Source: an uncultured delta proteobacterium (GTDB lineage: Bacteria; Desulfobacterota; WTBG01; CAIYCZ01). From it: a DNA stretch of 64,000 bases. Position numbers and translations under genes: made by a program. Where the stretch lies: contig CAWDOY010000012.1 of NCBI GenBank assembly GCA_963803975.1, positions 1 to 64,000 on the forward strand, in the 5' to 3' direction. Every line of letters starts with the position of its first letter. Positions within the stretch are counted from its first letter, which is position 1. Below are positions 1 through 64,000 of this stretch, in pieces. The notes below the pieces were generated by a model. It was not told the origin of the DNA. It worked only from the letters and a program-made list of their open reading frames with translations, and made no database searches.

Positions 1-60
1 TTTAAAAACTTCTTTAATAAGAAGCCTAAAAGGAAATTAGCACAGCAATGCTTTCGTCAT

Positions 61-95
61 TTTTGTGTGTCCCTTGTGTGTCCTTTCCCCTGAAA
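61..95. repeat. Tandem TGTGTGTCC direct repeats (64-72, 75-83), putative integrase arm-type sites
   Basis: TTTGTGTGTCCCTTGTGTGTCCTTTCCCCTGAAAT nearly matches 24962-24997; both lie ~110-140 bp upstream of a tRNA-Asp fragment. Confidence 0.6.
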
Positions 96-201
96 TTTGC
101 TTCAAATGAAGTCACCAAGCTAAAGGCCATAAAAAAAAATTAAATTATGTAATTTTAAATAGTTAAAAAAATCAGGGTAGGTTTTACGGCCCACGATTTC
201 A

Positions 202-221
202 TGTCACGCCGGAGGTCGCGA
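202..221 (+). mobile_element. Truncated att-like copy of tRNA-Asp anticodon-arm/variable region
   Basis: TGTCACGCCGGAGGTCGCGA is identical to 25093-25112. Confidence 0.8.
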
Positions 222-396
222 ATTGCCTGATAATGATAGAGGGTAGGATGGTATTTCCGCAGGCCCTGCCAGCTTTGGTCAAATCATCTTTTTTGTCAAT
301 AAGTGCAACATCACAACTGGTTTCATTAAGTGCCTTGGTTGCCAGCAGACCCGATGGCCCTGCTCCAATTACAGTTACACACTAGCGTTCTCTCAT
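222..396 (-). pseudogene. N-terminal fragment of a second FAD-dependent oxidoreductase (GGR/FixC-like)
   Basis: Hand translation from ATG 396 (overlaps the upstream stop): MRER*CVTVIGAGPSGLLATKALNETSCDVALIDKKDDLTKAGRACG; Rossmann motif, internal TAG, runs into the att copy. Confidence 0.75.
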
Positions 397-1787
397 GTCT
401 TTTCTCCGATAACATCATTCGCTCCCGGTAGGACGATTTTACTTGTGTCGATTTTACTATTATTTTCTTTGATCTGCTCAATCAATCCGATGAAGTCAGT
501 CAGCGTAGCGTGTTTCAAGCCTTCAAGACGCTGCTTCCATTCATCCTTTATGCCCGGCAACGACTGGAGATGCTCTATGATGGATCGGGCAAAGCCGTAA
601 GGATTGCCGTTAAAGCTATCGACCACGAAAGGCTTTTTTTGGGCAAGTTCGAACAGACGATCCATTACCTCCGGACCCATCCACACATTAAATACAAACC
701 GCTTTGCATATTCAGCCATTTTCTGCAAATCATTAGTCATCTCAAACGCCCTGTTATTCCACCAATCAGTATATTCCTCAAATCCATTCTCTCCGGAAAA
801 TTCCTTCTCGATTGCTACAGCCCCCATGTACCCACACGCGGTTGCCCCGGGATATAGTGATTCTGCCATTGCGGCAGAATCCCCGAGAAATATAGTGTCA
901 CCCTTGTGAGGTGTTTTCATTGCGGGAAACATCTGCATGAGCGCAGAATGTTTGCTGAGTATTGTGGCATTTTTGAACCAGTGTGAGAACTTGCTTTTTT
1001 TTGTCAAATATTCAATCGCATAGAAGTTATTTATTGCCGGCCCATGAACTGCCGTCTCAATGCGGTACTCTTTTTCACCGGAGACTCCCGGAACCATTAT
1101 GATAAAGCCGTCCATCCCGAGGTTTTCCTTGCCAAATATCCCGATATCGCCATCATCAAATGGCGTGTCAACGTTATCCATGTGATATTCAACGGTTGGT
1201 GCGCTGTCCATAAGCGGACGGTCTTTATTCATGCCAAGGCACTTTGCAAGGCGTGATGACAAGCCATCGGCTGCAACGAGCTTTCGACAGGTCATACTGC
1301 GCTTCCGCTTGCCAGGCTGGCGAACATCGATCTCCATGCCCCCGGCTATTGTGCGGGCATTAACAACCATCGTCTGCGTAAGTAAAGGAACCCTCAGTCT
1401 CATGGCTTCATCGTAAAGACCCTTGAGCCAGGTGGTTGGGTCCATGATGTGCATGAAAGGATCCTTACGGCAGGTAACCGTATAAATGTTCCCGGCATTG
1501 GAAATCAGATGGGTTTTATAGACCGCTTTTGATTTTCCCGGGTAAACATATGAAAAGCCCGCACGGGTAAATTTGAGCAGCGTCGTATCTCCCCGCGGTT
1601 CATTGTGGATATACTCCCCGTTGAAATCCTGTTCATCAAACAGAAAGCCTGCCGCAGCCCGGTAGTTGCGATCCAGGCGAACTTTCATATCAATGCCGGC
1701 AACATTTATACCCCTTCTTTTTAATTCAATACATGCCATGAGACCGGCCGGGCCACATCCCACGGCTATGACATCATAATCAAACAT
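393..1787 (-). CDS. FAD-dependent oxidoreductase, geranylgeranyl reductase/FixC-like family
   Basis: YDVIAVGCGPAG, AADG and LGDSA motifs; start moved to ATG 1787, which follows an AGGAG RBS. Confidence 0.8.
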   Translation of the reverse strand: MFDYDVIAVGCGPAGLMACIELKRRGINVAGIDMKVRLDRNYRAAAGFLFDEQDFNGEYIHNEPRGDTTLLKFTRAGFSYVYPGKSKAVYKTHLISNAGNIYTVTCRKDPFMHIMDPTTWLKGLYDEAMRLRVPLLTQTMVVNARTIAGGMEIDVRQPGKRKRSMTCRKLVAADGLSSRLAKCLGMNKDRPLMDSAPTVEYHMDNVDTPFDDGDIGIFGKENLGMDGFIIMVPGVSGEKEYRIETAVHGPAINNFYAIEYLTKKSKFSHWFKNATILSKHSALMQMFPAMKTPHKGDTIFLGDSAAMAESLYPGATACGYMGAVAIEKEFSGENGFEEYTDWWNNRAFEMTNDLQKMAEYAKRFVFNVWMGPEVMDRLFELAQKKPFVVDSFNGNPYGFARSIIEHLQSLPGIKDEWKQRLEGLKHATLTDFIGLIEQIKENNSKIDTSKIVLPGANDVIGEKT

Positions 1788-1852
1788 GAAAACAGCTCCT
1801 CCCTGAGAGCTTGAAACCTGCCACCCCATGTAAACGGGAAGAGAAAATTTTT

Positions 1853-2794
1853 CTACCGCACCTTTACTGCTCCCCAGCCGCAGACATCTGTGCAGCTTTG
1901 GCACCCGCAGCAGTTCTGCTCAAATATCTGCGATTTCTGGTCCTCCCCATCTGCAATAAACTGTGCGGCACCCACAGGACATACAACAATACAGGCATTA
2001 CAAGCCGTACAGAGATCCTTGTCAACAACCGGATAGCTCCGGCAGGAGGGGCAGAGTTTGAAAAAGTCCATCTGGTAACTGTGATCTTCTGCAATCTTTT
2101 TAAGAAGAGGAAGCGGGGCAAAAGGATTGCCGCATTTTTCGCAGATTTTCAGGTTGTGCTCGACCTGCCAGTTGCTTATTTCCCGCTTTGGCCCTTCCTG
2201 CTTACACTCCCCGGGCATACATTCCATGGTCTGTGCAAAGTCATTTATTTTTATGATGCCTGTGGGACACACAAAAGCACACGAGCCGCAGCCCACGCAG
2301 CTTTCAGCAGTCGCATGAAACGGGCTGTCCACGATTTTTTCGATTCCCGTTCCTGCAAAACCTATTGCTCCTGCCTGCACAACCTCATTACACGCCCGAA
2401 CGCACAGGCCGCATAATATGCAGTAGCTGTTGTCTTTGCTCCACTGTGCAGGGATTTCAACAACCTGATACTCCGTAGCAAGCTCCTGTATTATCTTGAC
2501 GTTGGGGCAGCGGGCCAGCAGAAGCTCAATCACCATTCTTCTTCCTTCTATTACACGGGGGCTGCCGGTTTCCACCATAAGCCCTTCAGACACAGGATAG
2601 GTACATGCGCTTTCGATCACTGTCTGCCCGTGCTGTTCTATTTCAACGATACACAACCTGCAGGCTCCATAGGGCTTAAGGGCGTCATTATGGCACAGCG
2701 TTGGGATAGAGATACCGTGCACCCGTGCCACCTCAAGTATTGTTTGGCCCTCCCGTGCCTTAACCTTCTTCCCGTTAATCGTGATTGTTATCAT
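1853..2794 (-). CDS. NuoG/HydA-N-terminal-like Fe-S protein (2Fe-2S plus several 4Fe-4S)
   Basis: IPTLC..GACRLC, CILCGLCVRAC, CVGCGSCAFVCP, CTACNACIVVCP, CCGCQSCTDVC. Confidence 0.85.
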   Translation of the reverse strand: MITITINGKKVKAREGQTILEVARVHGISIPTLCHNDALKPYGACRLCIVEIEQHGQTVIESACTYPVSEGLMVETGSPRVIEGRRMVIELLLARCPNVKIIQELATEYQVVEIPAQWSKDNSYCILCGLCVRACNEVVQAGAIGFAGTGIEKIVDSPFHATAESCVGCGSCAFVCPTGIIKINDFAQTMECMPGECKQEGPKREISNWQVEHNLKICEKCGNPFAPLPLLKKIAEDHSYQMDFFKLCPSCRSYPVVDKDLCTACNACIVVCPVGAAQFIADGEDQKSQIFEQNCCGCQSCTDVCGWGAVKVR

Positions 2795-2862
2795 GTTGTG
2801 CCTGTTTTGCTTTGCGTATCAACGCAGCAGGTGACGCGGTTATTAAAAACTCTTTTTAAACA

Positions 2863-4347
2863 CTACTGAAAAATACTGCCCGGTTGCATGATCCCGTTGG
2901 GGTCAAGCCTGTCCCTGATTTTATCTGCGAGATCGTGGTAGGGACCAAGCACTGCCGGCAAACCCTCTCGCGGATTTCTGTTAAACGGGAGCACGATTTG
3001 GCCGCTTCGGGCAGCATATTGGGGCAAGACGTGGCCGATTCTTTTCACCACCTCCTGCCATTTTTGATCTCCCGGGTGGCTGTCTATTCCGAACTCGGCA
3101 AAATAGTAGTGCCCTCCCTCGAAGGGATAGGCAATAGTGGAGCGCCAGTACTCACCGTGGCCAAAATCAGGATCTGAGAAGTCAGGATCATCCATAACAG
3201 CACGGCTATAGACTTTATACAATTCCGCAAGCCGGTCAGGAGAAGGGAAGCCGGCGATGACCCAATTAACTCCGCGCGAGCCCCAGTATTTCATGGAATA
3301 ATCAGAGTAGAAGCTGCCGGACATTCCAGCATGCGATTCGACAAAACTCTCATAGGGCGCAAACTTATCGGTTATTATCTTGCCGCCTGTTTTCTCTGCC
3401 ACGTTCCGAACCACAGACTCTTCATACTGAATCTGTCGTTTGGTGCCTTCCAGCGAAATGATCAACTGAAACTCCGGGTTTGCGCGAATCATCCGTTCCA
3501 TTGCCTCTCGTGTGTCCGTGAAATAGGAGGAATATTTATTTCCAGCGTAAAGATTTATCCCCTTGCAGATTTCTTTTCTGGACAGCTCCCGGAAGGCTTC
3601 GGAAGCCCGGTCAATATCTTCGTAGGAGACCCAGAATTCCTTGTACTGCTCACCCCTAAGCCAGCACTTTATGGTCATCCGGGTTACAATTCCGGTGGTG
3701 CTTAGGGCATGGACAGGAAAAAGGTGCAGATCAGGACCGGGACCGTGCGGCCAGAACTCCTTGCCAATGAACGGGTCAGCACCAGAGCCCACTTTAAACA
3801 GGCTGCCATCAGGAAGTACCATGGTAAATCCGATGATTCCTTTCTCCTGGCGACCCACCCTGTTCGTTACCTTTAACCCCAGCCCGATGATAATGTTGGA
3901 AACAACGCTTGCGGTTGATGGATTGCCCGGCACGGGTATATACATGCCCCGCTTGAGCAGCTCACGGGAAAGCCTGGCAATTGTTACATAGGGCTCAACG
4001 GTTGCAGTAAGATTTTCTTCATCGATTTCTATGATCTGGTCCATCCGTTTCATGTCCATGAGAATACCGCCTCGAAGAGGAACACACACACCGGCAACAT
4101 TGAGCCCGGTAGTCTGGATCGTAATGGGCTCCAGGTATTTTCTGGCTATATTCACAACTTTTTGAACTTCTTCAGTAGTTCCGGGAAGAACCACACAGAA
4201 GGGGGGCCGTATGACAGATGAGAGATTTTCAGGATAGAGGTTGGCGTCACGAGAATAGGCGCATATGATTTCTGGATCACCTGAAACCCATTCATCCCCC
4301 ACGATATTTTTAAGTTCCCTGATTAATCGGTCTTCATCCTGTTGCAT
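2863..4347 (-). CDS. FAD-binding oxidoreductase (VAO/PCMH family), type B
   Basis: VVLPGTTEEVQ, ILMDMKRMDQI, C-terminal LDPNGIMQPG. Confidence 0.85.
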   Translation of the reverse strand: MQQDEDRLIRELKNIVGDEWVSGDPEIICAYSRDANLYPENLSSVIRPPFCVVLPGTTEEVQKVVNIARKYLEPITIQTTGLNVAGVCVPLRGGILMDMKRMDQIIEIDEENLTATVEPYVTIARLSRELLKRGMYIPVPGNPSTASVVSNIIIGLGLKVTNRVGRQEKGIIGFTMVLPDGSLFKVGSGADPFIGKEFWPHGPGPDLHLFPVHALSTTGIVTRMTIKCWLRGEQYKEFWVSYEDIDRASEAFRELSRKEICKGINLYAGNKYSSYFTDTREAMERMIRANPEFQLIISLEGTKRQIQYEESVVRNVAEKTGGKIITDKFAPYESFVESHAGMSGSFYSDYSMKYWGSRGVNWVIAGFPSPDRLAELYKVYSRAVMDDPDFSDPDFGHGEYWRSTIAYPFEGGHYYFAEFGIDSHPGDQKWQEVVKRIGHVLPQYAARSGQIVLPFNRNPREGLPAVLGPYHDLADKIRDRLDPNGIMQPGSIFQ

Positions 4348-4350
4348 CGA

Positions 4351-5550
4351 TTAGCCCTCTGCCGCTTCGTTGACTACTTCCATCAGATCTTTAATCACCA
4401 TACCGGCCGCCCGTGCACTGCTCCACAGGTTCTCCTTGCATCCCGGGCAGGCCGTGATGATAAGATCCGCCTGAACCTGCCTGATCTCCTCGAACCGTTC
4501 CCGCGCTATCCACTGGGAGTATTGAGGAAAGGCTTCCTGCACGCCTCCCCCGGCGCCGCAACACCATGCATTCTTCCTGTTGCGCGGCATCTCAACAAGC
4601 TCCAGCCCGGGAATCGATGACAAAAGGGCTCTGGGTTCATCGTAAACCCCCTGGTGCCTCCCCAGGTAGCATGGATCCTGGAAAACAGCTCGTGTTTTTT
4701 GAGCCCGTAAAACCAGATTGCTCTCTTTGACAGCGGGGATGAGAAACTGGCTGATATGGAGAGCTTTAAATTTCTTGGGAATGCCGAATTTTTCAATGTT
4801 GTTAAATGTGCTGAAACACTCCGCACAGGAAAAAATCACTGTCTGCGCGCCGGAGGAGGCAATCTGCGCTACATTGTGCCTCATGAGTTCAACCGCAGCA
4901 TCTTCTGCGCCGATATCGAGCAAAGGCCTGCCGCAGCATCGCTCATCAGCAAGAAAAAAAAGCGGTATCCCAAGCTTGCGTGTAAGGAGTGCATGAGCAT
5001 TCAGTGCAATCTCGGTTCTATTGAAGCTGGACCGGCACCCTACGAAATAGACGACATCGGAAGGGCGCCCCTCCTGCGGCTCCAGGTCCCCAAGCCATCC
5101 CCGCCTATCCCGGTTGTTCCGGTTGAGGCGGTTGCTGCTTTTCCGGATATTCTCAATAATCCTTTTATGCTGCGGAAGCAGTTCGCCGCCGTGGCGAACA
5201 AAATGTTTCCGCATTTCCATTTCAAGCTTGAGAGGATATCGCCACTGGGTTGCCTGGCACCACTCCTCGCAGGCACCGCACGTTGTACAGGTATACAGAA
5301 TATGCCTGAGTCGCTCAGTGAGCCCCTGCTCGCCCTCAATCAGCCTTCGCGCCAGTTCGCTTCTCCCGCTCGCAAAGTAAGGCTCAAACTTAAACCGGTC
5401 ACCAGAAGGGCACTGCCTGCCAAATCGGCCATGCTCAGTATCCGACGGAAATACGTTTTTGCAATAGCCACATTTGGCACAACGCCACGTCATCTCATAG
5501 TAATCGCCAAGACATTTCCTGATGAACGGATAGCAGTACTCTTGTGCCAT
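4351..5550 (-). CDS. Fe-S oxidoreductase with 4Fe-4S dicluster and two CCG domains (GlcF/HdrD-like)
   Basis: CAKCGYC, CTTCGACEEWC, FVGC..RCCG..SCAEC, DPCYLGR..WCCGAGGG..TACPGC. Confidence 0.9.
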   Translation of the reverse strand: MAQEYCYPFIRKCLGDYYEMTWRCAKCGYCKNVFPSDTEHGRFGRQCPSGDRFKFEPYFASGRSELARRLIEGEQGLTERLRHILYTCTTCGACEEWCQATQWRYPLKLEMEMRKHFVRHGGELLPQHKRIIENIRKSSNRLNRNNRDRRGWLGDLEPQEGRPSDVVYFVGCRSSFNRTEIALNAHALLTRKLGIPLFFLADERCCGRPLLDIGAEDAAVELMRHNVAQIASSGAQTVIFSCAECFSTFNNIEKFGIPKKFKALHISQFLIPAVKESNLVLRAQKTRAVFQDPCYLGRHQGVYDEPRALLSSIPGLELVEMPRNRKNAWCCGAGGGVQEAFPQYSQWIARERFEEIRQVQADLIITACPGCKENLWSSARAAGMVIKDLMEVVNEAAEG

Positions 5551-5563
5551 ATCGTTTACAGCC

Positions 5564-6985
5564 TTAAAGGTTAAGTTTTCCCGGGTTCATAATATTCTCC
5601 GGATCAATTGCCTCCTTGATTTGCTTCAGCATGGCCTTATATGTACCCGCCTTAGCATAGACCTGTCCTGCCCACAACCCGTAGGGCCTGGAAAAAAACG
5701 CCCCCATCCTGAGCAGGGTACTGCTCATTGTCCCGAAGAGTTTCTCAACTATTTTATAGTCCTCAGAGCCTGCAGGCCCGGTATAAAAGGCAAATTGAAA
5801 ATGAATCCGGGATGGCTCAACAGGCAACAACAGCGAGCCAATGTTTTTTACATCATATCCAAAACCACGGGCAATATCGGCAACAACCCGATTGAATATC
5901 GGCAGTTGGCGCGTCATGCAGATGAATGGTATCACGCCATAATATCCTTTAATTTTTTTAAACTTTTCATATCCATCGGGAAACTCTATTTCCTGAAGCA
6001 GTTTCTTTGCGGCCTCCCTGTCTGCAGGCAAGGCATCCAGGAGCTCAACGTTCATTTTTTCTGCAAGCTCAGAAAGATCAGCCACCTGGTACTCAACCTG
6101 CTCTTTTTCTCCCCGCAGGACAAGTACCGCCGTTTGCGGGGACAGGGTGTGCTGCAGCGATGAAAATGTTTCTTGATCTGCAGAGAGAAGTCCCGCAAGA
6201 TAAGTTGCATCTGCAATAAAAAATTCTACCGGGCTGTCCAGCCGCTTTATCTCTTTTAGAACCGGGAAACTTGCTTCAAATGAGGTGAAGGGGATAAAAA
6301 GCACCCGCTGTGTTTCAAAATCGGTCTTGAGCTTTATCGTCGCCCTGGTAACAATACCCAGCGTACCCTGTGCGCCGCAAAAAACCTTGTTTAAATATGC
6401 TGGCATGGTGCCGAACGGAAAATAGGCCTTGTCCATTACGGGTATTGCAGCCATACCGGTTTTAATAAGTTCACCGTTAGGCAGGAGCACCTCCATTGTC
6501 AAAATGGACTCTGTTCCGTATTTAGGCCATGAATACAAGGGGGTCATTTCTACATGGGTTGAGATAACCGAGGACTCTGCCGGGAGTTCGATCGGGGTGA
6601 GCACCCTGAGGCCGCGTGCTTTTGCGCTTTTCTGCAGCTCTGCAAAGGTGACTCCAGGTTCGATGACAGCGTTTCTGCACATATCATCGATAAGGTGAAT
6701 CCTGTTCAGCCTTCTCAAATCAATGATGACACCGGGGATAGAAGGGATTGAGCCACCGTGGCCATTGGTCCTCGAACTGCTGGGGGTCACCGGCATTTTA
6801 TTGAGTGCCGCAACTTTAAGAACAGACTGAATCTCCTCGACGCTGCCCGGTTTTACTGCAAGGAGAGGAGATCGCGGGGGTATGAAGGTTATGTTATCCT
6901 GGGCATAGGACTTCAGGTCTTCCGGTTCGCAGATGACATGTTCTTCACCGACCACAGCTTTTAACTGTTCCTTGATAATTTCCAC
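5564..6985 (-). CDS. FAD-binding oxidoreductase (VAO/PCMH family), type A
   Basis: VKPGSVEEIQ, DLRRLNRI, EPGVTF, GAQGTLGIVT, DPENIMNPGK. Confidence 0.85.
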   Translation of the reverse strand: MEIIKEQLKAVVGEEHVICEPEDLKSYAQDNITFIPPRSPLLAVKPGSVEEIQSVLKVAALNKMPVTPSSSRTNGHGGSIPSIPGVIIDLRRLNRIHLIDDMCRNAVIEPGVTFAELQKSAKARGLRVLTPIELPAESSVISTHVEMTPLYSWPKYGTESILTMEVLLPNGELIKTGMAAIPVMDKAYFPFGTMPAYLNKVFCGAQGTLGIVTRATIKLKTDFETQRVLFIPFTSFEASFPVLKEIKRLDSPVEFFIADATYLAGLLSADQETFSSLQHTLSPQTAVLVLRGEKEQVEYQVADLSELAEKMNVELLDALPADREAAKKLLQEIEFPDGYEKFKKIKGYYGVIPFICMTRQLPIFNRVVADIARGFGYDVKNIGSLLLPVEPSRIHFQFAFYTGPAGSEDYKIVEKLFGTMSSTLLRMGAFFSRPYGLWAGQVYAKAGTYKAMLKQIKEAIDPENIMNPGKLNL

Positions 6986-7188
6986 AGCTTTTCCTTATTG
7001 CAAACCTATCATATTGCTCTTAGTCCGTGCCGACAGTTGCAACGGAAATGCCTTCTGGCAAAGACTCAGATAATAGCTTTTCACACCCTTGCGGCAAGCG
7101 AGCAGGGTGTTCTGTGCCAGAAAGTTTCCCCGCCTTCTCTTGATGCTCATGGAGATACGATGCAGGCCCACTGCATTTCTGCTACATC

Positions 7189-7725
7189 CTACAATCCCTC
7201 AATTGCGCACATGAGTTCCGGGTCAAATTCCACCAGCTCCTGCATGGCAACCAGTATTTCCAGAATGGTAACCCAGTCTGAGTGCGGCAGTTGCCGGGAA
7301 AAGGTTATGGTCACGTCATCCATTCCCAGCACCCACACCCATCGGTGCCTTCCGAGGATAGTTTTTTTGAATAGTTCCTTTGAAAGCTCCACGGTCAAAT
7401 GGGGATCAGTCCAGCTATCATTTTTCACGCTGAACTTACCCTCGCTAAGGGAAACTGCAAATCGCACTGTTTCACTATCGTCATGAATGCCCAGGCCAAT
7501 TACCGCACTGCTCACAAGAAGACTGGTGCCCCCGAAGGGATAACACCTCACTGCCCGCACGCATGCGCTGGCTCCTTCCTGACGTGCGCGCAGGTAATGT
7601 CCATCAGGAATTCCAGAAAAAGTTTTGAAACCATTCAACCGCCTGCGCAGTTCCTCATCGTTGTTCAGATAGGTTTCAAGTTTCTGAGTAAATTCAGTAA
7701 GTGCCAGATTCATGACTACCTTCAT
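7189..7725 (-). CDS. SCP2 (sterol carrier)-like protein with an internal insertion
   Basis: Paralog of 22531-22950 (LNNDEEL/LNADEEL, EGKFSV/EGKFKV, TILEIL/TIIEML); SCP2-like pattern judged by eye. Confidence 0.55.
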   Translation of the reverse strand: MKVVMNLALTEFTQKLETYLNNDEELRRRLNGFKTFSGIPDGHYLRARQEGASACVRAVRCYPFGGTSLLVSSAVIGLGIHDDSETVRFAVSLSEGKFSVKNDSWTDPHLTVELSKELFKKTILGRHRWVWVLGMDDVTITFSRQLPHSDWVTILEILVAMQELVEFDPELMCAIEGL

Positions 7726-7870
7726 TTAACCACAACGCCTGCTCCACAATGCTAACAACAGGAGCTCTCTGGTGAGGCATCGTGAAACAGCATAATGTTT
7801 GCGAACATCCACCAGAGATTAGTACAGCAGAAGGGGATCCGCTGCTGGCCGGATGGTAACCTGTTCATGA

Positions 7871-9937
7871 TCAAATACCGCAGCTCTTTTTGAATGTTAA
7901 TGCGCCGACCGGACAATTTTCAACCATGCGGGTGAGCAAAGCGCTGCTTAATGGTTCCCGTGCTTCTGCAGGCCTGACCTGCAAATCAAAACCACGGCCA
8001 GCAACGCGCATTACCCGGGTGCCAAAGAGTTCCTCTGCAATACGCACACAAAGACGACACTTGATGCACTTGTGGGCCTCATAGATTATCTTGGGCAATG
8101 ATTCATCAGTTTCGTAATCGCACGTTCTTCCATGGAACGTAGTGCCATCTGCAACAAGCTGCGTTGCATTAGTGCGCAGCTTACACTCGTGCACACCCCT
8201 GCAGCCGCACTGAATGCAGCGCTTAGCCTCGGCGCCTGCTTCTTGAGCAGTAAAGCCCTGCTCCACCTCATCAAAATGTACCATTCGGCCCTCAGGATTC
8301 AGCTCCCGCATTTTGATGCGTGGTGCTTTTGGAAATAATTTCATGATTTTTTCAAGCACCTCGCTGCGCTCGCTCAATGAGTTATTATAGTACACTGGAT
8401 CACCGGTTACTGGCTGCCCCCTGACAAACTGGTCTATGGAAATTGCGGCCCTCCTGCCGGAGGCAATGGCGCTGACAACAGTGCCAGCACTGGAAACACA
8501 GTCTCCACCGGCAAAAACATCTGCCATGCCTGTCTGCATGGTATGCCTATCCGCCTTGATCATGGGCTGCATTCCCTGTTTCATATCAACACCTAGCAGG
8601 ACATCCGCTCCCCGGGAGCCTTCAAGGCAGCTGAGGTCAGGACTTTGACCGGCTGCAACAATCAGGGTCTCGCAGTCATCCGAGACCGTGCCAGATTCGT
8701 CATAGCAGGGGTTAAAATTGCCGTTGCTGTCAAAAACAGTGATGCATCGCTTCAGCTCAACTCCTGCAACCCGGCCGCTCCTGGCAATAATGTGCTTGAT
8801 ACCCCACTCATTCAGGATGGTAATGCCTTCTGCCTCGGCTGCATCTACTGCCCGTTGATGGGCGGGCATTTCATGCTTTTTCTCAAGGCAATAAATTCGT
8901 ACATCTGCAGCCCCTTTCCTGCGAGCAACCCGCGCTGCGTCCATGGCTGCACCGCCTCCACCGATTATGATTACCTTCTTCCCGATGGTATAATCCTTCC
9001 CGCGACTCTGATTGTTGAGAACACTGAGCGCAGTGGTTACTCCCTCAATCCCTTCGTTTTCAAGGTGCATTCTCAGCGGCTCCTGGGCTCCCAGTGCCAA
9101 AAAAACCGCATCGAACTCACGCCGCAGATAGTCAAGTGAGATGTCCCTGCCCAACAGGGTATTTGGATGGGTCCTGGCTCCCAGTTTTTGTATTGTCTCC
9201 ACCTCAGCGTCAACCAGGCTGCGCGGCAAATTGAAGCAGGGAATAGCATATTGGAGCATGCCCCCCGGTTTTTCGTTTGCGTCAAATAGGCTGCACATAT
9301 GTCCCATAAGCAACAGGTAATAGGCGGCAGTAAGGCCTGCAGGGCCTGCGCCGACAATGGCTATCTTTTTCCCTGTGGCGGAAGCTTTTTCTGGAATAAA
9401 CTCTTCTTCTGTATCTGCAACATACCGCTTCAGGTCACAGATCGCAACCGGCGCTTCTGCCAGCTGCCTGCGGCAGGCATCCTCGCAGGGACGCTGACAT
9501 ATGCGTCCTAAAACGCCTGCAAATGGTATCTTCTGCTTGATCAGTTCGAGAGCCCTGCGGTTATCATTGCAGCTCAGCTGAAATATAAATCCAGGTATAT
9601 CGATCCCGGCAGGACATGCAGTTACGCAGGGGGCAAGGCAGTCACCCAGGTGATCCGATAACAGCAGCTCGATACATGTCCGGCGCGCTTTGTGCACGCT
9701 CCTAGTTGTTGTCTGAATCTTCATGCCGCCAGTAATCTCGGTGGCGCATGATGGTACGAGATCAGTCTGCCCTTCGACCTCAACCATGCACAAACCGCAT
9801 GATGCGCGGGGTTCCAGATCACGGCAGTAACATAACGTCGGGATAAATATTCCTGCCTGCTCTGCAGCTGCGAGAATCGTGCTCCCCGCAGCAGCCTCGA
9901 CTTTCGTGCCGTCAATCGTCACCGTTACTGTTTTCAC
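7871..9937 (-). CDS. NAD(P)H-dependent flavoprotein: 2Fe-2S N-terminus, GltD/NfnB-like core, C-terminal 4Fe-4S
   Basis: IPTLC..SCGLC, APCVTACP, GRICQRPCEDAC, VGAGPAGL, IIGGG, FAGGD, CIKCRLC. Confidence 0.85.
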   Translation of the reverse strand: MKTVTVTIDGTKVEAAAGSTILAAAEQAGIFIPTLCYCRDLEPRASCGLCMVEVEGQTDLVPSCATEITGGMKIQTTTRSVHKARRTCIELLLSDHLGDCLAPCVTACPAGIDIPGFIFQLSCNDNRRALELIKQKIPFAGVLGRICQRPCEDACRRQLAEAPVAICDLKRYVADTEEEFIPEKASATGKKIAIVGAGPAGLTAAYYLLLMGHMCSLFDANEKPGGMLQYAIPCFNLPRSLVDAEVETIQKLGARTHPNTLLGRDISLDYLRREFDAVFLALGAQEPLRMHLENEGIEGVTTALSVLNNQSRGKDYTIGKKVIIIGGGGAAMDAARVARRKGAADVRIYCLEKKHEMPAHQRAVDAAEAEGITILNEWGIKHIIARSGRVAGVELKRCITVFDSNGNFNPCYDESGTVSDDCETLIVAAGQSPDLSCLEGSRGADVLLGVDMKQGMQPMIKADRHTMQTGMADVFAGGDCVSSAGTVVSAIASGRRAAISIDQFVRGQPVTGDPVYYNNSLSERSEVLEKIMKLFPKAPRIKMRELNPEGRMVHFDEVEQGFTAQEAGAEAKRCIQCGCRGVHECKLRTNATQLVADGTTFHGRTCDYETDESLPKIIYEAHKCIKCRLCVRIAEELFGTRVMRVAGRGFDLQVRPAEAREPLSSALLTRMVENCPVGALTFKKSCGI

Positions 9938-9979
9938 TTTTTCTCTAACACGCCATTTCAGGTATTGCAGGTTAAATGC

Positions 9980-10059
9980 CTAGCAATAATTGCTAGACCC
10001 ATTAAAAAATTAAAGGATAGAGAAAATTTTCTCTATCCTGCCTCTGGGGGGGGGAGGCA
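9980..10059. repeat. Three adjacent inverted repeats
   Basis: CTAGCAAT-A-ATTGCTAG (9980-9996); perfect 26-bp palindrome AGGATAGAGAAAATTTTCTCTATCCT (10014-10039); TGCCTC..GAGGCA around a G-run. Confidence 0.75.
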
Positions 10060-10130
10060 TCTGGATGGATATGGTTAAAACAAACTCATAAAAAACAGGG
10101 TTTAATTTTTTCATCAGAACTGACTGATCA

Positions 10131-10760
10131 TCAATGTTGGCCGTTTTTCGCACTTGGTATATTACACGTGTTTGATGGGCACCTACGCTCTAAAACATGT
10201 TCTGCATACTGGGATCGAAACAAACGAAGCGAGTCGTCCACCACAGCACCAGCGGATTTTCCGACCTGGCACATGCTTGCGCTCGCGGCCTGTACCGCCA
10301 GATCCTCCAGCACATCGATGTCCCTTGAGGTGCCGGCACCTGCACAGATGCGGTTGAGTATCTCGAGCATCCGCAGGGTGCCAATGCGACATGCGGAGCA
10401 TTCTCCGCATGATTCCTTATACAGGGCATCAAGAAAAAAACGGGCGACATCAACCATGCAGCAGGTCTCTGCCCAGACGACGCTGCCACTTCGACCGCTC
10501 ATAAAGACCCTATTGGTGATATCATCATGCTGGATGCGAAAGTCAAACAGATTGTGGGGAAGCTGCTCAGCCACAGGTACGGCATCGCGCCCTGCATATA
10601 AAAAATCAGCCGGGTAGACACCGCTGGAAATAACCCTGCTGTTGATTCTCATACAGGTACTCATTTCAACCTGATGGGGAAGCTGCGACCTTCTTTTTAG
10701 CTTATATCGCTTTAGTCGCTGCTCAAAAATTTCCTCGGGATAGCTTTTGCTTTTACTCAT
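10131..10760 (-). CDS. Stand-alone NuoF C-terminal 4Fe-4S domain protein
   Basis: CMVDVARFF..ESCGECSACRIG..SMCQVG..HVLERRCPSNTC; no FMN/NADH-binding domain visible. Confidence 0.75.
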   Translation of the reverse strand: MSKSKSYPEEIFEQRLKRYKLKRRSQLPHQVEMSTCMRINSRVISSGVYPADFLYAGRDAVPVAEQLPHNLFDFRIQHDDITNRVFMSGRSGSVVWAETCCMVDVARFFLDALYKESCGECSACRIGTLRMLEILNRICAGAGTSRDIDVLEDLAVQAASASMCQVGKSAGAVVDDSLRLFRSQYAEHVLERRCPSNTCNIPSAKNGQH

Positions 10761-11919
10761 CGTAGGAAAGATATTTTTTAGGATTTTCTATTAACATCGT
10801 ATCTATTGCTTTTTGAGAAACTCCGTACGCATTTTTTAAAACAGGTATTATTGTTTCTAAAAGGTGGGTATATCCATAACCCCCATACTTTTTGTAATGA
10901 ATCTTCATGTAGCACTCACAGGAAGGCAGGAGCTGCTCCGCATAACCTTCTTCAACCAGCTTTGCAAGCACCTCCATCCTTTGCCGGTTGTCATAGTTGA
11001 TGCCGTAGCCAAGCCCTATGAGATAGGTTTCATCATTAAACCCGTCAAAGCTAAGACCTATGCCTCTGTCAAGAAGGGATCTCAGCAAATCAATATTGCA
11101 GGTATAGCAGTCACTGTGATTCATATAAAACTTATCAAAATTAACCCCCTCTTGCTTTAGAATATCCAGGTATTGATGGAGGCTGCTCTCCTTTAACGGC
11201 TTGTCTTTGATGTATGAGGTAAGCTTGGAATTATAGAGCAGCTGTTCGTGCCCGTTGGGATGAACACAGAACGGCCTTCCCGTTTTTACCTGAGCCCTGC
11301 AGCAAGCCAGGAAGCACTTTTTCTCGTCTTCATTGTTAAAAGCCTTGAACCCTCCTCCTACCCCAACCTTGATGATGCCGGCTTTAATCCCGCCTGTGTC
11401 TATTGGGTAGCCGTACCCGGTGCCCCAGTTGTACCTGCACCCTTCGGTTATTTCTTGAACAAGAATGTCACACAGCTCATCTGCGGTTTTATCCTTTATA
11501 TAGGGCGGGTGAGTCGGGGCTAAGTACCATCCGCTTGCACAGATAATGTTCACACCGCTGGCAATTGCCATTTTTTTCTGGCCGATCGGATCACGTGTCG
11601 GCAGCAGGGTCGTGGGACAGGTGTCAACAATGGTACAACACCCCGCCATTTTCAGTTCGCGCAGCTCCTGGATCACCATGTCCAGGTCGTCAATCACCAG
11701 ATTGTCAAGGCAGGAAAGGGGATCGATGCGCAGCCTGCCCAGAATTTCGATACAAACCCTGGCATCTTTTATAAAGGCTCCTGAAGATGCTTTGTATTCA
11801 GTATACCAGTTTGAGATATTGGTCGTCGTGTGCATGTGGCACAAGGTGACCCCAAGTTCAGCGGGCGAGATCGGGCCGCGAACAGTCATCACCCTCTTTT
11901 CAGCCATGCCTCTCTCCAA
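10753..11919 (-). CDS. Phosphotriesterase-related amidohydrolase-fold protein
   Basis: VMTVRGPI, LGVTLCHMH, GIKAGIIKVG, CVHP, MNHSD, KKYGGYGY, IENPKK. Confidence 0.8.
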   Translation of the reverse strand: MERGMAEKRVMTVRGPISPAELGVTLCHMHTTTNISNWYTEYKASSGAFIKDARVCIEILGRLRIDPLSCLDNLVIDDLDMVIQELRELKMAGCCTIVDTCPTTLLPTRDPIGQKKMAIASGVNIICASGWYLAPTHPPYIKDKTADELCDILVQEITEGCRYNWGTGYGYPIDTGGIKAGIIKVGVGGGFKAFNNEDEKKCFLACCRAQVKTGRPFCVHPNGHEQLLYNSKLTSYIKDKPLKESSLHQYLDILKQEGVNFDKFYMNHSDCYTCNIDLLRSLLDRGIGLSFDGFNDETYLIGLGYGINYDNRQRMEVLAKLVEEGYAEQLLPSCECYMKIHYKKYGGYGYTHLLETIIPVLKNAYGVSQKAIDTMLIENPKKYLSYDE

Positions 11920-12008
11920 TGGAAGGGATTCTTAATCCAAAAAATATACGGCAGACTTAGTTTAAAATATGCACAAACAGCTTTGAACAATGACTGTATC
12001 GGGAATTC

Positions 12009-13286
12009 TTAGTACCCGTACTCCAGTAAAGCCTTGGGTGAAAAATAATCATACTGCAATCCTAATCCCTTTTCTCCGGCTGCCCATTCTGTAAAATATG
12101 CTTTTGTCCCATGGAGCCGCTGTACATCAATAACGGTTTGATTCGCAATTGCCAAAACCATCTGGCCATCATATGCCGATTTAACTGTTCTATAGGATAC
12201 TTCAAAAAGTTTCCACAATTTGCCCAGCTTGTCATATTTATCAGCATACAGAATAACCCAATTCTCCGGGTCAAGATACCAGATCTCCTTGCTGTAAATA
12301 TAATTCGGGTCCTTGTTCTTACACTCTACTACATACATATTGATTCTCTCGCGCTGGTACCCGCTCACATAGCACTGTCCCTCTATATCGTTTGCTTTCA
12401 GCTTCATCGGGTCCTGATGCCGGGGCATGAGCAGTTCTTTTCTTCCTATTGTTTTATACACATTATCTCTAATTACCCAGTTGTACCCGCCCTGGTCATT
12501 ATAGGTAATGTCCGAAGGACCGATATGGGTCTGCCGCTGGGCTGTAGATCTGCGGACAACCCGTCTGGTCGAGCTTGAAAACTCCCACGAACCGTAATCC
12601 TTCCCCCTGTCGTTCCACTTCACCGTCATGGCCCGCATACCCTTGAACGCAGGGGGTTCATAATATTGCATATGGTATGCTTGGTACATGTCTTTCGGGT
12701 TAGGTACAAATGCCGGCGCCGGTGGAACATCTCTCCGCCCGGTAAACCAGGTCTGATACTCATCAACAATCATGGGGCGGTTACTTTTTTTCCTGCCGTC
12801 GACAATTTCCATATGGGTATGATCCCGAAAATTATCTCCCCTGCTAAAATTGTCGAAATTATAGGCCATTTCTAATGGGGTCTGGGGGTTAGGGAATGGA
12901 ACCCCGGATACATAATTCAAAAGGTTCTCGTCAGGCCCTATTTTACACTGGCCAGCTTCGGTAAATTTTATATCACCCTTGGTCGGTATAAACTCCTGGT
13001 AGGGGACTATCTCAAACCAGTACTCTCCCCATTTTCCAGGGTCGGTTAATAAACTATACAAATTTTCAGGAAGAAGTTCCTTAACCTTACCAATGTTAGC
13101 AGGGGTAATTTTTTGACCCACCCAGGTTTTTTCCCATTCTCTTAATTGCTCAAGCTCTTTTGCCTCATAACACAATACCGGATATCGGATTTCTGCAGCC
13201 CGGCTGGTCGCAGGCATAAAAAGCCCTACCCATAGCATTACCGTTATTACCAGGATTAATAATGAAAACATTTTTTTGTTGTCCAT
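12009..13286 (-). CDS. DUF1329-family periplasmic protein
   Basis: Signal peptide; ITPANI, GVPFPNP, RRVVRRS, YSKEIWYLDPE, YDKLGKLWK. Confidence 0.75.
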   Translation of the reverse strand: MDNKKMFSLLILVITVMLWVGLFMPATSRAAEIRYPVLCYEAKELEQLREWEKTWVGQKITPANIGKVKELLPENLYSLLTDPGKWGEYWFEIVPYQEFIPTKGDIKFTEAGQCKIGPDENLLNYVSGVPFPNPQTPLEMAYNFDNFSRGDNFRDHTHMEIVDGRKKSNRPMIVDEYQTWFTGRRDVPPAPAFVPNPKDMYQAYHMQYYEPPAFKGMRAMTVKWNDRGKDYGSWEFSSSTRRVVRRSTAQRQTHIGPSDITYNDQGGYNWVIRDNVYKTIGRKELLMPRHQDPMKLKANDIEGQCYVSGYQRERINMYVVECKNKDPNYIYSKEIWYLDPENWVILYADKYDKLGKLWKLFEVSYRTVKSAYDGQMVLAIANQTVIDVQRLHGTKAYFTEWAAGEKGLGLQYDYFSPKALLEYGY

Positions 13287-13354
13287 GTTTTTAACCTCCT
13301 TTTGTTTATCTGCATGACAGACAGCTATAGCGATGCAGCAGCAGGGGTTTTTGT

Positions 13355-14836
13355 TCAGAATTCATATTTTACTGAAAGCCCCACTTGATTGCCATATTTG
13401 TCGAGATGCTTGTTTAAATCCTGATAAAAGAGAACAAACTGCCAGTGGAAAGTGGGCATATAGACTAACTGGGGCAGCAAGGTGCGGCTGCCGTTTGTGT
13501 CATACGATATGTTAAACACGGTGGTCAGGGTGCTGAATAAAAAAGTGGTTGATGCGGTAAAGCTAAATTTGGTCTGTGATGAATCCTTGCCTGTTTCACC
13601 GATTATGTATTCGCCAGTGGCCTTATTATGTTCATGATCAAACATATAGTACTGATACCAGGTAAAGGACAAACTGAACGGCTCATTCCGGTTCATATCG
13701 GATATCCAGGGAACCATGGTTTTTCTGTCAAACGTGAGAGCAGTAGTAAGAAGTCTTCTCTGTTTAATAGCACTGACACTGTTAGCAGCCGTGCCATAAT
13801 TGTAATCCCGGCTTGTGTTAAAAGCACATTCACCCCTGATGGCCGAGCGAAGCTTTGACGAGGTGGTGGAAAAACAAAAGGCAGTAGAGTTGTAGCGCGG
13901 GTACGTCCATACTTTACGGGAAGTATCACCGAGCAGCATGAGGAGTAATAAATTAGTCTGCCCCTCTGCGCCGTTTATGAGCGGGGAGTCAAGCCTGGTA
14001 TAAAAATGAGAGAGATACCAGTCCACACCTTCACCTATTGTGGAGTATCCCCGTATTCTCAACCCAACTTCACAATTGTTCCAGCTGGAACTCGGGGCAT
14101 CCCTTCGCTGTGCATCAAGAACCCGCTGGAACCAATTGCTCGGCAGTATGGGGAGTGGCATTGGGGACTGCCCGACGTAAGCGCCATGCCCTGCGGGCGG
14201 GACTCTCGTTCCAATAAAGGTAGATGGTATTACAAGAAATTCAAACGACATATCCTGCCACCAGTTTTCCGGCCGCCAGAACATCCGTGCCATCCAGAGA
14301 CCCATCTTATAGTCCTCCCAGTCCGGAAAAGCGATTATATACTTCAAATTAAGAGGGTTGATAACGTCTGCCACACGTGCTTCAGCAGTCTCCCCCCAGC
14401 TTACCAGCTGCTTGCCCAAACGGAGCTGAAAGGTTTTATACTTTACATCAAAGTAAGCCTCCTTGAGATACTCTTCGCTGTCGCTCGGCCTTTGGACGTT
14501 ATTATAATAACTGCGGCCAGCTTCTTGTCCGACTGAGTATCTCATATTCGAGTCTATATCAAGAACATAGTCATAATAGTAATTGGCAAGTGAATAAAAT
14601 TGAATATCAAGCTCAGGGCAGCTCACTATTTTGTATAAAGCTTCACCTCGTACCGTTGTCCTGAAGCTGTTATACCGTATATTGCGTTCATCCTGATGAG
14701 TTTTTACATTCAGTGTCTGCTGAATACTCCCCTTAAAATCCAGCTTTCCATCGTACAACGATAAGGGAAATGCACTGCTCTGCAGTAAAAACAGCAATGC
14801 AATTACCATGAAAAGATTGAAAAATGTTTTTTTCAT
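13355..14836 (-). CDS. DUF1302-family outer-membrane beta-barrel protein
   Basis: Signal peptide; LKEAYFD, LRLGKQLVSWGE, DVINP; terminal YEF. Confidence 0.75.
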   Translation of the reverse strand: MKKTFFNLFMVIALLFLLQSSAFPLSLYDGKLDFKGSIQQTLNVKTHQDERNIRYNSFRTTVRGEALYKIVSCPELDIQFYSLANYYYDYVLDIDSNMRYSVGQEAGRSYYNNVQRPSDSEEYLKEAYFDVKYKTFQLRLGKQLVSWGETAEARVADVINPLNLKYIIAFPDWEDYKMGLWMARMFWRPENWWQDMSFEFLVIPSTFIGTRVPPAGHGAYVGQSPMPLPILPSNWFQRVLDAQRRDAPSSSWNNCEVGLRIRGYSTIGEGVDWYLSHFYTRLDSPLINGAEGQTNLLLLMLLGDTSRKVWTYPRYNSTAFCFSTTSSKLRSAIRGECAFNTSRDYNYGTAANSVSAIKQRRLLTTALTFDRKTMVPWISDMNRNEPFSLSFTWYQYYMFDHEHNKATGEYIIGETGKDSSQTKFSFTASTTFLFSTLTTVFNISYDTNGSRTLLPQLVYMPTFHWQFVLFYQDLNKHLDKYGNQVGLSVKYEF

Positions 14837-14927
14837 TTCTACCCCTCCTCCTCACGGAAAATTTTTTTACGTTACCGTTTTATAGAAACACCCCGTGAAT
14901 ATCTATGCTAAATAGCCCTTCAGGCTA

Positions 14928-17288
14928 TTAATTTGAAGTCTTATTTATAAGAAACTTTGGTTTTAATAAAAATACCAGTACCGGAACGAGAAATATCGCT
15001 CCAAGACAGTTCAGAAAGAGTATCACCGCCAGCATCATGCCCATCTGTGCCTGGAACTTGAGGGGTGATAAAGTCCAAATCAGCAGCCCGAGCACTAGGG
15101 TGCCGGCAATATAGATTATGGATTTGCCATACGACTGTATGGTGCAAATCAGCGCCTCAGCCAGCGACCGTGAGGGGTCCCTCCTCTTTTCCTCTTCAAG
15201 ACGTGCCAGAAAATATATTCCGTAATCAACCCCCATGCCGATTCCTGCAGCAGATACCGGCAGCGTGGAGATGGAAAGGCCGATCTGGAATATTGCCATG
15301 TAGGCAAATGCTATCCAGTTTGAAAGGAGAAGAGGGATGGTAAGTATCAACCCAGCTTTAATTGACTTGAACTCAAGGGTACAGAAGAAAAACACTCCAA
15401 GCAGGGCTATGAGCAAAGTTTGGAGTTGCTTCTCTGCAACAACCTCGTTTATAGCAGCTTCCACCCCGATAACACCTCCCGCAAGCTTATATGAAACCGC
15501 GTCATTTGCTTTGAGCACTGAATGCTCATTCATAAAAGCTCGTGCTGTATCAATAGCCTTTTTTATAGTGGGGCCGGTTTTATCTTTGAAAAGAACGACA
15601 ATATTTGTGTACTGGTCATGATAATCCATGAACCGCTCCACAAATCCGGGATCCCCGCCGCTTGCCAGCTGTTGAAACAGGTGGATGATATCGAACTCGG
15701 CGTCCGGAAACCCGTACCACTTGGGGTCATCAGCATGCATACCCTGATTCATGCCCAGCAAGAGCTGTACAATATTCTGTGTGCCTGCCGATCCGGAGTT
15801 CTTCTCCATATAGCGGCTGAAGTGATATATATCTTTTATCACCCTGCCCGTTTTTATTGCATACCTCTGTGAACCTGAAACAATAATGTACAGCGGATTT
15901 ATTAATGGGTGGGTCTTGTTTATGCGCTCGCTGTCCTGGTTGTAGCGGGAGGAAGGATAGAGGTAATTAGAGCCGACCTCAGCGTCTCCAACAATGAGGC
16001 GCTCTGACCAGTAATAGGAAAACACCAAAATGATCAGCACGCTGACGATGACCGTATTTCTCCCGCGGCGTGCTAAGAGCCAGGGACCCAGCCAATCGGC
16101 AAATCTGTTTGCCAGCCCTGTCCTCTTTTTATCCTTTTCCCGCTCTTTTTCTATATGCTTTAAAAATTTTTTAGAAATGGGGCAGTAGGTTAGCAGCACC
16201 GGGGTTAGAATAAGGCCGATAAAAACTGTTATTATAGACCAGAAAGCACAGGCGATTGAAATGTTGCGAAGCATTGGTATGGGCACAATTGCCACGATGG
16301 CAATCCCGAAGGCGTCGGTTATGACACTGGTCAGACCCGGAAGAAACATCTCTTGAATGATGGTCTTTGCAGCCTGCTGCTGGTCACCGTGGGTTATATA
16401 TTCTTCGTAGAAGCGGTTGTACAGCTGGTGGGAGTGGCGGAACGCCATGAGCCCGATGAGAAACGGCATCACAAAAATAAGCGGATCTAAATTGTATCCC
16501 ATAAGGCCCATAAATCCCAGGCCCCAAATCCCTGAGATAATCCCTGCTGAAGGAACAAGAAACGTTGGCCAGAGAGACCTGTAGGCAAAAAACAGCAATA
16601 CCGGAATCACCAGGGCTGTGCAGATAAGAATATAATTAATCGTATCGACCATGTTCCCGATTATTCCGATGTGCATGGGATAACCCACAATGCAGAGCCT
16701 GTGCTGATCATCCTCCACCGTATCGCGTATCCTGGTGAGGCCCTGGTAGATCAGATTATAGTCAAGTTTTTCCTCGTAAAAATCGGCCGTGATCAGGGAG
16801 TTCTTGCAGTCATTCGACACATAAGTTCCGTAGTACATCATGTTAGAAAAAATCGAATCCTTCAGCTTCTTCATTTCCTGTTCTGTTTTAGGGATTTCAG
16901 GCCACATGAGATAATTGGTCTCGATGCCCCATGAGGTGAATTTGAACGTGCTGAATTTCTGGTGGGCAATGGAGAGGATTTTGTGCCGGTCAATGCCCGG
17001 AATGGTGAGCAGCTCATCGGTCACATATTTTATCTTCCCAAGAGTTACCTGATTAAAAATGTCCCCGCTTTTGACCTGAAGCAGCATGATTAGCTGATTT
17101 GCCCCGCCGAAATTCTCCTGAAACTCCTTGTGTATCTTAATGTAGGGATGGCTTTGCGGCAAAAGATCACCAAAGCTGGTCATAACGTTTAATTTGGGTA
17201 TCTGCGTGGCCCACAGCACGGTAACAATTGCGGTGAGTATAAGGATGACTGCGCGAAACCGTACAGTCACTTCAGCAAACTTCTTCAT
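14928..17288 (-). CDS. RND/MMPL-family membrane transporter
   Basis: Two hydrophobic halves; HPYIK, FGGAN, GIGMGVDYGIY. Confidence 0.85.
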   Translation of the reverse strand: MKKFAEVTVRFRAVILILTAIVTVLWATQIPKLNVMTSFGDLLPQSHPYIKIHKEFQENFGGANQLIMLLQVKSGDIFNQVTLGKIKYVTDELLTIPGIDRHKILSIAHQKFSTFKFTSWGIETNYLMWPEIPKTEQEMKKLKDSIFSNMMYYGTYVSNDCKNSLITADFYEEKLDYNLIYQGLTRIRDTVEDDQHRLCIVGYPMHIGIIGNMVDTINYILICTALVIPVLLFFAYRSLWPTFLVPSAGIISGIWGLGFMGLMGYNLDPLIFVMPFLIGLMAFRHSHQLYNRFYEEYITHGDQQQAAKTIIQEMFLPGLTSVITDAFGIAIVAIVPIPMLRNISIACAFWSIITVFIGLILTPVLLTYCPISKKFLKHIEKEREKDKKRTGLANRFADWLGPWLLARRGRNTVIVSVLIILVFSYYWSERLIVGDAEVGSNYLYPSSRYNQDSERINKTHPLINPLYIIVSGSQRYAIKTGRVIKDIYHFSRYMEKNSGSAGTQNIVQLLLGMNQGMHADDPKWYGFPDAEFDIIHLFQQLASGGDPGFVERFMDYHDQYTNIVVLFKDKTGPTIKKAIDTARAFMNEHSVLKANDAVSYKLAGGVIGVEAAINEVVAEKQLQTLLIALLGVFFFCTLEFKSIKAGLILTIPLLLSNWIAFAYMAIFQIGLSISTLPVSAAGIGMGVDYGIYFLARLEEEKRRDPSRSLAEALICTIQSYGKSIIYIAGTLVLGLLIWTLSPLKFQAQMGMMLAVILFLNCLGAIFLVPVLVFLLKPKFLINKTSN

Positions 17289-17302
17289 GTGCCATGCCCC
17301 TG

Positions 17303-18346
17303 TCAGTTAAAATATATTCCGGAGCTTCTTTTCCATTCAGCACCTGCGTTGTCAGTGTAGAGTATTGTTCCCCGGGCGCCTACGATCCAGCCGTGTTTTC
17401 CACTGCTAAAAGCCATGCCTCTCAGCCAGAATTTAGTTCCCAGCGCAGACTCAAGAAGCTTCCACGTATTACCGCCATCAGAAGAAACCATATAACTTCC
17501 ATGTGCCCCTATAGCCCAGCCTTTTTCTCCCACTACGGTAACCTGGTAAAGGGTAAAATCGGTCTTGGGGGTCAGCCGCTTCCAGGTCTTGCCGCCGTCC
17601 TCGGTTTTAATAATGATCCCGTCCATGCCTGTTGCCCAGCCGACAAGAGGTGATTTGAAGTATACCCCGTAGAGATTCGGGGGAGGGGGAGGAAAATCCT
17701 TTTCAGCCTCTTCGGGCTGAATCTCATTGCATACTTGCGGACTCCAGGTCATGCCGCCATCTTCCGTATGGTAGATGACACTGTATTCGCCAACGATCCA
17801 GCCTTTCTGGGCATCAAAGAAATAGACCCCGTTGTAATACCGGTCTTCACCGCGGCCCTGCTTTACCCAGGTCTCCCCCCCGTTGCCGGTATGCAGAATG
17901 GTGCCCATAGTACCGACAGCCCAGCCGGTCTTTATATCTATGAAATGCACATCAAACAACCGCTGATCAGTGTTTGTTTCCTGTTTTGTCCACGTTTTAC
18001 CGCCGTTGCTGGTATGGAAAACCGTCCCCCGCTGCCCAACCATCCATCCGTTGTCCGTATCAACAAAACATAGGTCATACAGATCTACTGCAACCGGTGG
18101 TTTCTGGGTTTCCCAGCTTTTTCCCCCGTCTGATGTGTGAAGAACAATTCCTTCAAACCCGGCAATCCAGGCATGACTGCTTCCCTGGGACTCCACGGCA
18201 AACAGATGTTCAGTCGTAACCATGGGCCTGCGACTTCGGGCATTGCCAGTGAGTTGATTCGCTTCATTTCCCTTACTTAAGCATCCTTCAAGAATCAGAA
18301 GCAGGATTACCCATAGGAAGGCGTGCTTTTTGACTGATGTATCCAT
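17303..18346 (-). CDS. YCF48-like BNR-repeat beta-propeller lipoprotein
   Basis: Lipobox LEGC; repeated GW(I/A)VG..G.I.HT.DGG.TW. Confidence 0.85.
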   Translation of the reverse strand: MDTSVKKHAFLWVILLLILEGCLSKGNEANQLTGNARSRRPMVTTEHLFAVESQGSSHAWIAGFEGIVLHTSDGGKSWETQKPPVAVDLYDLCFVDTDNGWMVGQRGTVFHTSNGGKTWTKQETNTDQRLFDVHFIDIKTGWAVGTMGTILHTGNGGETWVKQGRGEDRYYNGVYFFDAQKGWIVGEYSVIYHTEDGGMTWSPQVCNEIQPEEAEKDFPPPPPNLYGVYFKSPLVGWATGMDGIIIKTEDGGKTWKRLTPKTDFTLYQVTVVGEKGWAIGAHGSYMVSSDGGNTWKLLESALGTKFWLRGMAFSSGKHGWIVGARGTILYTDNAGAEWKRSSGIYFN

Positions 18347-18352
18347 AGTCCC

Positions 18353-19840
18353 CTAATAACCTTCAATAAAGCCAATGTTAGGATTCATGATATTCGCCGG
18401 GTCAACAGCCTGCTTGAGCTTCTTTGCAGCTTCGTAAAAGTTACCCGTTATATTACAGGTAAGCGGGTCCCTGCCCACGGTCCAAAGCCCTCCCCCCATC
18501 AGCCAGGGAACTGCACCCATATTGTGAATAACCTCCCATACACCCTTCACATGGTCGGGACTGGTATGGTCAAAGGCAAAAATGTACTCTGCAATGACAT
18601 AGTGCCCCCACTGGTAGGTATACAACTGTGCACCGCTGGCAATCTCTCCGAAACCGGGTTCAGGATAGTCCATATAGGCCTTGACCTTCTGCGTGCCTTC
18701 CTCACATAATCTTACATACTCGGGTACCTGGTCCACTGACAAATACCCCATGTTGCTCATAATCATCCCCAGATGCCGCATCAGGCGCGGGCTGTTAGAC
18801 TGACCCCAGCCCTTGATATTCTGCTCATGGCCACGGTACACTTCCACCAGTTCTGGCGGCGCAATGCGTCCGCCGTGCTTTCTGATGATCTTTTCTGCAA
18901 GCTTCGCCTGATAATCTACCGCTCGCACTGTCCCTTCTACCCCCATTCCCAACATGTACTTGGGTGAAGCCTTGGCAAGGCGTATCCCCTCTGAGCGCGT
19001 CTCTGCCGAATAAGCAGCCTGTGTCCAGGCTGGCATCACAAACAATCCCCTTCCGATGTCTTTATGCAGCAGTTCAATTAAGCAATCTGTTGGCGTGTTA
19101 AAATCCTCAAAATATGCCCAGATGCTCTTGTATGCATCAGGATATGGATGCAGGCTCCACGTGATTCGGGTGCAAACCCCCAGTGATCCCAGAGCAAAAA
19201 ACGGGAAATATGTCATTGTCGGCCCGGGGCCCTGCATCCAGTGATTGACTCCAAAGATATTGGCTCCTGAAGAAGTGTTAAAAACCGTCCCATCCGGAAG
19301 TACCATCTCAAGTGAAAGGATATTTTGCAGCCCTACGCCATACTTCAATCCTGCAAACTTATTGATTCCCTGAAAGATATTGGTGGCATTATTGAGAGAG
19401 GGGCCAGGCGCCCCGGTAAAGTAGGGTCGCCACCGGAAGTTCTCCTCTTCCACCAGCTGTTTGAAATACCCCGTCAGCGTTGTCACAAATACCCCGGCCT
19501 CTACCGTTACGGTCAGGTTCTCGCGGTCCAGATGGATACCCCTCATCCGCTTCATGTCGATCATGATCCCGCCGGTAACCGGGATGGAGCCGGCAAGAAC
19601 TGCGGCTCCGCCGCCAATGAGGTGCACCGGGATGTTATACTGATTGGCGATGCGCAGCACATTCTGCACATCAGGGGTTGACCCCGGCAGCACCACGATA
19701 TCAGGCAGTCTTTCCGGGTATACTTTCAAACTGTCAGTAAATAAGTCCCGCGAGTAGGGAATACAGTCAATGGGTTCATTCGACACATATTCTTTTCCCA
19801 GGATATCTTCGAGCTTCTTTTTTATTTCACTCAGCATCAC
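18353..19840 (-). CDS. FAD-binding oxidoreductase (VAO/PCMH family), type B
   Basis: VVLPGSTPDVQ, IDMKRM, GSLGVCT, DPANIMNP; paralog of 2863-4347 (W..GPGP and YA.YS.ETR-like motifs). Confidence 0.85.
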   Translation of the reverse strand: MMLSEIKKKLEDILGKEYVSNEPIDCIPYSRDLFTDSLKVYPERLPDIVVLPGSTPDVQNVLRIANQYNIPVHLIGGGAAVLAGSIPVTGGIMIDMKRMRGIHLDRENLTVTVEAGVFVTTLTGYFKQLVEEENFRWRPYFTGAPGPSLNNATNIFQGINKFAGLKYGVGLQNILSLEMVLPDGTVFNTSSGANIFGVNHWMQGPGPTMTYFPFFALGSLGVCTRITWSLHPYPDAYKSIWAYFEDFNTPTDCLIELLHKDIGRGLFVMPAWTQAAYSAETRSEGIRLAKASPKYMLGMGVEGTVRAVDYQAKLAEKIIRKHGGRIAPPELVEVYRGHEQNIKGWGQSNSPRLMRHLGMIMSNMGYLSVDQVPEYVRLCEEGTQKVKAYMDYPEPGFGEIASGAQLYTYQWGHYVIAEYIFAFDHTSPDHVKGVWEVIHNMGAVPWLMGGGLWTVGRDPLTCNITGNFYEAAKKLKQAVDPANIMNPNIGFIEGY

Positions 19841-21080
19841 GTCCGCCCCTTTTCTTTCTTTCCGTTTCGCCGAAAACCGACTGGCTCAGAAGTTTCACCA
19901 CGTCCACGAGCTCAAGCTTTGATCCCGAGGTGCTGATAAAATCAAGAAAGTTCTGGGCGCAGAACGGGCATGAGGTGGCCAGATACGAGGCGCCGCTGGC
20001 CTCGGCCTCCTTCACGCGCCGGCTGGCTGTGGCCATGGCGAATTCAAGCTTCCCGGTCCGCGCGCCGCCGCCTCCGCCGCAGCAGAAGGAGTATTCCCGG
20101 ATGCGCTTCATCTCGTTCAGCTTGATGCCGGGGATCGCTTTCAGGATATTTCGCGGCGGGTCAAAAATCTTACTGTGCCTGCCGAGATGACAGGGGTCAT
20201 GATAGGTAACGGTCATGTTGACCGGGTGCTTGGGCACCAGCTTTTTCTGTCCCACTAAATCTGCAAGCATGACCACCGCGTGCTTGACCTCGAAGTTGCA
20301 CGCGCCCAGCTGCGGGTAGACATTTTTGATGGTATTGAAACAGCCGGAGCAGGGGGTGACGATGGTCTTGATGCCGGAGGCGTTAAATGCCTGGATGTTG
20401 TCCGAGGCGTACTTCTCCAGCACATTAACATAGCCCAGGTTAAAGGCGGTGGAGCCGCAGCACTTCTCCTCGTTGCCCAGTATGCCGAAATCAACCCCAG
20501 CCGCGTTCAGCAGCCGAGCGATGTTCTGGATATTTTCCGTGATGCGCGGGTCATAGGCATAGGTGCAACCCGGATAGAACAGGACTTCAGCCTTTTCCTT
20601 GCCCTTGGAGAGGTCCTTGAGTTTAAAGTCAAGGCCGCGGGTCCAGGAGGTGCGGCGCGCGCGGGGCTGGCCCCAGGGGTTGTCGTAGGCTTCAAGGTTC
20701 TGGATTATGACGCGCTGCGCGGGAAGCGGTCCCACGCCTGCCTCGACCGCCTTGGAGCGCATCCAGCGGATAATGTCAGTTGGTTTCAGCACATTGGTGC
20801 GCTCGCAGGTGTACTGGCAGAAGCCGCAGGTGGTGCAGGAGTAAATGGCGTCGACCACCCGGTCAGACCACTGCAGCTGTCCGCGCTGCAGGGCAAGAGC
20901 AGCGTAGTTGCGCCCTGACGGGTAATAGGATTCAAAAAAGTAGTTGGTCCCCGACGGGCACTGCAGTCCGGTCTCATCGCCCATGATCTGCTCCGCGTGC
21001 ACGGTCCTGCAGGTGCCGCAGCGGGCGCAGAATGAAGCCTTCTTGAACATCTCTTCATCGAATTCAAATTTATATTTCAT
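19827..21080 (-). CDS. Fe-S oxidoreductase with two CCG domains (GlcF/HdrD-like)
   Basis: CARCGTC, CTTCGFCQYTC, YPGC..KCCG..PCSGC, YHDPCHLGR..CCGGGGG..SCPFC. Confidence 0.9.
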   Translation of the reverse strand: MKYKFEFDEEMFKKASFCARCGTCRTVHAEQIMGDETGLQCPSGTNYFFESYYPSGRNYAALALQRGQLQWSDRVVDAIYSCTTCGFCQYTCERTNVLKPTDIIRWMRSKAVEAGVGPLPAQRVIIQNLEAYDNPWGQPRARRTSWTRGLDFKLKDLSKGKEKAEVLFYPGCTYAYDPRITENIQNIARLLNAAGVDFGILGNEEKCCGSTAFNLGYVNVLEKYASDNIQAFNASGIKTIVTPCSGCFNTIKNVYPQLGACNFEVKHAVVMLADLVGQKKLVPKHPVNMTVTYHDPCHLGRHSKIFDPPRNILKAIPGIKLNEMKRIREYSFCCGGGGGARTGKLEFAMATASRRVKEAEASGASYLATSCPFCAQNFLDFISTSGSKLELVDVVKLLSQSVFGETERKKRGGRDAE

Positions 21081-21087
21081 ATTTATT

Positions 21088-22524
21088 TTACCGTAGAGCC
21101 AGTTTCCCTGGATTCATAATGTTATTGGGATCATAGAGATCTTTCAGTAATTTTATTTTTCGGTGATATGCCCCCATCCTGGAATATACCGATTCGGCCC
21201 ACATGGGGTACGGGCGTGGAAAGAACCCCCCGGCTCTTATCAATGTTTCGCTCATGTGCTTGAATCGCTGTTTTGCTTTTTGGGTCTGCTGTTCATCAGA
21301 GGGGTCATAATACACACTGGGCTCAAAGTAGTAACTCCCGCCAAAATTAAGCGGCATTATCATCCACCCGAGATCTTCCTCACCACTGCCGTTGGTGCCA
21401 GCAGCCTGCATGGTAAGCTTGTAAAAAGTCCGCAGCTGGGAGTTCGATGCCATACAGGCGATGTAGGCGCATCCCCCTCGATAGCGCCGCTGGTTGAGCA
21501 TACCGCGTGGACTGTCTATCTCTGCCATCATCCGGGCTTCTAAATCAGCTTTAACAGCCAAACCCTTAGCCAGGGATTTGAGGTTGAATTTCTTCAGCAC
21601 ATCCGCCATGTCAAGATTTTTATACGCAACCTCTTCTTCATCGTTTCCGGAGAGCCCGATCACCGCTGTCCACGCAGGGAGCGCTTTTTCAAGTTCATCA
21701 ATTTCCTGTTTATCTTTTGCCAGAAGGCAGGAAAGATAGCGGCTGTTTGCGACAAAAAATTCATCGTTAGCCTCCTGCCGCATAAGGGCAGAACAAAGCT
21801 CCGGGAGAATGTCGATGCTATCAAGTTCGATAAAAAGATAGTTCCGGTTCGCAACTATATTTTTCAGCGTTACCGCTGCTTTTACTGCAATACCCAGCGT
21901 GCCTTGCGCGCCAAAAAAAAGCCTGTTTATGACTGCAAAATTGGTCGCCCAGTGATACGGGCGATCCGAGTTTTGCATCGCCATTTGGCCTGTTCCCATC
22001 AACTCCCCTGTGGGAAGTATCATTTTAAGACTCAGCGTCTCCCAGGTCTTGTAGCGCGGCCACAGGTAGAGTGGCGTGTTCTCCAGATACGTGGTTAAAA
22101 CCGATGCTTCTGCCGGTATGCCTACCGGCGTCATTGGCCTTAACCCGGCTTTTTTTGCCTCAAAAGACAACTGAGTAAAAGTTACTCCGGGCTCGATAAT
22201 TGCGTTTCGCGCAACTCTATCTATCAAGTCTATTCTATTCAATCGGCGCAAATCCACGGTTATCCCGCGCTCAGTTGGAATGTGCGCTCCCTGATAAGTC
22301 GTGCCAGAACTGAACGGAAACAATGCTACCTTTTCACGGTTTGCCAGTCGCACGACAGCCTGTATCTCTTCAGCCTCTCCGGGGCGTACTGCGCACAGCG
22401 GTCTCATGGGCTTTACGAAACTGCCGTCCTCGCTATATATCTCAAGTTCCCGCGAATCAGTTATCACATGGTCTGATCCGACTATCTCCTGCAGTGTTTC
22501 AATAATATACTTTGCATCTGCCAT
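21088..22524 (-). CDS. FAD-binding oxidoreductase (VAO/PCMH family), type A
   Basis: VRPGEAEEIQ, DLRRLNRI, EPGVTF, TPLYLWPRY, GAQGTLGI, FFPRPY, DPNNIMNPGK; paralog of 5564-6985. Confidence 0.85.
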   Translation of the reverse strand: MADAKYIIETLQEIVGSDHVITDSRELEIYSEDGSFVKPMRPLCAVRPGEAEEIQAVVRLANREKVALFPFSSGTTYQGAHIPTERGITVDLRRLNRIDLIDRVARNAIIEPGVTFTQLSFEAKKAGLRPMTPVGIPAEASVLTTYLENTPLYLWPRYKTWETLSLKMILPTGELMGTGQMAMQNSDRPYHWATNFAVINRLFFGAQGTLGIAVKAAVTLKNIVANRNYLFIELDSIDILPELCSALMRQEANDEFFVANSRYLSCLLAKDKQEIDELEKALPAWTAVIGLSGNDEEEVAYKNLDMADVLKKFNLKSLAKGLAVKADLEARMMAEIDSPRGMLNQRRYRGGCAYIACMASNSQLRTFYKLTMQAAGTNGSGEEDLGWMIMPLNFGGSYYFEPSVYYDPSDEQQTQKAKQRFKHMSETLIRAGGFFPRPYPMWAESVYSRMGAYHRKIKLLKDLYDPNNIMNPGKLALR

Positions 22525-22530
22525 TAATCA

Positions 22531-22950
22531 TCACTCCATCTGCAGCACAAGTTCTTGTATGTCTGGATTTTTTGTTGTCATCTCACTGGCCAGCAGCAGC
22601 ATCTCTATGATTGTCGCGCCGTTCCAGTGGGTGAAGTGTGGCGTGTCAAAGGTCAGCTCTGCTTCAGGGTCGAGCATGCTGTACAAAAGCTGGTGCTTTC
22701 GCTGTATCACTTCCGAAAAAATCCTGTTCGGCATCTTCCAGCGAAGCAGCGGCTTCTCCGCTGCACCTGTGCTTACTTTAAATTTTCCTTCTTTCACGTC
22801 CACCTTGTATGGCGGCTGGTTGCCAACGATCAGTTCGATTGCTGTTCTTCCTTCTACAGTCGAGTAGTAACTTTTGTTGCGCTCCTGAAGTTCTTCGTCT
22901 GCATTGAGTACGTGCTCCCAATTGCGCATTATCTTGGCAAATCGGTCCAT
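22531..22950 (-). CDS. SCP2 (sterol carrier)-like protein
   Basis: 139 aa; VDVKEGKFKVSTGAAEKP pattern typical of the SCP2 fold. Confidence 0.6.
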   Translation of the reverse strand: MDRFAKIMRNWEHVLNADEELQERNKSYYSTVEGRTAIELIVGNQPPYKVDVKEGKFKVSTGAAEKPLLRWKMPNRIFSEVIQRKHQLLYSMLDPEAELTFDTPHFTHWNGATIIEMLLLASEMTTKNPDIQELVLQME

Positions 22951-23068
22951 TTATTTCCTGCTCCTCATCACACAATAAGCAGCTGCATTTGTTAACCCCA
23001 TGCCACAGCTGATCATGAATGCTAAATCAAAATTGGGGTTTAACATATCATTATTTTAGCAATTAAAA

Positions 23069-23104
23069 TTGACTACAGTCTATACTATTGCTGACTGCAG
23101 TCGA
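23069..23104. promoter_or_regulatory. Operator pair 1 (GACTACAGTC 23071-23080; GACTGCAGTC 23093-23102), putative TetR sites
   Basis: Palindromes 22 bp apart, just downstream of minus-strand TTGACA (23138-23143) and TATAAT (23120-23125) hexamers. Confidence 0.7.
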
Positions 23105-23248
23105 AATTAGTTTTGACTTATTATAGCTAACAATTTATGTCAAGCCATTTTTTAAAAATAATCGCAAAACAATAGTCACGTTTTATAATTAGCTGATATA
23201 CAATCATTTTTTATGATTTTTTCATTGCCTGTATTTAACTAAAATTAC

Positions 23249-23283
23249 TGACTGGAGTCGATAAATTAATTGACCACAGTCGA
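23249..23283. promoter_or_regulatory. Operator pair 2 (GACTGGAGTC 23250-23259; GACCACAGTC 23272-23281), putative TetR sites
   Basis: Same consensus and same 22-bp spacing, upstream of the TetR gene. Confidence 0.7.
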
Positions 23284-23375
23284 TATGTTAGTCATCATAA
23301 TTAAAATTTGTGCTTGACTTTAAAAAAATGCTATGCAACATTTTATTGCAAATTAACAACAGCTTGGCGTACGCA

Positions 23376-24140
23376 ATGCAGTCAGAAACAAAACAGATAA
23401 CACGAAAACAAATGTTACAGAAAAGGATGGAGGACCGTAAACGACTGCTAAAGGAGAAGCAGAAAAAAATTGGTCGTATGAGGCAAGTGCAAGGGAATAA
23501 AGCGAACCAAATTCTGAAGGAAAAGGAACGGAAGAAAAGACGGATCATGAAAGCGGCGATAGATCTTTTAAATAAGCATGGTCTTAAAAATACCACTGTT
23601 GAAGATATTACGTTAAAAGCTAATGTCGGCAAAGGAACATTTTACAGCTTTTTTAATAAAAGGGAGGATGTTCTTGTCCATTATCTGAATAGTGGATTAA
23701 ATGAAAGCATTGAAGAATTTGAGCTGCAGTTCTCCCCTTCAACACCCTTTTTAAGTCAAATCGAACTGCTTTCTTCCTCCTTCATGAAACACATTTTTTC
23801 AAATAAACACCTTGCAATAATAATGTTTAGGGAAAAATTTATTGCATGGGGTAAAGAGAGTGAAAATGAAATAAAAGTGGAAAGAGCATTGGAAAGGATT
23901 ATCGAGAACTCTAAAAACAGAAAGGAAATCGATATTCAAGTTGACACAAAATTCTTGGCTCGAATGCTTCATGGACTTTGCACTATGTATATAACATTCT
24001 GGCTTAACGGCGCTATTGAATCAAAGAGCATGCTGTTCACTGAAATTAAAAAGGCAATAACGATTATTATGAATGGGGTTCGTTCGCAACATGAATGTAA
24101 TTATGCAACCCCCGATACCGGCTTGCCTTCTTTCGGATAA
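23376..24140 (+). CDS. TetR/AcrR-family transcriptional regulator (start uncertain; basic N-terminal extension)
   Basis: IMKAAIDLL..GLKNTTVEDI..ANVGKGTFYSFF HTH. Confidence 0.9.
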   Translation: MQSETKQITRKQMLQKRMEDRKRLLKEKQKKIGRMRQVQGNKANQILKEKERKKRRIMKAAIDLLNKHGLKNTTVEDITLKANVGKGTFYSFFNKREDVLVHYLNSGLNESIEEFELQFSPSTPFLSQIELLSSSFMKHIFSNKHLAIIMFREKFIAWGKESENEIKVERALERIIENSKNRKEIDIQVDTKFLARMLHGLCTMYITFWLNGAIESKSMLFTEIKKAITIIMNGVRSQHECNYATPDTGLPSFG

Positions 24141-24378
24141 TTTTCCTGCGTGTTGCATCCATATCAGGGATAAAAGACTTACAAACGGCAACAGGCATAA
24201 GCACGCATGAATACTGGCGGTGGTGGAGGGATATTTTCTGATCAGGCGGAGCGCTACAGGGCGATGTAAGAGCAGAATGTGCTGTTTAGAAAACTGGTGT
24301 TGGATTTATGGCTTGATAATGCCCCGGTGAGCAAAGGGTATCACCAATAATTCTAACCTGCTAACAGGAGGGAGCGCC

Positions 24379-24879
24379 ATGAAGATCTCGGGAAAACTAT
24401 TATTGTTGCCTGTGTTAACTGTTTTTACATTTTTCCTTACTAACCCCGTTTTTTTCTGTGCTCAAGCGAGCGGCCAGGAAGGGAAAATCCTGCCTGAAAA
24501 GAGAATCCCGGAAGTCAGAATAATTCGTTTTGATCACATTGTTGATACCGCTATTCCTGTCGAAAAAATCAAGGCAGGAACAACGGTGGTCTGGATCAAT
24601 GATCTGACGGGTATTATGCTCGAAATTCAATTTACCGGGAAACAGGTCACATTGGCCTGCAAGAGTCCTGTCCATTTTATTGTCGATGAAGATGGCATGT
24701 TTATATCAAATAAAATTCCGTTTGGCGCAGTGGCAAGTCTTTGCTTTGTTGAAAAAGGAGCATTTGATTACACAGTCAAAAGAACAGCCAGTGTAAAAGG
24801 AGTCAGCTATGGCTTAGGCCCTAGCGGCTCACGGCAACCGTATTATAAGGATCTGATCGGGAAAATTCTTGTAGAGTAG
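24379..24879 (+). CDS. Exported hypothetical protein, possibly cupredoxin-like fold
   Basis: RBS AGGAGG; signal peptide; IKAGTTVVWIN and F.EKG.FDYTV motifs. Confidence 0.6.
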   Translation: MKISGKLLLLPVLTVFTFFLTNPVFFCAQASGQEGKILPEKRIPEVRIIRFDHIVDTAIPVEKIKAGTTVVWINDLTGIMLEIQFTGKQVTLACKSPVHFIVDEDGMFISNKIPFGAVASLCFVEKGAFDYTVKRTASVKGVSYGLGPSGSRQPYYKDLIGKILVE

Positions 24880-24961
24880 CAGTGATCAACTTGCAAAATA
24901 TGGAAATGACAAAAACCAGACTGACTTAATCCGTTTTTTAGACTCGTTTGAGTCAGTTCTT

Positions 24962-25007
24962 TTTTGTGTGTCCTTTGTGTGTCCTTTTCTCTGAAATCAG
25001 GGACACA
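24962..25007. repeat. TGTGTGTCC x2 plus inverted GGACACA; putative integrase arm-type sites
   Basis: Copies at 24965-24973 and 24976-24984, inverted copy at 25001-25007; matches 61-95. Confidence 0.6.
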
Positions 25008-25091
25008 GGATTACACAGCGTGCAAAATAAAGCTAAGCAATTTCAAATAATTAAAGGAAAAACAGGTGGCTAGAAAATCTCTTAATCTCTT

Positions 25092-25136
25092 CTGTCACGC
25101 CGGAGGTCGCGAGTTCGAGCCTCGTCGTCCCCGCCA
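25092..25136 (+). mobile_element. att site: 3' half of tRNA-Asp(GTC), anticodon loop to CCA
   Basis: CTGTCAC anticodon loop, GCGAG-TTCGAGC-CTCGT T-arm, CGTCCCC-G-CCA end; 5' half absent. Confidence 0.85.
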
Positions 25137-25210
25137 TTTTCTGATAGTAGAACAGGGAGTCAGCCAGTCAGGCTGATTCCCTGTTTTGCTTCTGCCTCTC
25201 TGGAAGTCCC
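25104..25210 (+). repeat. 107-bp direct repeat, copy 1 (copy 2 at 59988-60094)
   Basis: Colinear match with about 6 substitutions by manual alignment. Confidence 0.9.
25151..25187. terminator. Intrinsic terminator-like hairpin downstream of the tRNA fragment
   Basis: AACAGGGAGTCAGCC-AGTCA-GGCTGATTCCCTGTT followed by TT. Confidence 0.65.
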
Positions 25211-26101
25211 TTTTTTGACGCTCCTGAGAAACTGCTCAAAATGATACCACTCAAGGGGGTGACGGCGGACCATGATTTCGAGCCTGTCGGCATACTGCTG
25301 GGCAGCCTGCTGTACGGCATCATGGCGCTGGCTGCGGGATGCGGGTTTGACTGCGCATGGCGGGAAGAGCGTGCAGTGATAGCTGTTTTTGCCACAGCGG
25401 TTTACAAAAAAGATAATCAGCGGTGCGCCTGAAAGCATGGCAAACAGAAACGGCGCCTCGGGAATGTGGACCTCATGCCCGAGAAACCTCACCGCAACCG
25501 ATCGCTGCGACTGGCTCCACAGCCGGTCACCGGTCATTGAAACAAAACCGCCGTCTTTTAAAAAATTAATTCCTTCCAGCGCATCAAAGGGCGAGGCTTC
25601 ATCCTGCTTTGTCGTTATAATTTGAATACCATGCTGCGCAAGGTCCTGCTTCTGCAAGCGTTCTATCTGCTCGCCTTCCTTCTCTCCGAGATACAGAAGG
25701 AGTCGTATGGCAGGGCCATCAGCGCAACCGCCCAGATAGGCAGCGCCAAGCTCCCAGTTGCCCAGATGCGACATGAGCATGATGCCGCCGGTTCCATCAC
25801 GCGCAATGTTATCAATATGCTCCCGTCCTTCAGCCGAATAGGTAATGGTTCCCGGCTTCCGCGCAACCCACCGGTCGAGAAAAACCGTGGTAAAGTTGTG
25901 AAACTGCCGCCAGGCACACCAGAGATGATACGGAAAACCACGGGCGGGGAACAGGGCTTTATAGAAATTGACGCTTATTGCCACCCGCCGCGGAAACAGG
26001 ATAAAATAACCCGTGGCCACACACCAGGCCATGGCACTAAAAAACCACGCGCCGGTGAAGGCTGAGATACACATCAGGCAGCGGTAAAAAAGTTCTTTCA
26101 T
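25160..26101 (-). CDS. Lysophospholipid/lipid A lauroyl-type acyltransferase
   Basis: SHLGNWE, MTGDR, VRFLG, HPLEWYHF. Confidence 0.85.
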   Translation of the reverse strand: MKELFYRCLMCISAFTGAWFFSAMAWCVATGYFILFPRRVAISVNFYKALFPARGFPYHLWCAWRQFHNFTTVFLDRWVARKPGTITYSAEGREHIDNIARDGTGGIMLMSHLGNWELGAAYLGGCADGPAIRLLLYLGEKEGEQIERLQKQDLAQHGIQIITTKQDEASPFDALEGINFLKDGGFVSMTGDRLWSQSQRSVAVRFLGHEVHIPEAPFLFAMLSGAPLIIFFVNRCGKNSYHCTLFPPCAVKPASRSQRHDAVQQAAQQYADRLEIMVRRHPLEWYHFEQFLRSVKKGTSREAEAKQGISLTG

Positions 26102-26122
26102 GATTCCTTGTGCATAATTTTT

Positions 26123-29100
26123 TTACTTCTTTTGGGCAATAAACCAGATTTCCTCCCGGCCCGGGGCGGCAGGTTCTTCACCGGTGATGGAAAAGCCTGC
26201 ACCCGAGATAAGCGCCCTCACCTGCTGCGCCGTGCGAAAAAACGACACAATACCGAGCACCTTGAGCCTTGTTGTTTCAATAAAGCGCTGCACCGGAGCG
26301 CGTTCATGCGAAGGAATCGTTACCCGCACAATGAGCGCCGCACCAGGGAGAAGTTTCTCGCCCAGGCGAATAAGCGTTTCGCGTGCTTCTGCATCATCAA
26401 GGTAATGGAGCATGTCAAGCATGAGCGCGCAGTCGGCCGGCTCCGGTATGTCAGGCATATCAGGCGCGCGGCCAGCCTCTACCCGGCCCCTTTTGCCAAA
26501 AACGCGCGCGGCAGTATGCGCTCTGTCTGCGTCAGGCTCAATCCCGAATACGCGTGCTTCTGGAAACAGCTCAAGCAGCCAGGCTGCCGGCACTCCATAG
26601 CCTGTACCAATATCGATAATAATCCGTGGCGCGTACAGAAAATCTGCAAGCTTCGGGAACATGGGGTCCAGCAGTATTTTGAACCGGGCAAAGAGCCGCG
26701 GGTATGCCTCCATATGACGGTAGTGCAGAAGCACGCGCTGCAGATGCCGCCGTGAGCCGGGCTCAAGTGTTTTGTGAAGAGCCTGAACAGGTGCAAACAT
26801 TTTTCTTAAAACCGGCGGCACGATGGTGACAGCGCCGATGAATGAATAGCCGATGCCCAGAGCAAGTCCCAGCCCTGCGCTTTTGAGCATGGGGTTGTCG
26901 CACACGGCAAGCACGCCGAAGCCAAGAAGCGTCGTGGCAAACGAAAGAAAGACCGACAGGCGGATAAGCCCCATTGACGAATCCTGCTCATCGCCATAGC
27001 GCTGCCAGGCCCGGATAAGGTACAGGGCATAGTCAGTGCCCATGCCGATCACGACCACGGTCACCATCAGCACCGGTATGCCCAGGGGCTGCCCCATGAT
27101 ATTCAGGGTGCCCAGCGTGCAGATAAGAGCAAAAACCGTGGGCGCTATTGCCAGCAGGGTAAGCTGCCAGTCGACAAAGTAAAGAAAGGCCACCATGACC
27201 GTAACCATACCCACAATGAGGCACATCCTGAGGAATGCCGATAGCAGGACCCCTGCGAAGCGGTCGCTGAAAAGCGTTGCGTCAAACATGCGGGCACCGG
27301 CATGCGAAGCTATCTGCCTGTAAAAATTTTCGCGATCATAGTATGGGCCAGGCTTCAGCGTCAGCACCTGCTGCCAGACTTTTTTGTCAGCATACGGCAC
27401 GACGCCGAAAATTTTTGAAACCTCCTCGGGCATGTCTCCGCAGACAGCGTCGCTGCTTCGCAGCATCGCGACAAAAGGCGCAAAAGCATCTGCGGAAAAT
27501 CCGAGCGCGCCGGAGGCATCCGCCAGAGCTCTTTCTGTTGCAGCCGCACGGGCAGGGCTCCAGAAGCGCTGCCAGGCAGCGGCATGCTCGCGCGCCGCTT
27601 CGCTGCCGGGCATGATTGCCGAAGGAAGAAGTCCGGCACGAAGCCCTCCGCGGATAGTTTCCTGCTGCAGAAGCGTCGAAAGCCGGTCAGCGCGCTCCCG
27701 CAGCTCTTCCCTGCTTCCCGCCTCGATTATGAGCTGGACACTGCCGGAGATATCGCCCCATACCTCTTTTATAAGCTGCTCGGCAGCAAGCGTCTCTCTG
27801 GTTACGGCATTGAGCGATGATAGATCGCTATGAAAGTCGGGACGCGCAAAAAAAAGCATGAGGCCGGCAAAGGCCAAAGCCACAGCTGCCTTCCCTGCGG
27901 GCCGCGATGAGGCCAGCTTGTTGACGGCAGCCTGGAGCGGCAGGTATGGCTCATGGGCGGCCGCGGGCATGATTTTAAAGATAAACGGGAAAACGGCATG
28001 GACGAAGATATAGGTGAACACAACGCCAAGCGCGGAGAACTGACCGATTTCGGCAAGAGCAGGAAATCCGCTCAGAGACAGGGCTGCAAAACCCACTGCG
28101 GTTGTGAGCATGGCAAGCAGCCCCAGCGACCAGACCTGCCGTGACGCCTCCAGCCCCCTGGTCTCGCGCGGCCGGTCAAGAAAGAGCAGATAGGCAATGC
28201 CATAGTCCACGGTAAATGAGACGATGGCGCCGCCAAACCCCACGGCCAGCAGCGTAACAGAGCGGTGAAAAAGCGAGTAGACGAAAAACGCCAGCATGGT
28301 GCCAGCGCATGCCGGCAGCAGCGCGAGAAGCCCGATAAGGGGCCGTGGGAAAGCACCAAGCAGCAGAAGCGCAACGGCGACCGTTGAAAATAAAACCGCA
28401 TTTTTCACATTGCGTTTGGCATTTTCTTCATTGTCAAGGGCAGCACGATACGAGCCGACGGGCGTCAGGGTGATCCTGTTTGAGCTTCCAAATTGCCGGT
28501 CAAGAGAAGCGGCAGTGGCGGCGATACAAGAGGTAATCCTGCGGGCAAACTCAGTGTCCGTGCCTGCGCTTGCTGGCTCGGCAAGCAGCAGGCAGTGCCT
28601 GCCATCGGCTGAAACAAGCAGGCCGTTTTCAAAGCGGGCATCCTGCACCGGCGCGAGAAAACGAAGCCGGGCAAGCACAAGGTTGCGCAGTCCCAGCGGG
28701 TCCCGGGCGATCAGCTCTGCCTGTCCGATCCCCTCCAGACCGCCCAGGCCGGAAAGAGTTGCCGCAAGATTTTCGCGAATTTTTTCTGCGGTAAGCAGGG
28801 GGGCGACAGCTGCTACAAGCTCAGCCTGGCTGAACAGCACGGGCAGATTGGCAACACTATAGGCGATAAGCCCGGGCATGAGGCTTTGCATCCGGTCGAG
28901 CCCCACCTGTTTGAAAAGCCGGCTTTTGACGAGTTCCGCCTCGGCACGTTTGGCGCACTCGGTCAGCAGGGCAGGATCCGGCCGCTCAAGGCCCACGTCG
29001 ATCACCACCCGCTCAAGCATGGGGTGATGCTGGAGAATATAGCGGGCATCGGCTAACACCGGATCGGACTGCGGCAGCGCATCCATGATATTGGTTTCAA

Positions 29101-29194
29101 ACCGCAGGCGGCTCATGCCGATGAAAAACAGCATGGCGGTGCCCGCAATGACGAGACCTGCAATCGACCAACGGAAAATATACTTTCCTGCCAT
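26123..29194 (-). CDS. MMPL-family exporter fused to a C-terminal class I methyltransferase
   Basis: RDPLGL, FTVDYGI, GMGTDYAL; C-terminal DIGTGYG and LDMLHYL. Confidence 0.85.
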   Translation of the reverse strand: MAGKYIFRWSIAGLVIAGTAMLFFIGMSRLRFETNIMDALPQSDPVLADARYILQHHPMLERVVIDVGLERPDPALLTECAKRAEAELVKSRLFKQVGLDRMQSLMPGLIAYSVANLPVLFSQAELVAAVAPLLTAEKIRENLAATLSGLGGLEGIGQAELIARDPLGLRNLVLARLRFLAPVQDARFENGLLVSADGRHCLLLAEPASAGTDTEFARRITSCIAATAASLDRQFGSSNRITLTPVGSYRAALDNEENAKRNVKNAVLFSTVAVALLLLGAFPRPLIGLLALLPACAGTMLAFFVYSLFHRSVTLLAVGFGGAIVSFTVDYGIAYLLFLDRPRETRGLEASRQVWSLGLLAMLTTAVGFAALSLSGFPALAEIGQFSALGVVFTYIFVHAVFPFIFKIMPAAAHEPYLPLQAAVNKLASSRPAGKAAVALAFAGLMLFFARPDFHSDLSSLNAVTRETLAAEQLIKEVWGDISGSVQLIIEAGSREELRERADRLSTLLQQETIRGGLRAGLLPSAIMPGSEAAREHAAAWQRFWSPARAAATERALADASGALGFSADAFAPFVAMLRSSDAVCGDMPEEVSKIFGVVPYADKKVWQQVLTLKPGPYYDRENFYRQIASHAGARMFDATLFSDRFAGVLLSAFLRMCLIVGMVTVMVAFLYFVDWQLTLLAIAPTVFALICTLGTLNIMGQPLGIPVLMVTVVVIGMGTDYALYLIRAWQRYGDEQDSSMGLIRLSVFLSFATTLLGFGVLAVCDNPMLKSAGLGLALGIGYSFIGAVTIVPPVLRKMFAPVQALHKTLEPGSRRHLQRVLLHYRHMEAYPRLFARFKILLDPMFPKLADFLYAPRIIIDIGTGYGVPAAWLLELFPEARVFGIEPDADRAHTAARVFGKRGRVEAGRAPDMPDIPEPADCALMLDMLHYLDDAEARETLIRLGEKLLPGAALIVRVTIPSHERAPVQRFIETTRLKVLGIVSFFRTAQQVRALISGAGFSITGEEPAAPGREEIWFIAQKK

Positions 29195-29200
29195 GACAGC

Positions 29201-29941
29201 CTATCTCTGCAAATGCCGACGCGGTTTCATGAAACGGATAAAGGGCGCAATAAATAATCTGCCGAAGATGAGCCGGGTAAACGTAAGTGAGTTGCGCATG
29301 AAATCGACAAACCCGCGGTAATGGGAAATGCGCTCGTTTTTCGGGGCATAGGAAACCCGTATGGGAGCCTCAAGCACCGGGATGCCGTACCAGCACGCCT
29401 TCACCAGCACCTCGACCTCGAATTGAAACCTGCGCGCCCGCACCGGCAGGTCGAGCGTTTCCGGCAGCGGGTAGAGGCGCATGCCGCTCTGCGTATCGGA
29501 AACTGCAGGGCCGCCCGCGGCGCGCACCCAGAAGTTTGAAAATTTCCTCCCGAACCTGCTTGCCCAGGGCACATGCTCGCCGTGCATGCCCTCGCGCCTG
29601 CCCGTAACAATCGGCCGCAGCCCTTCAGGCACTGCCGCTAAGAGTCTGCGTGCGTCTTCGGGCTGGTGCTGGCCATCGGCATCAAGGGTTATGGCCCAAT
29701 GAGCTGTTTGCGCTGCCGCCGCAAAGCCCGTGAGCAGTGCTGCTCCCTTGCCCCTGTTATGCGGATGCCGCAGGATGGTGATCGATGGAATGACCTTTAT
29801 CTTTTCATAGGTGCTGTCTGTCGAGCCATCGTCCACCACAAATACCGGGCAGTTCAGTTCAAGACACTGCCGCACCACAGCGGCGACTGTTTTCTCATGA
29901 TTATAGACCGGAACGATGACTGCTGCGCGCACCTGTTCCAT
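29201..29941 (-). CDS. Glycosyltransferase family 2
   Basis: IVPVYNH, VDDGSTD, NRGKGAAL, LDADGQH, DTQSG. Confidence 0.9.
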   Translation of the reverse strand: MEQVRAAVIVPVYNHEKTVAAVVRQCLELNCPVFVVDDGSTDSTYEKIKVIPSITILRHPHNRGKGAALLTGFAAAAQTAHWAITLDADGQHQPEDARRLLAAVPEGLRPIVTGRREGMHGEHVPWASRFGRKFSNFWVRAAGGPAVSDTQSGMRLYPLPETLDLPVRARRFQFEVEVLVKACWYGIPVLEAPIRVSYAPKNERISHYRGFVDFMRNSLTFTRLIFGRLFIAPFIRFMKPRRHLQR

Positions 29942-29946
29942 GAGCT

Positions 29947-31660
29947 TCACCTCACCGCAGCGGGAGCAAAGGCCACGGCCCATGTGCCCGGCCCCGTATG
30001 CACGCCCGTCGTGAGAGACAACGGCCGCACCAGCAGTTCTGTGTTTGGAAAACGGCGCTGCACGGTTGCGGCTACTTCCTCAACAAAGCTGCGGTTGTCC
30101 GTGTACTGAAAAAGTATCAGGCCATAGGCCTCAGCCGGAAAAACTTCTGCGATGCGCTCAAGGGCAAACCGCACCTGCTCAGAGCGGTTTCTGACCATGC
30201 CGACCTTTTGCGCCCCGTCTTTTTGCGGGCTTATGACCGGTTTAAACTTCAGCATATCACCAAACAATGCCCCGGTTTTTGACAGCCTGCCGCCTGCGGC
30301 AAGATAGTGCAGCTGATCGATAAATATATACTCGCGTGCAAGCTCCAAAGCTGTTCGCGCGCATGTTTCAACCTCGCCGATGCCTAGTCGCATGCCGGGC
30401 ACAGCGCGCCGCGCAGTGCACGGCAATTGCAAGCCGTCCTGATGCTGTGCCGGTGTCTATAATAGTGAAACGGTTTTCTGGATCATGTTCCTGTTTCCAG
30501 CCAAGGGCGGTCTTAAAATTTCCCGTATAGACCGAACCAACGCACAGGTACAGCACGCTTGCATGCAGTTCGAGCGCTCCGGCGTAGTGCTGTCGCCGCT
30601 CATCCAGCGATGCCTGCGCCGTGGAGCAGGGAATGCCTGCGCGCATGGCTTTATACATGTCGGCAGGCGAGCAACAGGTTTCCGGCAGGCTCGTGTCGCC
30701 CATGGTTATATAGCTGTCAAGCAGGGCTATCCCCAGCATGGCAGCATCTTCGCGGGTGACGGAGCCTGCGGCATCCGTCATGATATGGACGACAGAGGCT
30801 GAACCCGGTTCTGCAAACATCCCCGTCTGGGCCGCGAGATCATCATCGGCCCAGGCAACAATACGTCCGCTTGCGGCAAGCTCGCGTTGAGCCTTTTCAC
30901 GGTCAGGTGCATGCAGGTGCACCTTGATATACTCACCGCTGCGCATGACAACAGTGCTTTCGCCCATATGCTGAAGCTTTGCTTCGGCGCTGCCGTCACA
31001 CTTCAGCACCGCGTCGATACAGAAACCCGCGGCTGTTTCCCGGCTGAACGTGTCGGCTATGCGGAGGCATTCTTTAAAGCAGGCGCGGGCCGGAGAAAAG
31101 CACTGCTTCGTGCCGGCAAGGCAGCTGAAAAAACCGTCAAAAAAAAGATACATGCCCAGGGCTCCGGCATCGACAACATGGGCCTGCTCAAGCACCGGCT
31201 GCTGACAAACGGTGTCGGCAACCGCATGTTCAAGGGATTGAAGAAGAGCTTTCGTCCACGCGGCGTCTGCTTCGGATGGGATACAGCGGCACAGCTCAGC
31301 AAGCCGGTCAAAAAAACTCAGCATGGTGCCGGGCCGGGGCTCAGTCACCGCCCGGTATGCCGCATCTCTGCCGCGCTGCACGGTCGCGGCCCAATCCTGA
31401 AGCGATGCCATGCACGCGAACTCCTCCAGAAAGCGGGCGGCGATATTGCCTGAATTGCCGCGTGCCGCAAGCAGCAGGCTCCGGCAGAGCTCCCCGGTAT
31501 CGGCATGCTCTTTTCGCAGCGGAGCAAGGCTTATAACAAGATTGCGGCCCGTGTCGCCGTCAGCCACGGGAAAGACATTGATCCGGTCCAGAAGCTGTGA
31601 CCAGACCGTTACCGTTTCAGCGCCCGCGGCAAGGGCTTTGTAAAAACCGGGCCGTGTCAC
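29947..31660 (-). pseudogene. DAK2 (FakA-like) + DegV (FakB-like) fusion, frameshifted near 30400
   Basis: INVFPVADGDTG, ARGNSG, VDAGALG, KVHLH, MTDAAGS, STAQAS; the second frame has GGRL, LKFKPVI, GVHTGPG. Confidence 0.8.
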
Positions 31661-32079
31661 GGCATCCCCAGCGCAGCGCGTATGGCTGCGGGTATCTCGA
31701 AGAGCATGTCCCCTTCGGGCATTTGCACCGCAACCTGCTCGGTCCTGCCTTTAACGCAAACTCTGCCGTCGGCCTTGAGCCTGACTTCAAAGTCCACAAC
31801 GAGCTTTTCCTTGCAGTCTGCAACGGTGGCCCTGCAGGTGAACTCGTCGCCGTATCGAAGGGGGTAGATATGCTTGGTGGCTGTTTTGATGATAGGGAAA
31901 ACGCAATTGCTTTTTACATAAAATTCGTGCAGGTCTATGCCGACACTTCCCAGCAGGGCAGAGCGGGCGTCTTCAAAATATTTAAAATAGTTGCCGTGCC
32001 ACACTATCTGCATGGGGTCAAGCTCGTAGAAGGCCACGGTATGCTCAATCTCAAAGCTCGGATGATGCTCGCGGCTCAT
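31657..32079 (-). CDS. Acyl-CoA/ACP thioesterase (4HBT/YbgC family)
   Basis: ELDPMQIVWHGNYFKYFEDAR. Confidence 0.85.
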   Translation of the reverse strand: MSREHHPSFEIEHTVAFYELDPMQIVWHGNYFKYFEDARSALLGSVGIDLHEFYVKSNCVFPIIKTATKHIYPLRYGDEFTCRATVADCKEKLVVDFEVRLKADGRVCVKGRTEQVAVQMPEGDMLFEIPAAIRAALGMP

Positions 32080-33668
32080 GACTTTTGCACTCCTGCCAGC
32101 ACTGCAAAGAGTTCGCCGCGGCCGATAGCCTGCACCATGGCTTCAATGTCGCGGTCAAGGGGGCGGTCGCACTCAAGGCGTGGTGAAACCAGGCGTATGC
32201 TTTTCACCAGAGCCTGAAGCCGTGGGCGCTTGTGCAGATTGCCCCGCAGCTGACAGGCCTGAGCAGCGGCCAGCAGATGAATGGCAAGCACACGCTCCAC
32301 AAGCTCGCAGTTACGCCGGGCATCGCGGGCTGCAATGGTGCCCATGCTCACCTTGTCCTGATTATGGGATTCCGAGGAACGCGAGAATGAAGCGGCCGGC
32401 ATGGTATTTTTCAGGGCCTCTGCGGCAAGGGCTGAGGCGCTGATGGACATGGCCTTGAAGCCGTGATGGAAAAAATGCTCATCTCCGGCAACACCCACCA
32501 GATCTTCGGGCAGCCCGCGGTTGAACTGAGGATGCACCAGCAGCAGTATCTGCCGGTCGGCCATGTCGGCAACCGAGGCAAGGGCAGCTTTCAGGCCGTC
32601 CATGGCAAATGCGATATGGCCGCCGTAAAAATTGCCGCTCATGAGGTGTTCGCCGGTTGCAGGGTCAAATATCGGATTGTCGTTTGAGCTGTTGGTCTCG
32701 ATCTCAACCCACTGCTCAACCCATGCCAGGGCATCACACAGCACACCGGCAATCTGCGGGGTGCAGCGCACCGAATACGGGTCCTGCAGGGCATGGGGGC
32801 CGTCATCCTCCAGCGCGCGCACATCACTTTTTGCGGCAAGCAGGTGCTCGAGGCATCGGGCCACATACGCCTGCCCGCTGAATGGTTTCGCCCGGCTGAT
32901 GGCAGGATGGAAATGGCACACCTTGCCCTTGAAAGCATGAACGGTAAGGGCCGTAGCGCACAGGGCTGCATGCAGTATGGAACGGGCACGCATAACAGAC
33001 ATAACAGCAATGCCGGTCATGGTGGAAGTGCCATTGACCATGGCAAGGGGCTCCTTCGGATCAAAGACATACGGGGCTATGCCGGCTTTTTTGAGCGCCA
33101 GACGAGCGCTCATGCGCCTGCCCTTATAAAAAGCCTCCCGCTCACCTGCCATGCATGCAGCCACATAGGACATGGGCGTGAGGTCACCCGATGCTCCAAC
33201 CGATCCTTCTCCCGGCACCACGGGCGTAACACCCTTATTGAGCATATCGGCCAGCTGCTGCAGCAGCGCCACGGATACTCCCGAATAACCCGTTGCCAGG
33301 CAGAGCATGCGGCACAGCATGGCAGCACGGGTCTCTTCAATGCCTATGGGCTCGCCCGTACCGCAGCCGTGAAACGGCAGCGGGTTTGCGGTGGTGCGCA
33401 GGGCAGCATCTTTGGGCAGCCTTTTGCCGCAGGATTTGCCGAAGCCCGTATTCACGCCGTAAACTGCATCGCCCCTTTTGAGCGCCCGCTGCAGAAAAAC
33501 CTGCGAACGCGCCATGCGAGCCCGAAACAGTTTCTGTGTGCTGAGCGCTACGTGTGCGCGGCCCTGTGCAACGAGCTGAATCTGCTCGCATGACAAAAGC
33601 CCCTGCCCGACGATAACAACATTATTTTTTGTCATATAAGAATTCCTGTTCGTAAGAGTAATCGTCAT
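32076..33668 (-). CDS. MIO-dependent aromatic amino-acid ammonia-lyase (HAL/PAL/TAL family)
   Basis: VYGVNTGFG, GSVGASGDL (MIO), QDPYSVRC, NDNP, GNFYG, HNQDKVSMG. Confidence 0.9.
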   Translation of the reverse strand: MTITLTNRNSYMTKNNVVIVGQGLLSCEQIQLVAQGRAHVALSTQKLFRARMARSQVFLQRALKRGDAVYGVNTGFGKSCGKRLPKDAALRTTANPLPFHGCGTGEPIGIEETRAAMLCRMLCLATGYSGVSVALLQQLADMLNKGVTPVVPGEGSVGASGDLTPMSYVAACMAGEREAFYKGRRMSARLALKKAGIAPYVFDPKEPLAMVNGTSTMTGIAVMSVMRARSILHAALCATALTVHAFKGKVCHFHPAISRAKPFSGQAYVARCLEHLLAAKSDVRALEDDGPHALQDPYSVRCTPQIAGVLCDALAWVEQWVEIETNSSNDNPIFDPATGEHLMSGNFYGGHIAFAMDGLKAALASVADMADRQILLLVHPQFNRGLPEDLVGVAGDEHFFHHGFKAMSISASALAAEALKNTMPAASFSRSSESHNQDKVSMGTIAARDARRNCELVERVLAIHLLAAAQACQLRGNLHKRPRLQALVKSIRLVSPRLECDRPLDRDIEAMVQAIGRGELFAVLAGVQKS

Positions 33669-33690
33669 TCCGGCGGAAGCAGGAATGACG
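33663..33690. repeat. REP-like hairpin
   Basis: CGTCATTCC-GGCGGAAGCA-GGAATGACG. Confidence 0.65.
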
Positions 33691-33747
33691 GAGCAATCGA
33701 TAATTTAAACACTAAATAATCAAAACAGCAGGCCACGAATTGTTTTA

Positions 33748-33821
33748 GCCACAGAACTACACAGATTTTCACGGAAAGAGATTTTTACCTTCAGTGGTAT
33801 TCTGTTAGTTGTTCTGTGGCC
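33748..33821. repeat. Intergenic inverted repeat
   Basis: GCCACAGAAC...GTTCTGTGGC. Confidence 0.55.
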
Positions 33822-33856
33822 ATACATAAAAAGTATTTAATTCCGGTTTGTCCGGG

Positions 33857-35119
33857 TTAGGTGTTTTCCCTGCCAAACACTTTCCCCGCAAGATCGCGGC
33901 GCCGGGGAACAAAGGTGTGATCGGCTTTTTCCCGCTCCACCACTTTTTGCATGAGCTTGAACATTTTATAATTCTGCGGCTCGTCGCGGTAGAACATGTC
34001 CCAGGCATAGTAGTACAGCTCCTGCAGGCGCTCGGCCGTTATGTGCCGGGGCTGAAAGACAACCCGGTCGCAGGTGTAGTCATTCCAGTCATAGCTCGTG
34101 ATGCGTCCCTGACCGTGCATATCATCAAATGCCTGCGTGTGTGGAAACGGTGTCAGCACGGTGAACTCTGCCATATCAAGCTCTACCTCAAGCAGAAAAT
34201 CGATGAGCCGCTTGACGTAGTCCTCAGTGTGATTGTCAAGGCCAAGCAGTATGGTGCCCTCAACGGCTATGCCGTAGTCGTGATAGCGCCTGATCCTGTT
34301 CCTGATATGGTCGGATGAGTCAAAGACAGCCTGATAGACATACCAGGCCCCTGCCTTTGCAGCTGCTGCAAGAACCTCGTCGTCCTCCTCGATGGGATGG
34401 CAGCACCACTTTTTTTTAAGCCCCGCCATTTCCCGGAACAGGCCCAGTTCCCACTGCTTGTCCTGCGCAAGGGAATTGTCCACGATGAAAAGCCGGTTAT
34501 TGTCGATGCCTGCCATCTCCTCTATAACCGTATCGTAGGGGCGGGGCCTGAATTGCCGGCCGCCCAGGAAATTGACGCAGCAGGGATAGCAGTTGAAACG
34601 GCACCCGCGTGAGGCATGCACGAGATCCACCATCTGCACGCCCCGGTAATTATAGAGATCGCGGTGCAGAATGCTTCTGCGCGCCGGGCCGATGAGCTCC
34701 ATTGGCGGATACTCGGTCATATAGTCATAGCAGGGGCGCAGGCGGTTGTTTTTAAAATCCTCAAACACCGCTTCCATCCGGCCTTCGGCCTCACCCAGAA
34801 ACACCGCGTCAACATGCGCCATGGTTTCTTCTGCATGGAGCATGGCGGCAATGCCGCCGCACAGCACCTTGATGCCGCGGCTGCGGTAGTGATCGGCAAT
34901 CTGCCAGCCGCGCCTGACCTGCGCGGTGAGCATCATGGAGACACCGACAAAATCGGGGGCATCGTCAAGCTCAAGGCGCTGCACGTTTTCATCCACAAAC
35001 TCCACCTCCACATACGGCGGCAGCGTTGCGGCAAAAACCACGGGGCCATGGGGCGGCAGATAAAATTCCGTCTGCCGGTCAAGCTTTTTCCATTTCGGGT
35101 AGATGAGTTTAAATTTCAT
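33857..35119 (-). CDS. B12-binding radical SAM protein
   Basis: N-terminal B12-binding-like region; SRGCRFNCYPC; LTPFPHT. Confidence 0.85.
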   Translation of the reverse strand: MKFKLIYPKWKKLDRQTEFYLPPHGPVVFAATLPPYVEVEFVDENVQRLELDDAPDFVGVSMMLTAQVRRGWQIADHYRSRGIKVLCGGIAAMLHAEETMAHVDAVFLGEAEGRMEAVFEDFKNNRLRPCYDYMTEYPPMELIGPARRSILHRDLYNYRGVQMVDLVHASRGCRFNCYPCCVNFLGGRQFRPRPYDTVIEEMAGIDNNRLFIVDNSLAQDKQWELGLFREMAGLKKKWCCHPIEEDDEVLAAAAKAGAWYVYQAVFDSSDHIRNRIRRYHDYGIAVEGTILLGLDNHTEDYVKRLIDFLLEVELDMAEFTVLTPFPHTQAFDDMHGQGRITSYDWNDYTCDRVVFQPRHITAERLQELYYYAWDMFYRDEPQNYKMFKLMQKVVEREKADHTFVPRRRDLAGKVFGRENT

Positions 35120-35127
35120 ATGAAATG

Positions 35128-35814
35128 CTACTTCGCATCACCCGCCTTTGCAGGCTCGGCACTGATGGGGCGCAGCTGCAGGCGGTACGGCTGTGGCTGC
35201 AGCCCCTGCAAAACAACAGTGCCCGGCAAGCCGCCGGCAGCTGCTGCGCCTTGTGCGGTGCGGGTAGCACCTGATCCGTTTTTATATTCCTGCAGCTCCC
35301 AGCTATTGTCAGGATGCACGATAACATCGATTGCCATGCCGTCGGCCAGGCCGTATCTGCAGATACTTGATCCATTATTCAATATGCCGCATTGCTGCGG
35401 CTCACCCGCAGGAGGCAGCAGGAGAAACTGCACGTCACGCAACAATGCGCTCCTGAATTCGGGCCCGTCAAAAGGGGGGAGCGCCCGGTAGAGGGTGATC
35501 ACATCATTGCGTGTGGAAGCGTCAAAGAGCAGCAGCCCTTCAATAGTCATAATGGCTGCCCTGACAGCTCGCCCTCCGGGGTCGATGACCGTAATGCCTA
35601 TGAGGGTCATTTTTTTGCCATCAGGCAGCTGCGCCTCTATGGCGTTGATAAAACGAGCCGGCGCGACGGGAAACGGCAGCCTGCAGCGCTCCCGGTGTTC
35701 AGGGCCCGCAGGATTAACAGGCATTGGCCGCTGCGATGATGCGCATGCGCACAGCAGAAGCGCTGAGACAACACAGCACCATCGCACGTGTGCCTTTATT
35801 ATAGCCGGCATCAC
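35128..35814 (-). CDS. Lipoprotein (DUF3261-like, as in aryl-polyene clusters)
   Basis: Lipobox LCAC; position next to LolA. Confidence 0.55.
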   Translation of the reverse strand: MMPAIIKAHVRWCCVVSALLLCACASSQRPMPVNPAGPEHRERCRLPFPVAPARFINAIEAQLPDGKKMTLIGITVIDPGGRAVRAAIMTIEGLLLFDASTRNDVITLYRALPPFDGPEFRSALLRDVQFLLLPPAGEPQQCGILNNGSSICRYGLADGMAIDVIVHPDNSWELQEYKNGSGATRTAQGAAAAGGLPGTVVLQGLQPQPYRLQLRPISAEPAKAGDAK

Positions 35815-36470
35815 GGTTTCCTGAAGAGCCCGTCTTCAAGCCGGGCATTGATCTTCACATCGGCAAAATCAAGGGTTGTGGTATTGCCCTCGCCTTCGCG
35901 TATGATGATTGATTGAATCATGCCCGGCCGGTCAGGCGCGGGGATAATCTCAATGCCTGAGATGATCTGCCCGAGGCTGCTGTCGCGGGGCCGCAGCTGA
36001 ATCCGCGGCGCAGTACCCGCCAGCAGTTCGGCAGTAAAGCCCTGACTTTCGGTAAAACGGCCCGTGCTCCACAGCATTATCTCCTGCAGCATCACGCTTG
36101 TTGCCGCAGCGCCGATGCCCGCGTCTTCCGTCCAGCCGCTGTGCCCCTGCGTAAAACGCCTGCTTGTGCCCTGGTGCAGCAGAAGGACGCTTTTGACCGG
36201 CGCATCATAGGCCCAGCGTACGGAATCGGGCGCTTTGAAGCAGAAGGTGCCATGAGACACAAGCGGACTTGCCAGTATCTTCATGCGCTTTGTCTGCGTG
36301 AAGCGGGCGCTGATGGAGGAGACCTTTGCAGATTCCTTCCGTATGCTCTCCCAGGAGTCTGTCCAGCCGGCACAAAGAAAACCGGTGCAGAACAGCACCG
36401 CGATGAATCGTGCATGGTGCATTATATGGATTCCCTGCGGGCGCATGCAATCTCTCACTATGTTATTCAA
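35811..36470 (-). CDS. LolA-like outer-membrane lipoprotein carrier
   Basis: ISARFTQTK, SHGTF, PDSVRWAY..P. Confidence 0.8.
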   Translation of the reverse strand: MNNIVRDCMRPQGIHIMHHARFIAVLFCTGFLCAGWTDSWESIRKESAKVSSISARFTQTKRMKILASPLVSHGTFCFKAPDSVRWAYDAPVKSVLLLHQGTSRRFTQGHSGWTEDAGIGAAATSVMLQEIMLWSTGRFTESQGFTAELLAGTAPRIQLRPRDSSLGQIISGIEIIPAPDRPGMIQSIIIREGEGNTTTLDFADVKINARLEDGLFRKP

Positions 36471-36590
36471 CCTAACCCGGACTATCCAGAACCAAATTTA
36501 AACTCAATAAAAAGAAACAAAGGAATTTATATTTGGAACTCAGGAACTCATAAAGGTAAAAACAAAAAACCTGATTTCTTGAGTTCCAGA
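36471..36590. repeat. Intergenic repeat element (CCTAACCCGG.. end and GGAACTCAGGAA..TTCTTGAGTTCC inverted repeat)
   Basis: CCTAACCCGGAC is the reverse complement of GTCCGGGTTAGG at 33850-33861. Confidence 0.5.
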
Positions 36591-36618
36591 TTTTTATTTT
36601 TTCCATTTTCACCATTGC

Positions 36619-37347
36619 TTAAAACATCCCGCCATTGACCGATATGACCTGGCCGGTGACATACGAGGCATCATCGGAGCAGAGAAAACGCACTACCTTT
36701 GCCACCTCCTCCGGCTTGCCAATGCGCGCCATGGGTATTATCTCCTTTATTTTCAGCACGGGAACATCCTTGATCATTTCCGTATCGATGAGCCCGGGCG
36801 CCACGACATTGACCCTGATGCCCGTGCGTGCCACTTCGCAGGCAAGGGCTTTGCAAGCGGCAATTATGCCTGCCTTGGCAGCTGCGTAATTTGACTGGCC
36901 GCGGTTGCCCATAAGCGCCGACACAGAGGAAATCGCCACAATCGACCCGCTGTGATTCACCGCCATTTTCTTCAGCACCGGCTGCGTGACATGGTAAAAC
37001 CCTTTGAGCGATGTATCGATGACCGAGTTCCACTCAGTCTCGGTCATGAGCATGAACAGGCCGTCTGCGGTAATGCCGGCATTATTGACCAGCACCTGGA
37101 TGTTTTGAAACCGCGCGCAGATGGCATTCATCTGTACGGCAGCCTCTGCAGCATCAGCCACGTCAAACTTTACCGCCTCTGCTCCGCCGCCTTTTGCCTT
37201 AATGCTGTTAACCGTCTCCTGCGCCTGCGCGTCGTTTGACTTGTAGGTGATGATGACATAATAGCCGTCAGCTGCAAGCTCACAGGCTATGGCACGGCCT
37301 ATGCCGCGGCTGCCGCCGGTGACTATGGCAATTTTCTGATTGTCCAT
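36619..37347 (-). CDS. fabG: 3-oxoacyl-ACP reductase
   Basis: TGGSRGIG, NNAG, YAAAK, VNVVAPGLIDT. Confidence 0.9.
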   Translation of the reverse strand: MDNQKIAIVTGGSRGIGRAIACELAADGYYVIITYKSNDAQAQETVNSIKAKGGGAEAVKFDVADAAEAAVQMNAICARFQNIQVLVNNAGITADGLFMLMTETEWNSVIDTSLKGFYHVTQPVLKKMAVNHSGSIVAISSVSALMGNRGQSNYAAAKAGIIAACKALACEVARTGIRVNVVAPGLIDTEMIKDVPVLKIKEIIPMARIGKPEEVAKVVRFLCSDDASYVTGQVISVNGGMF

Positions 37348-37396
37348 AAAGTTCCCATCAGGTGAAGTCTATTAAAAAAATTCAATCCTTTAGAAT

Positions 37397-37855
37397 CTAT
37401 ACATCAGGCGTTGCCCGAAGCCCGAATATCTGCAGCTGAATTATACAGAGGCACTGCTCCCCCATCATGACCGTGCCCTCCATTGCCTCATAATCCTCAA
37501 GACTGTAGCGATTGGTGACCGTGGTAATGAGCTCAGCGCCAAGGGGCACTGCATCTACAAAAAACTCTGCGCTGTTTATGCCGGTCAGCACTCCGGCCGT
37601 ATAGGCTGATCTGTTCGCGCCCTTTTTCCAGCATGAAAGCACCCCTGCGGTCTGTGCCACCACTTCAATGAGCACAATAGGGCTCATTGATTCACCATCC
37701 AGAAGCGGCCATGAGTCGGCAACGGTGGACAATGTCACGGCATGGTCGCTGTCCACCTCCACTGCCGCCGCGATGAGTTTCATTCGGCCGCGGTGCGGGA
37801 TCAAATCATCAATAACTATGTCTTGCATAGAACACGGTAATTGGCAATTGGGCAA
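37397..37855 (-). CDS. Hotdog-fold 3-hydroxyacyl-ACP dehydratase-like protein
   Basis: LIPHRGRM, LIEVVAQT. Confidence 0.75.
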   Translation of the reverse strand: MPNCQLPCSMQDIVIDDLIPHRGRMKLIAAAVEVDSDHAVTLSTVADSWPLLDGESMSPIVLIEVVAQTAGVLSCWKKGANRSAYTAGVLTGINSAEFFVDAVPLGAELITTVTNRYSLEDYEAMEGTVMMGEQCLCIIQLQIFGLRATPDV

Positions 37856-37969
37856 AATCGTGCTACTTAAAAGCTTGTGCTGAACAGCAGCATTTCAGGA
37901 TGGAATCAATAGAATATAAACAGCCCGAAAAGTCAAGAAATACCCCCTCGGTACGGGCCTGTCTGAGAA

Positions 37970-39328
37970 ATGCTTTCCCAAACCATGAAAGACGAACTGC
38001 CTGATTTCCTTAATCGTATTACCGGCAACCATCTTCGCAAATTCATCGCAGGTGGTCATACCTGCGGTGATGTGTGCCGTTTAGCCGCAGGCATATGCAG
38101 CCTTACCTCCCCCGGCGAGCCCCTCTGCCTCTGGACGCAGGACAAAACCCGTATCGCCGCTGCCCTGCTTGCCGCTGTGTGCGGCGGGCCGCGCATCATT
38201 ATTCCCTATGCCTTTTCTTCGCAGGCGCTTGACGAAGCACGATCAAGTATCCCTTTTTCAAAAATACTCTCCGAAGGCAACGATGCCCCGCCCGTTGATT
38301 GCACGGTTATCATGCCCGACAGCGTGGCATCTCCTGCGCCTCTTGTTTATACTGCAGGTGATGCCGATACGCCGCGGGTCATGCTCTTCACGGGCGGCTC
38401 CACCGGCAAACCAAAGCTCTGGTCTAAAACCGCACGGAATCTTTTCGGCGAAGCGCTGCTGCTTACCGAAACATTCGGCATAGGGCCGCAGGATTGTATT
38501 CTTGCAACCGTGCCGCCACAGCACATTTACGGGCTGCTTTTCTCCGTGCTGGTGCCTCTCGTGTCGGGCTGCACCGTGCTTGAGCCCGTCTACTCATTTC
38601 CGCAGGAGATTCTTGACGCAGCCAGCGATACGGGGGCTACAATTCTGGTAAGCGTTCCCTCTCAGTATCATGTGCTGAAAACTGAGAGCCTGCAGCGCCA
38701 TAACCTCAGGCTGGCTTTTTCATCTGCTGGCATGCTCCCCAGGCCTGATGCGGAGTATTTCCACGGGAAAACCGGTATTGCCGTCATTGAGATTTACGGC
38801 TCCACTGAAACAGGCGGTGTAGCCTGGAAAGCTGCCCCGACCGACAGGCAGGGGTGTCGCACGTTTAAAGGCATTGACTGGAAGATACACAATGGACGGC
38901 TGCAGCTGCGCTCGGATTTCCTCTCGCCCGAGCTGCCCCGCGATCAGGATGGATTCTTTACCACTGCCGACCGCGCAGAACCCTGCGGGGCTGAAGGTTT
39001 CACCCTTCATGGCCGGGCCGACGATATTGTAAAAGTTGGCGGCAGGCGGGTTGATCTTTCTGAAATTTGCGATAAATTAAAAACTCTCAGCAACGTGCGT
39101 GATGCCGTGGTCTTTGCCATGCATGCCCGCACCGGCAGGGGCAGCGATATTGCAGCTCTTATTGCAGGCACTGCTGATGCATCAGCAATACGGTCCGGGC
39201 TTGCAAAAATCTGCGAGCCCTATGCCATCCCCCGCCATATCAAAATTGTTGATTCTATCCCCGTGCTTCCTACGGGAAAATATGACCGGGCAATGATTGA
39301 AAAGTTTTTCAGAACAGCCGAAGACTGA
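37970..39328 (+). CDS. AMP-dependent acyl-CoA/ACP ligase
   Basis: FTGGSTGKPK, HIYG, YGSTETGG, GRADDIVKVGG, TGK. Confidence 0.9.
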   Translation: MLSQTMKDELPDFLNRITGNHLRKFIAGGHTCGDVCRLAAGICSLTSPGEPLCLWTQDKTRIAAALLAAVCGGPRIIIPYAFSSQALDEARSSIPFSKILSEGNDAPPVDCTVIMPDSVASPAPLVYTAGDADTPRVMLFTGGSTGKPKLWSKTARNLFGEALLLTETFGIGPQDCILATVPPQHIYGLLFSVLVPLVSGCTVLEPVYSFPQEILDAASDTGATILVSVPSQYHVLKTESLQRHNLRLAFSSAGMLPRPDAEYFHGKTGIAVIEIYGSTETGGVAWKAAPTDRQGCRTFKGIDWKIHNGRLQLRSDFLSPELPRDQDGFFTTADRAEPCGAEGFTLHGRADDIVKVGGRRVDLSEICDKLKTLSNVRDAVVFAMHARTGRGSDIAALIAGTADASAIRSGLAKICEPYAIPRHIKIVDSIPVLPTGKYDRAMIEKFFRTAED

Positions 39329-39349
39329 AGCAAAAGATCAGCAGCGTGC

Positions 39350-39541
39350 GGAGCCAGGAGTTCAGAGTCTAGATTCAGGAGTCAGATCCGAAGTTAAAAA
39401 GTCACCATGTCATACAGTCGCAAGGGTATCCAGATTCAATCCGCTAGGCCTGGACCGGTTTTCACCAGTGACAACTTGTTACGGACATTCATAACCCGTA
39501 AGGTTTTACGTATTTGTTTTTCTACTGGATTCTGACTTCTG
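39350..39541. repeat. Degenerate heptamer arrays in inverted orientation
   Basis: GAGCCAG GAGTTCA GAGTCTA GATTCAG GAGTCAG ... CTGGATTCTGACTTCTG. Confidence 0.5.
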
Positions 39542-39580
39542 CCCTTGCGGAAAGGTCTTGAACTTTATGGGGTGATTGTC

Positions 39581-41047
39581 ATGCGCATCATGCTTGTCCA
39601 TCCGGCCGGATCAAACTGGGTCCCCGGGGAAAAGGATATTACCGCCACAGCAAACAGGATGGCCCCCCTGGGCCTGCTTTCGATTGCCGCATACCTGAAG
39701 CGCAGCGGGCACCAGGTATTCATTCATGACTGTCTTGGCCCTGAGGCGCCGCAGGGCATACGGGAAAACGTACAAGCCGTGCTCGCCCCTGCTCCTGACC
39801 TGGTCGGCTTTTCAACGACGACGTCCAGTTTCCTGGACGGCAACAACATGGCAACACTGATTAAAGAAGCCAGCCCGCGGGTCAAAACCGTCTTTGGCGG
39901 CGTGCATGTGTCTGCGCTGGGCGGGGCGCTGCTGCAGGACTTTCCCCGCATCGATTATTTGTCTCCCGGAGAGGGCGAGGTGACCCTTTCTGAACTGGCC
40001 TCCGGTCAGGACCCTGCCTCTATCGACGGGCTTATCTGGCGTGATGGTGAAAGGATTGTGACCAATGCGCCCCGCTCGCCGCTGCCGGATCTGGACCAGC
40101 TTCCTTTTCCTGATTATGAAAGCTTGAAGGGTTTTCCCCGGTCATACAACCTGCCCCTGTTCAGCTTCATTGGATTTCCCGGCGCAACCATGTCCACCAG
40201 CCGCGGATGCCTCTATGAGTGCTCGTACTGCGACCGGTCTGTCTTTAAGCGCTCCTACCGGTACAACTCTCCGGAATATATCTACGAGCACATGCTGCAC
40301 CTGCGGCAGCGCTTTGGCGTCCGGCATATCAATATCTATGATGATTTGTTTACCCTCAACAGGCCCCGCATTTTCGAGCTGTGCCGTCTTTTGATTGCAA
40401 AGCCCCTCGGCATACAGTTCAACTGCGCTGTCCGGGTAGGGCATGCCGACAATGATCTGCTGAAGCTGCTGAAAGATGCAGGCTGCCTCATGGTATCAAT
40501 GGGTATCGAATCGGCTGATCCGGCGATGCTCGCGCGCCATAAATCAGGGGTTACCCTTGATGAGGTCAGAGACACCGTTGACCGGATCAAAGCCTGCGGC
40601 CTCAGGGCCAAAGGGCTGTTCATGATGGGTCTCCCGGGCGAAACAGAAGCATCGATTCAGGCAACAAGCGACTTTGTGATTTCCCTTGGGCTGGATGACA
40701 TGAACATGTCGAAATTTACGCCTTTTCCGGGCGCGCCCATCTGGTCAACGCTGCGCGAAGAGGGGACCTTTCAGGAGGACTGGCAGTTAATGAACTGCCT
40801 TAATTTCGTCTTCGTACCGAAGACCATCGAATCAAAAAAAAAGCTCGACTACCTGTACAACCGGCATGTAAAGCGCTTCTACTCCGACCGGACCTGGCGC
40901 CGGAAATTCGCCCGACGCTTATGGCAGCACCGGTGGAGCATTCTCCATCTCCTGCGGCACCTGCCGTCTTTCCTTGCAGCCAAACGGCATTTTGAGCCGG
41001 ATAATGCCCTGAATTCACACGATAGTGATGTTGGCTTCGTCACATAA
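39581..41047 (+). CDS. B12-binding radical SAM protein (class B methylase/BchE-like)
   Basis: PLGLLSIAAYL, FGGVH, GEGE, TSRGCLYECSYC, YDDLF, MGLPGET. Confidence 0.9.
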   Translation: MRIMLVHPAGSNWVPGEKDITATANRMAPLGLLSIAAYLKRSGHQVFIHDCLGPEAPQGIRENVQAVLAPAPDLVGFSTTTSSFLDGNNMATLIKEASPRVKTVFGGVHVSALGGALLQDFPRIDYLSPGEGEVTLSELASGQDPASIDGLIWRDGERIVTNAPRSPLPDLDQLPFPDYESLKGFPRSYNLPLFSFIGFPGATMSTSRGCLYECSYCDRSVFKRSYRYNSPEYIYEHMLHLRQRFGVRHINIYDDLFTLNRPRIFELCRLLIAKPLGIQFNCAVRVGHADNDLLKLLKDAGCLMVSMGIESADPAMLARHKSGVTLDEVRDTVDRIKACGLRAKGLFMMGLPGETEASIQATSDFVISLGLDDMNMSKFTPFPGAPIWSTLREEGTFQEDWQLMNCLNFVFVPKTIESKKKLDYLYNRHVKRFYSDRTWRRKFARRLWQHRWSILHLLRHLPSFLAAKRHFEPDNALNSHDSDVGFVT

Positions 41048-41115
41048 CATTAAGATGCACGGTACGTCCATTATTGCTGCAGATAAGCAATAGCAATCTG
41101 CAGCACGTCCGGTGG

Positions 41116-42591
41116 CTAGTGTCCTGCCAGCCTGCCGGCCAGAAAATTCTGAAGATTTGCCCGGCCAACGACTTCGCCGACACCGCGCAGAACACTCAGG
41201 GTTACGCCCAGAAGCCCCGGGGCTATTGCGCTCTGGCCCACCAGGTAGAGTGACCGGACCGGAAAGCGTGTCAGCACCGCGTATTGCAGATCATTCTTTA
41301 CCGAACGCAAAAGACCGTACACTGACCCCTCAGGGCTTGCGGCCCAGTCGCGCATCGTAAGGGGTGTTGAGATATCAAGAATCTTGTAATCCTCAAGAGT
41401 GCCCAGCACGCTGCGGGCGGTCTCGATCATCGATTCAGCAGCGCGCATTTTTGCCTGCCCGTATTGCGCGCCCCGGCTGCCGGTGTGCGTGTGCTGCCAC
41501 TGCTTCCAGTCGGAATAGGCTGACCCGCGAATTATGGTGAGGAGATTCCACCCCGCGCGCTCACTGTGCCGCAGCTGAAAAAATGTTCCATCGACATTGA
41601 CTCCGTCAACCTTGTGAATACGGAACAGGTTATAGCCGAGTGCTTCGTGCTGTTTCTGATCCACCAACAGGCGAACGCAGACCACGCCCGACGTTTCCTC
41701 CAGCTTTAAAAGTCCCTGTCGATAATCTGCAGGAACAGCGTCATCGGGGAGCATGGGCAGCACGAGTTTGGGATGAATGCCGGCGATAACTTTTCTGCAT
41801 GCAAGGCTGCGGCCGGACTTCAGCCGGACGCCGCATGCGCGGCCATCACGAACAAGAATATGCTCCACCGGATCGCCCAGTATCAAGTCCGAGCCTGTTG
41901 CCCGGGCGCGCTCAACATAGGCCTCGACCATCTGCGTGCCGGTACATCCAAGCTCCCATGCCGACAGAAGAAGCGCTCCCAGCGTGTAGAGAAGGAGATA
42001 GGCGGGGCATTTGTCCATGGGAATCCCGGCCCAGAACCCGTGAACCGTGAGAATATCGTGGAGTTTTTTTGAGCAGCCGGAGGCCGCAAGAAAATCCTCC
42101 ATGCTCTGGTTAAATCCTGCGAAGGAAAAGAGGTTGGACTGCAAACGCCCTGTGGTGTCCAGGCGCAGACCGTGCGACAGGGAATGCACGGCGGAAACAA
42201 TGGTGTCTATTGCGTCGTTCTCAGTCGGACACACGCTGCGAAGCGCCTGCTCAAAGGCCGGCAAAGTTGCCGGGAGGTCAAACGTGAGATCGTCAAAAAC
42301 ATATCGCTCGAGTACCCCCTGTGTGCCCAAACGCCGCAGCTGCAGCTTGTCGGTCACGCCGAGTATATCAAAAAGCTGCCGCAGGAGCTCGCCCTCGCCT
42401 GCGGGGCCGAAATAATGAAGCCCAACGGCACAGTCGACGCCCTGCCGCGTGTAACTGCGCAATAGCCCGCCGGGAAAGGGATTTTTTTCAATGATGGTCG
42501 CTTTAAGGCCGAGTTGTCCGAGCAGGATTGCGCTCGTGAGTCCACCCAGACCCGAACCGATGATGATGACATCCGTGTCGATGGTGCTCAA
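41116..42591 (-). CDS. Phytoene desaturase-like FAD oxidoreductase
   Basis: IIGSGLGGL, EKN..PGG, STPLT, GSVYG, LYLVGQS..PGLLGV. Confidence 0.85.
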   Translation of the reverse strand: MSTIDTDVIIIGSGLGGLTSAILLGQLGLKATIIEKNPFPGGLLRSYTRQGVDCAVGLHYFGPAGEGELLRQLFDILGVTDKLQLRRLGTQGVLERYVFDDLTFDLPATLPAFEQALRSVCPTENDAIDTIVSAVHSLSHGLRLDTTGRLQSNLFSFAGFNQSMEDFLAASGCSKKLHDILTVHGFWAGIPMDKCPAYLLLYTLGALLLSAWELGCTGTQMVEAYVERARATGSDLILGDPVEHILVRDGRACGVRLKSGRSLACRKVIAGIHPKLVLPMLPDDAVPADYRQGLLKLEETSGVVCVRLLVDQKQHEALGYNLFRIHKVDGVNVDGTFFQLRHSERAGWNLLTIIRGSAYSDWKQWQHTHTGSRGAQYGQAKMRAAESMIETARSVLGTLEDYKILDISTPLTMRDWAASPEGSVYGLLRSVKNDLQYAVLTRFPVRSLYLVGQSAIAPGLLGVTLSVLRGVGEVVGRANLQNFLAGRLAGH

Positions 42592-42616
42592 GGAATGCTC
42601 CTCCCGGAGGCTCTGT

Positions 42617-43475
42617 TTAAATCGCGCAGTCAGGCGCTCCGCTGCGCACCCATGCCGGAGGAGTCATACGACCGCCGGATACGTCCTTCATCGCAACCCC
42701 TTTGACCATTTCCCGAAGTCCGCCTTCCTGATCGTGCAGCCAGATATCAAACCTGATAACTCCTTCATGCAGCAGTCACCGGTATAACAGAGCAGATGAT
42801 GGTCTCACCGGGAGCAATCGGCTGCACAAGCACCCGCTCATCAAACCCGATTGGAAAGGCAACAATACCGCAGTAGCGCTGTGCCCATGCGCAGGCCGCA
42901 TGCAGGCTGCCATCCAGCGGAAACGGGGAACCCAAAGGGCCGGATGCGCCGGGATGGTCGGCAGCGTATACGCGGGCAGATGCCGCGCTTTCTGTAAGCG
43001 TCACCCGGTCCTGCACGGACTGAAATGCCGGGCCGAAGGGCACCAGCTCGCCGTAGAGCCGGTGCGCGGGAATTTCAAAACCGGGGATATGAAATGCGTC
43101 AAGCGAGCCTGCAGGCGGTTCGGTGACGAGCGGGGCAGCTGCAGAAAAGCAGACGGTTGCATGCTGCTTTATTCTGGTTGCAGCGGTGCTTTTGAGTTTT
43201 GCAACAGTCGTAAGCGTTGCGCGGATAAAGCCCTTTTCTTCCATGACCAGGTTGCAACATGCTTCGATGACGGTGCATGCGGGTTCAATGCGAAGGAAAC
43301 GATCAAAGGAGGCGTGCTGCATGAAGGTGACTGGTGCCCCGGGGAAATGCGACTGCGCCGCACGGGCCAGGTGCTGCAGCATTTCAACGGCGGGAAGTAT
43401 GGCAGTCCCTTCAAAGTGGTGATCAAACAGCCAGGGATTGATAGGTATTGATACTGGCAGGGTCACTCGTTGCAT
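42617..43475 (-). pseudogene. Stand-alone PKS-type (double hotdog) dehydratase, frameshifted near 42770
   Basis: WLFDHHFEGTAILPAV, LY..LVPFGPAFQ, LDGSLH; hand translation continues in another frame as LHEGVIRFDIWL..DVSGGRMTPPAWV to TAA at 42617. Confidence 0.7.
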
Positions 43476-44306
43476 CTCTGTGAACTAGGGTATTCTCCAT
43501 AAATGATCCGCAGCCACATGCTAGCCGGTTCAGGGTTAGTGCGTGCTCGTGCCCTCAAGCAGCGCTCTGGCTTTCTGCATAACCTTTTAAAGGTGAGCCC
43601 GTGGTTGTTTCCATCATCAAATTCGATGCTGCCTGCAAGGCTTACGCTGATTTCAACGGGGTCGCCGGTGTTGAAAAGAAAGCAATCGGGCGGATACACC
43701 CGGTGCGTGTTTTCGATGCGCAGCACGCTGAATGGGCGCGCGGCAGAGCTTTGCAATGGTAAATGCCCCTTTTTCAAAAGGGCCGACCGCGCCTGAGCGG
43801 CTGCGGGTGCCTTCGGGGAATATGAAAAGATTGCCGCCCGAGGCAAGATAGGCGCGCATGGACTTAACCTGCTCCATGAGGTCGGGAACATCTGAGTCCT
43901 GCGCAAGTGAGGGCGAAAGATAGCCCGCAGACTTAAGTACCCAGCCAAAAATGGGCACCTTAAAGAATACGCTTTTAACAATGGTCTTATGCTGTCTGAA
44001 AAGCGAGATGAGCAGTATGGGGTCGAGAAATGACAGGTGGTTGGCAATGACGACTGATGAGCGGACGGCGTACACCTCCGGCGCGATGCTGATCTTCACC
44101 CGCGGCATGAGCAGCTTCAGATACGCAAAGAAGCAGCGGTAGAAAATGCAGTTGAGGTTCTGGAAAGCACGCTCTTGGTCGGCGGCAAACAGGGCGGCGG
44201 CACTATAGGCAGGGAAAAAAAAGAAAACGAATGCCGCGAAGTAGTATGCCCACAGAAGCAGCGTAATGATGAGATCAACTGCCGGCCTGAAAGTTTTGGT
44301 GAACAT
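43463..44306 (-). pseudogene. 1-acyl-glycerol-3-phosphate acyltransferase (PlsC-like), frameshifted near 43730
   Basis: ANHLSFLD, FIFPEGTRS, FEKGAF; C-terminus in an alternative frame, end uncertain. Confidence 0.75.
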
Positions 44307-44319
44307 GGAAGCCGCCTGC

Positions 44320-45552
44320 TTAAGGCTTTTTGATGATTATATTTGTGTTCACGCCGCCGAAGGCGAAATTCTGAATGGAGGCGATGCTCATTTTCTGCTC
44401 CCGAAGCTGCATAACATGATTGATCATGGCGCAGCGCTCATCAACCGTTTCAAGGTTGAGCGTGGGCGCTATACAACCTTCGGCCATAAGGTGCAGGGTG
44501 ATGATGGTTTCGATGACACCGCAGGTGGCCATGGTATGGCCCATGTATCCCTTGAAGCCCGTCACCAGCGGCCGGTTGCCGTATACATCATAAATCGCCT
44601 GCGCTTCGATGATATCGCCCATCTTGGTGCCGGTGGCATGGGCGCTCACGAAGTCAACATCACCTGCGTTGATGGCGGCATCTTTCAGCCCGAGCTGAAT
44701 GGTCTGCGTGATGCCTGCCAGGTTGGGCAGAATCAGGTCGCCGCCATTGTTGTTGCAGGCAAAGCCGATCACCTCGCCCAGAATGGTTGCCCCGCGTTTT
44801 CTCGCGCACTCGTATTCCTCAAGCAGCACAGCGCCCGCGCCTTCGCCCACCACGAGGCCGTCGCGGTCTTCGTCAAAGGGCCGCGGCGTGCGGCTGGGCG
44901 AGTCATTGAAGGCTGTGGAGCAGGCAAGCAGGTTGTCGAACACTGCCACCGTCGTGGTGTCGTATTCATCGGCGCCGCCGCAGATCATGGCGTCCTGCAT
45001 GCCGAACTTGATCGACTCATAGCCGTAGCCGATGGACTGACTGCTCGTGGTGCAGGCCGTTGACGACGAAATAACGCGGCCCGTAATGCCGAACATCTTG
45101 GTGATATTGACCGCCGTGGTGTGCACCATGGACCGCAGATAATCAACAGCGCCGATATTGGCAAATTTATCTGTTTCTTTGCTGAAGAATATTTTGTAGA
45201 TATCGCGCTGCACCGTGGGGCTGCCATGCGTGGAGCCGAATGCCACACCGAGCCTGCCCGAGGTGATGAAATCCTGCGTCAGCCCCGATGCTTCAAGCAC
45301 CTCTTTTGCAACCTGGCAGGCATAATATGCCACGGGGCCCATGGTTTTGCGGAACTGGCGGGAAAAGCCGTACTCCACAGGGTAGTCGACGGTGCCGTAC
45401 ACCTTTGAATGAATGTATTTGGTGAGCAGGCCGTCATCGCGCAGGGGCTTGACGCCGGAGATGCCGCTGGTGAGGCTGTGCATCAGCTCTTGTTTCGTGC
45501 GGCCGATGGGCGTGATTGCCGAACAGGCGGTTATGACGACACGACGTGGCAT
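44320..45552 (-). CDS. Beta-ketoacyl-ACP synthase (FabB/FabF-like)
   Basis: TACTTS, RPFDEDRDG, AHATGT, GHTMAT, FAFGG. Confidence 0.9.
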   Translation of the reverse strand: MPRRVVITACSAITPIGRTKQELMHSLTSGISGVKPLRDDGLLTKYIHSKVYGTVDYPVEYGFSRQFRKTMGPVAYYACQVAKEVLEASGLTQDFITSGRLGVAFGSTHGSPTVQRDIYKIFFSKETDKFANIGAVDYLRSMVHTTAVNITKMFGITGRVISSSTACTTSSQSIGYGYESIKFGMQDAMICGGADEYDTTTVAVFDNLLACSTAFNDSPSRTPRPFDEDRDGLVVGEGAGAVLLEEYECARKRGATILGEVIGFACNNNGGDLILPNLAGITQTIQLGLKDAAINAGDVDFVSAHATGTKMGDIIEAQAIYDVYGNRPLVTGFKGYMGHTMATCGVIETIITLHLMAEGCIAPTLNLETVDERCAMINHVMQLREQKMSIASIQNFAFGGVNTNIIIKKP

Positions 45553-45602
45553 GGGCTTTCGGGCTCGCTGTCTAATGGTTTTTCACGTATGACTTTTGGT
45601 TG

Positions 45603-45702
45603 TTGACCCCTCCTGAAGCAATTTGTTCCCCTTTTCAGTAAGCGTGGCCCAGGGGGTCCCCGATGTTCCCCTCCTTGACAAGGAGGGGATAGGGGTGGTC
45701 AA
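45603..45702. repeat. REP-like palindromic element
   Basis: TCCCCTCCTTG-A-CAAGGAGGGGA (45667-45689) inside TTGACC...GGTCAA. Confidence 0.6.
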
Positions 45703-45708
45703 ATTTTA

Positions 45709-45969
45709 TTAATTTTTTGATCGTGCTTTCATAATCGACTCGATATAATCGCACACCTGGTTGATGGTGCGAATATTGAGCGACTGCTTCTTTTCTTCCT
45801 GCGTGAGCTCCGTTTGCAGCAGCTTTTCTATCTGTATTAAAAGCTCGAGGCCGTCGATGCTGTCAAACCCGAATTTTTCACGCAGGTCATCGTCAGGATC
45901 GGGATTCTCAATCTCGAATTGGCGATTGCAGATCGCGATAATTTCAGAAAGCAGCTCTTCTCGTGTCAT
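45709..45969 (-). CDS. Acyl carrier protein
   Basis: FGFDSIDGLEL, acidic, 86 aa. Confidence 0.85.
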   Translation of the reverse strand: MTREELLSEIIAICNRQFEIENPDPDDDLREKFGFDSIDGLELLIQIEKLLQTELTQEEKKQSLNIRTINQVCDYIESIMKARSKN

Positions 45970-46105
45970 CTCATCATATCCTTATTTCACCGCCCTGCTT
46001 CGCTCAAGGCGCAAGGAGAACTTGCGGCAATGATACAAGCTTGTCCGGGTTCAGTTTACAACTCTGCGTCCGCTGCGACTCTGTAGTGAAACCGTCCTTC
46101 TGGCC

Positions 46106-46555
46106 CTATTTGGGAAACATTTCCCAGAGCCGCACGGTCCCCTCATCAACGGCAACCACGCTGCCTGCGGCATTGAGCGCGCAGTGTCGGGTAAACCCGG
46201 CACAGATCATGTTCCCGGTTTCGCCGTGGGTGATGATATAATCAAAACGCACTTTTACCCGCGCTATCTCAGCGGGCCGCGTATAAATCAGCATCAGGTC
46301 GTCATAGTAGAGGGGTTCGTAAAAGTTGATGCCGAGGTCCACGATGGGATATACATAGCCCCTGGCTTCAATCTCCTTGTACGGATAGTCGGCCTCCCGC
46401 ATGAGCGATGTTCTGCCGAACTCGAAGTAGCGCAGGTAGTTGGCATGATAGACAACACTTGAGCGGTCCGTGTCGGCATAGAGCGTGCGCTGCGTGCAGC
46501 AATGCCAGACAAGCCCGGTATCTGCGTCGCGCGATATACCGCTCGTCTTCAGCAT
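46106..46555 (-). CDS. Acyl-CoA thioesterase (YbgC-like)
   Basis: YADTDRSSVVYHANYLRYFE. Confidence 0.85.
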   Translation of the reverse strand: MLKTSGISRDADTGLVWHCCTQRTLYADTDRSSVVYHANYLRYFEFGRTSLMREADYPYKEIEARGYVYPIVDLGINFYEPLYYDDLMLIYTRPAEIARVKVRFDYIITHGETGNMICAGFTRHCALNAAGSVVAVDEGTVRLWEMFPK

Positions 46556-46587
46556 ACGGCACGGGCCTGAAAGGCTTTGGTTTCATA

Positions 46588-47854
46588 TTACATGCCTCTG
46601 AATACGATGCAGCAGTTGGTGCCGCCGAATCCAAAGGCGTTTGAAAGCGCGATTTCATGGGACTGCCTTCGTGCCGTGTTCGGCACAAAGTCAAGGCCGT
46701 CATACTGCGGATCATGCAGATAATTTATTGTCGGCAGCAGTATACCCTGCTGCATGGCTTCGATGGTCAGCGCCGCTTCAATGGCTGCGGTGGCGCCGAG
46801 GCTGTGGCCGAGCTGCGATTTATTTGATGATATGGGGATATTGGCAAGCCCATCCCCGAACACCGTTCGCAGGCACTCGATCTCAGCCGCATCCCCTGTT
46901 GGCGTCGATGTGCCATGGGCATTGATATAGGCAATATCGGCCGGTGTCAACCCGGCATCATCAATGGCCTCGACAATAGATCTGATAACGGTTTTTTTAT
47001 TGGGCCTGATGAAGTGGTGGGCATCCGATGTCCAGCCCACGCCCAGCACCTCTGCCTTGGACGTTAAGGCCATAGGCCGCGAGCATTTCCTCTGCCGCAA
47101 GCACCAGCACGCCGCCGCCTTCGGAGAGCACAAAGCCCTTGCTGTCGATGCTGAAAGGCCGCGAGGCCTGGCCCGGGTCGGCAGATGCCCGGTCGCGCTC
47201 GTTTATTTTGATGGTGGCGTTCATATTGGCAAAGCCCTGTATGATCTCGGGCATGAGCGGCATATCCACGCCGCCGGCCAGCACGAAATCGCAGTCGCCG
47301 TCGCGGATCATGCGAGCACCGATGCCGATGGCATGGTTGCCCGATGCGCAGGCACCCTGCGGTGAAAATATGGGGCCGGTGAATCCCAGCAGCATCCCCG
47401 CCTTGCCCGCAGGCACATTGGCGCAGAGGTTTGGCAGCAGGTAGGGGCTCACCCTCATGGGGCCCCGCTCTTTCAGGTTTTCAACCGCCACGCGCATGGC
47501 GTCGGAGCCGTTGATGGCAGAGCCGATGAGGCATGCCGTGCGGGGGCCGGTCTCTTTATTCATCTCAAGGCCGGCGTTTTCCAGCGCCTCTTTGCACACA
47601 GCCATGGTGAGCATCACGAATGCGGCGTTCCAGTTGTAGACCTCCTTTTTGCTGGTAAAATCAAACCACTCGGGGTCCCAGCCCGGTATTTCACCCACCA
47701 CATCGGCACTGGTCTTCACCGCGCAGCGGGTGACTTTGCAAAACCCGGCCTCGCCGTTCACCGCGCGCTGCCAGGTCCGGGCAAAGTCCAGCCCCAGCGG
47801 CGTCGCCGCTCCGTAGCCTATCACAAATACGCGTCTGTTCTTTGGTGCTTTCAT
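46588..47854 (-). pseudogene. Beta-ketoacyl-ACP synthase II, frameshifted near 47060
   Basis: GACASGNHA in frame 1; SDAHH, NAHGTST, GHSLGA, FGFGG in frame 2. Confidence 0.8.
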
Positions 47855-47894
47855 GAACCGGATTAATTTAAAGAATTTTTTTGTAAGCATCATA

Positions 47895-49158
47895 CTATGC
47901 CACGCGCCGCAGGACAATACAGGAATTGCACCCGCCGAAGCCAAAAGCATTTTTCAGCACATGCTCCTGCGCAAAGCTTCGCGCGCCTTCGGGCACGCAG
48001 TCAATCTCGATTTCCGGATCGGGCGTGTAATTGATGGTGGGCAGCAGCGTATCGCGCAGCATGCCCTCCATGGCAAATATCGTTTCAATGGCGCTTGAGG
48101 CGCCCATGGCATGGCCGGTCTGCGACTTGTTGGCGCTCACCGGCGGCACGCGATTGCCAAAGATCTCCGTAAGCGCATCGGCCTCGACCTTGTCGCCCAC
48201 TTTGGTCGACGTGCCGTGGGCATTCACCGCGGCAATGTCAGCAGGCGCAAGGCCTGCATGCTCGATGCTCTGGCTGATGCAGCGCTTCACCGTGTCATAA
48301 TTGGGCGCCACGAAATGATGGGCATCGGAGGTCATGGCCCAGCCTGCCATCTCGATTTTGGGCGCAAGGCCGTGGGCACGGGCAAAAGCCTTTGTGGCGA
48401 TGATGACACAGCCCGCGCCTTCTGCCACCACAAATCCCCGGCGGTTTATTGAAAACGGACGGCTGGCATGTTCCGGCGGCTCATGCTCCTGCCCCTCCCG
48501 GGGATGGTAGGCGCCGTTCATGGTGGCAAATCCGCCGACAATGGGCTCGACCAGCGCAAAGTCAACCGCGCCGCAGATGACCACATCAGCCATGCCCTGC
48601 TGCAGCATCATGGCGCCTGCTATCATGGATGTGCAGCCCGTGGCGCAGGCGGTTATGGTTGCCATGATGGGGCCGGTGGCGCCGGTCATAATGGACACTT
48701 TCCCCCCGACCATGTTGATGCAGGAGTTGGGGTTGGTGAAAGGATGGGGCAGCTTGTTCTTATCGTTCAAGAGCCTGTCGGCGCTGATGACCGCATCGAG
48801 GCCGCCCACAGCTGAGCTGAAGGTAATGCCCACGCGGGGAGCAAACTCAGGCGAGATAACGATGCCGCTTTTTTCAAGGGATCGGTGCACGGTCAAAAGA
48901 CCGTATTTAAAGATGGGCGAGGTAAAGAGGGCCATATCGCGGGAGGCAAAATAGGGATAGGCCGAGAGATCAACTTCAGGCACCTGGCCTGCAATGGTCA
49001 CGGGAAAGTTTTCACGAAGGGGAAAGCGCGTGAGGGGCCCGATGCCGCTTTGGCCCGCGCAGGCCCGCTGCCACTGCGCGGCAAGATCGGTCCCGAGCGG
49101 AGAGACGGCATCGTAGCCGAGTATGACCGGGAGGCTTTCGCCTGCGGGCGGTTGACAT
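47895..49158 (-). CDS. Beta-ketoacyl-ACP synthase II (ATG at 49158 is one base out of frame with the body)
   Basis: Open frame extends upstream as VILGYDAVSPLG; TACATG, NAHGTST, GHAMGA, FGFGG. Confidence 0.85.
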
Positions 49159-49163
49159 ATGTC

Positions 49164-50225
49164 TCACCAGGGAATGAAGCGGTAGAGCTTGGCAAACATC
49201 TCGTACACCTCGATCCAGTTCTTGAGATCTTCAGCGCTCTTGAGATGCTCTTTCTTGTTGACCATGACCCAGCTCATGTGCGCCGCGCCGTCTTTGCAGG
49301 TTGAGCAGTCGCGCGTAGCTGATGTGCAGCAGCGGTGCATGGTCTTTAAGTCAGCGGCCCAGCGGATGAAGTGAATCAGGCGCTTTGGCTGCGGGTTGCG
49401 CGTGTCCACGGGTTCGGTCACCGAGGGGCATTCCATCCAGCCGAAGGGGCGGCCCATCATCATGCCCGTGGTGATGATCTGGTGATAGTATTTGCAGGAA
49501 ATGAGCGTTTCGGGATAGGTATCAAGCAGGCCATCCATCTCGGCGCGCACATCTTTGAGCTGCTGTTCATTCCACGAAAACCCGTCAACCTCCTCGTCAT
49601 TTGACAGAAGCTGCAAATGCACTTTCAGCCCGACGTCTTGTATCTTTTTCACCATGCGCTCGATGCGGCCCACCTGTTTAGGGGTGATGGTGTAGAGATA
49701 GTAGGTATAGGGGTCGCCCGCATAATTGCGGCTTGAAACGGCAAAGGTATCTTTGCCGCGAAGAATTTTTTCATCCTCCTCATCGCCCCAGAGCGATATG
49801 CCCACCATCATGTCAGGAAACCGGTCGCGGGGCACCTTGATCTGGCCGTTGGTGGCGCAGTAGGTGGGCAGGCGCTGGTAGAAGGCATCGATGCGGTCCA
49901 TGTAGAGCGTGGGCTCGCCGCCGATGAGAATGGCAAGGTTGACGCCGCGCTCTTTTTCCCGCTCCACGAAGGCCTCCCAGGCCGCAATGTCCATCTCCTC
50001 GGGCGCTGCCTGATCTTCATCGGATGAAAAAAAGAAGCAGCCCGTGCACCGCAGGTTGCAGCGGTTGGTCACATCGTAGATGGAGCTGCGGATATTGAGG
50101 CTTGATATGCGCTTGTAGCGTTCATACCAGGCCTTGTCGAGCATTGAGCTTATGAGTTGCATAGGTTCATAGAATGCGGGTGCGCACAGCGCACCCGACG
50201 CCTCAAATATATTTATGCCCCGCAA
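49164..50225 (-). CDS. Radical SAM protein with a C-terminal Cys cluster
   Basis: CNLRCTGC, GGEP, C-terminal CP..RCCTSATRDCSTC. Confidence 0.85.
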   Translation of the reverse strand: MRGINIFEASGALCAPAFYEPMQLISSMLDKAWYERYKRISSLNIRSSIYDVTNRCNLRCTGCFFFSSDEDQAAPEEMDIAAWEAFVEREKERGVNLAILIGGEPTLYMDRIDAFYQRLPTYCATNGQIKVPRDRFPDMMVGISLWGDEEDEKILRGKDTFAVSSRNYAGDPYTYYLYTITPKQVGRIERMVKKIQDVGLKVHLQLLSNDEEVDGFSWNEQQLKDVRAEMDGLLDTYPETLISCKYYHQIITTGMMMGRPFGWMECPSVTEPVDTRNPQPKRLIHFIRWAADLKTMHRCCTSATRDCSTCKDGAAHMSWVMVNKKEHLKSAEDLKNWIEVYEMFAKLYRFIPW

Positions 50226-51287
50226 CCTTGCGGCGGATCAACAGGCCCGCGGCAGAGGTTCTCCCCTTTTTCATACCCCGTGACCCAGACCGCCAGATAG
50301 GTGTCCACATAATCAAGCCATGCCTTGAACGTGTCCGGGTCGGTGGCATGGCGGTAAAGCTTTGAGGTCACCACGGCGCTGCCGGCAGCATAGTGCCTGC
50401 AATCAACGCAGTCCGTATCAGGCACACAGCAGGAGGCAGCGCGGTCCCAGGTGAGATCGGAGCGGTACTGCCGGAACGAGCGGCCAAGGCCGATATCGGT
50501 CGACGGGTTCATGCGCGGGTACGGGCATGCAGTAGAGCGCATGCAGCCCGAGCTTGTGCGTATGGGCTACAGCGCTGTAGGGCGAAAAGAGCACCTGCCG
50601 GGGATAGCGCTCAAGAAGTTCAAGCATTGTCTCCCGCGTCCGTGCAAGGGTTTCCTCCGTGTGCCGCAAGAGGCCATCATATGCCTCGGGTGCTGAAAAC
50701 ATATTAAATGTCACCTTGCAGCCATTGGCGCTCAGCTGCTCAATCACCGGGGCCGCCTCGTCGATATTGTCGCGCGTAAAGGTATAGACAAACACGGCCC
50801 GGCTGTCGCCCCGGTAATTATCTATCTGTTTTTCAAGCATATGCTTCTGCTTGCGCACCCGCAGGCTGGTGGCGTCATTGCCCCAGACCGACACGTGAAT
50901 CTTGTAACCAACGGATGCCTCGATGCGCTTTACACCATTGGTGGCGATGCAGCCAAGCGGTATCTCATCATAGCAGGCCTGCAAAAGCCCGGGCACAAGG
51001 GCAGGCTCGGCGCCGGCCAGCACCACGAAGGTGATGCCACGGGCTTTTTCCTGCCGCATCAGTTCGCGCCACACCGTCGGGTCTGCGTTGTCAATGGCAA
51101 ACTGCTTGTCGCCGGCATAGTAGTAGCAGCCGTCGCAGCGTATATTGCAGCGGTTTGTCATGTCATAGGTCGATTCGCGCAGGAAGAAATAGTTGCGTAC
51201 CTGCTCCCAGCGCTTGCGAACCGCAGGCTCGGCAAGCAGGTCGGCAAATCTGTATTTCGGGGTCGAGGAGGGCTGTGCAGCGCTCAT
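50213..51287 (-). pseudogene. Radical SAM protein, paralog of 49164-50225, frameshifted near 50530
   Basis: STYDMTNRCNIRCDGC, GAEP; C-terminal CPYPR..CCVPDTDCVDC in the next frame. Confidence 0.8.
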
Positions 51288-51301
51288 AATGCGATCACGT
51301 A

Positions 51302-51574
51302 TCAGGCTTTTGCCTGAAGCCGCTCCTGGATGTAGGCTGCTATCAGGCGTATGGCGCGCAGTTTGGGGTAGTCGTCCTCATCGATTTTGATGCCGTACTC
51401 ATCCTGCAGCACCAGCACGATGGTGGCAAGGTCCATGCTGTCGATGCCGATTTCATCCACAAGATCAAGATCAGGATCAAACGTTTCCGCCGTGATATCC
51501 TGCAGCTTCAGCTCGGTGATTATGATTTGCGCGACACGCAGTTGAAGCTCCTTTTCATTAATACCAGCAGACAT
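51302..51574 (-). CDS. Acyl carrier protein
   Basis: IGIDSMDLATI; RBS AGGAGG. Confidence 0.85.
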   Translation of the reverse strand: MSAGINEKELQLRVAQIIITELKLQDITAETFDPDLDLVDEIGIDSMDLATIVLVLQDEYGIKIDEDDYPKLRAIRLIAAYIQERLQAKA

Positions 51575-51613
51575 TCAACCTCCTTTATTAGCAAACAGTG
51601 GTCTTATGTAACA

Positions 51614-52001
51614 TTATTCAGCAAGCCGCTCGACAGTAAGCGTGCCGGTGCAGGCCGCCTCGCCGCCCAGCAGAATCGTGAAATTGTAGGCAGATACCGC
51701 TTTCTTTCTGTTCGCGCTTTAGCGCCAGTGTAAAGGGTTCCTCAGGCCTGACAGGCTTTTTAAACCGTACCCGCTTCACAGCCTTCAGCCGTATGCGCTT
51801 TCCCTCGTGCGCTTCTTTCTGCCGCGCAGCATCAAAGGCCATGGCGATCATGGCAATGCCGGGCAGTATCGGCTGACCGGGGAAATGCCCGTCAAACCAG
51901 GGGGAGCCCCACGGCGCAGTTGCGAGAGCCTCCAGCCGGTCAGGCTCATCGTTGGAACCACATTCAAGCGTATGCCATTTGGAAAGCATATATCTTAACA
52001 A
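51614..52001 (-). pseudogene. FabA/FabZ-like dehydratase, frameshifted near 51690
   Basis: WFDGHFPGQPILPGI, VRFKKPV; natural C-terminus (FTILLGGEAACTG..AE*) lies in another frame. Confidence 0.7.
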
Positions 52002-52207
52002 AATCTGACCTGATAGGGCAGATCATTCAGTGACTGTGTTCTTAATTATTAATAAAATGTATATGAATCGACCGTGTAGAGCCTGTGTCATCCTTCAAAG
52101 GATCACCTGTGCTGTTGCAAAACAATCATTAGGTGTGCGCAAGTATATGAAAAAACATGCGCACAGTCAATTGAATTGCTGTCAGACGCTCGATTTACGA
52201 AGCTTTT

Positions 52208-53028
52208 TCAGCCAGCCGGCTGCATGACGGGCCTGCCGATCAGTTGTTCAAGCGACACCGGCGCAAGATTTTTTTCTGCAAGCCCTGCAAGAAGCGCTTC
52301 GATCTCCTGCAGCCACATATCGACGGAGGCAGTCTCCATTTGGCATACAGTCATGCAGCAGGATAATATCATCAGGCCGGACTTTTTTCAGTATCCTTTC
52401 AGCCAAGCCCTCGAAGCGGCGATTGCCGGCGTCAAAGCCGCGGCAGCTGAAGGTGACACAATGCAAGCCCTGTTGTTTTAAAATGCCTCCCAGCTTCGGA
52501 TTGGTGATTCCTGCGGGCGGCCGGAAAACAAGCGGCCGTATTCCAAAGGCGCTTATGGCCTCCTGGGCCATGCGGATTTCCGACGCAATGTGTCTGCCGG
52601 GACCGCAGCATTAACAGCACGTCATGGCAATAGGAATGATTGCCCACATCATGGCCTCTGGCGATAATCTCCCGCATAAGATCCGGATGGCCCTGCGCTT
52701 TTTCCCCGATGACGAAAAAGGTCGCTTTCGCCTTGTTTTTCTCCAGCAGTTCCAGAATCCGGGGGGTTGCGGCAGGATCAGGACCGTCATCAAATGTCAG
52801 GGCAACCATAGTGCCGCCCGTACATCCGCGGCTGATGACCGGCAAAAAGAATCCAGCCTGCGGGAAAAACGGCGCGGCCAGATAGCACGCAACAAAGATA
52901 CCCAGCGGCAGCACCCAGAGCCACTCATTGACCATTGCCAGAACTATTGCCGCACCGGCGCACAGCAGGGCGATTTTCACGACCGGCAGCAGTGAAGATG
53001 AAGAAGGGGCTGATTTTTGCATATCCAT
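52208..53028 (-). pseudogene. Polysaccharide deacetylase (NodB) with membrane anchor, two frameshifts (~52590, ~52330)
   Basis: LTFDDGP, ATFFV, GNHSYCH, FRPPAG, IILLHD. Confidence 0.8.
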
Positions 53029-55202
53029 TAACCCAGGATCTCCACAGCGGTTATGCACTGGCCCAGCCCCAGCAGCAAAATTCCCCGGCCGTGCAGGGAT
53101 CCCGGCGCTGCACGGCACAGCCCTGCGGGCAACTCTCCCGCCCTGACACAGTCAACTGCTATGACGGCTGCCACAGCCGATGCGGAGGCGAACTCGCCGG
53201 TAATTTCCCGGTAATCGATAACCGGGCAGTCGCAGCCCGCGGCGTTTATAAAAAGCGCAAGCTGCTCCCTGCCCTTGTCGCGCGAGGCAGCCGGAATGCC
53301 TGCAAAGACAGCCCCGTACTTTTTGCTGATATTTTCAGACCCGCCCAGCACCAGCATGAGGTGTTGCATCGTCCGGTCACTGCAGGGATCATTGGAAATA
53401 AAAAGCGGCGCGATGCGAACTCCCCTTGCCGCATCAATTGGCTGAAGCAGCAGGCCGCAACCGCCGTCGGAGGCAATCGAGGCGCAGGCCGCGGAGGCGT
53501 CAAACAGCGGGGTCAATTTTTCATGGTATTCATCGGCGCCGATGACCATGGTCGTACCCGGGGCCTCATGGGCGATTAATCCTGCGCTGAAAAGCGCCTG
53601 TTCAAATGAATAATCGCCATCGGTCAGGGTAATGTTCGGGCCCTTTGCCTGAAAGTGGATTGCCACCTGCCCTGCGGGGGCATTATGCACGGAGCCGATA
53701 AAATCAATGGGGCTGGTGAAACGCTCTTCCGTTGAAAAAAGCCGCGAAAGAAAATCATGTGTTTCAGACAGCCCTCCCCAGCCGGTGCCAAAAAAAACTG
53801 AAGCTGGCGGTTCTGCACAGCCTGAGCTGCCGTGGGCGGCAATAGCCAGAGATAAAGCCATGCGCGGCAGCCGCTTGAGCCGCCGCACGGCACTTTCATT
53901 GAGACCCGCCATAATAGCCTTCGCCGGGGCCATGCCGCTGATGCCTGCCCCCTCACGCAGACCTGCAAGCGTCTGCGCAAAATTGCCTGCGCCGGTGAGG
54001 CAGGAGCTGCCCAGAACGGCAAAGGCGGTGCTGCGGCTTTTGGTTTGCACGGGTACGCCGGTTGCGGCGGGTTTGCTGAGCACGATTGATGCATTGTTGC
54101 CGCCAAAGCCGAAAGCATTGGAAAGCACTGTCGATACAGGCCTGCGAAGCGGCGAGCTGAGCGGGATCAGCTGCAGCGCAGGATCAGGCAGGCAGCATCC
54201 GGTGTTTGCCGGCAGTATGCCATGGACAATACTTAAAACGGAAATGGCCGCATTGATCGCGCCTGCTGCGCCCAGTGTATGCCCCACCGCGCCCTTGATG
54301 GATGATGCGGGCGGAAGCGGCATAGTACGGAAAAGGGCCTGCAGCGCCCGGGCCTCAGCCGCATCATTGTCAGGTGTTCCCGTGCCGTGCAGATTTATAT
54401 AATCAATATCTGAGGCTGCGCAGCCTGCACCGGCAAGAGCCTCGCGCATGGCTTGCACTGCCCCTGCACCGTCAGGATGGGGCGCGGCCGGGTGATAGGC
54501 ATCACAGGTCAGTCCGACAGCCAGCACCTCGGCCAGTGCCCCTGCAGGGGGATCAGTCGCAGCCTCTAAAAGAAGCATGGCAGCCCCCTCCCCGACCGAC
54601 ATGCCGCGTCGATCCTTGTCAAAGGGGCGGGCGCCTGCCGGATCGACAAGCTGCAGAGAGTTGAATCCGTAGTAGGTTAAGCGGCACAGGCCGTCCACGC
54701 CTCCGGCAAGCACGCGCCGGGCTTTGCCGCTTTTCAAAAGCTCCAAAGCTATTTTTAAGGCCACCATGCCGGATGAGCAGGCAGTCGATACGGTCAGCAC
54801 CGGGCCGTGGCACCCAAGAGCGCCAGCCAGGTAGTGGGCCACGGTGCCAGTGCCATGATAGCGAAACTTCTCTGGATCAGGAGCATTGTTTTTTAAAAAA
54901 AGTTCGCTTGCAGGCATGCCGCCGGTGGTGACCCCTATGACCATGGCATCCGGAGGGCCATGGGAAACGGCCATCGCCTCACGCGCTGCAATAAGCGCAA
55001 GGCCGTGGGTTCGCGGAACAGTGCCGGGGATGAAGGATGTGACTTCACCTGATGGCAGAGGGGGCTCGACTGATGAGGGAAAAAGAGCAAGCGGCGCAAG
55101 TCCGCATGCCGCTGTTTCAAGAGCTGCAATGGTTTGAGAAGCGTTTTCGCCGATGGGGCTTATGATCCCCAGCGAGGTAACAAAAACCCGCATGCTGCTC
55201 AA
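53028..55202 (-). CDS. Ketosynthase fused to a chain-length-factor-like domain
   Basis: N-half TACSSG, HGTGT, GHTLGA; C-half RRLKRL, TGWG, SPIDFIGSVHNAPAG with DGDYSFE in place of the catalytic Cys motif. Confidence 0.85.
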   Translation of the reverse strand: MSSMRVFVTSLGIISPIGENASQTIAALETAACGLAPLALFPSSVEPPLPSGEVTSFIPGTVPRTHGLALIAAREAMAVSHGPPDAMVIGVTTGGMPASELFLKNNAPDPEKFRYHGTGTVAHYLAGALGCHGPVLTVSTACSSGMVALKIALELLKSGKARRVLAGGVDGLCRLTYYGFNSLQLVDPAGARPFDKDRRGMSVGEGAAMLLLEAATDPPAGALAEVLAVGLTCDAYHPAAPHPDGAGAVQAMREALAGAGCAASDIDYINLHGTGTPDNDAAEARALQALFRTMPLPPASSIKGAVGHTLGAAGAINAAISVLSIVHGILPANTGCCLPDPALQLIPLSSPLRRPVSTVLSNAFGFGGNNASIVLSKPAATGVPVQTKSRSTAFAVLGSSCLTGAGNFAQTLAGLREGAGISGMAPAKAIMAGLNESAVRRLKRLPRMALSLAIAAHGSSGCAEPPASVFFGTGWGGLSETHDFLSRLFSTEERFTSPIDFIGSVHNAPAGQVAIHFQAKGPNITLTDGDYSFEQALFSAGLIAHEAPGTTMVIGADEYHEKLTPLFDASAACASIASDGGCGLLLQPIDAARGVRIAPLFISNDPCSDRTMQHLMLVLGGSENISKKYGAVFAGIPAASRDKGREQLALFINAAGCDCPVIDYREITGEFASASAVAAVIAVDCVRAGELPAGLCRAAPGSLHGRGILLLGLGQCITAVEILG

Positions 55203-55480
55203 GGGCTCGTCTCCGGCCGGTTCTGGTGTATATATTCCGCCAGGGCTTTCAGTGAGGCAAAGACCCTGATGCCAAGCTCCTTGTTGTCGATCCGAAGTCC
55301 ATAATCCTTTTCGATCATCATCACCAGCTCAAGCACATCTATGGAGTCAAGCCCCAGCTCGCCGCCCACAAGCCGGGCTTCGGCATCGATACTGTCGGGG
55401 GCGACGCTTATGAGATTGAGCGTAGCGACTATTTTGACTTTGAGTTCGCCTATGAGTTCTTCCATTGCGCCTTCCATCAT
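55199..55480 (-). CDS. Acyl carrier protein
   Basis: LGLDSIDVLEL. Confidence 0.9.
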   Translation of the reverse strand: MMEGAMEELIGELKVKIVATLNLISVAPDSIDAEARLVGGELGLDSIDVLELVMMIEKDYGLRIDNKELGIRVFASLKALAEYIHQNRPETSP

Positions 55481-55484
55481 CGCA

Positions 55485-55880
55485 TCACTCGACTTTCACA
55501 ACATCTGCCGGCCGCTGCGGTCCTCCGGCAGATAGCTTTTCACATGCTTTTTTAATCGACCATTTCATGAATATCGTGGCGTAATCCTTTCCTACAATAT
55601 ACATCCCCACCAGAAAAACCACATGTGCAGTTCCATACGTAAGCGGCCCGCCGATGATAAGGACCAGGGGCTGCTTGAGATACAGGGAGAGAAAGCCGAA
55701 GAAGGCAACCGCCGGCCAGCCGATGACATAGCTGAACAGCACCAGTACAATACCGAACTGCTCACGGGCCGTGGGCTTCCGCTTCAGACAGCGCAGGTCA
55801 AGCTCCTCCTGCAGAATGCGCTGAAAAAACTGCTTCTGTACAAGATTTTTCCGGCAATTTTGAACCAGCTTTTTAATCAC
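55485..55880 (-). CDS. Small two-TM hypothetical membrane protein
   Basis: Two hydrophobic segments; first gene after the promoter. Confidence 0.65.
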   Translation of the reverse strand: MIKKLVQNCRKNLVQKQFFQRILQEELDLRCLKRKPTAREQFGIVLVLFSYVIGWPAVAFFGFLSLYLKQPLVLIIGGPLTYGTAHVVFLVGMYIVGKDYATIFMKWSIKKACEKLSAGGPQRPADVVKVE

Positions 55881-55921
55881 GCCTTACAACGCCCTGCGTT
55901 CATGTTTCCGCTTGTCGTCAC

Positions 55922-55950
55922 ACTATAGACAAAAAGATCGCCACTGTCAA
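55922..55950 (-). promoter_or_regulatory. Sigma70 promoter for the FAS/PKS operon
   Basis: TTGACA-N17-TATAGT on the minus strand. Confidence 0.7.
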
Positions 55951-56087
55951 CACGGCAGCGTCTTCAGGACTTTCCCCAAAATTTATAGTGCTGTCATTAC
56001 GAGAGCGGACGCAAAATCGGATGTACGACAAAAGAAAAATGCGTGGGGTATGCGGGGAAGCAAAAGAATAAAACAGGGAGCCGGGAG

Positions 56088-57281
56088 TTACCCCTTTGCG
56101 GTCATGAAAGCGTCGACTATCACGTCGATTTCCGCCACCAGGCGCGCCGCTTCGTCGCGATCGTAGCGCACAGCGCGCTCGGCATAGCGATGGCAGTAGC
56201 GACAGTCATCGCAGAAGGTCTCCGCGCATTGGATTTCCCGGAAACCCTCTAAAAAATCCGCAAGCATTGCGTTGTCGATGAAGACGTTGAGTGCCAGCAG
56301 GCGCTGCCGCAACCTGAACATTCGCAGTGTCAGGCGCCGCTCTTCCGTGTCGAGCTGGAACAGGCTTTTGCGGCTCTGCTCCTCGATGCTTGGGTGGAAT
56401 CCGTTAGGATCTCCCAGCAGCTCGAGGGAGAGAATATCAAGCAGGTTTCCGTCGTAACGCCGGGAAGCGTATGCCTTTGTGGCACGCAAGAGCCATGCTG
56501 TCGAGCGCGATCGATCAATGATCTTAAACTCCTCGACACCCAGGGCCTCGTACAGGTGTAAGTCCTCTGGACGGATCCACCGGCTCGCGAGGAAGAGCTC
56601 TGGCTGCACCAATCGCCGGCGGGTACACTGCCATAGGTAAGAATCAAGCAGGGCGTGCGTTTGTTTGCCGCCCTGATTCTCCTGGGAGGCGTGCCCCACG
56701 CTGCATGCGTGCTCGGCGAGGTAATGGCAATGATAGATGCATGATATGTTCGCGAAGAGCACGATGCCGCACGAGAGGTTTGCGCGGATGCGCTCAAGCG
56801 CTGGGAAGTCACGGTTAAACTCACTGTATGGCAGGATCAGCGGATCGACGCCAAGGGATTCCTGGTACTTCAGTCTGGGCAGATTGGTGGGCCAACTGAG
56901 CACACTTCCCCGGATGCTCAATTCCGGGTAGTTGCGCCGAACCAGCGCCACAAGCGCTAAGTTCGAGATCGACACGTTGTCAACCCCAAGTTCAACTAAC
57001 CGCCCGATAAACGCGAGCAGGCGCTCTTTGCCCTCCTGCGTCTGCTCAAGATTTCCCAGGCACGGTGCATTGAGCAGGTAACTGAACGACAAGCCACGCT
57101 TGTGGGCTGCCTGGATGTAAGCGGCGGCGGCATCAAGGTCCACTGAAGGCAGCACGGAGCCCGCCCTGCCTCCACCCACGAGGTCATAGGGCAGCTTTGC
57201 ATAGACCGAAGTCACCTCGGGAATTTGCGCGAGTCCGTCAAGAAGTTCGATGTCCCAATTCGCAGCAACGCTCAATTTCAT
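56088..57281 (-). CDS. U32-family Fe-S protein
   Basis: GGGR, YLLNAPC, FANISCIYHC, QCT, WIRPEDL, FKIIDR, C-terminal C..CDDCRYC. Confidence 0.75.
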   Translation of the reverse strand: MKLSVAANWDIELLDGLAQIPEVTSVYAKLPYDLVGGGRAGSVLPSVDLDAAAAYIQAAHKRGLSFSYLLNAPCLGNLEQTQEGKERLLAFIGRLVELGVDNVSISNLALVALVRRNYPELSIRGSVLSWPTNLPRLKYQESLGVDPLILPYSEFNRDFPALERIRANLSCGIVLFANISCIYHCHYLAEHACSVGHASQENQGGKQTHALLDSYLWQCTRRRLVQPELFLASRWIRPEDLHLYEALGVEEFKIIDRSRSTAWLLRATKAYASRRYDGNLLDILSLELLGDPNGFHPSIEEQSRKSLFQLDTEERRLTLRMFRLRQRLLALNVFIDNAMLADFLEGFREIQCAETFCDDCRYCHRYAERAVRYDRDEAARLVAEIDVIVDAFMTAKG

Positions 57282-57303
57282 GGCCGTTCTCCAGAAGCGC
57301 GGA

Positions 57304-57966
57304 TCATACCGGCTTAATTCCCGTCACTCGCAAACCGAGTGCTGTTTCGACAACCTCGCATCCGGCGAGTTCCGTCATGTTGAGTAAAGCCTTTACCTCT
57401 GCCATGGTGTAGGCAGCGCCGATTGAGGCTCGGAGACTTTCCAGGATCAGTTCGGACTTCACCCTTTGCTCGAGGAAGTTGCAGGCCGAGCGTGACAGGT
57501 CCCGGCGAAGATCGGACACGTATAATCTTCCGCCGGGCTTCAGGACCCTCCAAAGCTCGGTGAAGATCGTACCTGGATTGAGCCACTCATGCAGCGAGCG
57601 GCTGGTAAAGACCGCGTCGAAGGCATTGTCCTCAAAGGGTATTGCCGCCGCGGAGCCAAGGAGTTGTTCAACGCGGTCGGCGAGTCCCAGTTCCCGCGCG
57701 TGATTCCTGGCTATCGCGACCATGTCCGGGCTTATGTCAAGACCGACGAGGCGGGTATCCCTTGTTTGCAGCAACCATTCCAGCCCGAGATAACCGGGTC
57801 CCGATCCGACCTCCAGCGCAAATCCACTCACAATGCCATTGAGCAGGAGATCCCCGGTCTCAAGCCATCCCTGCTCTCGGAGAGATGCCTGCATCCGGTC
57901 ATAGTTTTCGGCATAGGCACGACCTGAAATCGTATGGTTTGTCTCCGGAACCCTTGGTTTTGTCAT
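57304..57966 (-). CDS. Class I SAM-dependent methyltransferase
   Basis: LEVGSGPG, GLDISPDM, IPFEDNAFD, LHEW, LKPGG. Confidence 0.9.
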   Translation of the reverse strand: MTKPRVPETNHTISGRAYAENYDRMQASLREQGWLETGDLLLNGIVSGFALEVGSGPGYLGLEWLLQTRDTRLVGLDISPDMVAIARNHARELGLADRVEQLLGSAAAIPFEDNAFDAVFTSRSLHEWLNPGTIFTELWRVLKPGGRLYVSDLRRDLSRSACNFLEQRVKSELILESLRASIGAAYTMAEVKALLNMTELAGCEVVETALGLRVTGIKPV

Positions 57967-58229
57967 TGGTCTCGACTGAGAGGAAACTCGCTTTGGGATG
58001 AGGCGAATATAGGACGAGGGCTGTTGTGTGTCAATAAAAAGTTCGCCGCAAGATATGGGCAGGGGTTATTCAGACCAAAAACAGCGGGGCGATTAAAACA
58101 CACATCGTTCTTGCAAATTGAATTCCGCTGGCATACAACAAACGTATGATTCAGGAAGGCGCCGGTAGGTGCGCAGGAGCGCGACATAATCTAAGCAGTG
58201 AAACCGTGCGAACGGATCACAGGGTATTT

Positions 58230-59708
58230 ATGAAGTTGTTTTCAACAATCCTTTTACTCATCGTATGCAGCTGCACTATGGGCTGTTCGGCCTCAAAAAC
58301 CCTGTTTTTCCCCGATGTCGCGCTTTCCCGCACGCCACAGGAAATCCGCTATGACGTGAACGGCAATGGCAGGGCCGACTTTGCGCTGCAGGCCGATGCA
58401 GACAACCGGGCGACCACGCTTGCCTATGCCCATGAACAAGACGGACGATATGCCCGAATCTACCGCATAAATGACTATGCACCAGACAGTGTGCCGCACC
58501 TGATTATTCTGCTGGATTCAATCCCCTATCAGTGCGTGCTTGATGTTTATAATGCCGGCCGTTTCAGCTGGTTCCCGCCGCCCCAGAAGGTGATCGCTCC
58601 CTTCCCGACGATGAGCGCCGTTATTTTCAACCAGATTCTTCAGGCCCCTCCGCTTGCGGGAACAAACAATTATTTCTACGATCAGCGCACCAATCGGATC
58701 TGTAATCGCTTCTGGGATGCTGCCACGGGCGGCAAGACCACCTGGCAGCGCTACCTGCACTATAACGCTGACTATATGAGGGAAGGGCTGGGGTTTATAA
58801 ACACGCGGAAGACATTCCGCCGCGAATTGGAAAGCATCAAGCAGGCGTTCGACCAAAGCCCCGATCGAGTAACAATTGTTTATGTCGTCAGCTCCGCAGC
58901 CATGGCCTGCAAATATGGCAGGCAGGGCATCGATGACTGCCTGCGCGAAGTAGAGCGTCTGTGCCTTCAGCTTTTATGGGAGCGTCAGGGCGCCCTTAAA
59001 ATTTCCATACTGGCTGACCACGGCCACAACCTCACGCCGTCACAGTTTGTATCTATAAAAAATATTTTAAGCGAGGCAGGATTTGCCGTGAGGGACAAAA
59101 TCCAGTCGGATACCGATATCGTTATCGACACGGAGGGGCTGGTCACCTATGCGGGCATACATACGCGACGACCGGCGGCTGTTGCCGACGTGCTGCTGCA
59201 GAAGCCGCAAACGCAGCTTGCCCTGTATATGGACGGCGAACGGGTTATCGTGCGTGACAACAGGGGCTCGGCAGCAATAGAAAAAAAGGGCGGCAAAATA
59301 CGCTATGTCGCCATAGACCGGGATGTGCTGAACTACCAGCCGGTAGTTACTTTGCTGACCATGTCCGGAAAGGCGGATGCGGAAGGCTTTGCATCATCAG
59401 ACGACTGGTTTATTGCAACGGTTGACCATGAATGGCCGAATGCCCCCCCCCGGATATGGGATGCCTTTCACGGCATTGTCGTTTGCCCGTCCGACCTGAT
59501 GATAACCCTCAAGGATGGATACGTGAGCGGGTATCCCCTCTTTAAAGCCTTTATCGACATGGCCTCTTCACATGGAGGGCTCAACCAGATGAGCAGCGCG
59601 ACATTTCTGCTGAGCATGACCGGACGGGCAACCCGGCCGTTGCGAAGCGGGGAAGTCCTGCAGACGATCGAGCCTGGTTATATGCCCGCCATCCGCCCGG
59701 GAAAATAA
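58230..59708 (+). CDS. Alkaline-phosphatase-superfamily lipoprotein
   Basis: Lipobox MGC; LLDSIPY, PFPTMS, ADHGHN, SHGGL. Confidence 0.7.
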   Translation: MKLFSTILLLIVCSCTMGCSASKTLFFPDVALSRTPQEIRYDVNGNGRADFALQADADNRATTLAYAHEQDGRYARIYRINDYAPDSVPHLIILLDSIPYQCVLDVYNAGRFSWFPPPQKVIAPFPTMSAVIFNQILQAPPLAGTNNYFYDQRTNRICNRFWDAATGGKTTWQRYLHYNADYMREGLGFINTRKTFRRELESIKQAFDQSPDRVTIVYVVSSAAMACKYGRQGIDDCLREVERLCLQLLWERQGALKISILADHGHNLTPSQFVSIKNILSEAGFAVRDKIQSDTDIVIDTEGLVTYAGIHTRRPAAVADVLLQKPQTQLALYMDGERVIVRDNRGSAAIEKKGGKIRYVAIDRDVLNYQPVVTLLTMSGKADAEGFASSDDWFIATVDHEWPNAPPRIWDAFHGIVVCPSDLMITLKDGYVSGYPLFKAFIDMASSHGGLNQMSSATFLLSMTGRATRPLRSGEVLQTIEPGYMPAIRPGK

Positions 59709-59937
59709 CCCGAAATTCTCATTCAATATCCTGCATAAAAAAATTCAAAACTAACTGGACCGGTAGATTTACGGAATAAGGAAATAGATAGCATATAGAG
59801 ACGGGTTTGATCTTTTTTTTATTTTCTTTTAAAGGTCCAAGCATGCGATAGAGAGAGATACTTTGACACCCCTCTTGTATACACCCCTCACCCGGTTGAC
59901 GAAGAAGAATAACCGATCCTGTGAATGCCCCAGTATA

Positions 59938-59975
59938 AACCAGGGGCAGCACCATTAACAGTGTTACCCCTGGTT
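59938..59975. terminator. Hairpin just before the right att copy
   Basis: AACCAGGGGCAGCAC-N8-GTGTTACCCCTGGTT. Confidence 0.5.
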
Positions 59976-59987
59976 CTGGTTGCGTAT

Positions 59988-60094
59988 AGGTCGCGAGTTC
60001 GAGCCTCGTCGTCCCCGCCAGTTTCTGATAGTAGAACAGGGAGTTAGCTAATCAGGCTGACTCCTTGTTTTGCTTCTGCCTCTCTGGAAGTCCC
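59988..60094 (+). mobile_element. 107-bp direct repeat, copy 2: tRNA-Asp 3' end (to CCA at 60020) plus terminator; attR-like
   Basis: Matches 25104-25210. Confidence 0.9.
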
Positions 60095-60283
60095 GGTTAT
60101 GGGCTGCCCGCAAACCGTGAAACACAAAAACCGCTATTGGCCATTTTGTTATTTTCATTGACAATCAGGCCAGTCATTCCCGGCCTTCCCTGATGGTTAT
60201 CGCGCTATTTTATTCGGGCCAAAAAAGCAGTTAGTGTTTTTGTGGCAAATCAAGAGTATGCCTTTTATTCCTTTTTTATTCCT

Positions 60284-60311
60284 TTGATATTTTTAAAACT
60301 TTAGATATAAT
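60284..60311 (+). promoter_or_regulatory. Candidate sigma70 promoter for the helicase
   Basis: TTGATA-N16-TATAAT. Confidence 0.45.
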
Positions 60312-60466
60312 TGTGGCGGTTTTTCACTCACGGTGAACGGAAGGGGATCATGATAGAACCTGTTGCCACGGGAAATGCGTAAAGCAGTTTTTCCATGCGC
60401 CGGTGTTCTCCCCTCTATTTTTCGCATGGCATAGGGCGATGGTACTGCACAGGAGAAAAAAGCAAA

Positions 60467-62134
60467 ATGAATTTTTCAGAACTTAACCTTAATGAAAACC
60501 TGATGAGGGGCATCGAGGATGCCGGCTTTACGGAGTGCCTGCCGGTGCAGGAGCGCACCTACGTGCACACGCTCAAAGGCCGGGACGTCATGGTGCAATC
60601 GCAGACCGGCTCAGGAAAAACAGCAGCGTTCCTGGTATCGATATTCCAGCTCTTCAGCCAGGACAGCTACAAAAACCCGAAGCGGGCACTCATCATCGCG
60701 CCAACCAGGGAGCTCGCCATACAGATCGAGGATGAGGCAAAAATCCTCGGTGCGCACCTGCCCTACCGGACCGGCTGTTTCTACGGCGGGGTGGGATACG
60801 ACCGGCAGGAGCATCTCCTGCAGAAGGGGGTTGACATCATCGTCGGCACACCAGGGCGGCTCATCGACTTTAACCAGTCGCGAAAACTCAAGTTCGACGA
60901 TATCGGCTTGCTCATCATTGACGAGGCCGACCGGCTCTTCGACATGGGGTTTCTCCCCGACATCCGGCGGATGGTAAAAAAGATGCCTGACGTCAGTCAC
61001 CGCCAGACCATGCTTTTCAGCGCAACGCTCACCGGCCGGGTGCGGGAACTGGCGATGGAGTATATGAACGACCCGGTCGAGATCGAGGTTGCGCCGGAGC
61101 AGGTAACCGTCGATTCCGTCACGCAGGAGCTCTACCACGTCGGCAGGGACGAGAAGCTGAGCCTGCTCCTCGGCCTGCTGAGGAAGGAGAGCCCGTCCAG
61201 CGCGCTTATCTTCACCAACATGAAGAGCACGGCCATCAGGGTGGCCCAGCGGCTGGCGCACAACGGCTTCGGTTGCGAGTACATCATCGGCGACCTCCCC
61301 CAGCAGAAGCGGCTGACGATCATCAACGCGATGAAATCCGGAAAAATACGCTTTCTCGTCGCCACCGATGTCGCTGCGCGCGGCTTGCACATCAATGACC
61401 TCGATCTCGTTGTGAACTACGACCTTCCGGCAGACCCGGAGGCGTACGTCCACCGGATCGGCCGCACCGCCCGTGTCGGTAAGAAAGGAAAAGCCATAAC
61501 CCTGGTCTGTGAGCGCTACGTGTACGGCCTGGAAGCTATCGAGTCGCTTATCAATATCAAAATCCCGGTTGCGTTTGCTGAAGAGGCAGAGTATGCCGAT
61601 GATAAATCACGAGGCATGCGCTTCCACGAGGAGAAACGGGGACGAGGCCCGGAGAAGAGAACTGATCGCGGCGGAAAACCAAGGTATGCCGAAAGGCAGA
61701 AGCGCCCGGAAAGGCCAGGACACGCCGAGAGGCCCCAACACGCCGGGAAAACGGGGCAAACGGAGAAACCGCGTCACATCGAGCGGCCGAAACACGCTGA
61801 AAAACCGTTGGTCGGGCGGGAACACGCTGCAGCGGCCGTACCCGGAGAGGCCGATACAAGAAAGAGAAAAATGATAAAGCCCGCAGCGGAGCATAGCCGC
61901 CGTCCTGAGCGAGCAAGGCTGCCGGCGGGTGAACCCCGCCATCACGAGGAAAAAAAGCAGCAGAGAAAAGACCCGGACCGTAAACAGCCCATTGAAAACC
62001 GGCTTGATTACTACCGGAAAAAGTACGGTGAAGACTTCAAGCCGTCCACGGTGCCGAAGAAGCGCAAGCGTACGAAGCTGCTCGATACGCTCAAGGGAAT
62101 TTTTTCCCGCAAGAAACCTGCAAAAAAATCCTGA
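60467..62134 (+). CDS. DEAD-box ATP-dependent RNA helicase (RhlB/RhlE-like)
   Basis: QTGSGKT, PTRELA, GTPGRL, DEAD, SAT, TDVAARGL, HRIGRTAR; RBS AGGAG before ATG 60467. Confidence 0.95.
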   Translation: MNFSELNLNENLMRGIEDAGFTECLPVQERTYVHTLKGRDVMVQSQTGSGKTAAFLVSIFQLFSQDSYKNPKRALIIAPTRELAIQIEDEAKILGAHLPYRTGCFYGGVGYDRQEHLLQKGVDIIVGTPGRLIDFNQSRKLKFDDIGLLIIDEADRLFDMGFLPDIRRMVKKMPDVSHRQTMLFSATLTGRVRELAMEYMNDPVEIEVAPEQVTVDSVTQELYHVGRDEKLSLLLGLLRKESPSSALIFTNMKSTAIRVAQRLAHNGFGCEYIIGDLPQQKRLTIINAMKSGKIRFLVATDVAARGLHINDLDLVVNYDLPADPEAYVHRIGRTARVGKKGKAITLVCERYVYGLEAIESLINIKIPVAFAEEAEYADDKSRGMRFHEEKRGRGPEKRTDRGGKPRYAERQKRPERPGHAERPQHAGKTGQTEKPRHIERPKHAEKPLVGREHAAAAVPGEADTRKRKMIKPAAEHSRRPERARLPAGEPRHHEEKKQQRKDPDRKQPIENRLDYYRKKYGEDFKPSTVPKKRKRTKLLDTLKGIFSRKKPAKKS

Positions 62135-62311
62135 AGCAGCAGGTGCAAAGACAGGTCAGGCCCTGCAAGAGAGATATGCTGGTAATTGTTTATCGTTACC
62201 TGCTGTTTTCTCTGCCGTCACCAGCACCCCTTCCCGCTATCTTTGGCGGTAAAGCCCGCGATAATGAAATAAAGCGTGCAGTACAGAATCCATACTGGGG
62301 AGCCGGTATTT

Positions 62312-62728
62312 TCAGGGTGCGCTCAATTTTTCCCGGGCAGTCTGATATTTTTGCATCCTTTCAATATCACGCTCAGTCACATTTTCAATACGCCGGATGT
62401 CCATGTTGTCCTCCAGGTCAGCCAGCTTCACTTTGACAGCGAGCGGATTGTGTCTGAGGCGATTAATAAAGATTTCATACGCCTCACCCTCCCTGCGCGT
62501 CAGATGGTCAACCGCCGCGATAACCTCCTCTGAGAACCCCTCGGCGCGAAGATCAGCCAGGGTCACGCTGCTGTCCTCCACGACGTCATGCAGCACCGCT
62601 GCAATCATCCCGGCTTGACTGTCCATTTTCATCATTATTCTGAGAGGATGTAAAATATACGGCGCGCCGGCTTTATCTTTTTGTCCCGCATGGGCTTTTA
62701 CTGCACATTGAATCGCTTTTTCCAGCAT
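62312..62728 (-). CDS. Small HD-domain hydrolase (Mesh1/SpoT-hydrolase-like)
   Basis: AHAGQ.DK.G.PYILHP, LHDVVED, VKLADLEDN. Confidence 0.85.
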   Translation of the reverse strand: MLEKAIQCAVKAHAGQKDKAGAPYILHPLRIMMKMDSQAGMIAAVLHDVVEDSSVTLADLRAEGFSEEVIAAVDHLTRREGEAYEIFINRLRHNPLAVKVKLADLEDNMDIRRIENVTERDIERMQKYQTAREKLSAP

Positions 62729-62967
62729 ACTATACTATTTCCTGCTCTTCCTTACATCCTGATAACGTTATTTTTATCAATGCTCAAAATTTGAGCAATG
62801 TGCTGAATCTCTTTTTGCTGTGCGGCTCTGAATTGTTTTGAACCGGGGTTTATAACAGGATTTCCACAAAAGCTGTGGAATTTTATGTTACGGTAGCATA
62901 TGATAATTTAAAAAGCATTGGTATAGTATCATTAAGATTCCGAATCCCCGGCTCTGGTAAAACAGGT

Positions 62968-63798
62968 ATGATGGAAAATAATAAATATCTGCGCTTGTTC
63001 CCGCTTCTTTGTTTTGTTTTTGTTTTCCCTATCCTTTCTCTTTGTTCAGCCGGCAGCGCGGCAACCCTTTATGAGCGCTCTCTTGAAAAATTTCAGGCCA
63101 AGGCAGAAAAGGCTTCATCAAAAGAGTTTGTTTTCGTGGTCCTCGGGGACAGCAGGGATAATGATAAAATTTATAAAAAATCTCTTACTCTTGCCGCACA
63201 GTTCAACCCGCTCTTTATCCTGCACACCGGCGATATCAGCAACACAGGCAGCAAAAAAGAACTGGATCACTTTCTATCACTGTCGGAGAATACGATACCT
63301 GACATTCCCCTGTTTGTTGTTTTCGGTAACCATGAATTACATGACGGCAAAAAATTGTTTGAGCAGACGATAGGTCCGCTCAACTATGTTTTTGAAAGTG
63401 CTAAGCTGAATATTAAAACTATTGTGCTGGACAATGCAGAGTACTCTTTGAAGCCTGACCAGTTGAACTACCTGCGCAGCCAGCTTCTTAACCGACGGGT
63501 TTTTACCTTTGTTGCCATGCACATACCTCCTAAAACCAGGCGGTGGACATGGCATTCCTTCTCAGATGGTGCAGATGATTTGATGCAGACATTATCCGCC
63601 GGCAAAGTAAGCCTCTCTTTTTTTGGACATATTCATCAGTGCGATGAGGATGAAATCAAGGGCGTGAAATGTATAGTTAGCGGCGGAGCCGGCGCTCCGC
63701 TTAACAGATTTTTCCTTCCCGGGAAACCGGTGTATCACATAATAGTGGTAAAAGTTAAAGACGGAACGGTTTCATATACTGTCGAAAACGTCCTGTAA
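62968..63798 (+). CDS. Calcineurin-like metallophosphoesterase, exported
   Basis: GDSR, TGD, GNHE, MHIP, GHIH, SGGAG. Confidence 0.9.
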   Translation: MMENNKYLRLFPLLCFVFVFPILSLCSAGSAATLYERSLEKFQAKAEKASSKEFVFVVLGDSRDNDKIYKKSLTLAAQFNPLFILHTGDISNTGSKKELDHFLSLSENTIPDIPLFVVFGNHELHDGKKLFEQTIGPLNYVFESAKLNIKTIVLDNAEYSLKPDQLNYLRSQLLNRRVFTFVAMHIPPKTRRWTWHSFSDGADDLMQTLSAGKVSLSFFGHIHQCDEDEIKGVKCIVSGGAGAPLNRFFLPGKPVYHIIVVKVKDGTVSYTVENVL

Positions 63799-64000
63799 TG
63801 AACAGCAGGAACAGAACGTTCATAGCATCCTGCCGCAGATATATGCTGGAGGAATAGACCCTTGTATACTCAGGAACAGCTGGCACGACGCAAAGCATCG
63901 CCATGGACACGGGTGGTCTCGGCTCTTGCTCCAACCCAATTTATAGCTTTTGTTATCAGCTTTTATTTCGTGCTGCAATTTATTTTAACAAACCAGGGAT

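Follow-up and report, generated by a model that had tools for sequence, protein, structure and literature searches.

Two flavoprotein modules preceded by a predicted SCP2-fold protein in an uncultured Desulfobacterota lineage: relatives, architecture and candidate substrates

What kind of enzyme is encoded where a small SCP2-like protein (S), two flavoproteins (A and B) and a CCG Fe-S protein (C) recur as a block of genes, and on which substrate might it act? The question is raised by a stretch of 64,000 nt (the window), in which the order S-A-C-B is present twice at the positions originally given (Table 1). All eight ORFs (S1, A1, C1, B1, S2, A2, C2 and B2) are on the minus strand, inside one run of 17 co-oriented ORFs (393 to 22950). 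A Pfam domain scan of 23 ORFs of the window placed A1, A2, B1 and B2 in the VAO/PCMH family by FAD_binding_4, which is joined by FAD-oxidase_C in A1 (with a short C-terminal match) and A2 and stands alone in B1 and B2. C1 and C2 possess Fer4_8, two CCG domains and two CxxCxxC motifs, the pattern of HdrD/GlcF-like CCG proteins. As had been claimed, the A proteins resemble each other (38.7% identity, 338 bits in BLASTP) and the B proteins each other (30.6%, 199 bits) more than A resembles B (21.5-26.3%); C1 and C2 are 29.1% identical, S1 and S2 23.8% over 84 aa. The motifs FF.RPY..WA..VY and W..GPGP were found exactly as first written, and TPLY.WP.Y occurs in both A1 and A2, the spacing to the following Glu being different by one residue in A1.

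Table 1. Features of the gene cluster, with positions in the window and the basis of each assignment.
Feature	Position	Strand	Basis
Divergent TetR-family regulator; true start likely further downstream	23310..24140	+	Pfam, profile models
Four near-palindrome copies TGACYRSAGTC at 23070, 23092, 23249, 23271	23070..23281	.	Motif search
S1, 139 aa, predicted SCP2 fold	22531..22950	-	Fold model and structure matches
A1, 478 aa, A-type VAO/PCMH flavoprotein	21088..22524	-	Pfam, tree
C1, 417 aa, HdrD/GlcF-like Fe-S protein; two CxxCxxC and two CCG	19827..21080	-	Pfam
B1, 495 aa, short B-type VAO/PCMH flavoprotein	18353..19840	-	Pfam, fold model
YCF48/BNR-repeat protein, uptake module	17303..18346	-	Pfam
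MMPL/RND (HAE3-like) transporter	14928..17288	-	Pfam and profile models
DUF1302 protein	13355..14836	-	Pfam
DUF1329 protein	12009..13286	-	Pfam
Phosphotriesterase-family hydrolase	10753..11919	-	Pfam
Short NuoF-like protein, 4Fe-4S part only	10131..10760	-	Pfam, orthologous clusters
GltD/SfrB-like NAD(P)H-linked flavo-Fe-S protein, 688 aa	7871..9937	-	Pfam; PRK12814, 611 bits (cut-off 916 not reached)
S2, 178 aa, S1 homologue with conserved insertion	7189..7725	-	Sequence homology only
A2, 473 aa, A-type flavoprotein	5564..6985	-	Pfam, tree
C2, 399 aa, Fe-S/CCG protein	4351..5550	-	Pfam
B2, 494 aa, short B-type flavoprotein	2863..4347	-	Pfam, tree
2Fe-2S and 4Fe-4S protein, HoxU/NuoG-like; conserved 3' of B2	1853..2794	-	Pfam, profile models, orthologous clusters
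Geranylgeranyl-reductase-superfamily flavoprotein, conserved downstream; true start likely about 1787	393..1904	-	Profile models, orthologous clusters

The four-gene order is kept in other genomes of the host class, where the whole cluster is syntenic, and such recurrence is not due to chance. The host genome (G000) has about 12 A-type genes, and contig C36 carries a third module with S, the sister of module 1. The A and B trees run parallel and so support the whole-module duplication of the original prediction, but C does not, since C2 does not group with C1; nor are the two copies in the window closest paralogues. AU tests reject both an A1+A2 clade (p 0.0008) and a B1+B2 clade (p 0.0006), and module 1 is nearer to the C36 module (p<0.001), so that a local tandem duplication is rejected. 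By these trees the two modules are old paralogues and not the product of a local duplication.

Both modules very probably belong to the A-C-B family, a heterotrimeric member of which was proposed for anaerobic benzene activation in two 2026 papers that show no enzyme activity for it (PMC13101534; PMC13416013). The core is thus already described, if biochemically uncharacterised, and the idea of an undescribed system has to be given up in this respect. The benzene-linked 'Magic' proteins 24-26 (PMC13101534) and BzS1_12970/80/90 (PMC13416013) have the same order, FAD - Fe-S/CCG - FAD, and the A-C-B proteins of benzene degraders are reported to share 63-97% identity (PMC13101534; PMC13416013). 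Similarly, in BzS1_12970/80/90 one FAD subunit has both Pfam domains and the other the N-terminal one only; A-type motifs are visible by eye in the printed sequence of 'Magic' protein 26, and the benzene-linked organism also encodes a DUF1329/YCF48/MMPL cluster. All 15 loci retrieved around A-type matches from genomes without S showed the A-C-B order. A-type proteins form one clade (57 rows, SH-aLRT 95); among its members is the A protein of L053, a locus whose genes are arranged as reported for the 'Magic' cluster. In a 22-row tree not rooted by an outgroup the short B proteins fall among the long ones, less firmly so in the tree that contains the A clade.

A 'Magic' orthologue would be expected to show about 60% identity or more and CoA-transferase/MaoC synteny. 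The modules have different neighbours, without CoA ligase, MaoC or CoA-transferase genes, and are only 21-30% identical to L053 (A1 30% over 463 aa, C 29%, B 21-27%), so they are not the benzene-linked enzyme itself. They further differ in having a predicted SCP2-fold gene in addition, a B of about 495 aa in place of 581 aa, numerous paralogues, and genes for uptake and NAD(P)H-linked proteins within one run. When JGI metagenomes were scanned with a short pattern, no match to a named copy of the benzene-linked A subunit was obtained. The family is the source of the leading candidate for anaerobic benzene activation (PMC13101534; PMC13416013), but A-C-B genes by themselves are not markers of benzene degradation; the carrier, uptake genes, electron module and operator-like sites offer handles for finding a substrate, after which the chemistry of the family becomes testable.

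The apparently new part is the S-bearing branch. In one clade every A gene (23 of 23) has S directly upstream, and among the 34 others none does; the two ORFs usually abut or overlap (S1 lies 7 bases upstream of A1). S was found only in the host class and forms a small family apart (45 representatives), in which a His of its own is conserved. The supposition that the small proteins are SCP2-like was upheld by a fold model for S1 and by homology only for S2. The S1 model (pLDDT 92) has SCP2 domains as its structure matches (2cx7: Z 10.4, rmsd 3.3, 117 residues), with UbiJ among them, and SCP2 is present in 76% and 11% of the members of its Atlas neighbours at 0.93. Pfam, including PF02036, assigns no family to S1 or S2 at E 0.001. 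S shares its predicted fold with TT1886, AF1534 and UbiJ, but differs from these in lacking a Pfam SCP2 match and in being tied to one flavoprotein clade. The roughly 36 residues by which S2 exceeds S1 are no assembly error or artefact, because its orthologues share them. Fusions of S to A were found neither among longer proteins (weak evidence) nor among the 45 representatives, where three long matches were short and partial. From this gene coupling we consider S quite probably a physical partner or dedicated carrier of the enzyme, and the model makes S1 a likely cytoplasmic carrier for a hydrophobic substrate.

On balance B is the probable catalytic subunit; it likely holds the substrate pocket, with A1 likely a scaffold or electron relay. 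The B1 model has the two-domain VAO fold (TM 0.71-0.78), and its best structure matches are p-cresol methylhydroxylase and the 4-phenol oxidases and dehydrogenases, which it matches, like LDHD, at 16-21% identity. The cap region of B is 74-90% identical over eight orthologue pairs (A 54-68%) and only 20% between 12 modules (A 29%). By contrast, the PCMH-type flavin-side Arg is conserved in A (55 of 57 rows) and absent from B, so A could be catalytic. The phenolate site, Tyr503/Arg504 in VAO (PMC5646868), was mapped via one PchF-like plasmid protein; in its Tyr-Arg column A keeps an Arg, A1 and A2 lack the Tyr (Pro-Arg in A1, Ser-Arg in A2), and B1 and B2 are without the pair. The modules also differ from PCMH and the 4-phenol oxidases in having an Fe-S/CCG acceptor instead of a cytochrome c subunit, no gene for which was found among the 23 ORFs scanned, and in their identity of less than 21%.

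The reading we prefer, at slightly under an even chance, is that of a carrier-fed, O2-independent redox enzyme whose substrate would be a bulky, hydrophobic compound with rings; the most likely candidate is a tetrapyrrole derived from pigment, or a fragment of one. What the analysis itself shows is the gene composition, the fold predicted for S1 and for B1, the placement in the family, the conservation and the coupling of S to A. While a large, hydrophobic substrate is likely, its origin from tetrapyrroles is a leading guess and a doubtful one. The DUF1302, DUF1329, YCF48 and MMPL products would import the substrate, and S would bind it and hand it to the complex, by analogy with the SCP2 domain of UbiJ, which is said to bind a substrate and present it to an enzyme complex. 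The flavin of B could then take a hydride from an activated ring-adjacent CH2, and water could add to the methide-like intermediate as in PCMH; at a pyrrole-CH2 bridge the intermediate would be an azafulvene, which could prime cleavage of the bridge. Electrons would travel by way of A and the C clusters to the neighbouring proteins of NuoF-like, GltD-like and ferredoxin-like type and reach NAD(P) from there, and the reaction could also run in reverse.

The pigment element of this reading comes from the genome. G000 has 22 Fe_bilin_red matches (17 over the cut-off), BchF over its cut-off, three BchB/BchZ-like chains, all below theirs, 20 PNPOx-like matches and chelatase-like genes; dsrA is not found over the cut-off. 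Ferredoxin-dependent bilin reductases occur, in many copies each, in 28 of 28 S-positive genomes of the class, and S in none of 10 genomes without them. One of the latter, G016 (95% complete), lacks both and belongs to a family that otherwise has bilin reductases. This co-occurrence mostly follows four related families and so counts as little more than one event. The modules are only weakly linked to bilin reductases in position: of 12 A genes, 2 have such a gene within 15 kb (9.7% of random positions do) and 4 within 25 kb (13.4%), and of the 18 S-centred loci taken from other genomes only one (L030) contained a bilin reductase. No tetrapyrrole gene was found inside the cluster, BchF is present in only 11 of 42 class genomes, and many Desulfobacterota have A-C-B sets without bilin reductases, so the core is not pigment-specific. 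It is possible, and rather unlikely, that the modules are the core of an unrecognised anaerobic pathway degrading chlorophyll- and haem-derived tetrapyrroles, in which this uncultured lineage would import pigments, reduce them by its expanded bilin reductases and DPOR-like enzymes, and use SCP2-fed A-C-B flavoenzymes with azafulvene chemistry to open the pyrrole-methylene bridges. In such genomes bch-like genes would then be catabolic and not relics of photosynthesis. If the pigment reading is true, bch genes in genomes without reaction centres would be explained, and the fate of chlorophyll where oxygen is absent could be tied to named organisms and enzymes.

The genome context points to pigments as much as to a sterol or lipid, and the same architecture might, with a chance we regard as small but appreciable, act on a sterol, a hopanoid, an isoprenoid such as phytol or another lipid. 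Cholesterol oxidase II and DHCR24 are sterol enzymes of the VAO family, which counts for this explanation together with the SCP2 fold predicted for S1; sterol enzymes are nevertheless absent from the top structure matches listed for B1. The RND protein weakly matches the HAE3, HpnN and BstA models, and a geranylgeranyl-reductase-superfamily gene (no match to a solved structure at E 1e-4) is conserved downstream, yet a search within the cluster revealed no beta-oxidation, CoA-ligase or steroid-pathway genes. In Pseudomonas putida, DUF1302/DUF1329 genes with BNR and RND genes are reported to give phenotypes on fatty esters (10.1101/2020.07.04.188060).

We think it improbable that plant-derived or other (hetero)aromatics (lignans, flavonoids, alkylphenols, lactones) undergo a PCMH-like methylene hydroxylation here, with the phosphotriesterase-family protein opening a lactone. 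The best structure and sequence matches are indeed 4-phenol oxidases and pinoresinol hydroxylase, and A-C-B relatives are tied to benzene degradation (PMC13101534; PMC13416013), but the phenolate site and the cytochrome c partner are wanting, as described above. The phosphotriesterase-family protein has counterparts of 82-86% identity in two orthologous clusters, and module 3 is preceded by an amidohydrolase-2 gene; a third orthologous cluster (L068), however, lacks the phosphotriesterase gene.

It seems decidedly improbable that the complexes serve biosynthesis, as NAD(P)H-fed reductases or modifiers for a membrane lipid, a quinone or a pigment that the MMPL system would export. NAD(P)H-linked genes do lie within the cluster, UbiJ is a fold match of S1, and a Desulfobacterota class carrying bch-like genes but lacking a reaction centre is interpreted as pigment-making in one report (10.1101/2021.03.22.436540). 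About 12 paralogous modules, many DUF1329-type loci and a TetR gene with operator-like repeats would, on the other hand, better fit a substrate-induced catabolism.

Ordinary GlcDEF-like 2-hydroxy acid dehydrogenases with S as a bystander are largely refuted and retain hardly any probability, despite the shared layout of two VAO-fold chains and a CCG Fe-S chain, the common fold of A and B with Dld, LctD and LDHD (LDHD ties among the structure matches), and KEGG-style 'glycolate oxidase' names on B2 cluster members. GlcD, Dld and LctD have the C-terminal metal motifs HxGDGNxH and EHG. HxGDGNxH occurs in none of 106 A and B rows, while GlcD and a separate GlcD-like gene of the host genome possess it; among controls the pattern hit GlcD and two GlcD-like proteins and missed E. 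coli Dld. GEHG appears in two of 57 A rows, both from outside the window. The NCBIfam glcD model gives the module flavoproteins 55-83 bits against a cut-off of 568, A and B stand on branches apart from GlcD/GlcE/Dld (with long-branch warnings for the references), and S, to which these dehydrogenases have no SCP2 counterpart, follows one A clade exactly. The clustering with GlcD, GlcE or Dld that would have undone the original prediction is thus not seen.

As to regulation, the cluster is spanned by contigs from three sediment RNA runs, all belonging to one study, but coverage of a control stretch is equal or better, so it is uninformative on transcription. Promoter and terminator scans gave 24 and 22 hits, which matches the counts in shuffled sequence (25.4 and 18.8). 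The TGACYRSAGTC repeats are likely TetR operators; the motif was derived from the 23070-23281 region itself, is absent from 10 related loci searched, and has six other genomic copies from which no regulon emerges.

Finally, the GltD-like, NuoF-like and Fe-S genes are kept in orthologous clusters. The short NuoF-like gene is unlikely to be a pseudogene, because its orthologues have the same short length (198-214 aa), and another A-C-B locus (L089) is flanked by NuoF/NuoG-like genes.

The S-A-C-B modules, each consisting of a small predicted SCP2-fold protein (S), a VAO/PCMH-fold flavoprotein (A), an Fe-S/CCG protein (C) and a second such flavoprotein (B), are real and conserved, and form an SCP2-bearing variant, apparently new, within a family of anaerobic flavoenzymes that was noted recently and is uncharacterised. 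ORF calling confirmed the predicted positions of the eight genes, all on the minus strand within a co-oriented run of 17 ORFs. Pfam assigns FAD_binding_4 and FAD-oxidase_C to A1 and A2, FAD_binding_4 only to B1 and B2, and Fer4_8 with two CCG domains to C1 and C2; S1 and S2 have no Pfam match. Identities between the modules are 38.7% (A), 30.6% (B), 29.1% (C) and 23.8% over 84 aa (S), and A and B share 21.5-26.3%. The inter-module genes encode YCF48, MMPL, DUF1302, DUF1329, phosphotriesterase-family, short NuoF-like and GltD-like proteins. Module 2 is followed by genes for an Fe-S protein and for a flavoprotein of the GGR superfamily, and a divergent TetR gene lies upstream of module 1. A palindrome with a T-run is a possible terminator or binding site. 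Outside the cluster, a block of higher GC encodes an acyltransferase, an MMPL-methyltransferase fusion, a glycosyltransferase and an apparent ketosynthase and ammonia-lyase (most names assigned by eye), resembling a lipid or polyketide cluster.

Coordinates of features in the window and at related loci (C, contig of the source genome; L, fetched locus)
Feature	Position	Strand	Remark
Module 1 (S1-A1-C1-B1)	22950-18353	-	
Module 2 (S2-A2-C2-B2)	7725-2863	-	
Perfect 26-base palindrome, then T-run	10014-10039		between NuoF-like and GltD-like genes
Block of higher GC	25160-55200		about 55-59% vs 45-54% in cluster
BchF (2-vinyl bacteriochlorophyllide hydratase)	63862-64000, on to C12:64329 (L010:5863-6330)	+	above TIGR02020 cut-off
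PNPOx-like gene, genome G005	L026:16301-16882		inserted between S2 and A2; window gap there 204 bases
Near-copy of module 3 (L002)	C48:2228-6600		frameshifted
DPOR/COR-like pair (L081)	C3:156-172 kb		
DPOR/COR-like pair (L082)	C50:21-33 kb		

As predicted, the gene order is kept elsewhere: neighbourhood comparison recovered the two-module cluster, together with the genes for uptake and electron transfer, in G005 (L026) and G017 (L027, L070), and split over two contigs, without the phosphotriesterase gene, in G004 (L031, L068). A third S-A-C-B type, the common one in the class, occurs on contig C36 of the source genome (module 3), where a further A-B pair lies 5' of it together with an amidohydrolase-2 gene; S-A-S-A arrays occur in G023 and G026. 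The source genome holds about 12 A-type genes, several with a frameshift; besides L002, frameshifted paralogous loci lie on C1, C25, C32 and C4. These frameshifts may reflect assembly error or strain mixture.

The assignment of the small proteins to the SCP2 fold held for S1 by predicted structure and for S2 by homology to the S1 profile (E 1.8e-9). The AlphaFold2 model of S1 (39 sequences, pLDDT 92) has SCP2 domains, UbiJ among them, as best Foldseek matches, and 2cx7 as best VIA-align match (Z 10.4, rmsd 3.3, 117 residues). The S family comprises 45 representatives at E 0.001, and no S-flavoprotein fusion was found among these or among longer proteins. A broad profile finds S in 28 of the 42 class genomes, and the narrower S1 profile in 6/401 genomes of the phylum sample, all within the class; the named relatives are uncultured Thermodesulfobacteriota/Deltaproteobacteria MAGs. 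Look-alike clusters for S1 and for A2 (Atlas) include Promethearchaeota, and similar modules may thus exist in Asgard archaea, which we regard as a lead only.

The A-C-B core extends further. A2 matches 62/401 phylum genomes at E 1e-40, and all 15 loci fetched around such matches in S-free genomes contain A-C-B, S being absent from each. In a benzene degrader, a FAD, Fe-S, FAD trio comprised the three most detected proteins and was modelled as a GlcDEF-like trimer, and the same organism has a DUF1329/YCF48/MMPL cluster (PMC13101534); a second paper found the same trio to make up about one fifth of the proteome and considers homologues at 23-42% identity likely to have other functions (PMC13416013). 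Protein 26 of this trio (PMC13101534) shares, as judged by eye, the A-type motifs. With L053 of G029, chosen for its described gene order, as stand-in for this benzene family, identities are 30% over 463 aa for A1, 29% for C and 21-27% for B; its A protein falls inside the A clade, and its B protein lies with the long B proteins and not in the S branch. From these identities and tree positions, the modules are distant members of the family, not benzene orthologues. The original prediction of an undescribed system therefore stands for the SCP2-bearing branch, which appears new, but not for the A-C-B core, already reported in those two papers. 'SCP2' is absent from the main text and supplements of PMC13101534 and the main text of PMC13416013; the figures of the former, figures S16-S19 of the latter and the preprint supplements may show such homologues. 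A search of openly accessible literature, most hits being judged from their listing entries, found no paper on an SCP2-linked complex.

In a VAO-family tree of 115 rows (ORFs <410 aa and duplicate loci left out, over-long starts trimmed), A-type rows form one clade (n=57, SH-aLRT 95) containing a subclade of 23 rows (support 99). S lies <=1 kb upstream of A in 23/23 rows of this subclade vs 0/34 other A rows, a count that reflects one acquisition passed on by descent and a choice of class loci centred on S. Whole-module duplication, as originally proposed, is borne out insofar as the 28-row A tree and the 22-row B tree mirror each other, but modules 1 and 2 are not sisters: module 1 groups with module 3, and module 2 lies outside. 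Local duplication of modules 1 and 2 is excluded by AU tests, which reject A1+A2 (p 0.0008; 0.0045 when an additional S-A pair is included) and B1+B2 (p 0.0006). Among the C proteins, C1 joins those of module 3 and C2 takes another position, with weak support.

The flavoproteins are neither GlcD, for which the glcD model gives 55-83 bits vs a cut-off of 568, nor PCMH. The motif HxGDGNxH occurs in 0/106 A and B rows and is present in GlcD and two GlcD-like controls; E. coli Dld does not match the pattern. The B1 model (pLDDT 75.7, several loops low) resembles 4-phenol enzymes and LDHD to about the same degree, with 16-21% identity. In the cap region, orthologous B proteins are 74-90% identical and those of different modules 20%, the A values being 54-68% and 29%; because of these values, B would carry a module-specific pocket and A would have a shared role. 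The main point against a pocket in B is a conserved Arg in A, kept in 55/57 rows where a PchF-like protein has Tyr-Arg, a pair described for VAO (PMC5646868); A1 and A2 lack the Tyr.

Substrate would be imported via the DUF1302/DUF1329/YCF48/MMPL set and delivered to the complex by S. The B flavin would take a hydride, water would add to a methide-like intermediate, and electrons would pass through A and C to NAD(P)-linked neighbour proteins; the reaction may instead run reductively. Were the reaction to take place at a pyrrole-CH2 bridge, this methide-like species would be an azafulvene, chemically close to a quinone methide. The S1-TetR intergenic region has four near-palindromes, likely operators, which account for 4/10 of the motif's copies in the genome, and 0/5000 shuffles gave two copies of this motif, itself derived from that region.

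A link of the modules to pigment breakdown is testable and unproven. The source genome has 22 Fe_bilin_red matches (17 above cut-off), 7 FrhB-like and 20 PNPOx-like matches, chelatase-like genes, about 20 further GGR-like loci and three BchB/BchZ-like chains that fall below cut-off; no dsrA was found above cut-off. Bilin reductases occur in 32/42 class genomes (6-22 per genome) and, above cut-off, in 12/401 phylum genomes, all of this class. The homologues are expanded in the class and hardly occur in the rest of the phylum sample. Every one of the 28 S-positive genomes carries them, S is missing from the 10 class genomes that lack them, and four genomes carry them without S. Against the pigment reading, this co-occurrence follows four families, no tetrapyrrole genes were found inside the window cluster, and physical linkage is weak: 2/12 A genes lie <=15 kb from a bilin reductase in the source genome (9.7% expected), and 1/18 S-centred loci from other genomes contain one. 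The literature search, of the same scope, found no paper on tetrapyrrole catabolism in this group; active bilin reductases are described from heterotrophic bacteria (PMC10151467), and bch-like genes without a reaction centre in one Desulfobacterota class were interpreted as pigment synthesis (10.1101/2021.03.22.436540).

In L030 (G023:C41), two bilin reductase homologues come immediately after S-A-S-A-C-B-B'-C', in a single orientation. In L086 and L039 (G040:C75), Flavodoxin_5, bilin reductase, coproporphyrinogen-oxidase-fold and GGR-like genes run straight into a module 3 locus, L086 and L087 having been chosen because a bilin reductase was already known there. The nitrogenase-fold pairs of L081 and L082 adjoin CbiX and ferrochelatase-like genes, alpha/beta hydrolases, a GGR-like gene and an OYE-type reductase that matches bilirubin reductase below cut-off. 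BchF, at the window's far end, stands apart from other bch genes and is present in 11/42 class genomes.

Follow-up and report, generated by a model that had tools for sequence, protein, structure and literature searches.

The window, a 64,000-nucleotide stretch of a contig from an uncultured delta proteobacterium, harbors a ~35-kb island (25138-59987) lying between two copies of the 3′ end of tRNA-Asp, which form a direct repeat at its ends as in a tRNA-anchored island (Table 1). A congener of the host carries the empty site, the GC content of the island is 0.562 versus 0.505, and the Pfam and NCBIfam scans of its ORFs found no integrase. The tRNA calls are those made by ARAGORN at its default threshold together with a tRNA-Val/tRNA-Asp pair of genome G001, lowered thresholds giving noise; the G001 tRNA-Asp gene agrees with the default call on contig C17. 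A preliminary description of this DNA placed the cluster at 25160-57966; its left end holds, and its right end moves to 59708-60101.

Every gene type listed in that description was recovered in 25160-57966 by the domain scans and from the translations: four ketosynthases (KS; at 44320, 46588-47950, where the frame is split, 47895 and 53028, the last with a fused half resembling a chain-length factor, CLF), three ACPs, FabG, three dehydratases, two thioesterases, an aromatic ammonia-lyase, an AMP-ligase, four radical SAM enzymes (two B12-binding, two not), a CrtI-like flavoprotein, LpxL-like and PlsC-like acyltransferases, a GT2 glycosyltransferase, a deacetylase, an MMPL exporter and LolA. The island additionally encodes a DAK2-DegV (FakA-FakB) fusion, for which no second copy turned up in the genome, as well as a U32 protein, a pair of SAM methyltransferases, of which one is carried on the MMPL protein, two more lipoproteins and a small membrane protein. 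Contigs from an RNA run (X19) fall in 27 of the 30 bins of 41000-60000, a coverage that we do not count as expression.

Table 1. Genes and boundary features of the island, in window coordinates
Feature	Position	Strand	Evidence
Left island boundary: 3′ half of tRNA-Asp(GTC) copy and terminator hairpin	25092..25217	+	
LpxL-like acyltransferase, like ApeJ C-terminal domain	25160..26101	-	PF03279; 27% to ApeJ
MMPL/RND exporter (ApeM-like) with fused C-terminal SAM methyltransferase	26123..29194	-	Domain scan; ApeM 23%
GT2 glycosyltransferase, like ApeJ N-terminal domain	29201..29983	-	33% to ApeJ
DAK2-DegV fusion resembling fatty-acid kinase FakA-FakB, frame broken near 30400	29947..31660	-	
Hot-dog thioesterase TE1, ApeK-like	31657..32079	-	
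MIO aromatic amino-acid ammonia-lyase, Phe or Tyr	32076..33668	-	ASG motif; NQD motif
B12-binding radical SAM 1	33857..35119	-	
Predicted lipoprotein adjoining LolA, ApeN-like by position only	35128..35814	-	
LolA-like carrier, ApeL-like	35811..36470	-	
FabG/ApeQ-like ketoreductase	36619..37347	-	48% to ApeQ
ApeP-like dehydratase DH1	37397..37855	-	PF22817 weak; 28% to ApeP
ApeH-like acyl-ACP/AMP ligase	37970..39328	+	28.5% over 452 aa to ApeH
B12-binding radical SAM 2	39545..41047	+	
CrtI/CrtD-like flavoprotein	41116..42591	-	Domain scan; 22% to anammox cluster I enzyme
PKS-type double hot-dog dehydratase, ends approximate	42630..43520	-	
PlsC/ApeD-like acyltransferase, 3′ end approximate	43530..44306	-	33% to ApeD
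ApeR-like ketosynthase	44320..45552	-	40% to ApeR; tree sister 100/100
ACP1, read together with ApeR-like KS and PlsC	45709..45969	-	
Thioesterase TE2 of cassette	46106..46555	-	After KS_b in 61/65 loci
FabF-like KS_b with intact triad; extra base at 47062	46588..47855	-	
FabF-like KS_a with intact triad; extra base at 49141	47895..49150	-	
Radical SAM A, 332 aa, CxxxCxxC + C...CC-x5/6-CxxC, twitch-type fold (predicted)	49164..50162	-	
Radical SAM B, paralogous to A and with its cysteine motifs; extra base at 50530	50213..51287	-	
ACP2	51302..51574	-	Radical SAM B next in 71/71 loci
ApeI/FabZ-like dehydratase DH2, extra base at 51689	51618..52001	-	36% to ApeI
NodB-type polysaccharide deacetylase, extra bases at 52332, 52591	52248..53118	-	
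Fused KS-chain-length factor, ApeO-ApeC-like	53028..55202	-	40% ApeO, 29% ApeC; tree 98/97
ACP3, ApeE-like	55199..55480	-	42% to ApeE
Small membrane protein, no family	55485..55880	-	Recurs in 25/80 loci
U32-family cysteine-rich protein, candidate O2-independent hydroxylase	56088..57281	-	
SAM methyltransferase directly upstream of U32 gene	57304..57966	-	Same in 25/37 related loci
Predicted lipoprotein, phosphodiesterase/alkaline-phosphatase-like (lead only)	58146..59708	+	
Right island boundary: second tRNA-Asp 3′ end copy and terminator	59988..60101	+	

Several reading frames are broken, and the preliminary description allowed for real frameshifts and a silent cluster. Contigs from other sequencing runs, which differ from the window by 1-3% substitutions and thus represent close relatives, not necessarily the same strain, show all nine breaks checked to be extra single bases: those at 43521, 43727, 47062, 50530, 51689, 52332 and 52591 are missing from four of four runs, that at 42773 from three of four, and that at 49141 from all three covering runs, in one of these in part of the depth only. 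Five more such bases lie in spacers, and in place of the DAK2/DegV break near 30400 relatives have one ORF of 559-584 aa. The cluster is thus probably intact. A decayed, silent remnant, which the roughly ten frameshifts in the assembly, the missing TIGR04072-like gene and the lack of an integrase would fit, is largely refuted by these comparisons, by the intact catalytic residues and by a near-identical intact copy of the cluster core in locus L095, and we consider it highly improbable.

Much of the island is kin to aryl-polyene (ape) clusters. By BLAST the window holds homologs of 14 of the 18 Ape proteins (ApeA-R) of Escherichia coli CFT073, namely ApeB (E only 0.009), C, D, E, H, I, J, K, L, M, O, P, Q and R, at 23-48% identity; ApeA, ApeF, ApeG and ApeN have no match there. 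The lipoprotein at 35128 gives E 0.75 against ApeN, which is no sequence match, and the likeness of ACP1 to ApeF consists of its position and a sub-cut-off PRK05350 match. ApeI, ApeP, ApeQ and ApeM, members of the ape core set (10.1101/2020.12.19.423268, Fig. 1 legend), are all represented. In the KS tree two window KS pair with ApeR and with ApeO, the latter on a long branch, while the cassette KS discussed below form a clade of their own. The C-terminal half of the fused KS matches the chain-length factor family PF13723 at E 3e-10 and ApeC at E 1e-4. An enoyl reductase was found neither in the island nor in the ape clusters of E. coli CFT073 and Xenorhabdus doucetiae. The earlier proposals of an aryl-primed, unreduced chain and of its attachment to an outer-membrane glycolipid are supported by these comparisons.

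We consider the product to be, on balance, an aryl-polyene glycophospholipid with a third acyl chain that is radical-modified on its own ACP. The gene identities suggest the following pathway, each reaction of which we infer from sequence. The ammonia-lyase would supply cinnamate or 4-coumarate, which the ApeH-like ligase would load on ACP3 for elongation into an aryl polyene by KS-CLF, FabG and DH1/DH2. A second conjugated chain, built by ACP1 and the ApeR-like KS, would be placed on sn-2 by the PlsC/ApeD-like acyltransferase; ApeR is assigned to this chain by gene order. For the aryl-polyene lipid (APEL), the structure and the roles of ApeD, ApeJ, ApeF and ApeM have been described (10.1101/2020.12.19.423268; PMC8253772), the former source naming ApeF alone for the sn-2 chain and the latter reporting that the main lipid still forms without apeR. 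The third, unsaturated chain would be made by ACP2, KS_a/KS_b and the PKS-type dehydratase, freed by TE2, converted to an acyl-phosphate by FakA-FakB and transferred by a PlsY to sn-1, a position that in Xenorhabdus APEL holds plain C14/C16 (10.1101/2020.12.19.423268; PMC8253772). GT2, the deacetylase and the LpxL-like transferase would attach an amino sugar and the aryl chain, and MMPL, LolA and the lipoprotein would export the lipid. The B12 enzymes likely C-methylate, and the U32 protein with its methyltransferase likely carries out O2-free hydroxylation and then O-methylation of the ring.

The third line centers on a cassette that the preliminary description did not single out: ACP2, the paralogous radical SAM enzymes B and A, two active FabF-like KS and a thioesterase, in an order fixed over 80 loci (ACP2 to radical SAM B in 71/71, B to A in 77/77, A to KS_a in 76/80 and KS_b to TE2 in 61/65). 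It occurs in 28 of 351 genomes of the phylum, and the genome collection yields at least 559 stretches that match it; its cultured carriers include Desulfosarcina widdelii (strain PP31, locus L059) and D. variabilis. The two radical SAM proteins share ~26-30% identity, and the extra cysteine motif is kept in 58/58 A and 63/63 B proteins; the catalytic Cys of the two cassette KS is kept in 77/77 and 63/63, and both His are also kept. An alignment-based model of radical SAM A (pLDDT 92.6; a single-sequence fold at pLDDT 32 was discarded) comes closest to twitch/SPASM enzymes with a partial TIM barrel, with BlsE (7vob, Z 17.8), SkfB (6efn, Z 17.5) and anSMEcpe (4k36, Z 16.1) sharing its fold at rmsd 3.5-4.0 Å over 240-254 residues and 14-17% identity, as well as the cysteines of a putative auxiliary-cluster site. 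On the strength of this model and the cysteine motifs A and B are twitch-type radical SAM enzymes with a predicted auxiliary cluster. The fold neighbors carry out unrelated chemistry, BlsE acting on a nucleoside and SkfB and anSME on peptides or proteins, and none is known to be paired with an ACP; this weighs against the role proposed here. A complex prediction for A and B scored 0.00, which speaks neither for nor against binding.

Three other assignments were set aside: the model for HpnH, an adenosylating enzyme, lists no window gene at E 1e-8; Tes/GDGT-MAS stands mid-list for the radical SAM A model (Z 12.7); and a single-copy anammox radical SAM protein, which matches A weakly (29-37% over at most ~180 N-terminal residues) and has no lipid genes adjoining it in the one locus examined (L167), is no ortholog.

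The twin enzymes would abstract hydrogen from the ACP2-bound chain. Oxidative C-C bond formation—ring closure or a cross-link—is the outcome we tentatively put forward, as against desaturation or rearrangement. A bolder hypothesis, which we hold with considerable doubt, is that they are a new class of ACP-dependent radical SAM cyclases closing small or medium carbocycles in the growing acyl chain. Sulfate reducers and syntrophs would then commonly make an aryl-polyene glycolipid that bears a ring, with oxygen-free hydroxylation of the aryl head added by U32.

The genes might merely travel together and serve two products, an ordinary aryl-polyene lipid and a separate fatty acid or phospholipid that the cassette makes and modifies by radical chemistry. 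Together with PlsY, FabD and the ligase, the cassette stands apart as a block in two Spirochaetota genomes; in loci L065 and L151 the aryl-polyene genes begin ~15 kb beyond the cassette block; TE2 suggests release of a free acid; and PlsY and the ApeR/PlsC block vary independently, being found in 36 and 19 of the 80 loci and together in 11. Yet the cassette includes no ketoreductase and would have to draw on the common FabG, one island contains the whole set, and B12-binding radical SAM 1 of the export block has a homolog in 27 of 27 other twin-radical-SAM genomes, its clade at ≥66% identity consisting of carriers only (25/25). We therefore regard two products as unlikely. Some observations also speak against the single-lipid reading that we favor. 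The island itself lacks PlsY, the only PlsY-like match in the genome being weak and split, and it has no PPTase; in the three relatives scanned a PPTase is fused to the PKS-type dehydratase, which is unfused in the island. Only 4 of the 80 loci have FakA-FakB at a distance of 10 kb or less from the cassette.

The ammonia-lyase, whose NQD motif is that of tyrosine aminomutase 2ohy, was found in only 10 of the 27 carrier genomes, so that the aryl head may not be general. The 17 others gave no close match, yet those loci of theirs that were read (G390) retain the polyene machinery, as they would if the cassette instead provided the starter or head group in the form of an acyl unit, cyclic or aromatic, that is formed without O2 on ACP2 and lengthened by KS-CLF, lyase and ligase being an optional second entry; two active KS and a thioesterase-fold protein could pass on such a short cyclised unit. 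This arrangement seems quite unlikely to us, given that lyase and cassette are both present in the island, that the ApeH-like ligase could load another aromatic acid, and that in 32 of 53 loci the gene immediately after the cassette and the dehydratase is that for PlsY, which acylates glycerol phosphate, an arrangement indicating a lipid tail. The relatives may also differ in product: a TIGR04072 gene above the 360-bit cut-off occurs in 20 of 27 carriers, with an ortholog in the four nearest genomes, and is missing from the island (window B12 enzymes 39.8 and 92.7 bits; genome best 318.7, outside the island), so that the island's product may differ from theirs or be incomplete.

The U32 gene (Pfam U32, E 3e-6, 27.1 bits vs. 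a cut-off of 22.4) has C181, C185, C219 and H191 invariant in nine sequences and no PDB sequence match, and occupies at least four different positions within such clusters. Of 38 other cassette genomes none yielded a close homolog, though four had a 36-37% match. Chorismate mutase stands beside U32 in 6 of 37 loci, these six being close kin; U32 proteins have been linked to prephenate-dependent hydroxylation (PMC10990095). UbiU/UbiV, RlhA and TrhP share the U32 domain and conserved cysteines, whereas the island protein has an additional C-terminal four-Cys motif and, unlike them, sits in lipid clusters. Its cysteine spacing differs from the UbiU pattern.

The aryl-polyene machinery and related clusters (the latter since 2009) are already known; the twin cassette is widely conserved and unstudied. 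Neither it nor a U32 protein in aryl-polyene clusters is described in the literature searched, subscription journals and bioRxiv supplements lying outside our reach. The cassette supplies an ACP, its likely partner enzymes and a natural with/without congener pair. Were its function worked out, a widespread lipid of sediment anaerobes would gain a name, and many "ladderane" cluster calls in non-anammox genomes would be accounted for (PMC9902471). To our knowledge, radical ring formation on acyl-ACP has been proposed for ladderanes and never demonstrated. If the cyclase hypothesis is true, the cassette offers a culturable model for it.

The comparison with anammox bacteria does not support the ladderane signature seen earlier. 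Anammox cluster I (kuste3603-3608), the candidate cluster for ladderanes, shares the gene types ACP, dehydratase, two FabF-like genes, flavoprotein and B12 radical SAM; its second KS is dead, whereas that of the cassette is active, both KS_a and KS_b keeping Cys-His-His in a clade of their own (100/100) apart from anammox FabF2/FabFmut. Orthology to cluster I was not found: its flavoprotein, FabZ and B12 enzyme have matches among other host genes that are at least as good as those in the window, the best matches to amxFabZ and the phytoene-desaturase-like enzyme lying on other contigs (window flavoprotein E 2e-6), and amxACP has no match at E 1e-4. True concatenated-cyclobutane lipids find some favor in the broad clade (SH-aLRT 99) that joins B12-binding radical SAM 1 with the cluster I enzyme at ~30% identity, and in the TIGR04072 genes of the island's relatives. 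That clade also includes two unrelated, non-cluster host genes that match cluster I equally well, however; the cassette has no dead-KS partner; the window's own B12 enzymes stay below the TIGR04072 cut-off; a search of 61 genomes of the anammox order did not turn up the twin pair, the order being identified through G247, which matches hydrazine synthase 5c2v at 1591 bits, since PF18582 is not anammox-specific, and its members not each confirmed as anammox organisms; cluster I is reported to be confined to ladderane producers (PMC10139942); and Desulfotalea psychrophila, with a related cluster, is reported to have made no detectable ladderanes (PMC2649909). Ladderanes are thus very improbable, and the island likely makes an undescribed outer-membrane glycolipid instead of the ladder-shaped lipids of anammox bacteria.

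Kinship with FAS-II/radical-SAM clusters of other anaerobes, also proposed earlier, is supported. Rattray (2009; PMC2649909) notes extended FAS-II clusters of this kind, kuste3335-3352 of Kuenenia, syntenic in Desulfotalea, Geobacter and Pelobacter. This gene order, as seen in anammox genome G210, shares KS/CLF, ACP, FabG, MMPL, GT2, deacetylase, flavoprotein and B12 radical SAM with the island at 19-42% identity; the full layout recurs in G625 and part of it in G566. It has a phenylacetate-CoA-ligase-like gene, which matches other host contigs and not the window, a kuste3343-type radical SAM, with no host-genome match at E 1e-12, and TIGR04072, and is without the twin pair. Against ape clusters, the island has ApeO and ApeC fused and ApeJ split, and adds the ammonia-lyase, deacetylase, flavoprotein, FakA-FakB, two B12 radical SAM enzymes, U32 with its methyltransferase and the whole third line of ACP, twin radical SAM enzymes and KS.

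The cassette, which encodes an acyl carrier protein (ACP2), twin radical SAM paralogs (rSAM B and rSAM A), two ketosynthases (KS_a and KS_b) and a thioesterase (TE2), is widespread and strongly ordered. There are 1946 homologs of rSAM A among 3199 candidates, with the best 120 reaching at least 78%, and in the genome collection at least 559 of at least 589 matching stretches encode a relative. Across the best 80 loci—closest matches from several phyla that include kin, so that counts overstate independence—dehydratase DH2 precedes ACP2 in 66/71, and the order continues from ACP2 to rSAM B (71/71), rSAM A (77/77), KS_a (76/80), KS_b (64/77) and TE2 (61/65), the exceptions being mostly locus ends. 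PlsY follows the cassette directly in 32 of 53 loci, and the PKS-type dehydratase is fused to a PPTase in the three relatives scanned. Both ketosynthases retain Cys-His-His and form their own clade. The paralogs rSAM A and B (about 26-30%) share CxxxCxxC and C...CC-x5/6-CxxC motifs, and neither reaches the cut-off of any NCBIfam family. The closest folds to the AlphaFold model (pLDDT 92.6) are BlsE, SkfB and anSME, a likeness informative on class rather than on reaction.

Around the cassette, 14 of the 18 Ape proteins of E. coli CFT073 (named as in Table 1 of PMC8253772) have window homologs at E ≤ 0.01, ApeB marginally; the CFT073 ApeA, ApeF, ApeG and ApeN queries found none. In a 25-row ketosynthase tree, one window ketosynthase is sister to ApeR (100/100) and another pairs with ApeO (98/97, long branch). 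These homologs and pairings uphold the aryl-polyene kinship proposed in the preliminary description. Its gene inventory was also correct in that all listed genes are present, but it overlooked a DAK2-DegV fatty-acid-kinase fusion, a U32 protein, two methyltransferases and two lipoproteins. The nearest relatives are Thermodesulfobacteriota/Syntrophales-type anaerobes, and near-identical DNA is present in freshwater and sediment metagenomes.

The same description allowed that the frameshifts might be real and the cluster silent. Five public runs were aligned to window positions 41000-60000 and 49900-53200. All nine gene-breaking sites among the indels listed are single extra window bases missing from most or all covering runs: seven are absent in 4/4 runs, that at 42773 in 3/4 and that at 49141 in 3/3. 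Five more of the same sort lie in spacers, again among the indels listed. Since the runs represent relatives at 97-99% identity to the window, they establish that intact copies exist in the population and make assembly error the probable source of the window's frameshifts; for the DAK2/DegV break, the comparison is solely to relatives with an intact ORF.

A direct repeat bounds the island. It consists of the tRNA-Asp 3' half and terminator; contig C17 carries the tRNA in intact form. In a congener (G001), intact tRNA-Asp leads directly into DNA matching window position 59988 onward, and searches of this 91% complete genome for rSAM A and for the ApeR-like ketosynthase found nothing. Island GC is 0.562 vs 0.505 genome-wide, and no integrase was found among the island ORFs scanned. 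G013, G014, G018 and G020, genomes of one genus in another family, carry the cluster in the same order, mostly at 60-97% identity; their ApeR-like ketosynthase is 93-96% identical whereas the flanking helicase is 67-77%, which suggests transfer as a unit. Locus L095 carries the cluster at the same site, so both gain and loss are possible. Left of the island, too, the DNA terminates in a tRNA-Asp 3' copy, making it probably a second, tandem island. In G013 (contigs C4, C21, C35) the cluster's radical SAM and U32 regions occur in two copies, through duplication or bin contamination.

Coordinates of the island repeat and of loci observed beside it or elsewhere (G000, the window's own genome)
Feature	Coordinates	Remarks
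Direct repeat	25104-25217 and 59988-60101	114 nt, 92% identity
DNA left of island	window 1-25092; G000 C17:66052-68486	Repeated FAD-oxidase/CCG Fe-S modules; RND transporter with DUF1302/DUF1329 and YCF48-like genes; phosphotriesterase-family gene; TetR regulator
Predicted exported protein	window 24379-24879	166 aa, just outside left repeat; no Pfam/NCBIfam match
Second FAS-II locus (L186)	G000 C14:52000-65000	KS paired with triad-less KS (active/dead pairing absent from window cassette); FabG, two extended SDRs, double FabA/FabZ protein; preceded by sigma-54 two-component pair
B12 radical SAM operon	G000 C2:31044-41277	TIGR04072-like B12 radical SAM (318.7 bits), second B12 radical SAM; isopropylmalate synthase/dehydratase-like set and LuxE/LuxC-type enzymes (by eye from translations)
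ApeH-like ligase fusion, Desulfosarcina widdelii	L147:8679-11885	Fused to 2Fe-2S/RACo (reductive activator of corrinoid proteins) module

The RACo fusion hints at a dedicated reactivator for the B12 enzymes. Among 351 sampled genomes of the phylum, 28 carry rSAM A, and all 27 carriers other than our own have a homolog of the island's B12 rSAM 1. The clade at 66% identity or more holds carriers only (25/25), and 25 non-carriers have a 48-64% form; the two of these read (G625 and G566) have another type of cluster, which lacks the twin pair and in G625 is Kuenenia-like in layout. TIGR04072, the lipid-biosynthesis B12-binding radical SAM family, scores above cut-off in 20/27 carriers and an ammonia-lyase was found in 10/27. 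A TIGR04072-clade gene is absent from the island and stands beside the methyltransferase in its four nearest relatives.

In the Xenorhabdus lipid, GalNAc-phosphate-glycerol carries the aryl polyene, ApeD places a conjugated C26:5 chain at sn-2, and the third position holds a plain C14/C16 chain (10.1101/2020.12.19.423268). The island's three ACP/KS lines match these three acyl positions: lyase, ligase, ACP3 and KS-CLF would make the aryl polyene; ACP1, the ApeR-like ketosynthase and PlsC the sn-2 chain; and ACP2, KS_a/KS_b, the twin radical SAM enzymes, TE2, FakA-FakB and PlsY the third. This last chain would follow a FakA-FakB/PlsY acyl-phosphate route, and the residue-level reading of the lyase motif is provisional. 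Gene identity, order and conservation are observed; every reaction in the scheme we infer. Three links are weakest: the island has no PlsY, FakA-FakB and the lyase occur patchily, and the reaction proposed for the twin enzymes is conjectural.

The U32 protein has 1040 homologs among 8000 scored. Across 37 metagenome loci, the same methyltransferase lies directly upstream in 25, the gene is in or beside this cluster type in 14 (at four or more different positions), chorismate mutase follows in six mutually related loci, and several adjoin KS III and ACP. The module is accessory, as a close copy occurs in only 4/42 cassette genomes, all of one genus. Prephenate is the oxygen donor for UbiU/V and is proposed as such for U32 proteins generally (PMC10990095). 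U32 and methyltransferase could perform ring hydroxylation and O-methylation. Outside any ACP cluster, six loci (L102, L103, L104, L108, L109, L110) carry consecutive genes for a thioesterase, a methyltransferase, U32 and chorismate mutase(/prephenate dehydratase), a candidate compact unit for prephenate-dependent aromatic hydroxylation. Close U32 relatives at L107, L117 and L106 adjoin KS III, ACP and an ABC transporter, resembling dialkylresorcinol/flexirubin-type clusters; the residue-level reading of the U32 motif is also provisional.

The ladderane signature proposed in the preliminary description did not hold. Neither the twin pair nor any full-length rSAM A match was found in 61 genomes from the order of G247, an anammox genome by its hydrazine synthase; 44 give a weak N-terminal match (best E 3e-17). 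A single-copy radical SAM protein of 340-360 aa and no named family (as at L144 and L167), also in 44/61, comes closest to rSAM A among the outside relatives observed. In the anammox candidate cluster I (defined in PMC10139942 and 10.64898/2026.05.19.726425; taken here from two anammox-order genomes), the second ketosynthase is dead, whereas KS_a and KS_b are both active-type. Neither its ketosynthase clades nor its flavoprotein or FabZ show orthology to window genes, the cassette ketosynthases standing apart in the tree, and its B12 enzyme ties between one window gene and two unrelated genes. Rattray 2009 (PMC2649909) already noted related deltaproteobacterial clusters, and D. psychrophila yielded no ladderanes in that study. 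Where 34 candidate genes were expressed in E. coli, the operon tests quoted produced no new fatty acids (PMC4790861). PMC9902471 and PMC13635244 report such cluster calls in Desulfobacterota and no more, and the papers searched held no description of the twin cassette. Aryl-polyene clusters and FAS-II/radical-SAM clusters of anaerobes are known as kinds. To these the window adds the complete gene set of an island whose ends are mapped, sequencing-run data bearing on the frameshifts, a direct comparison with anammox clusters that came out negative, and two leads, FakA-FakB and U32.
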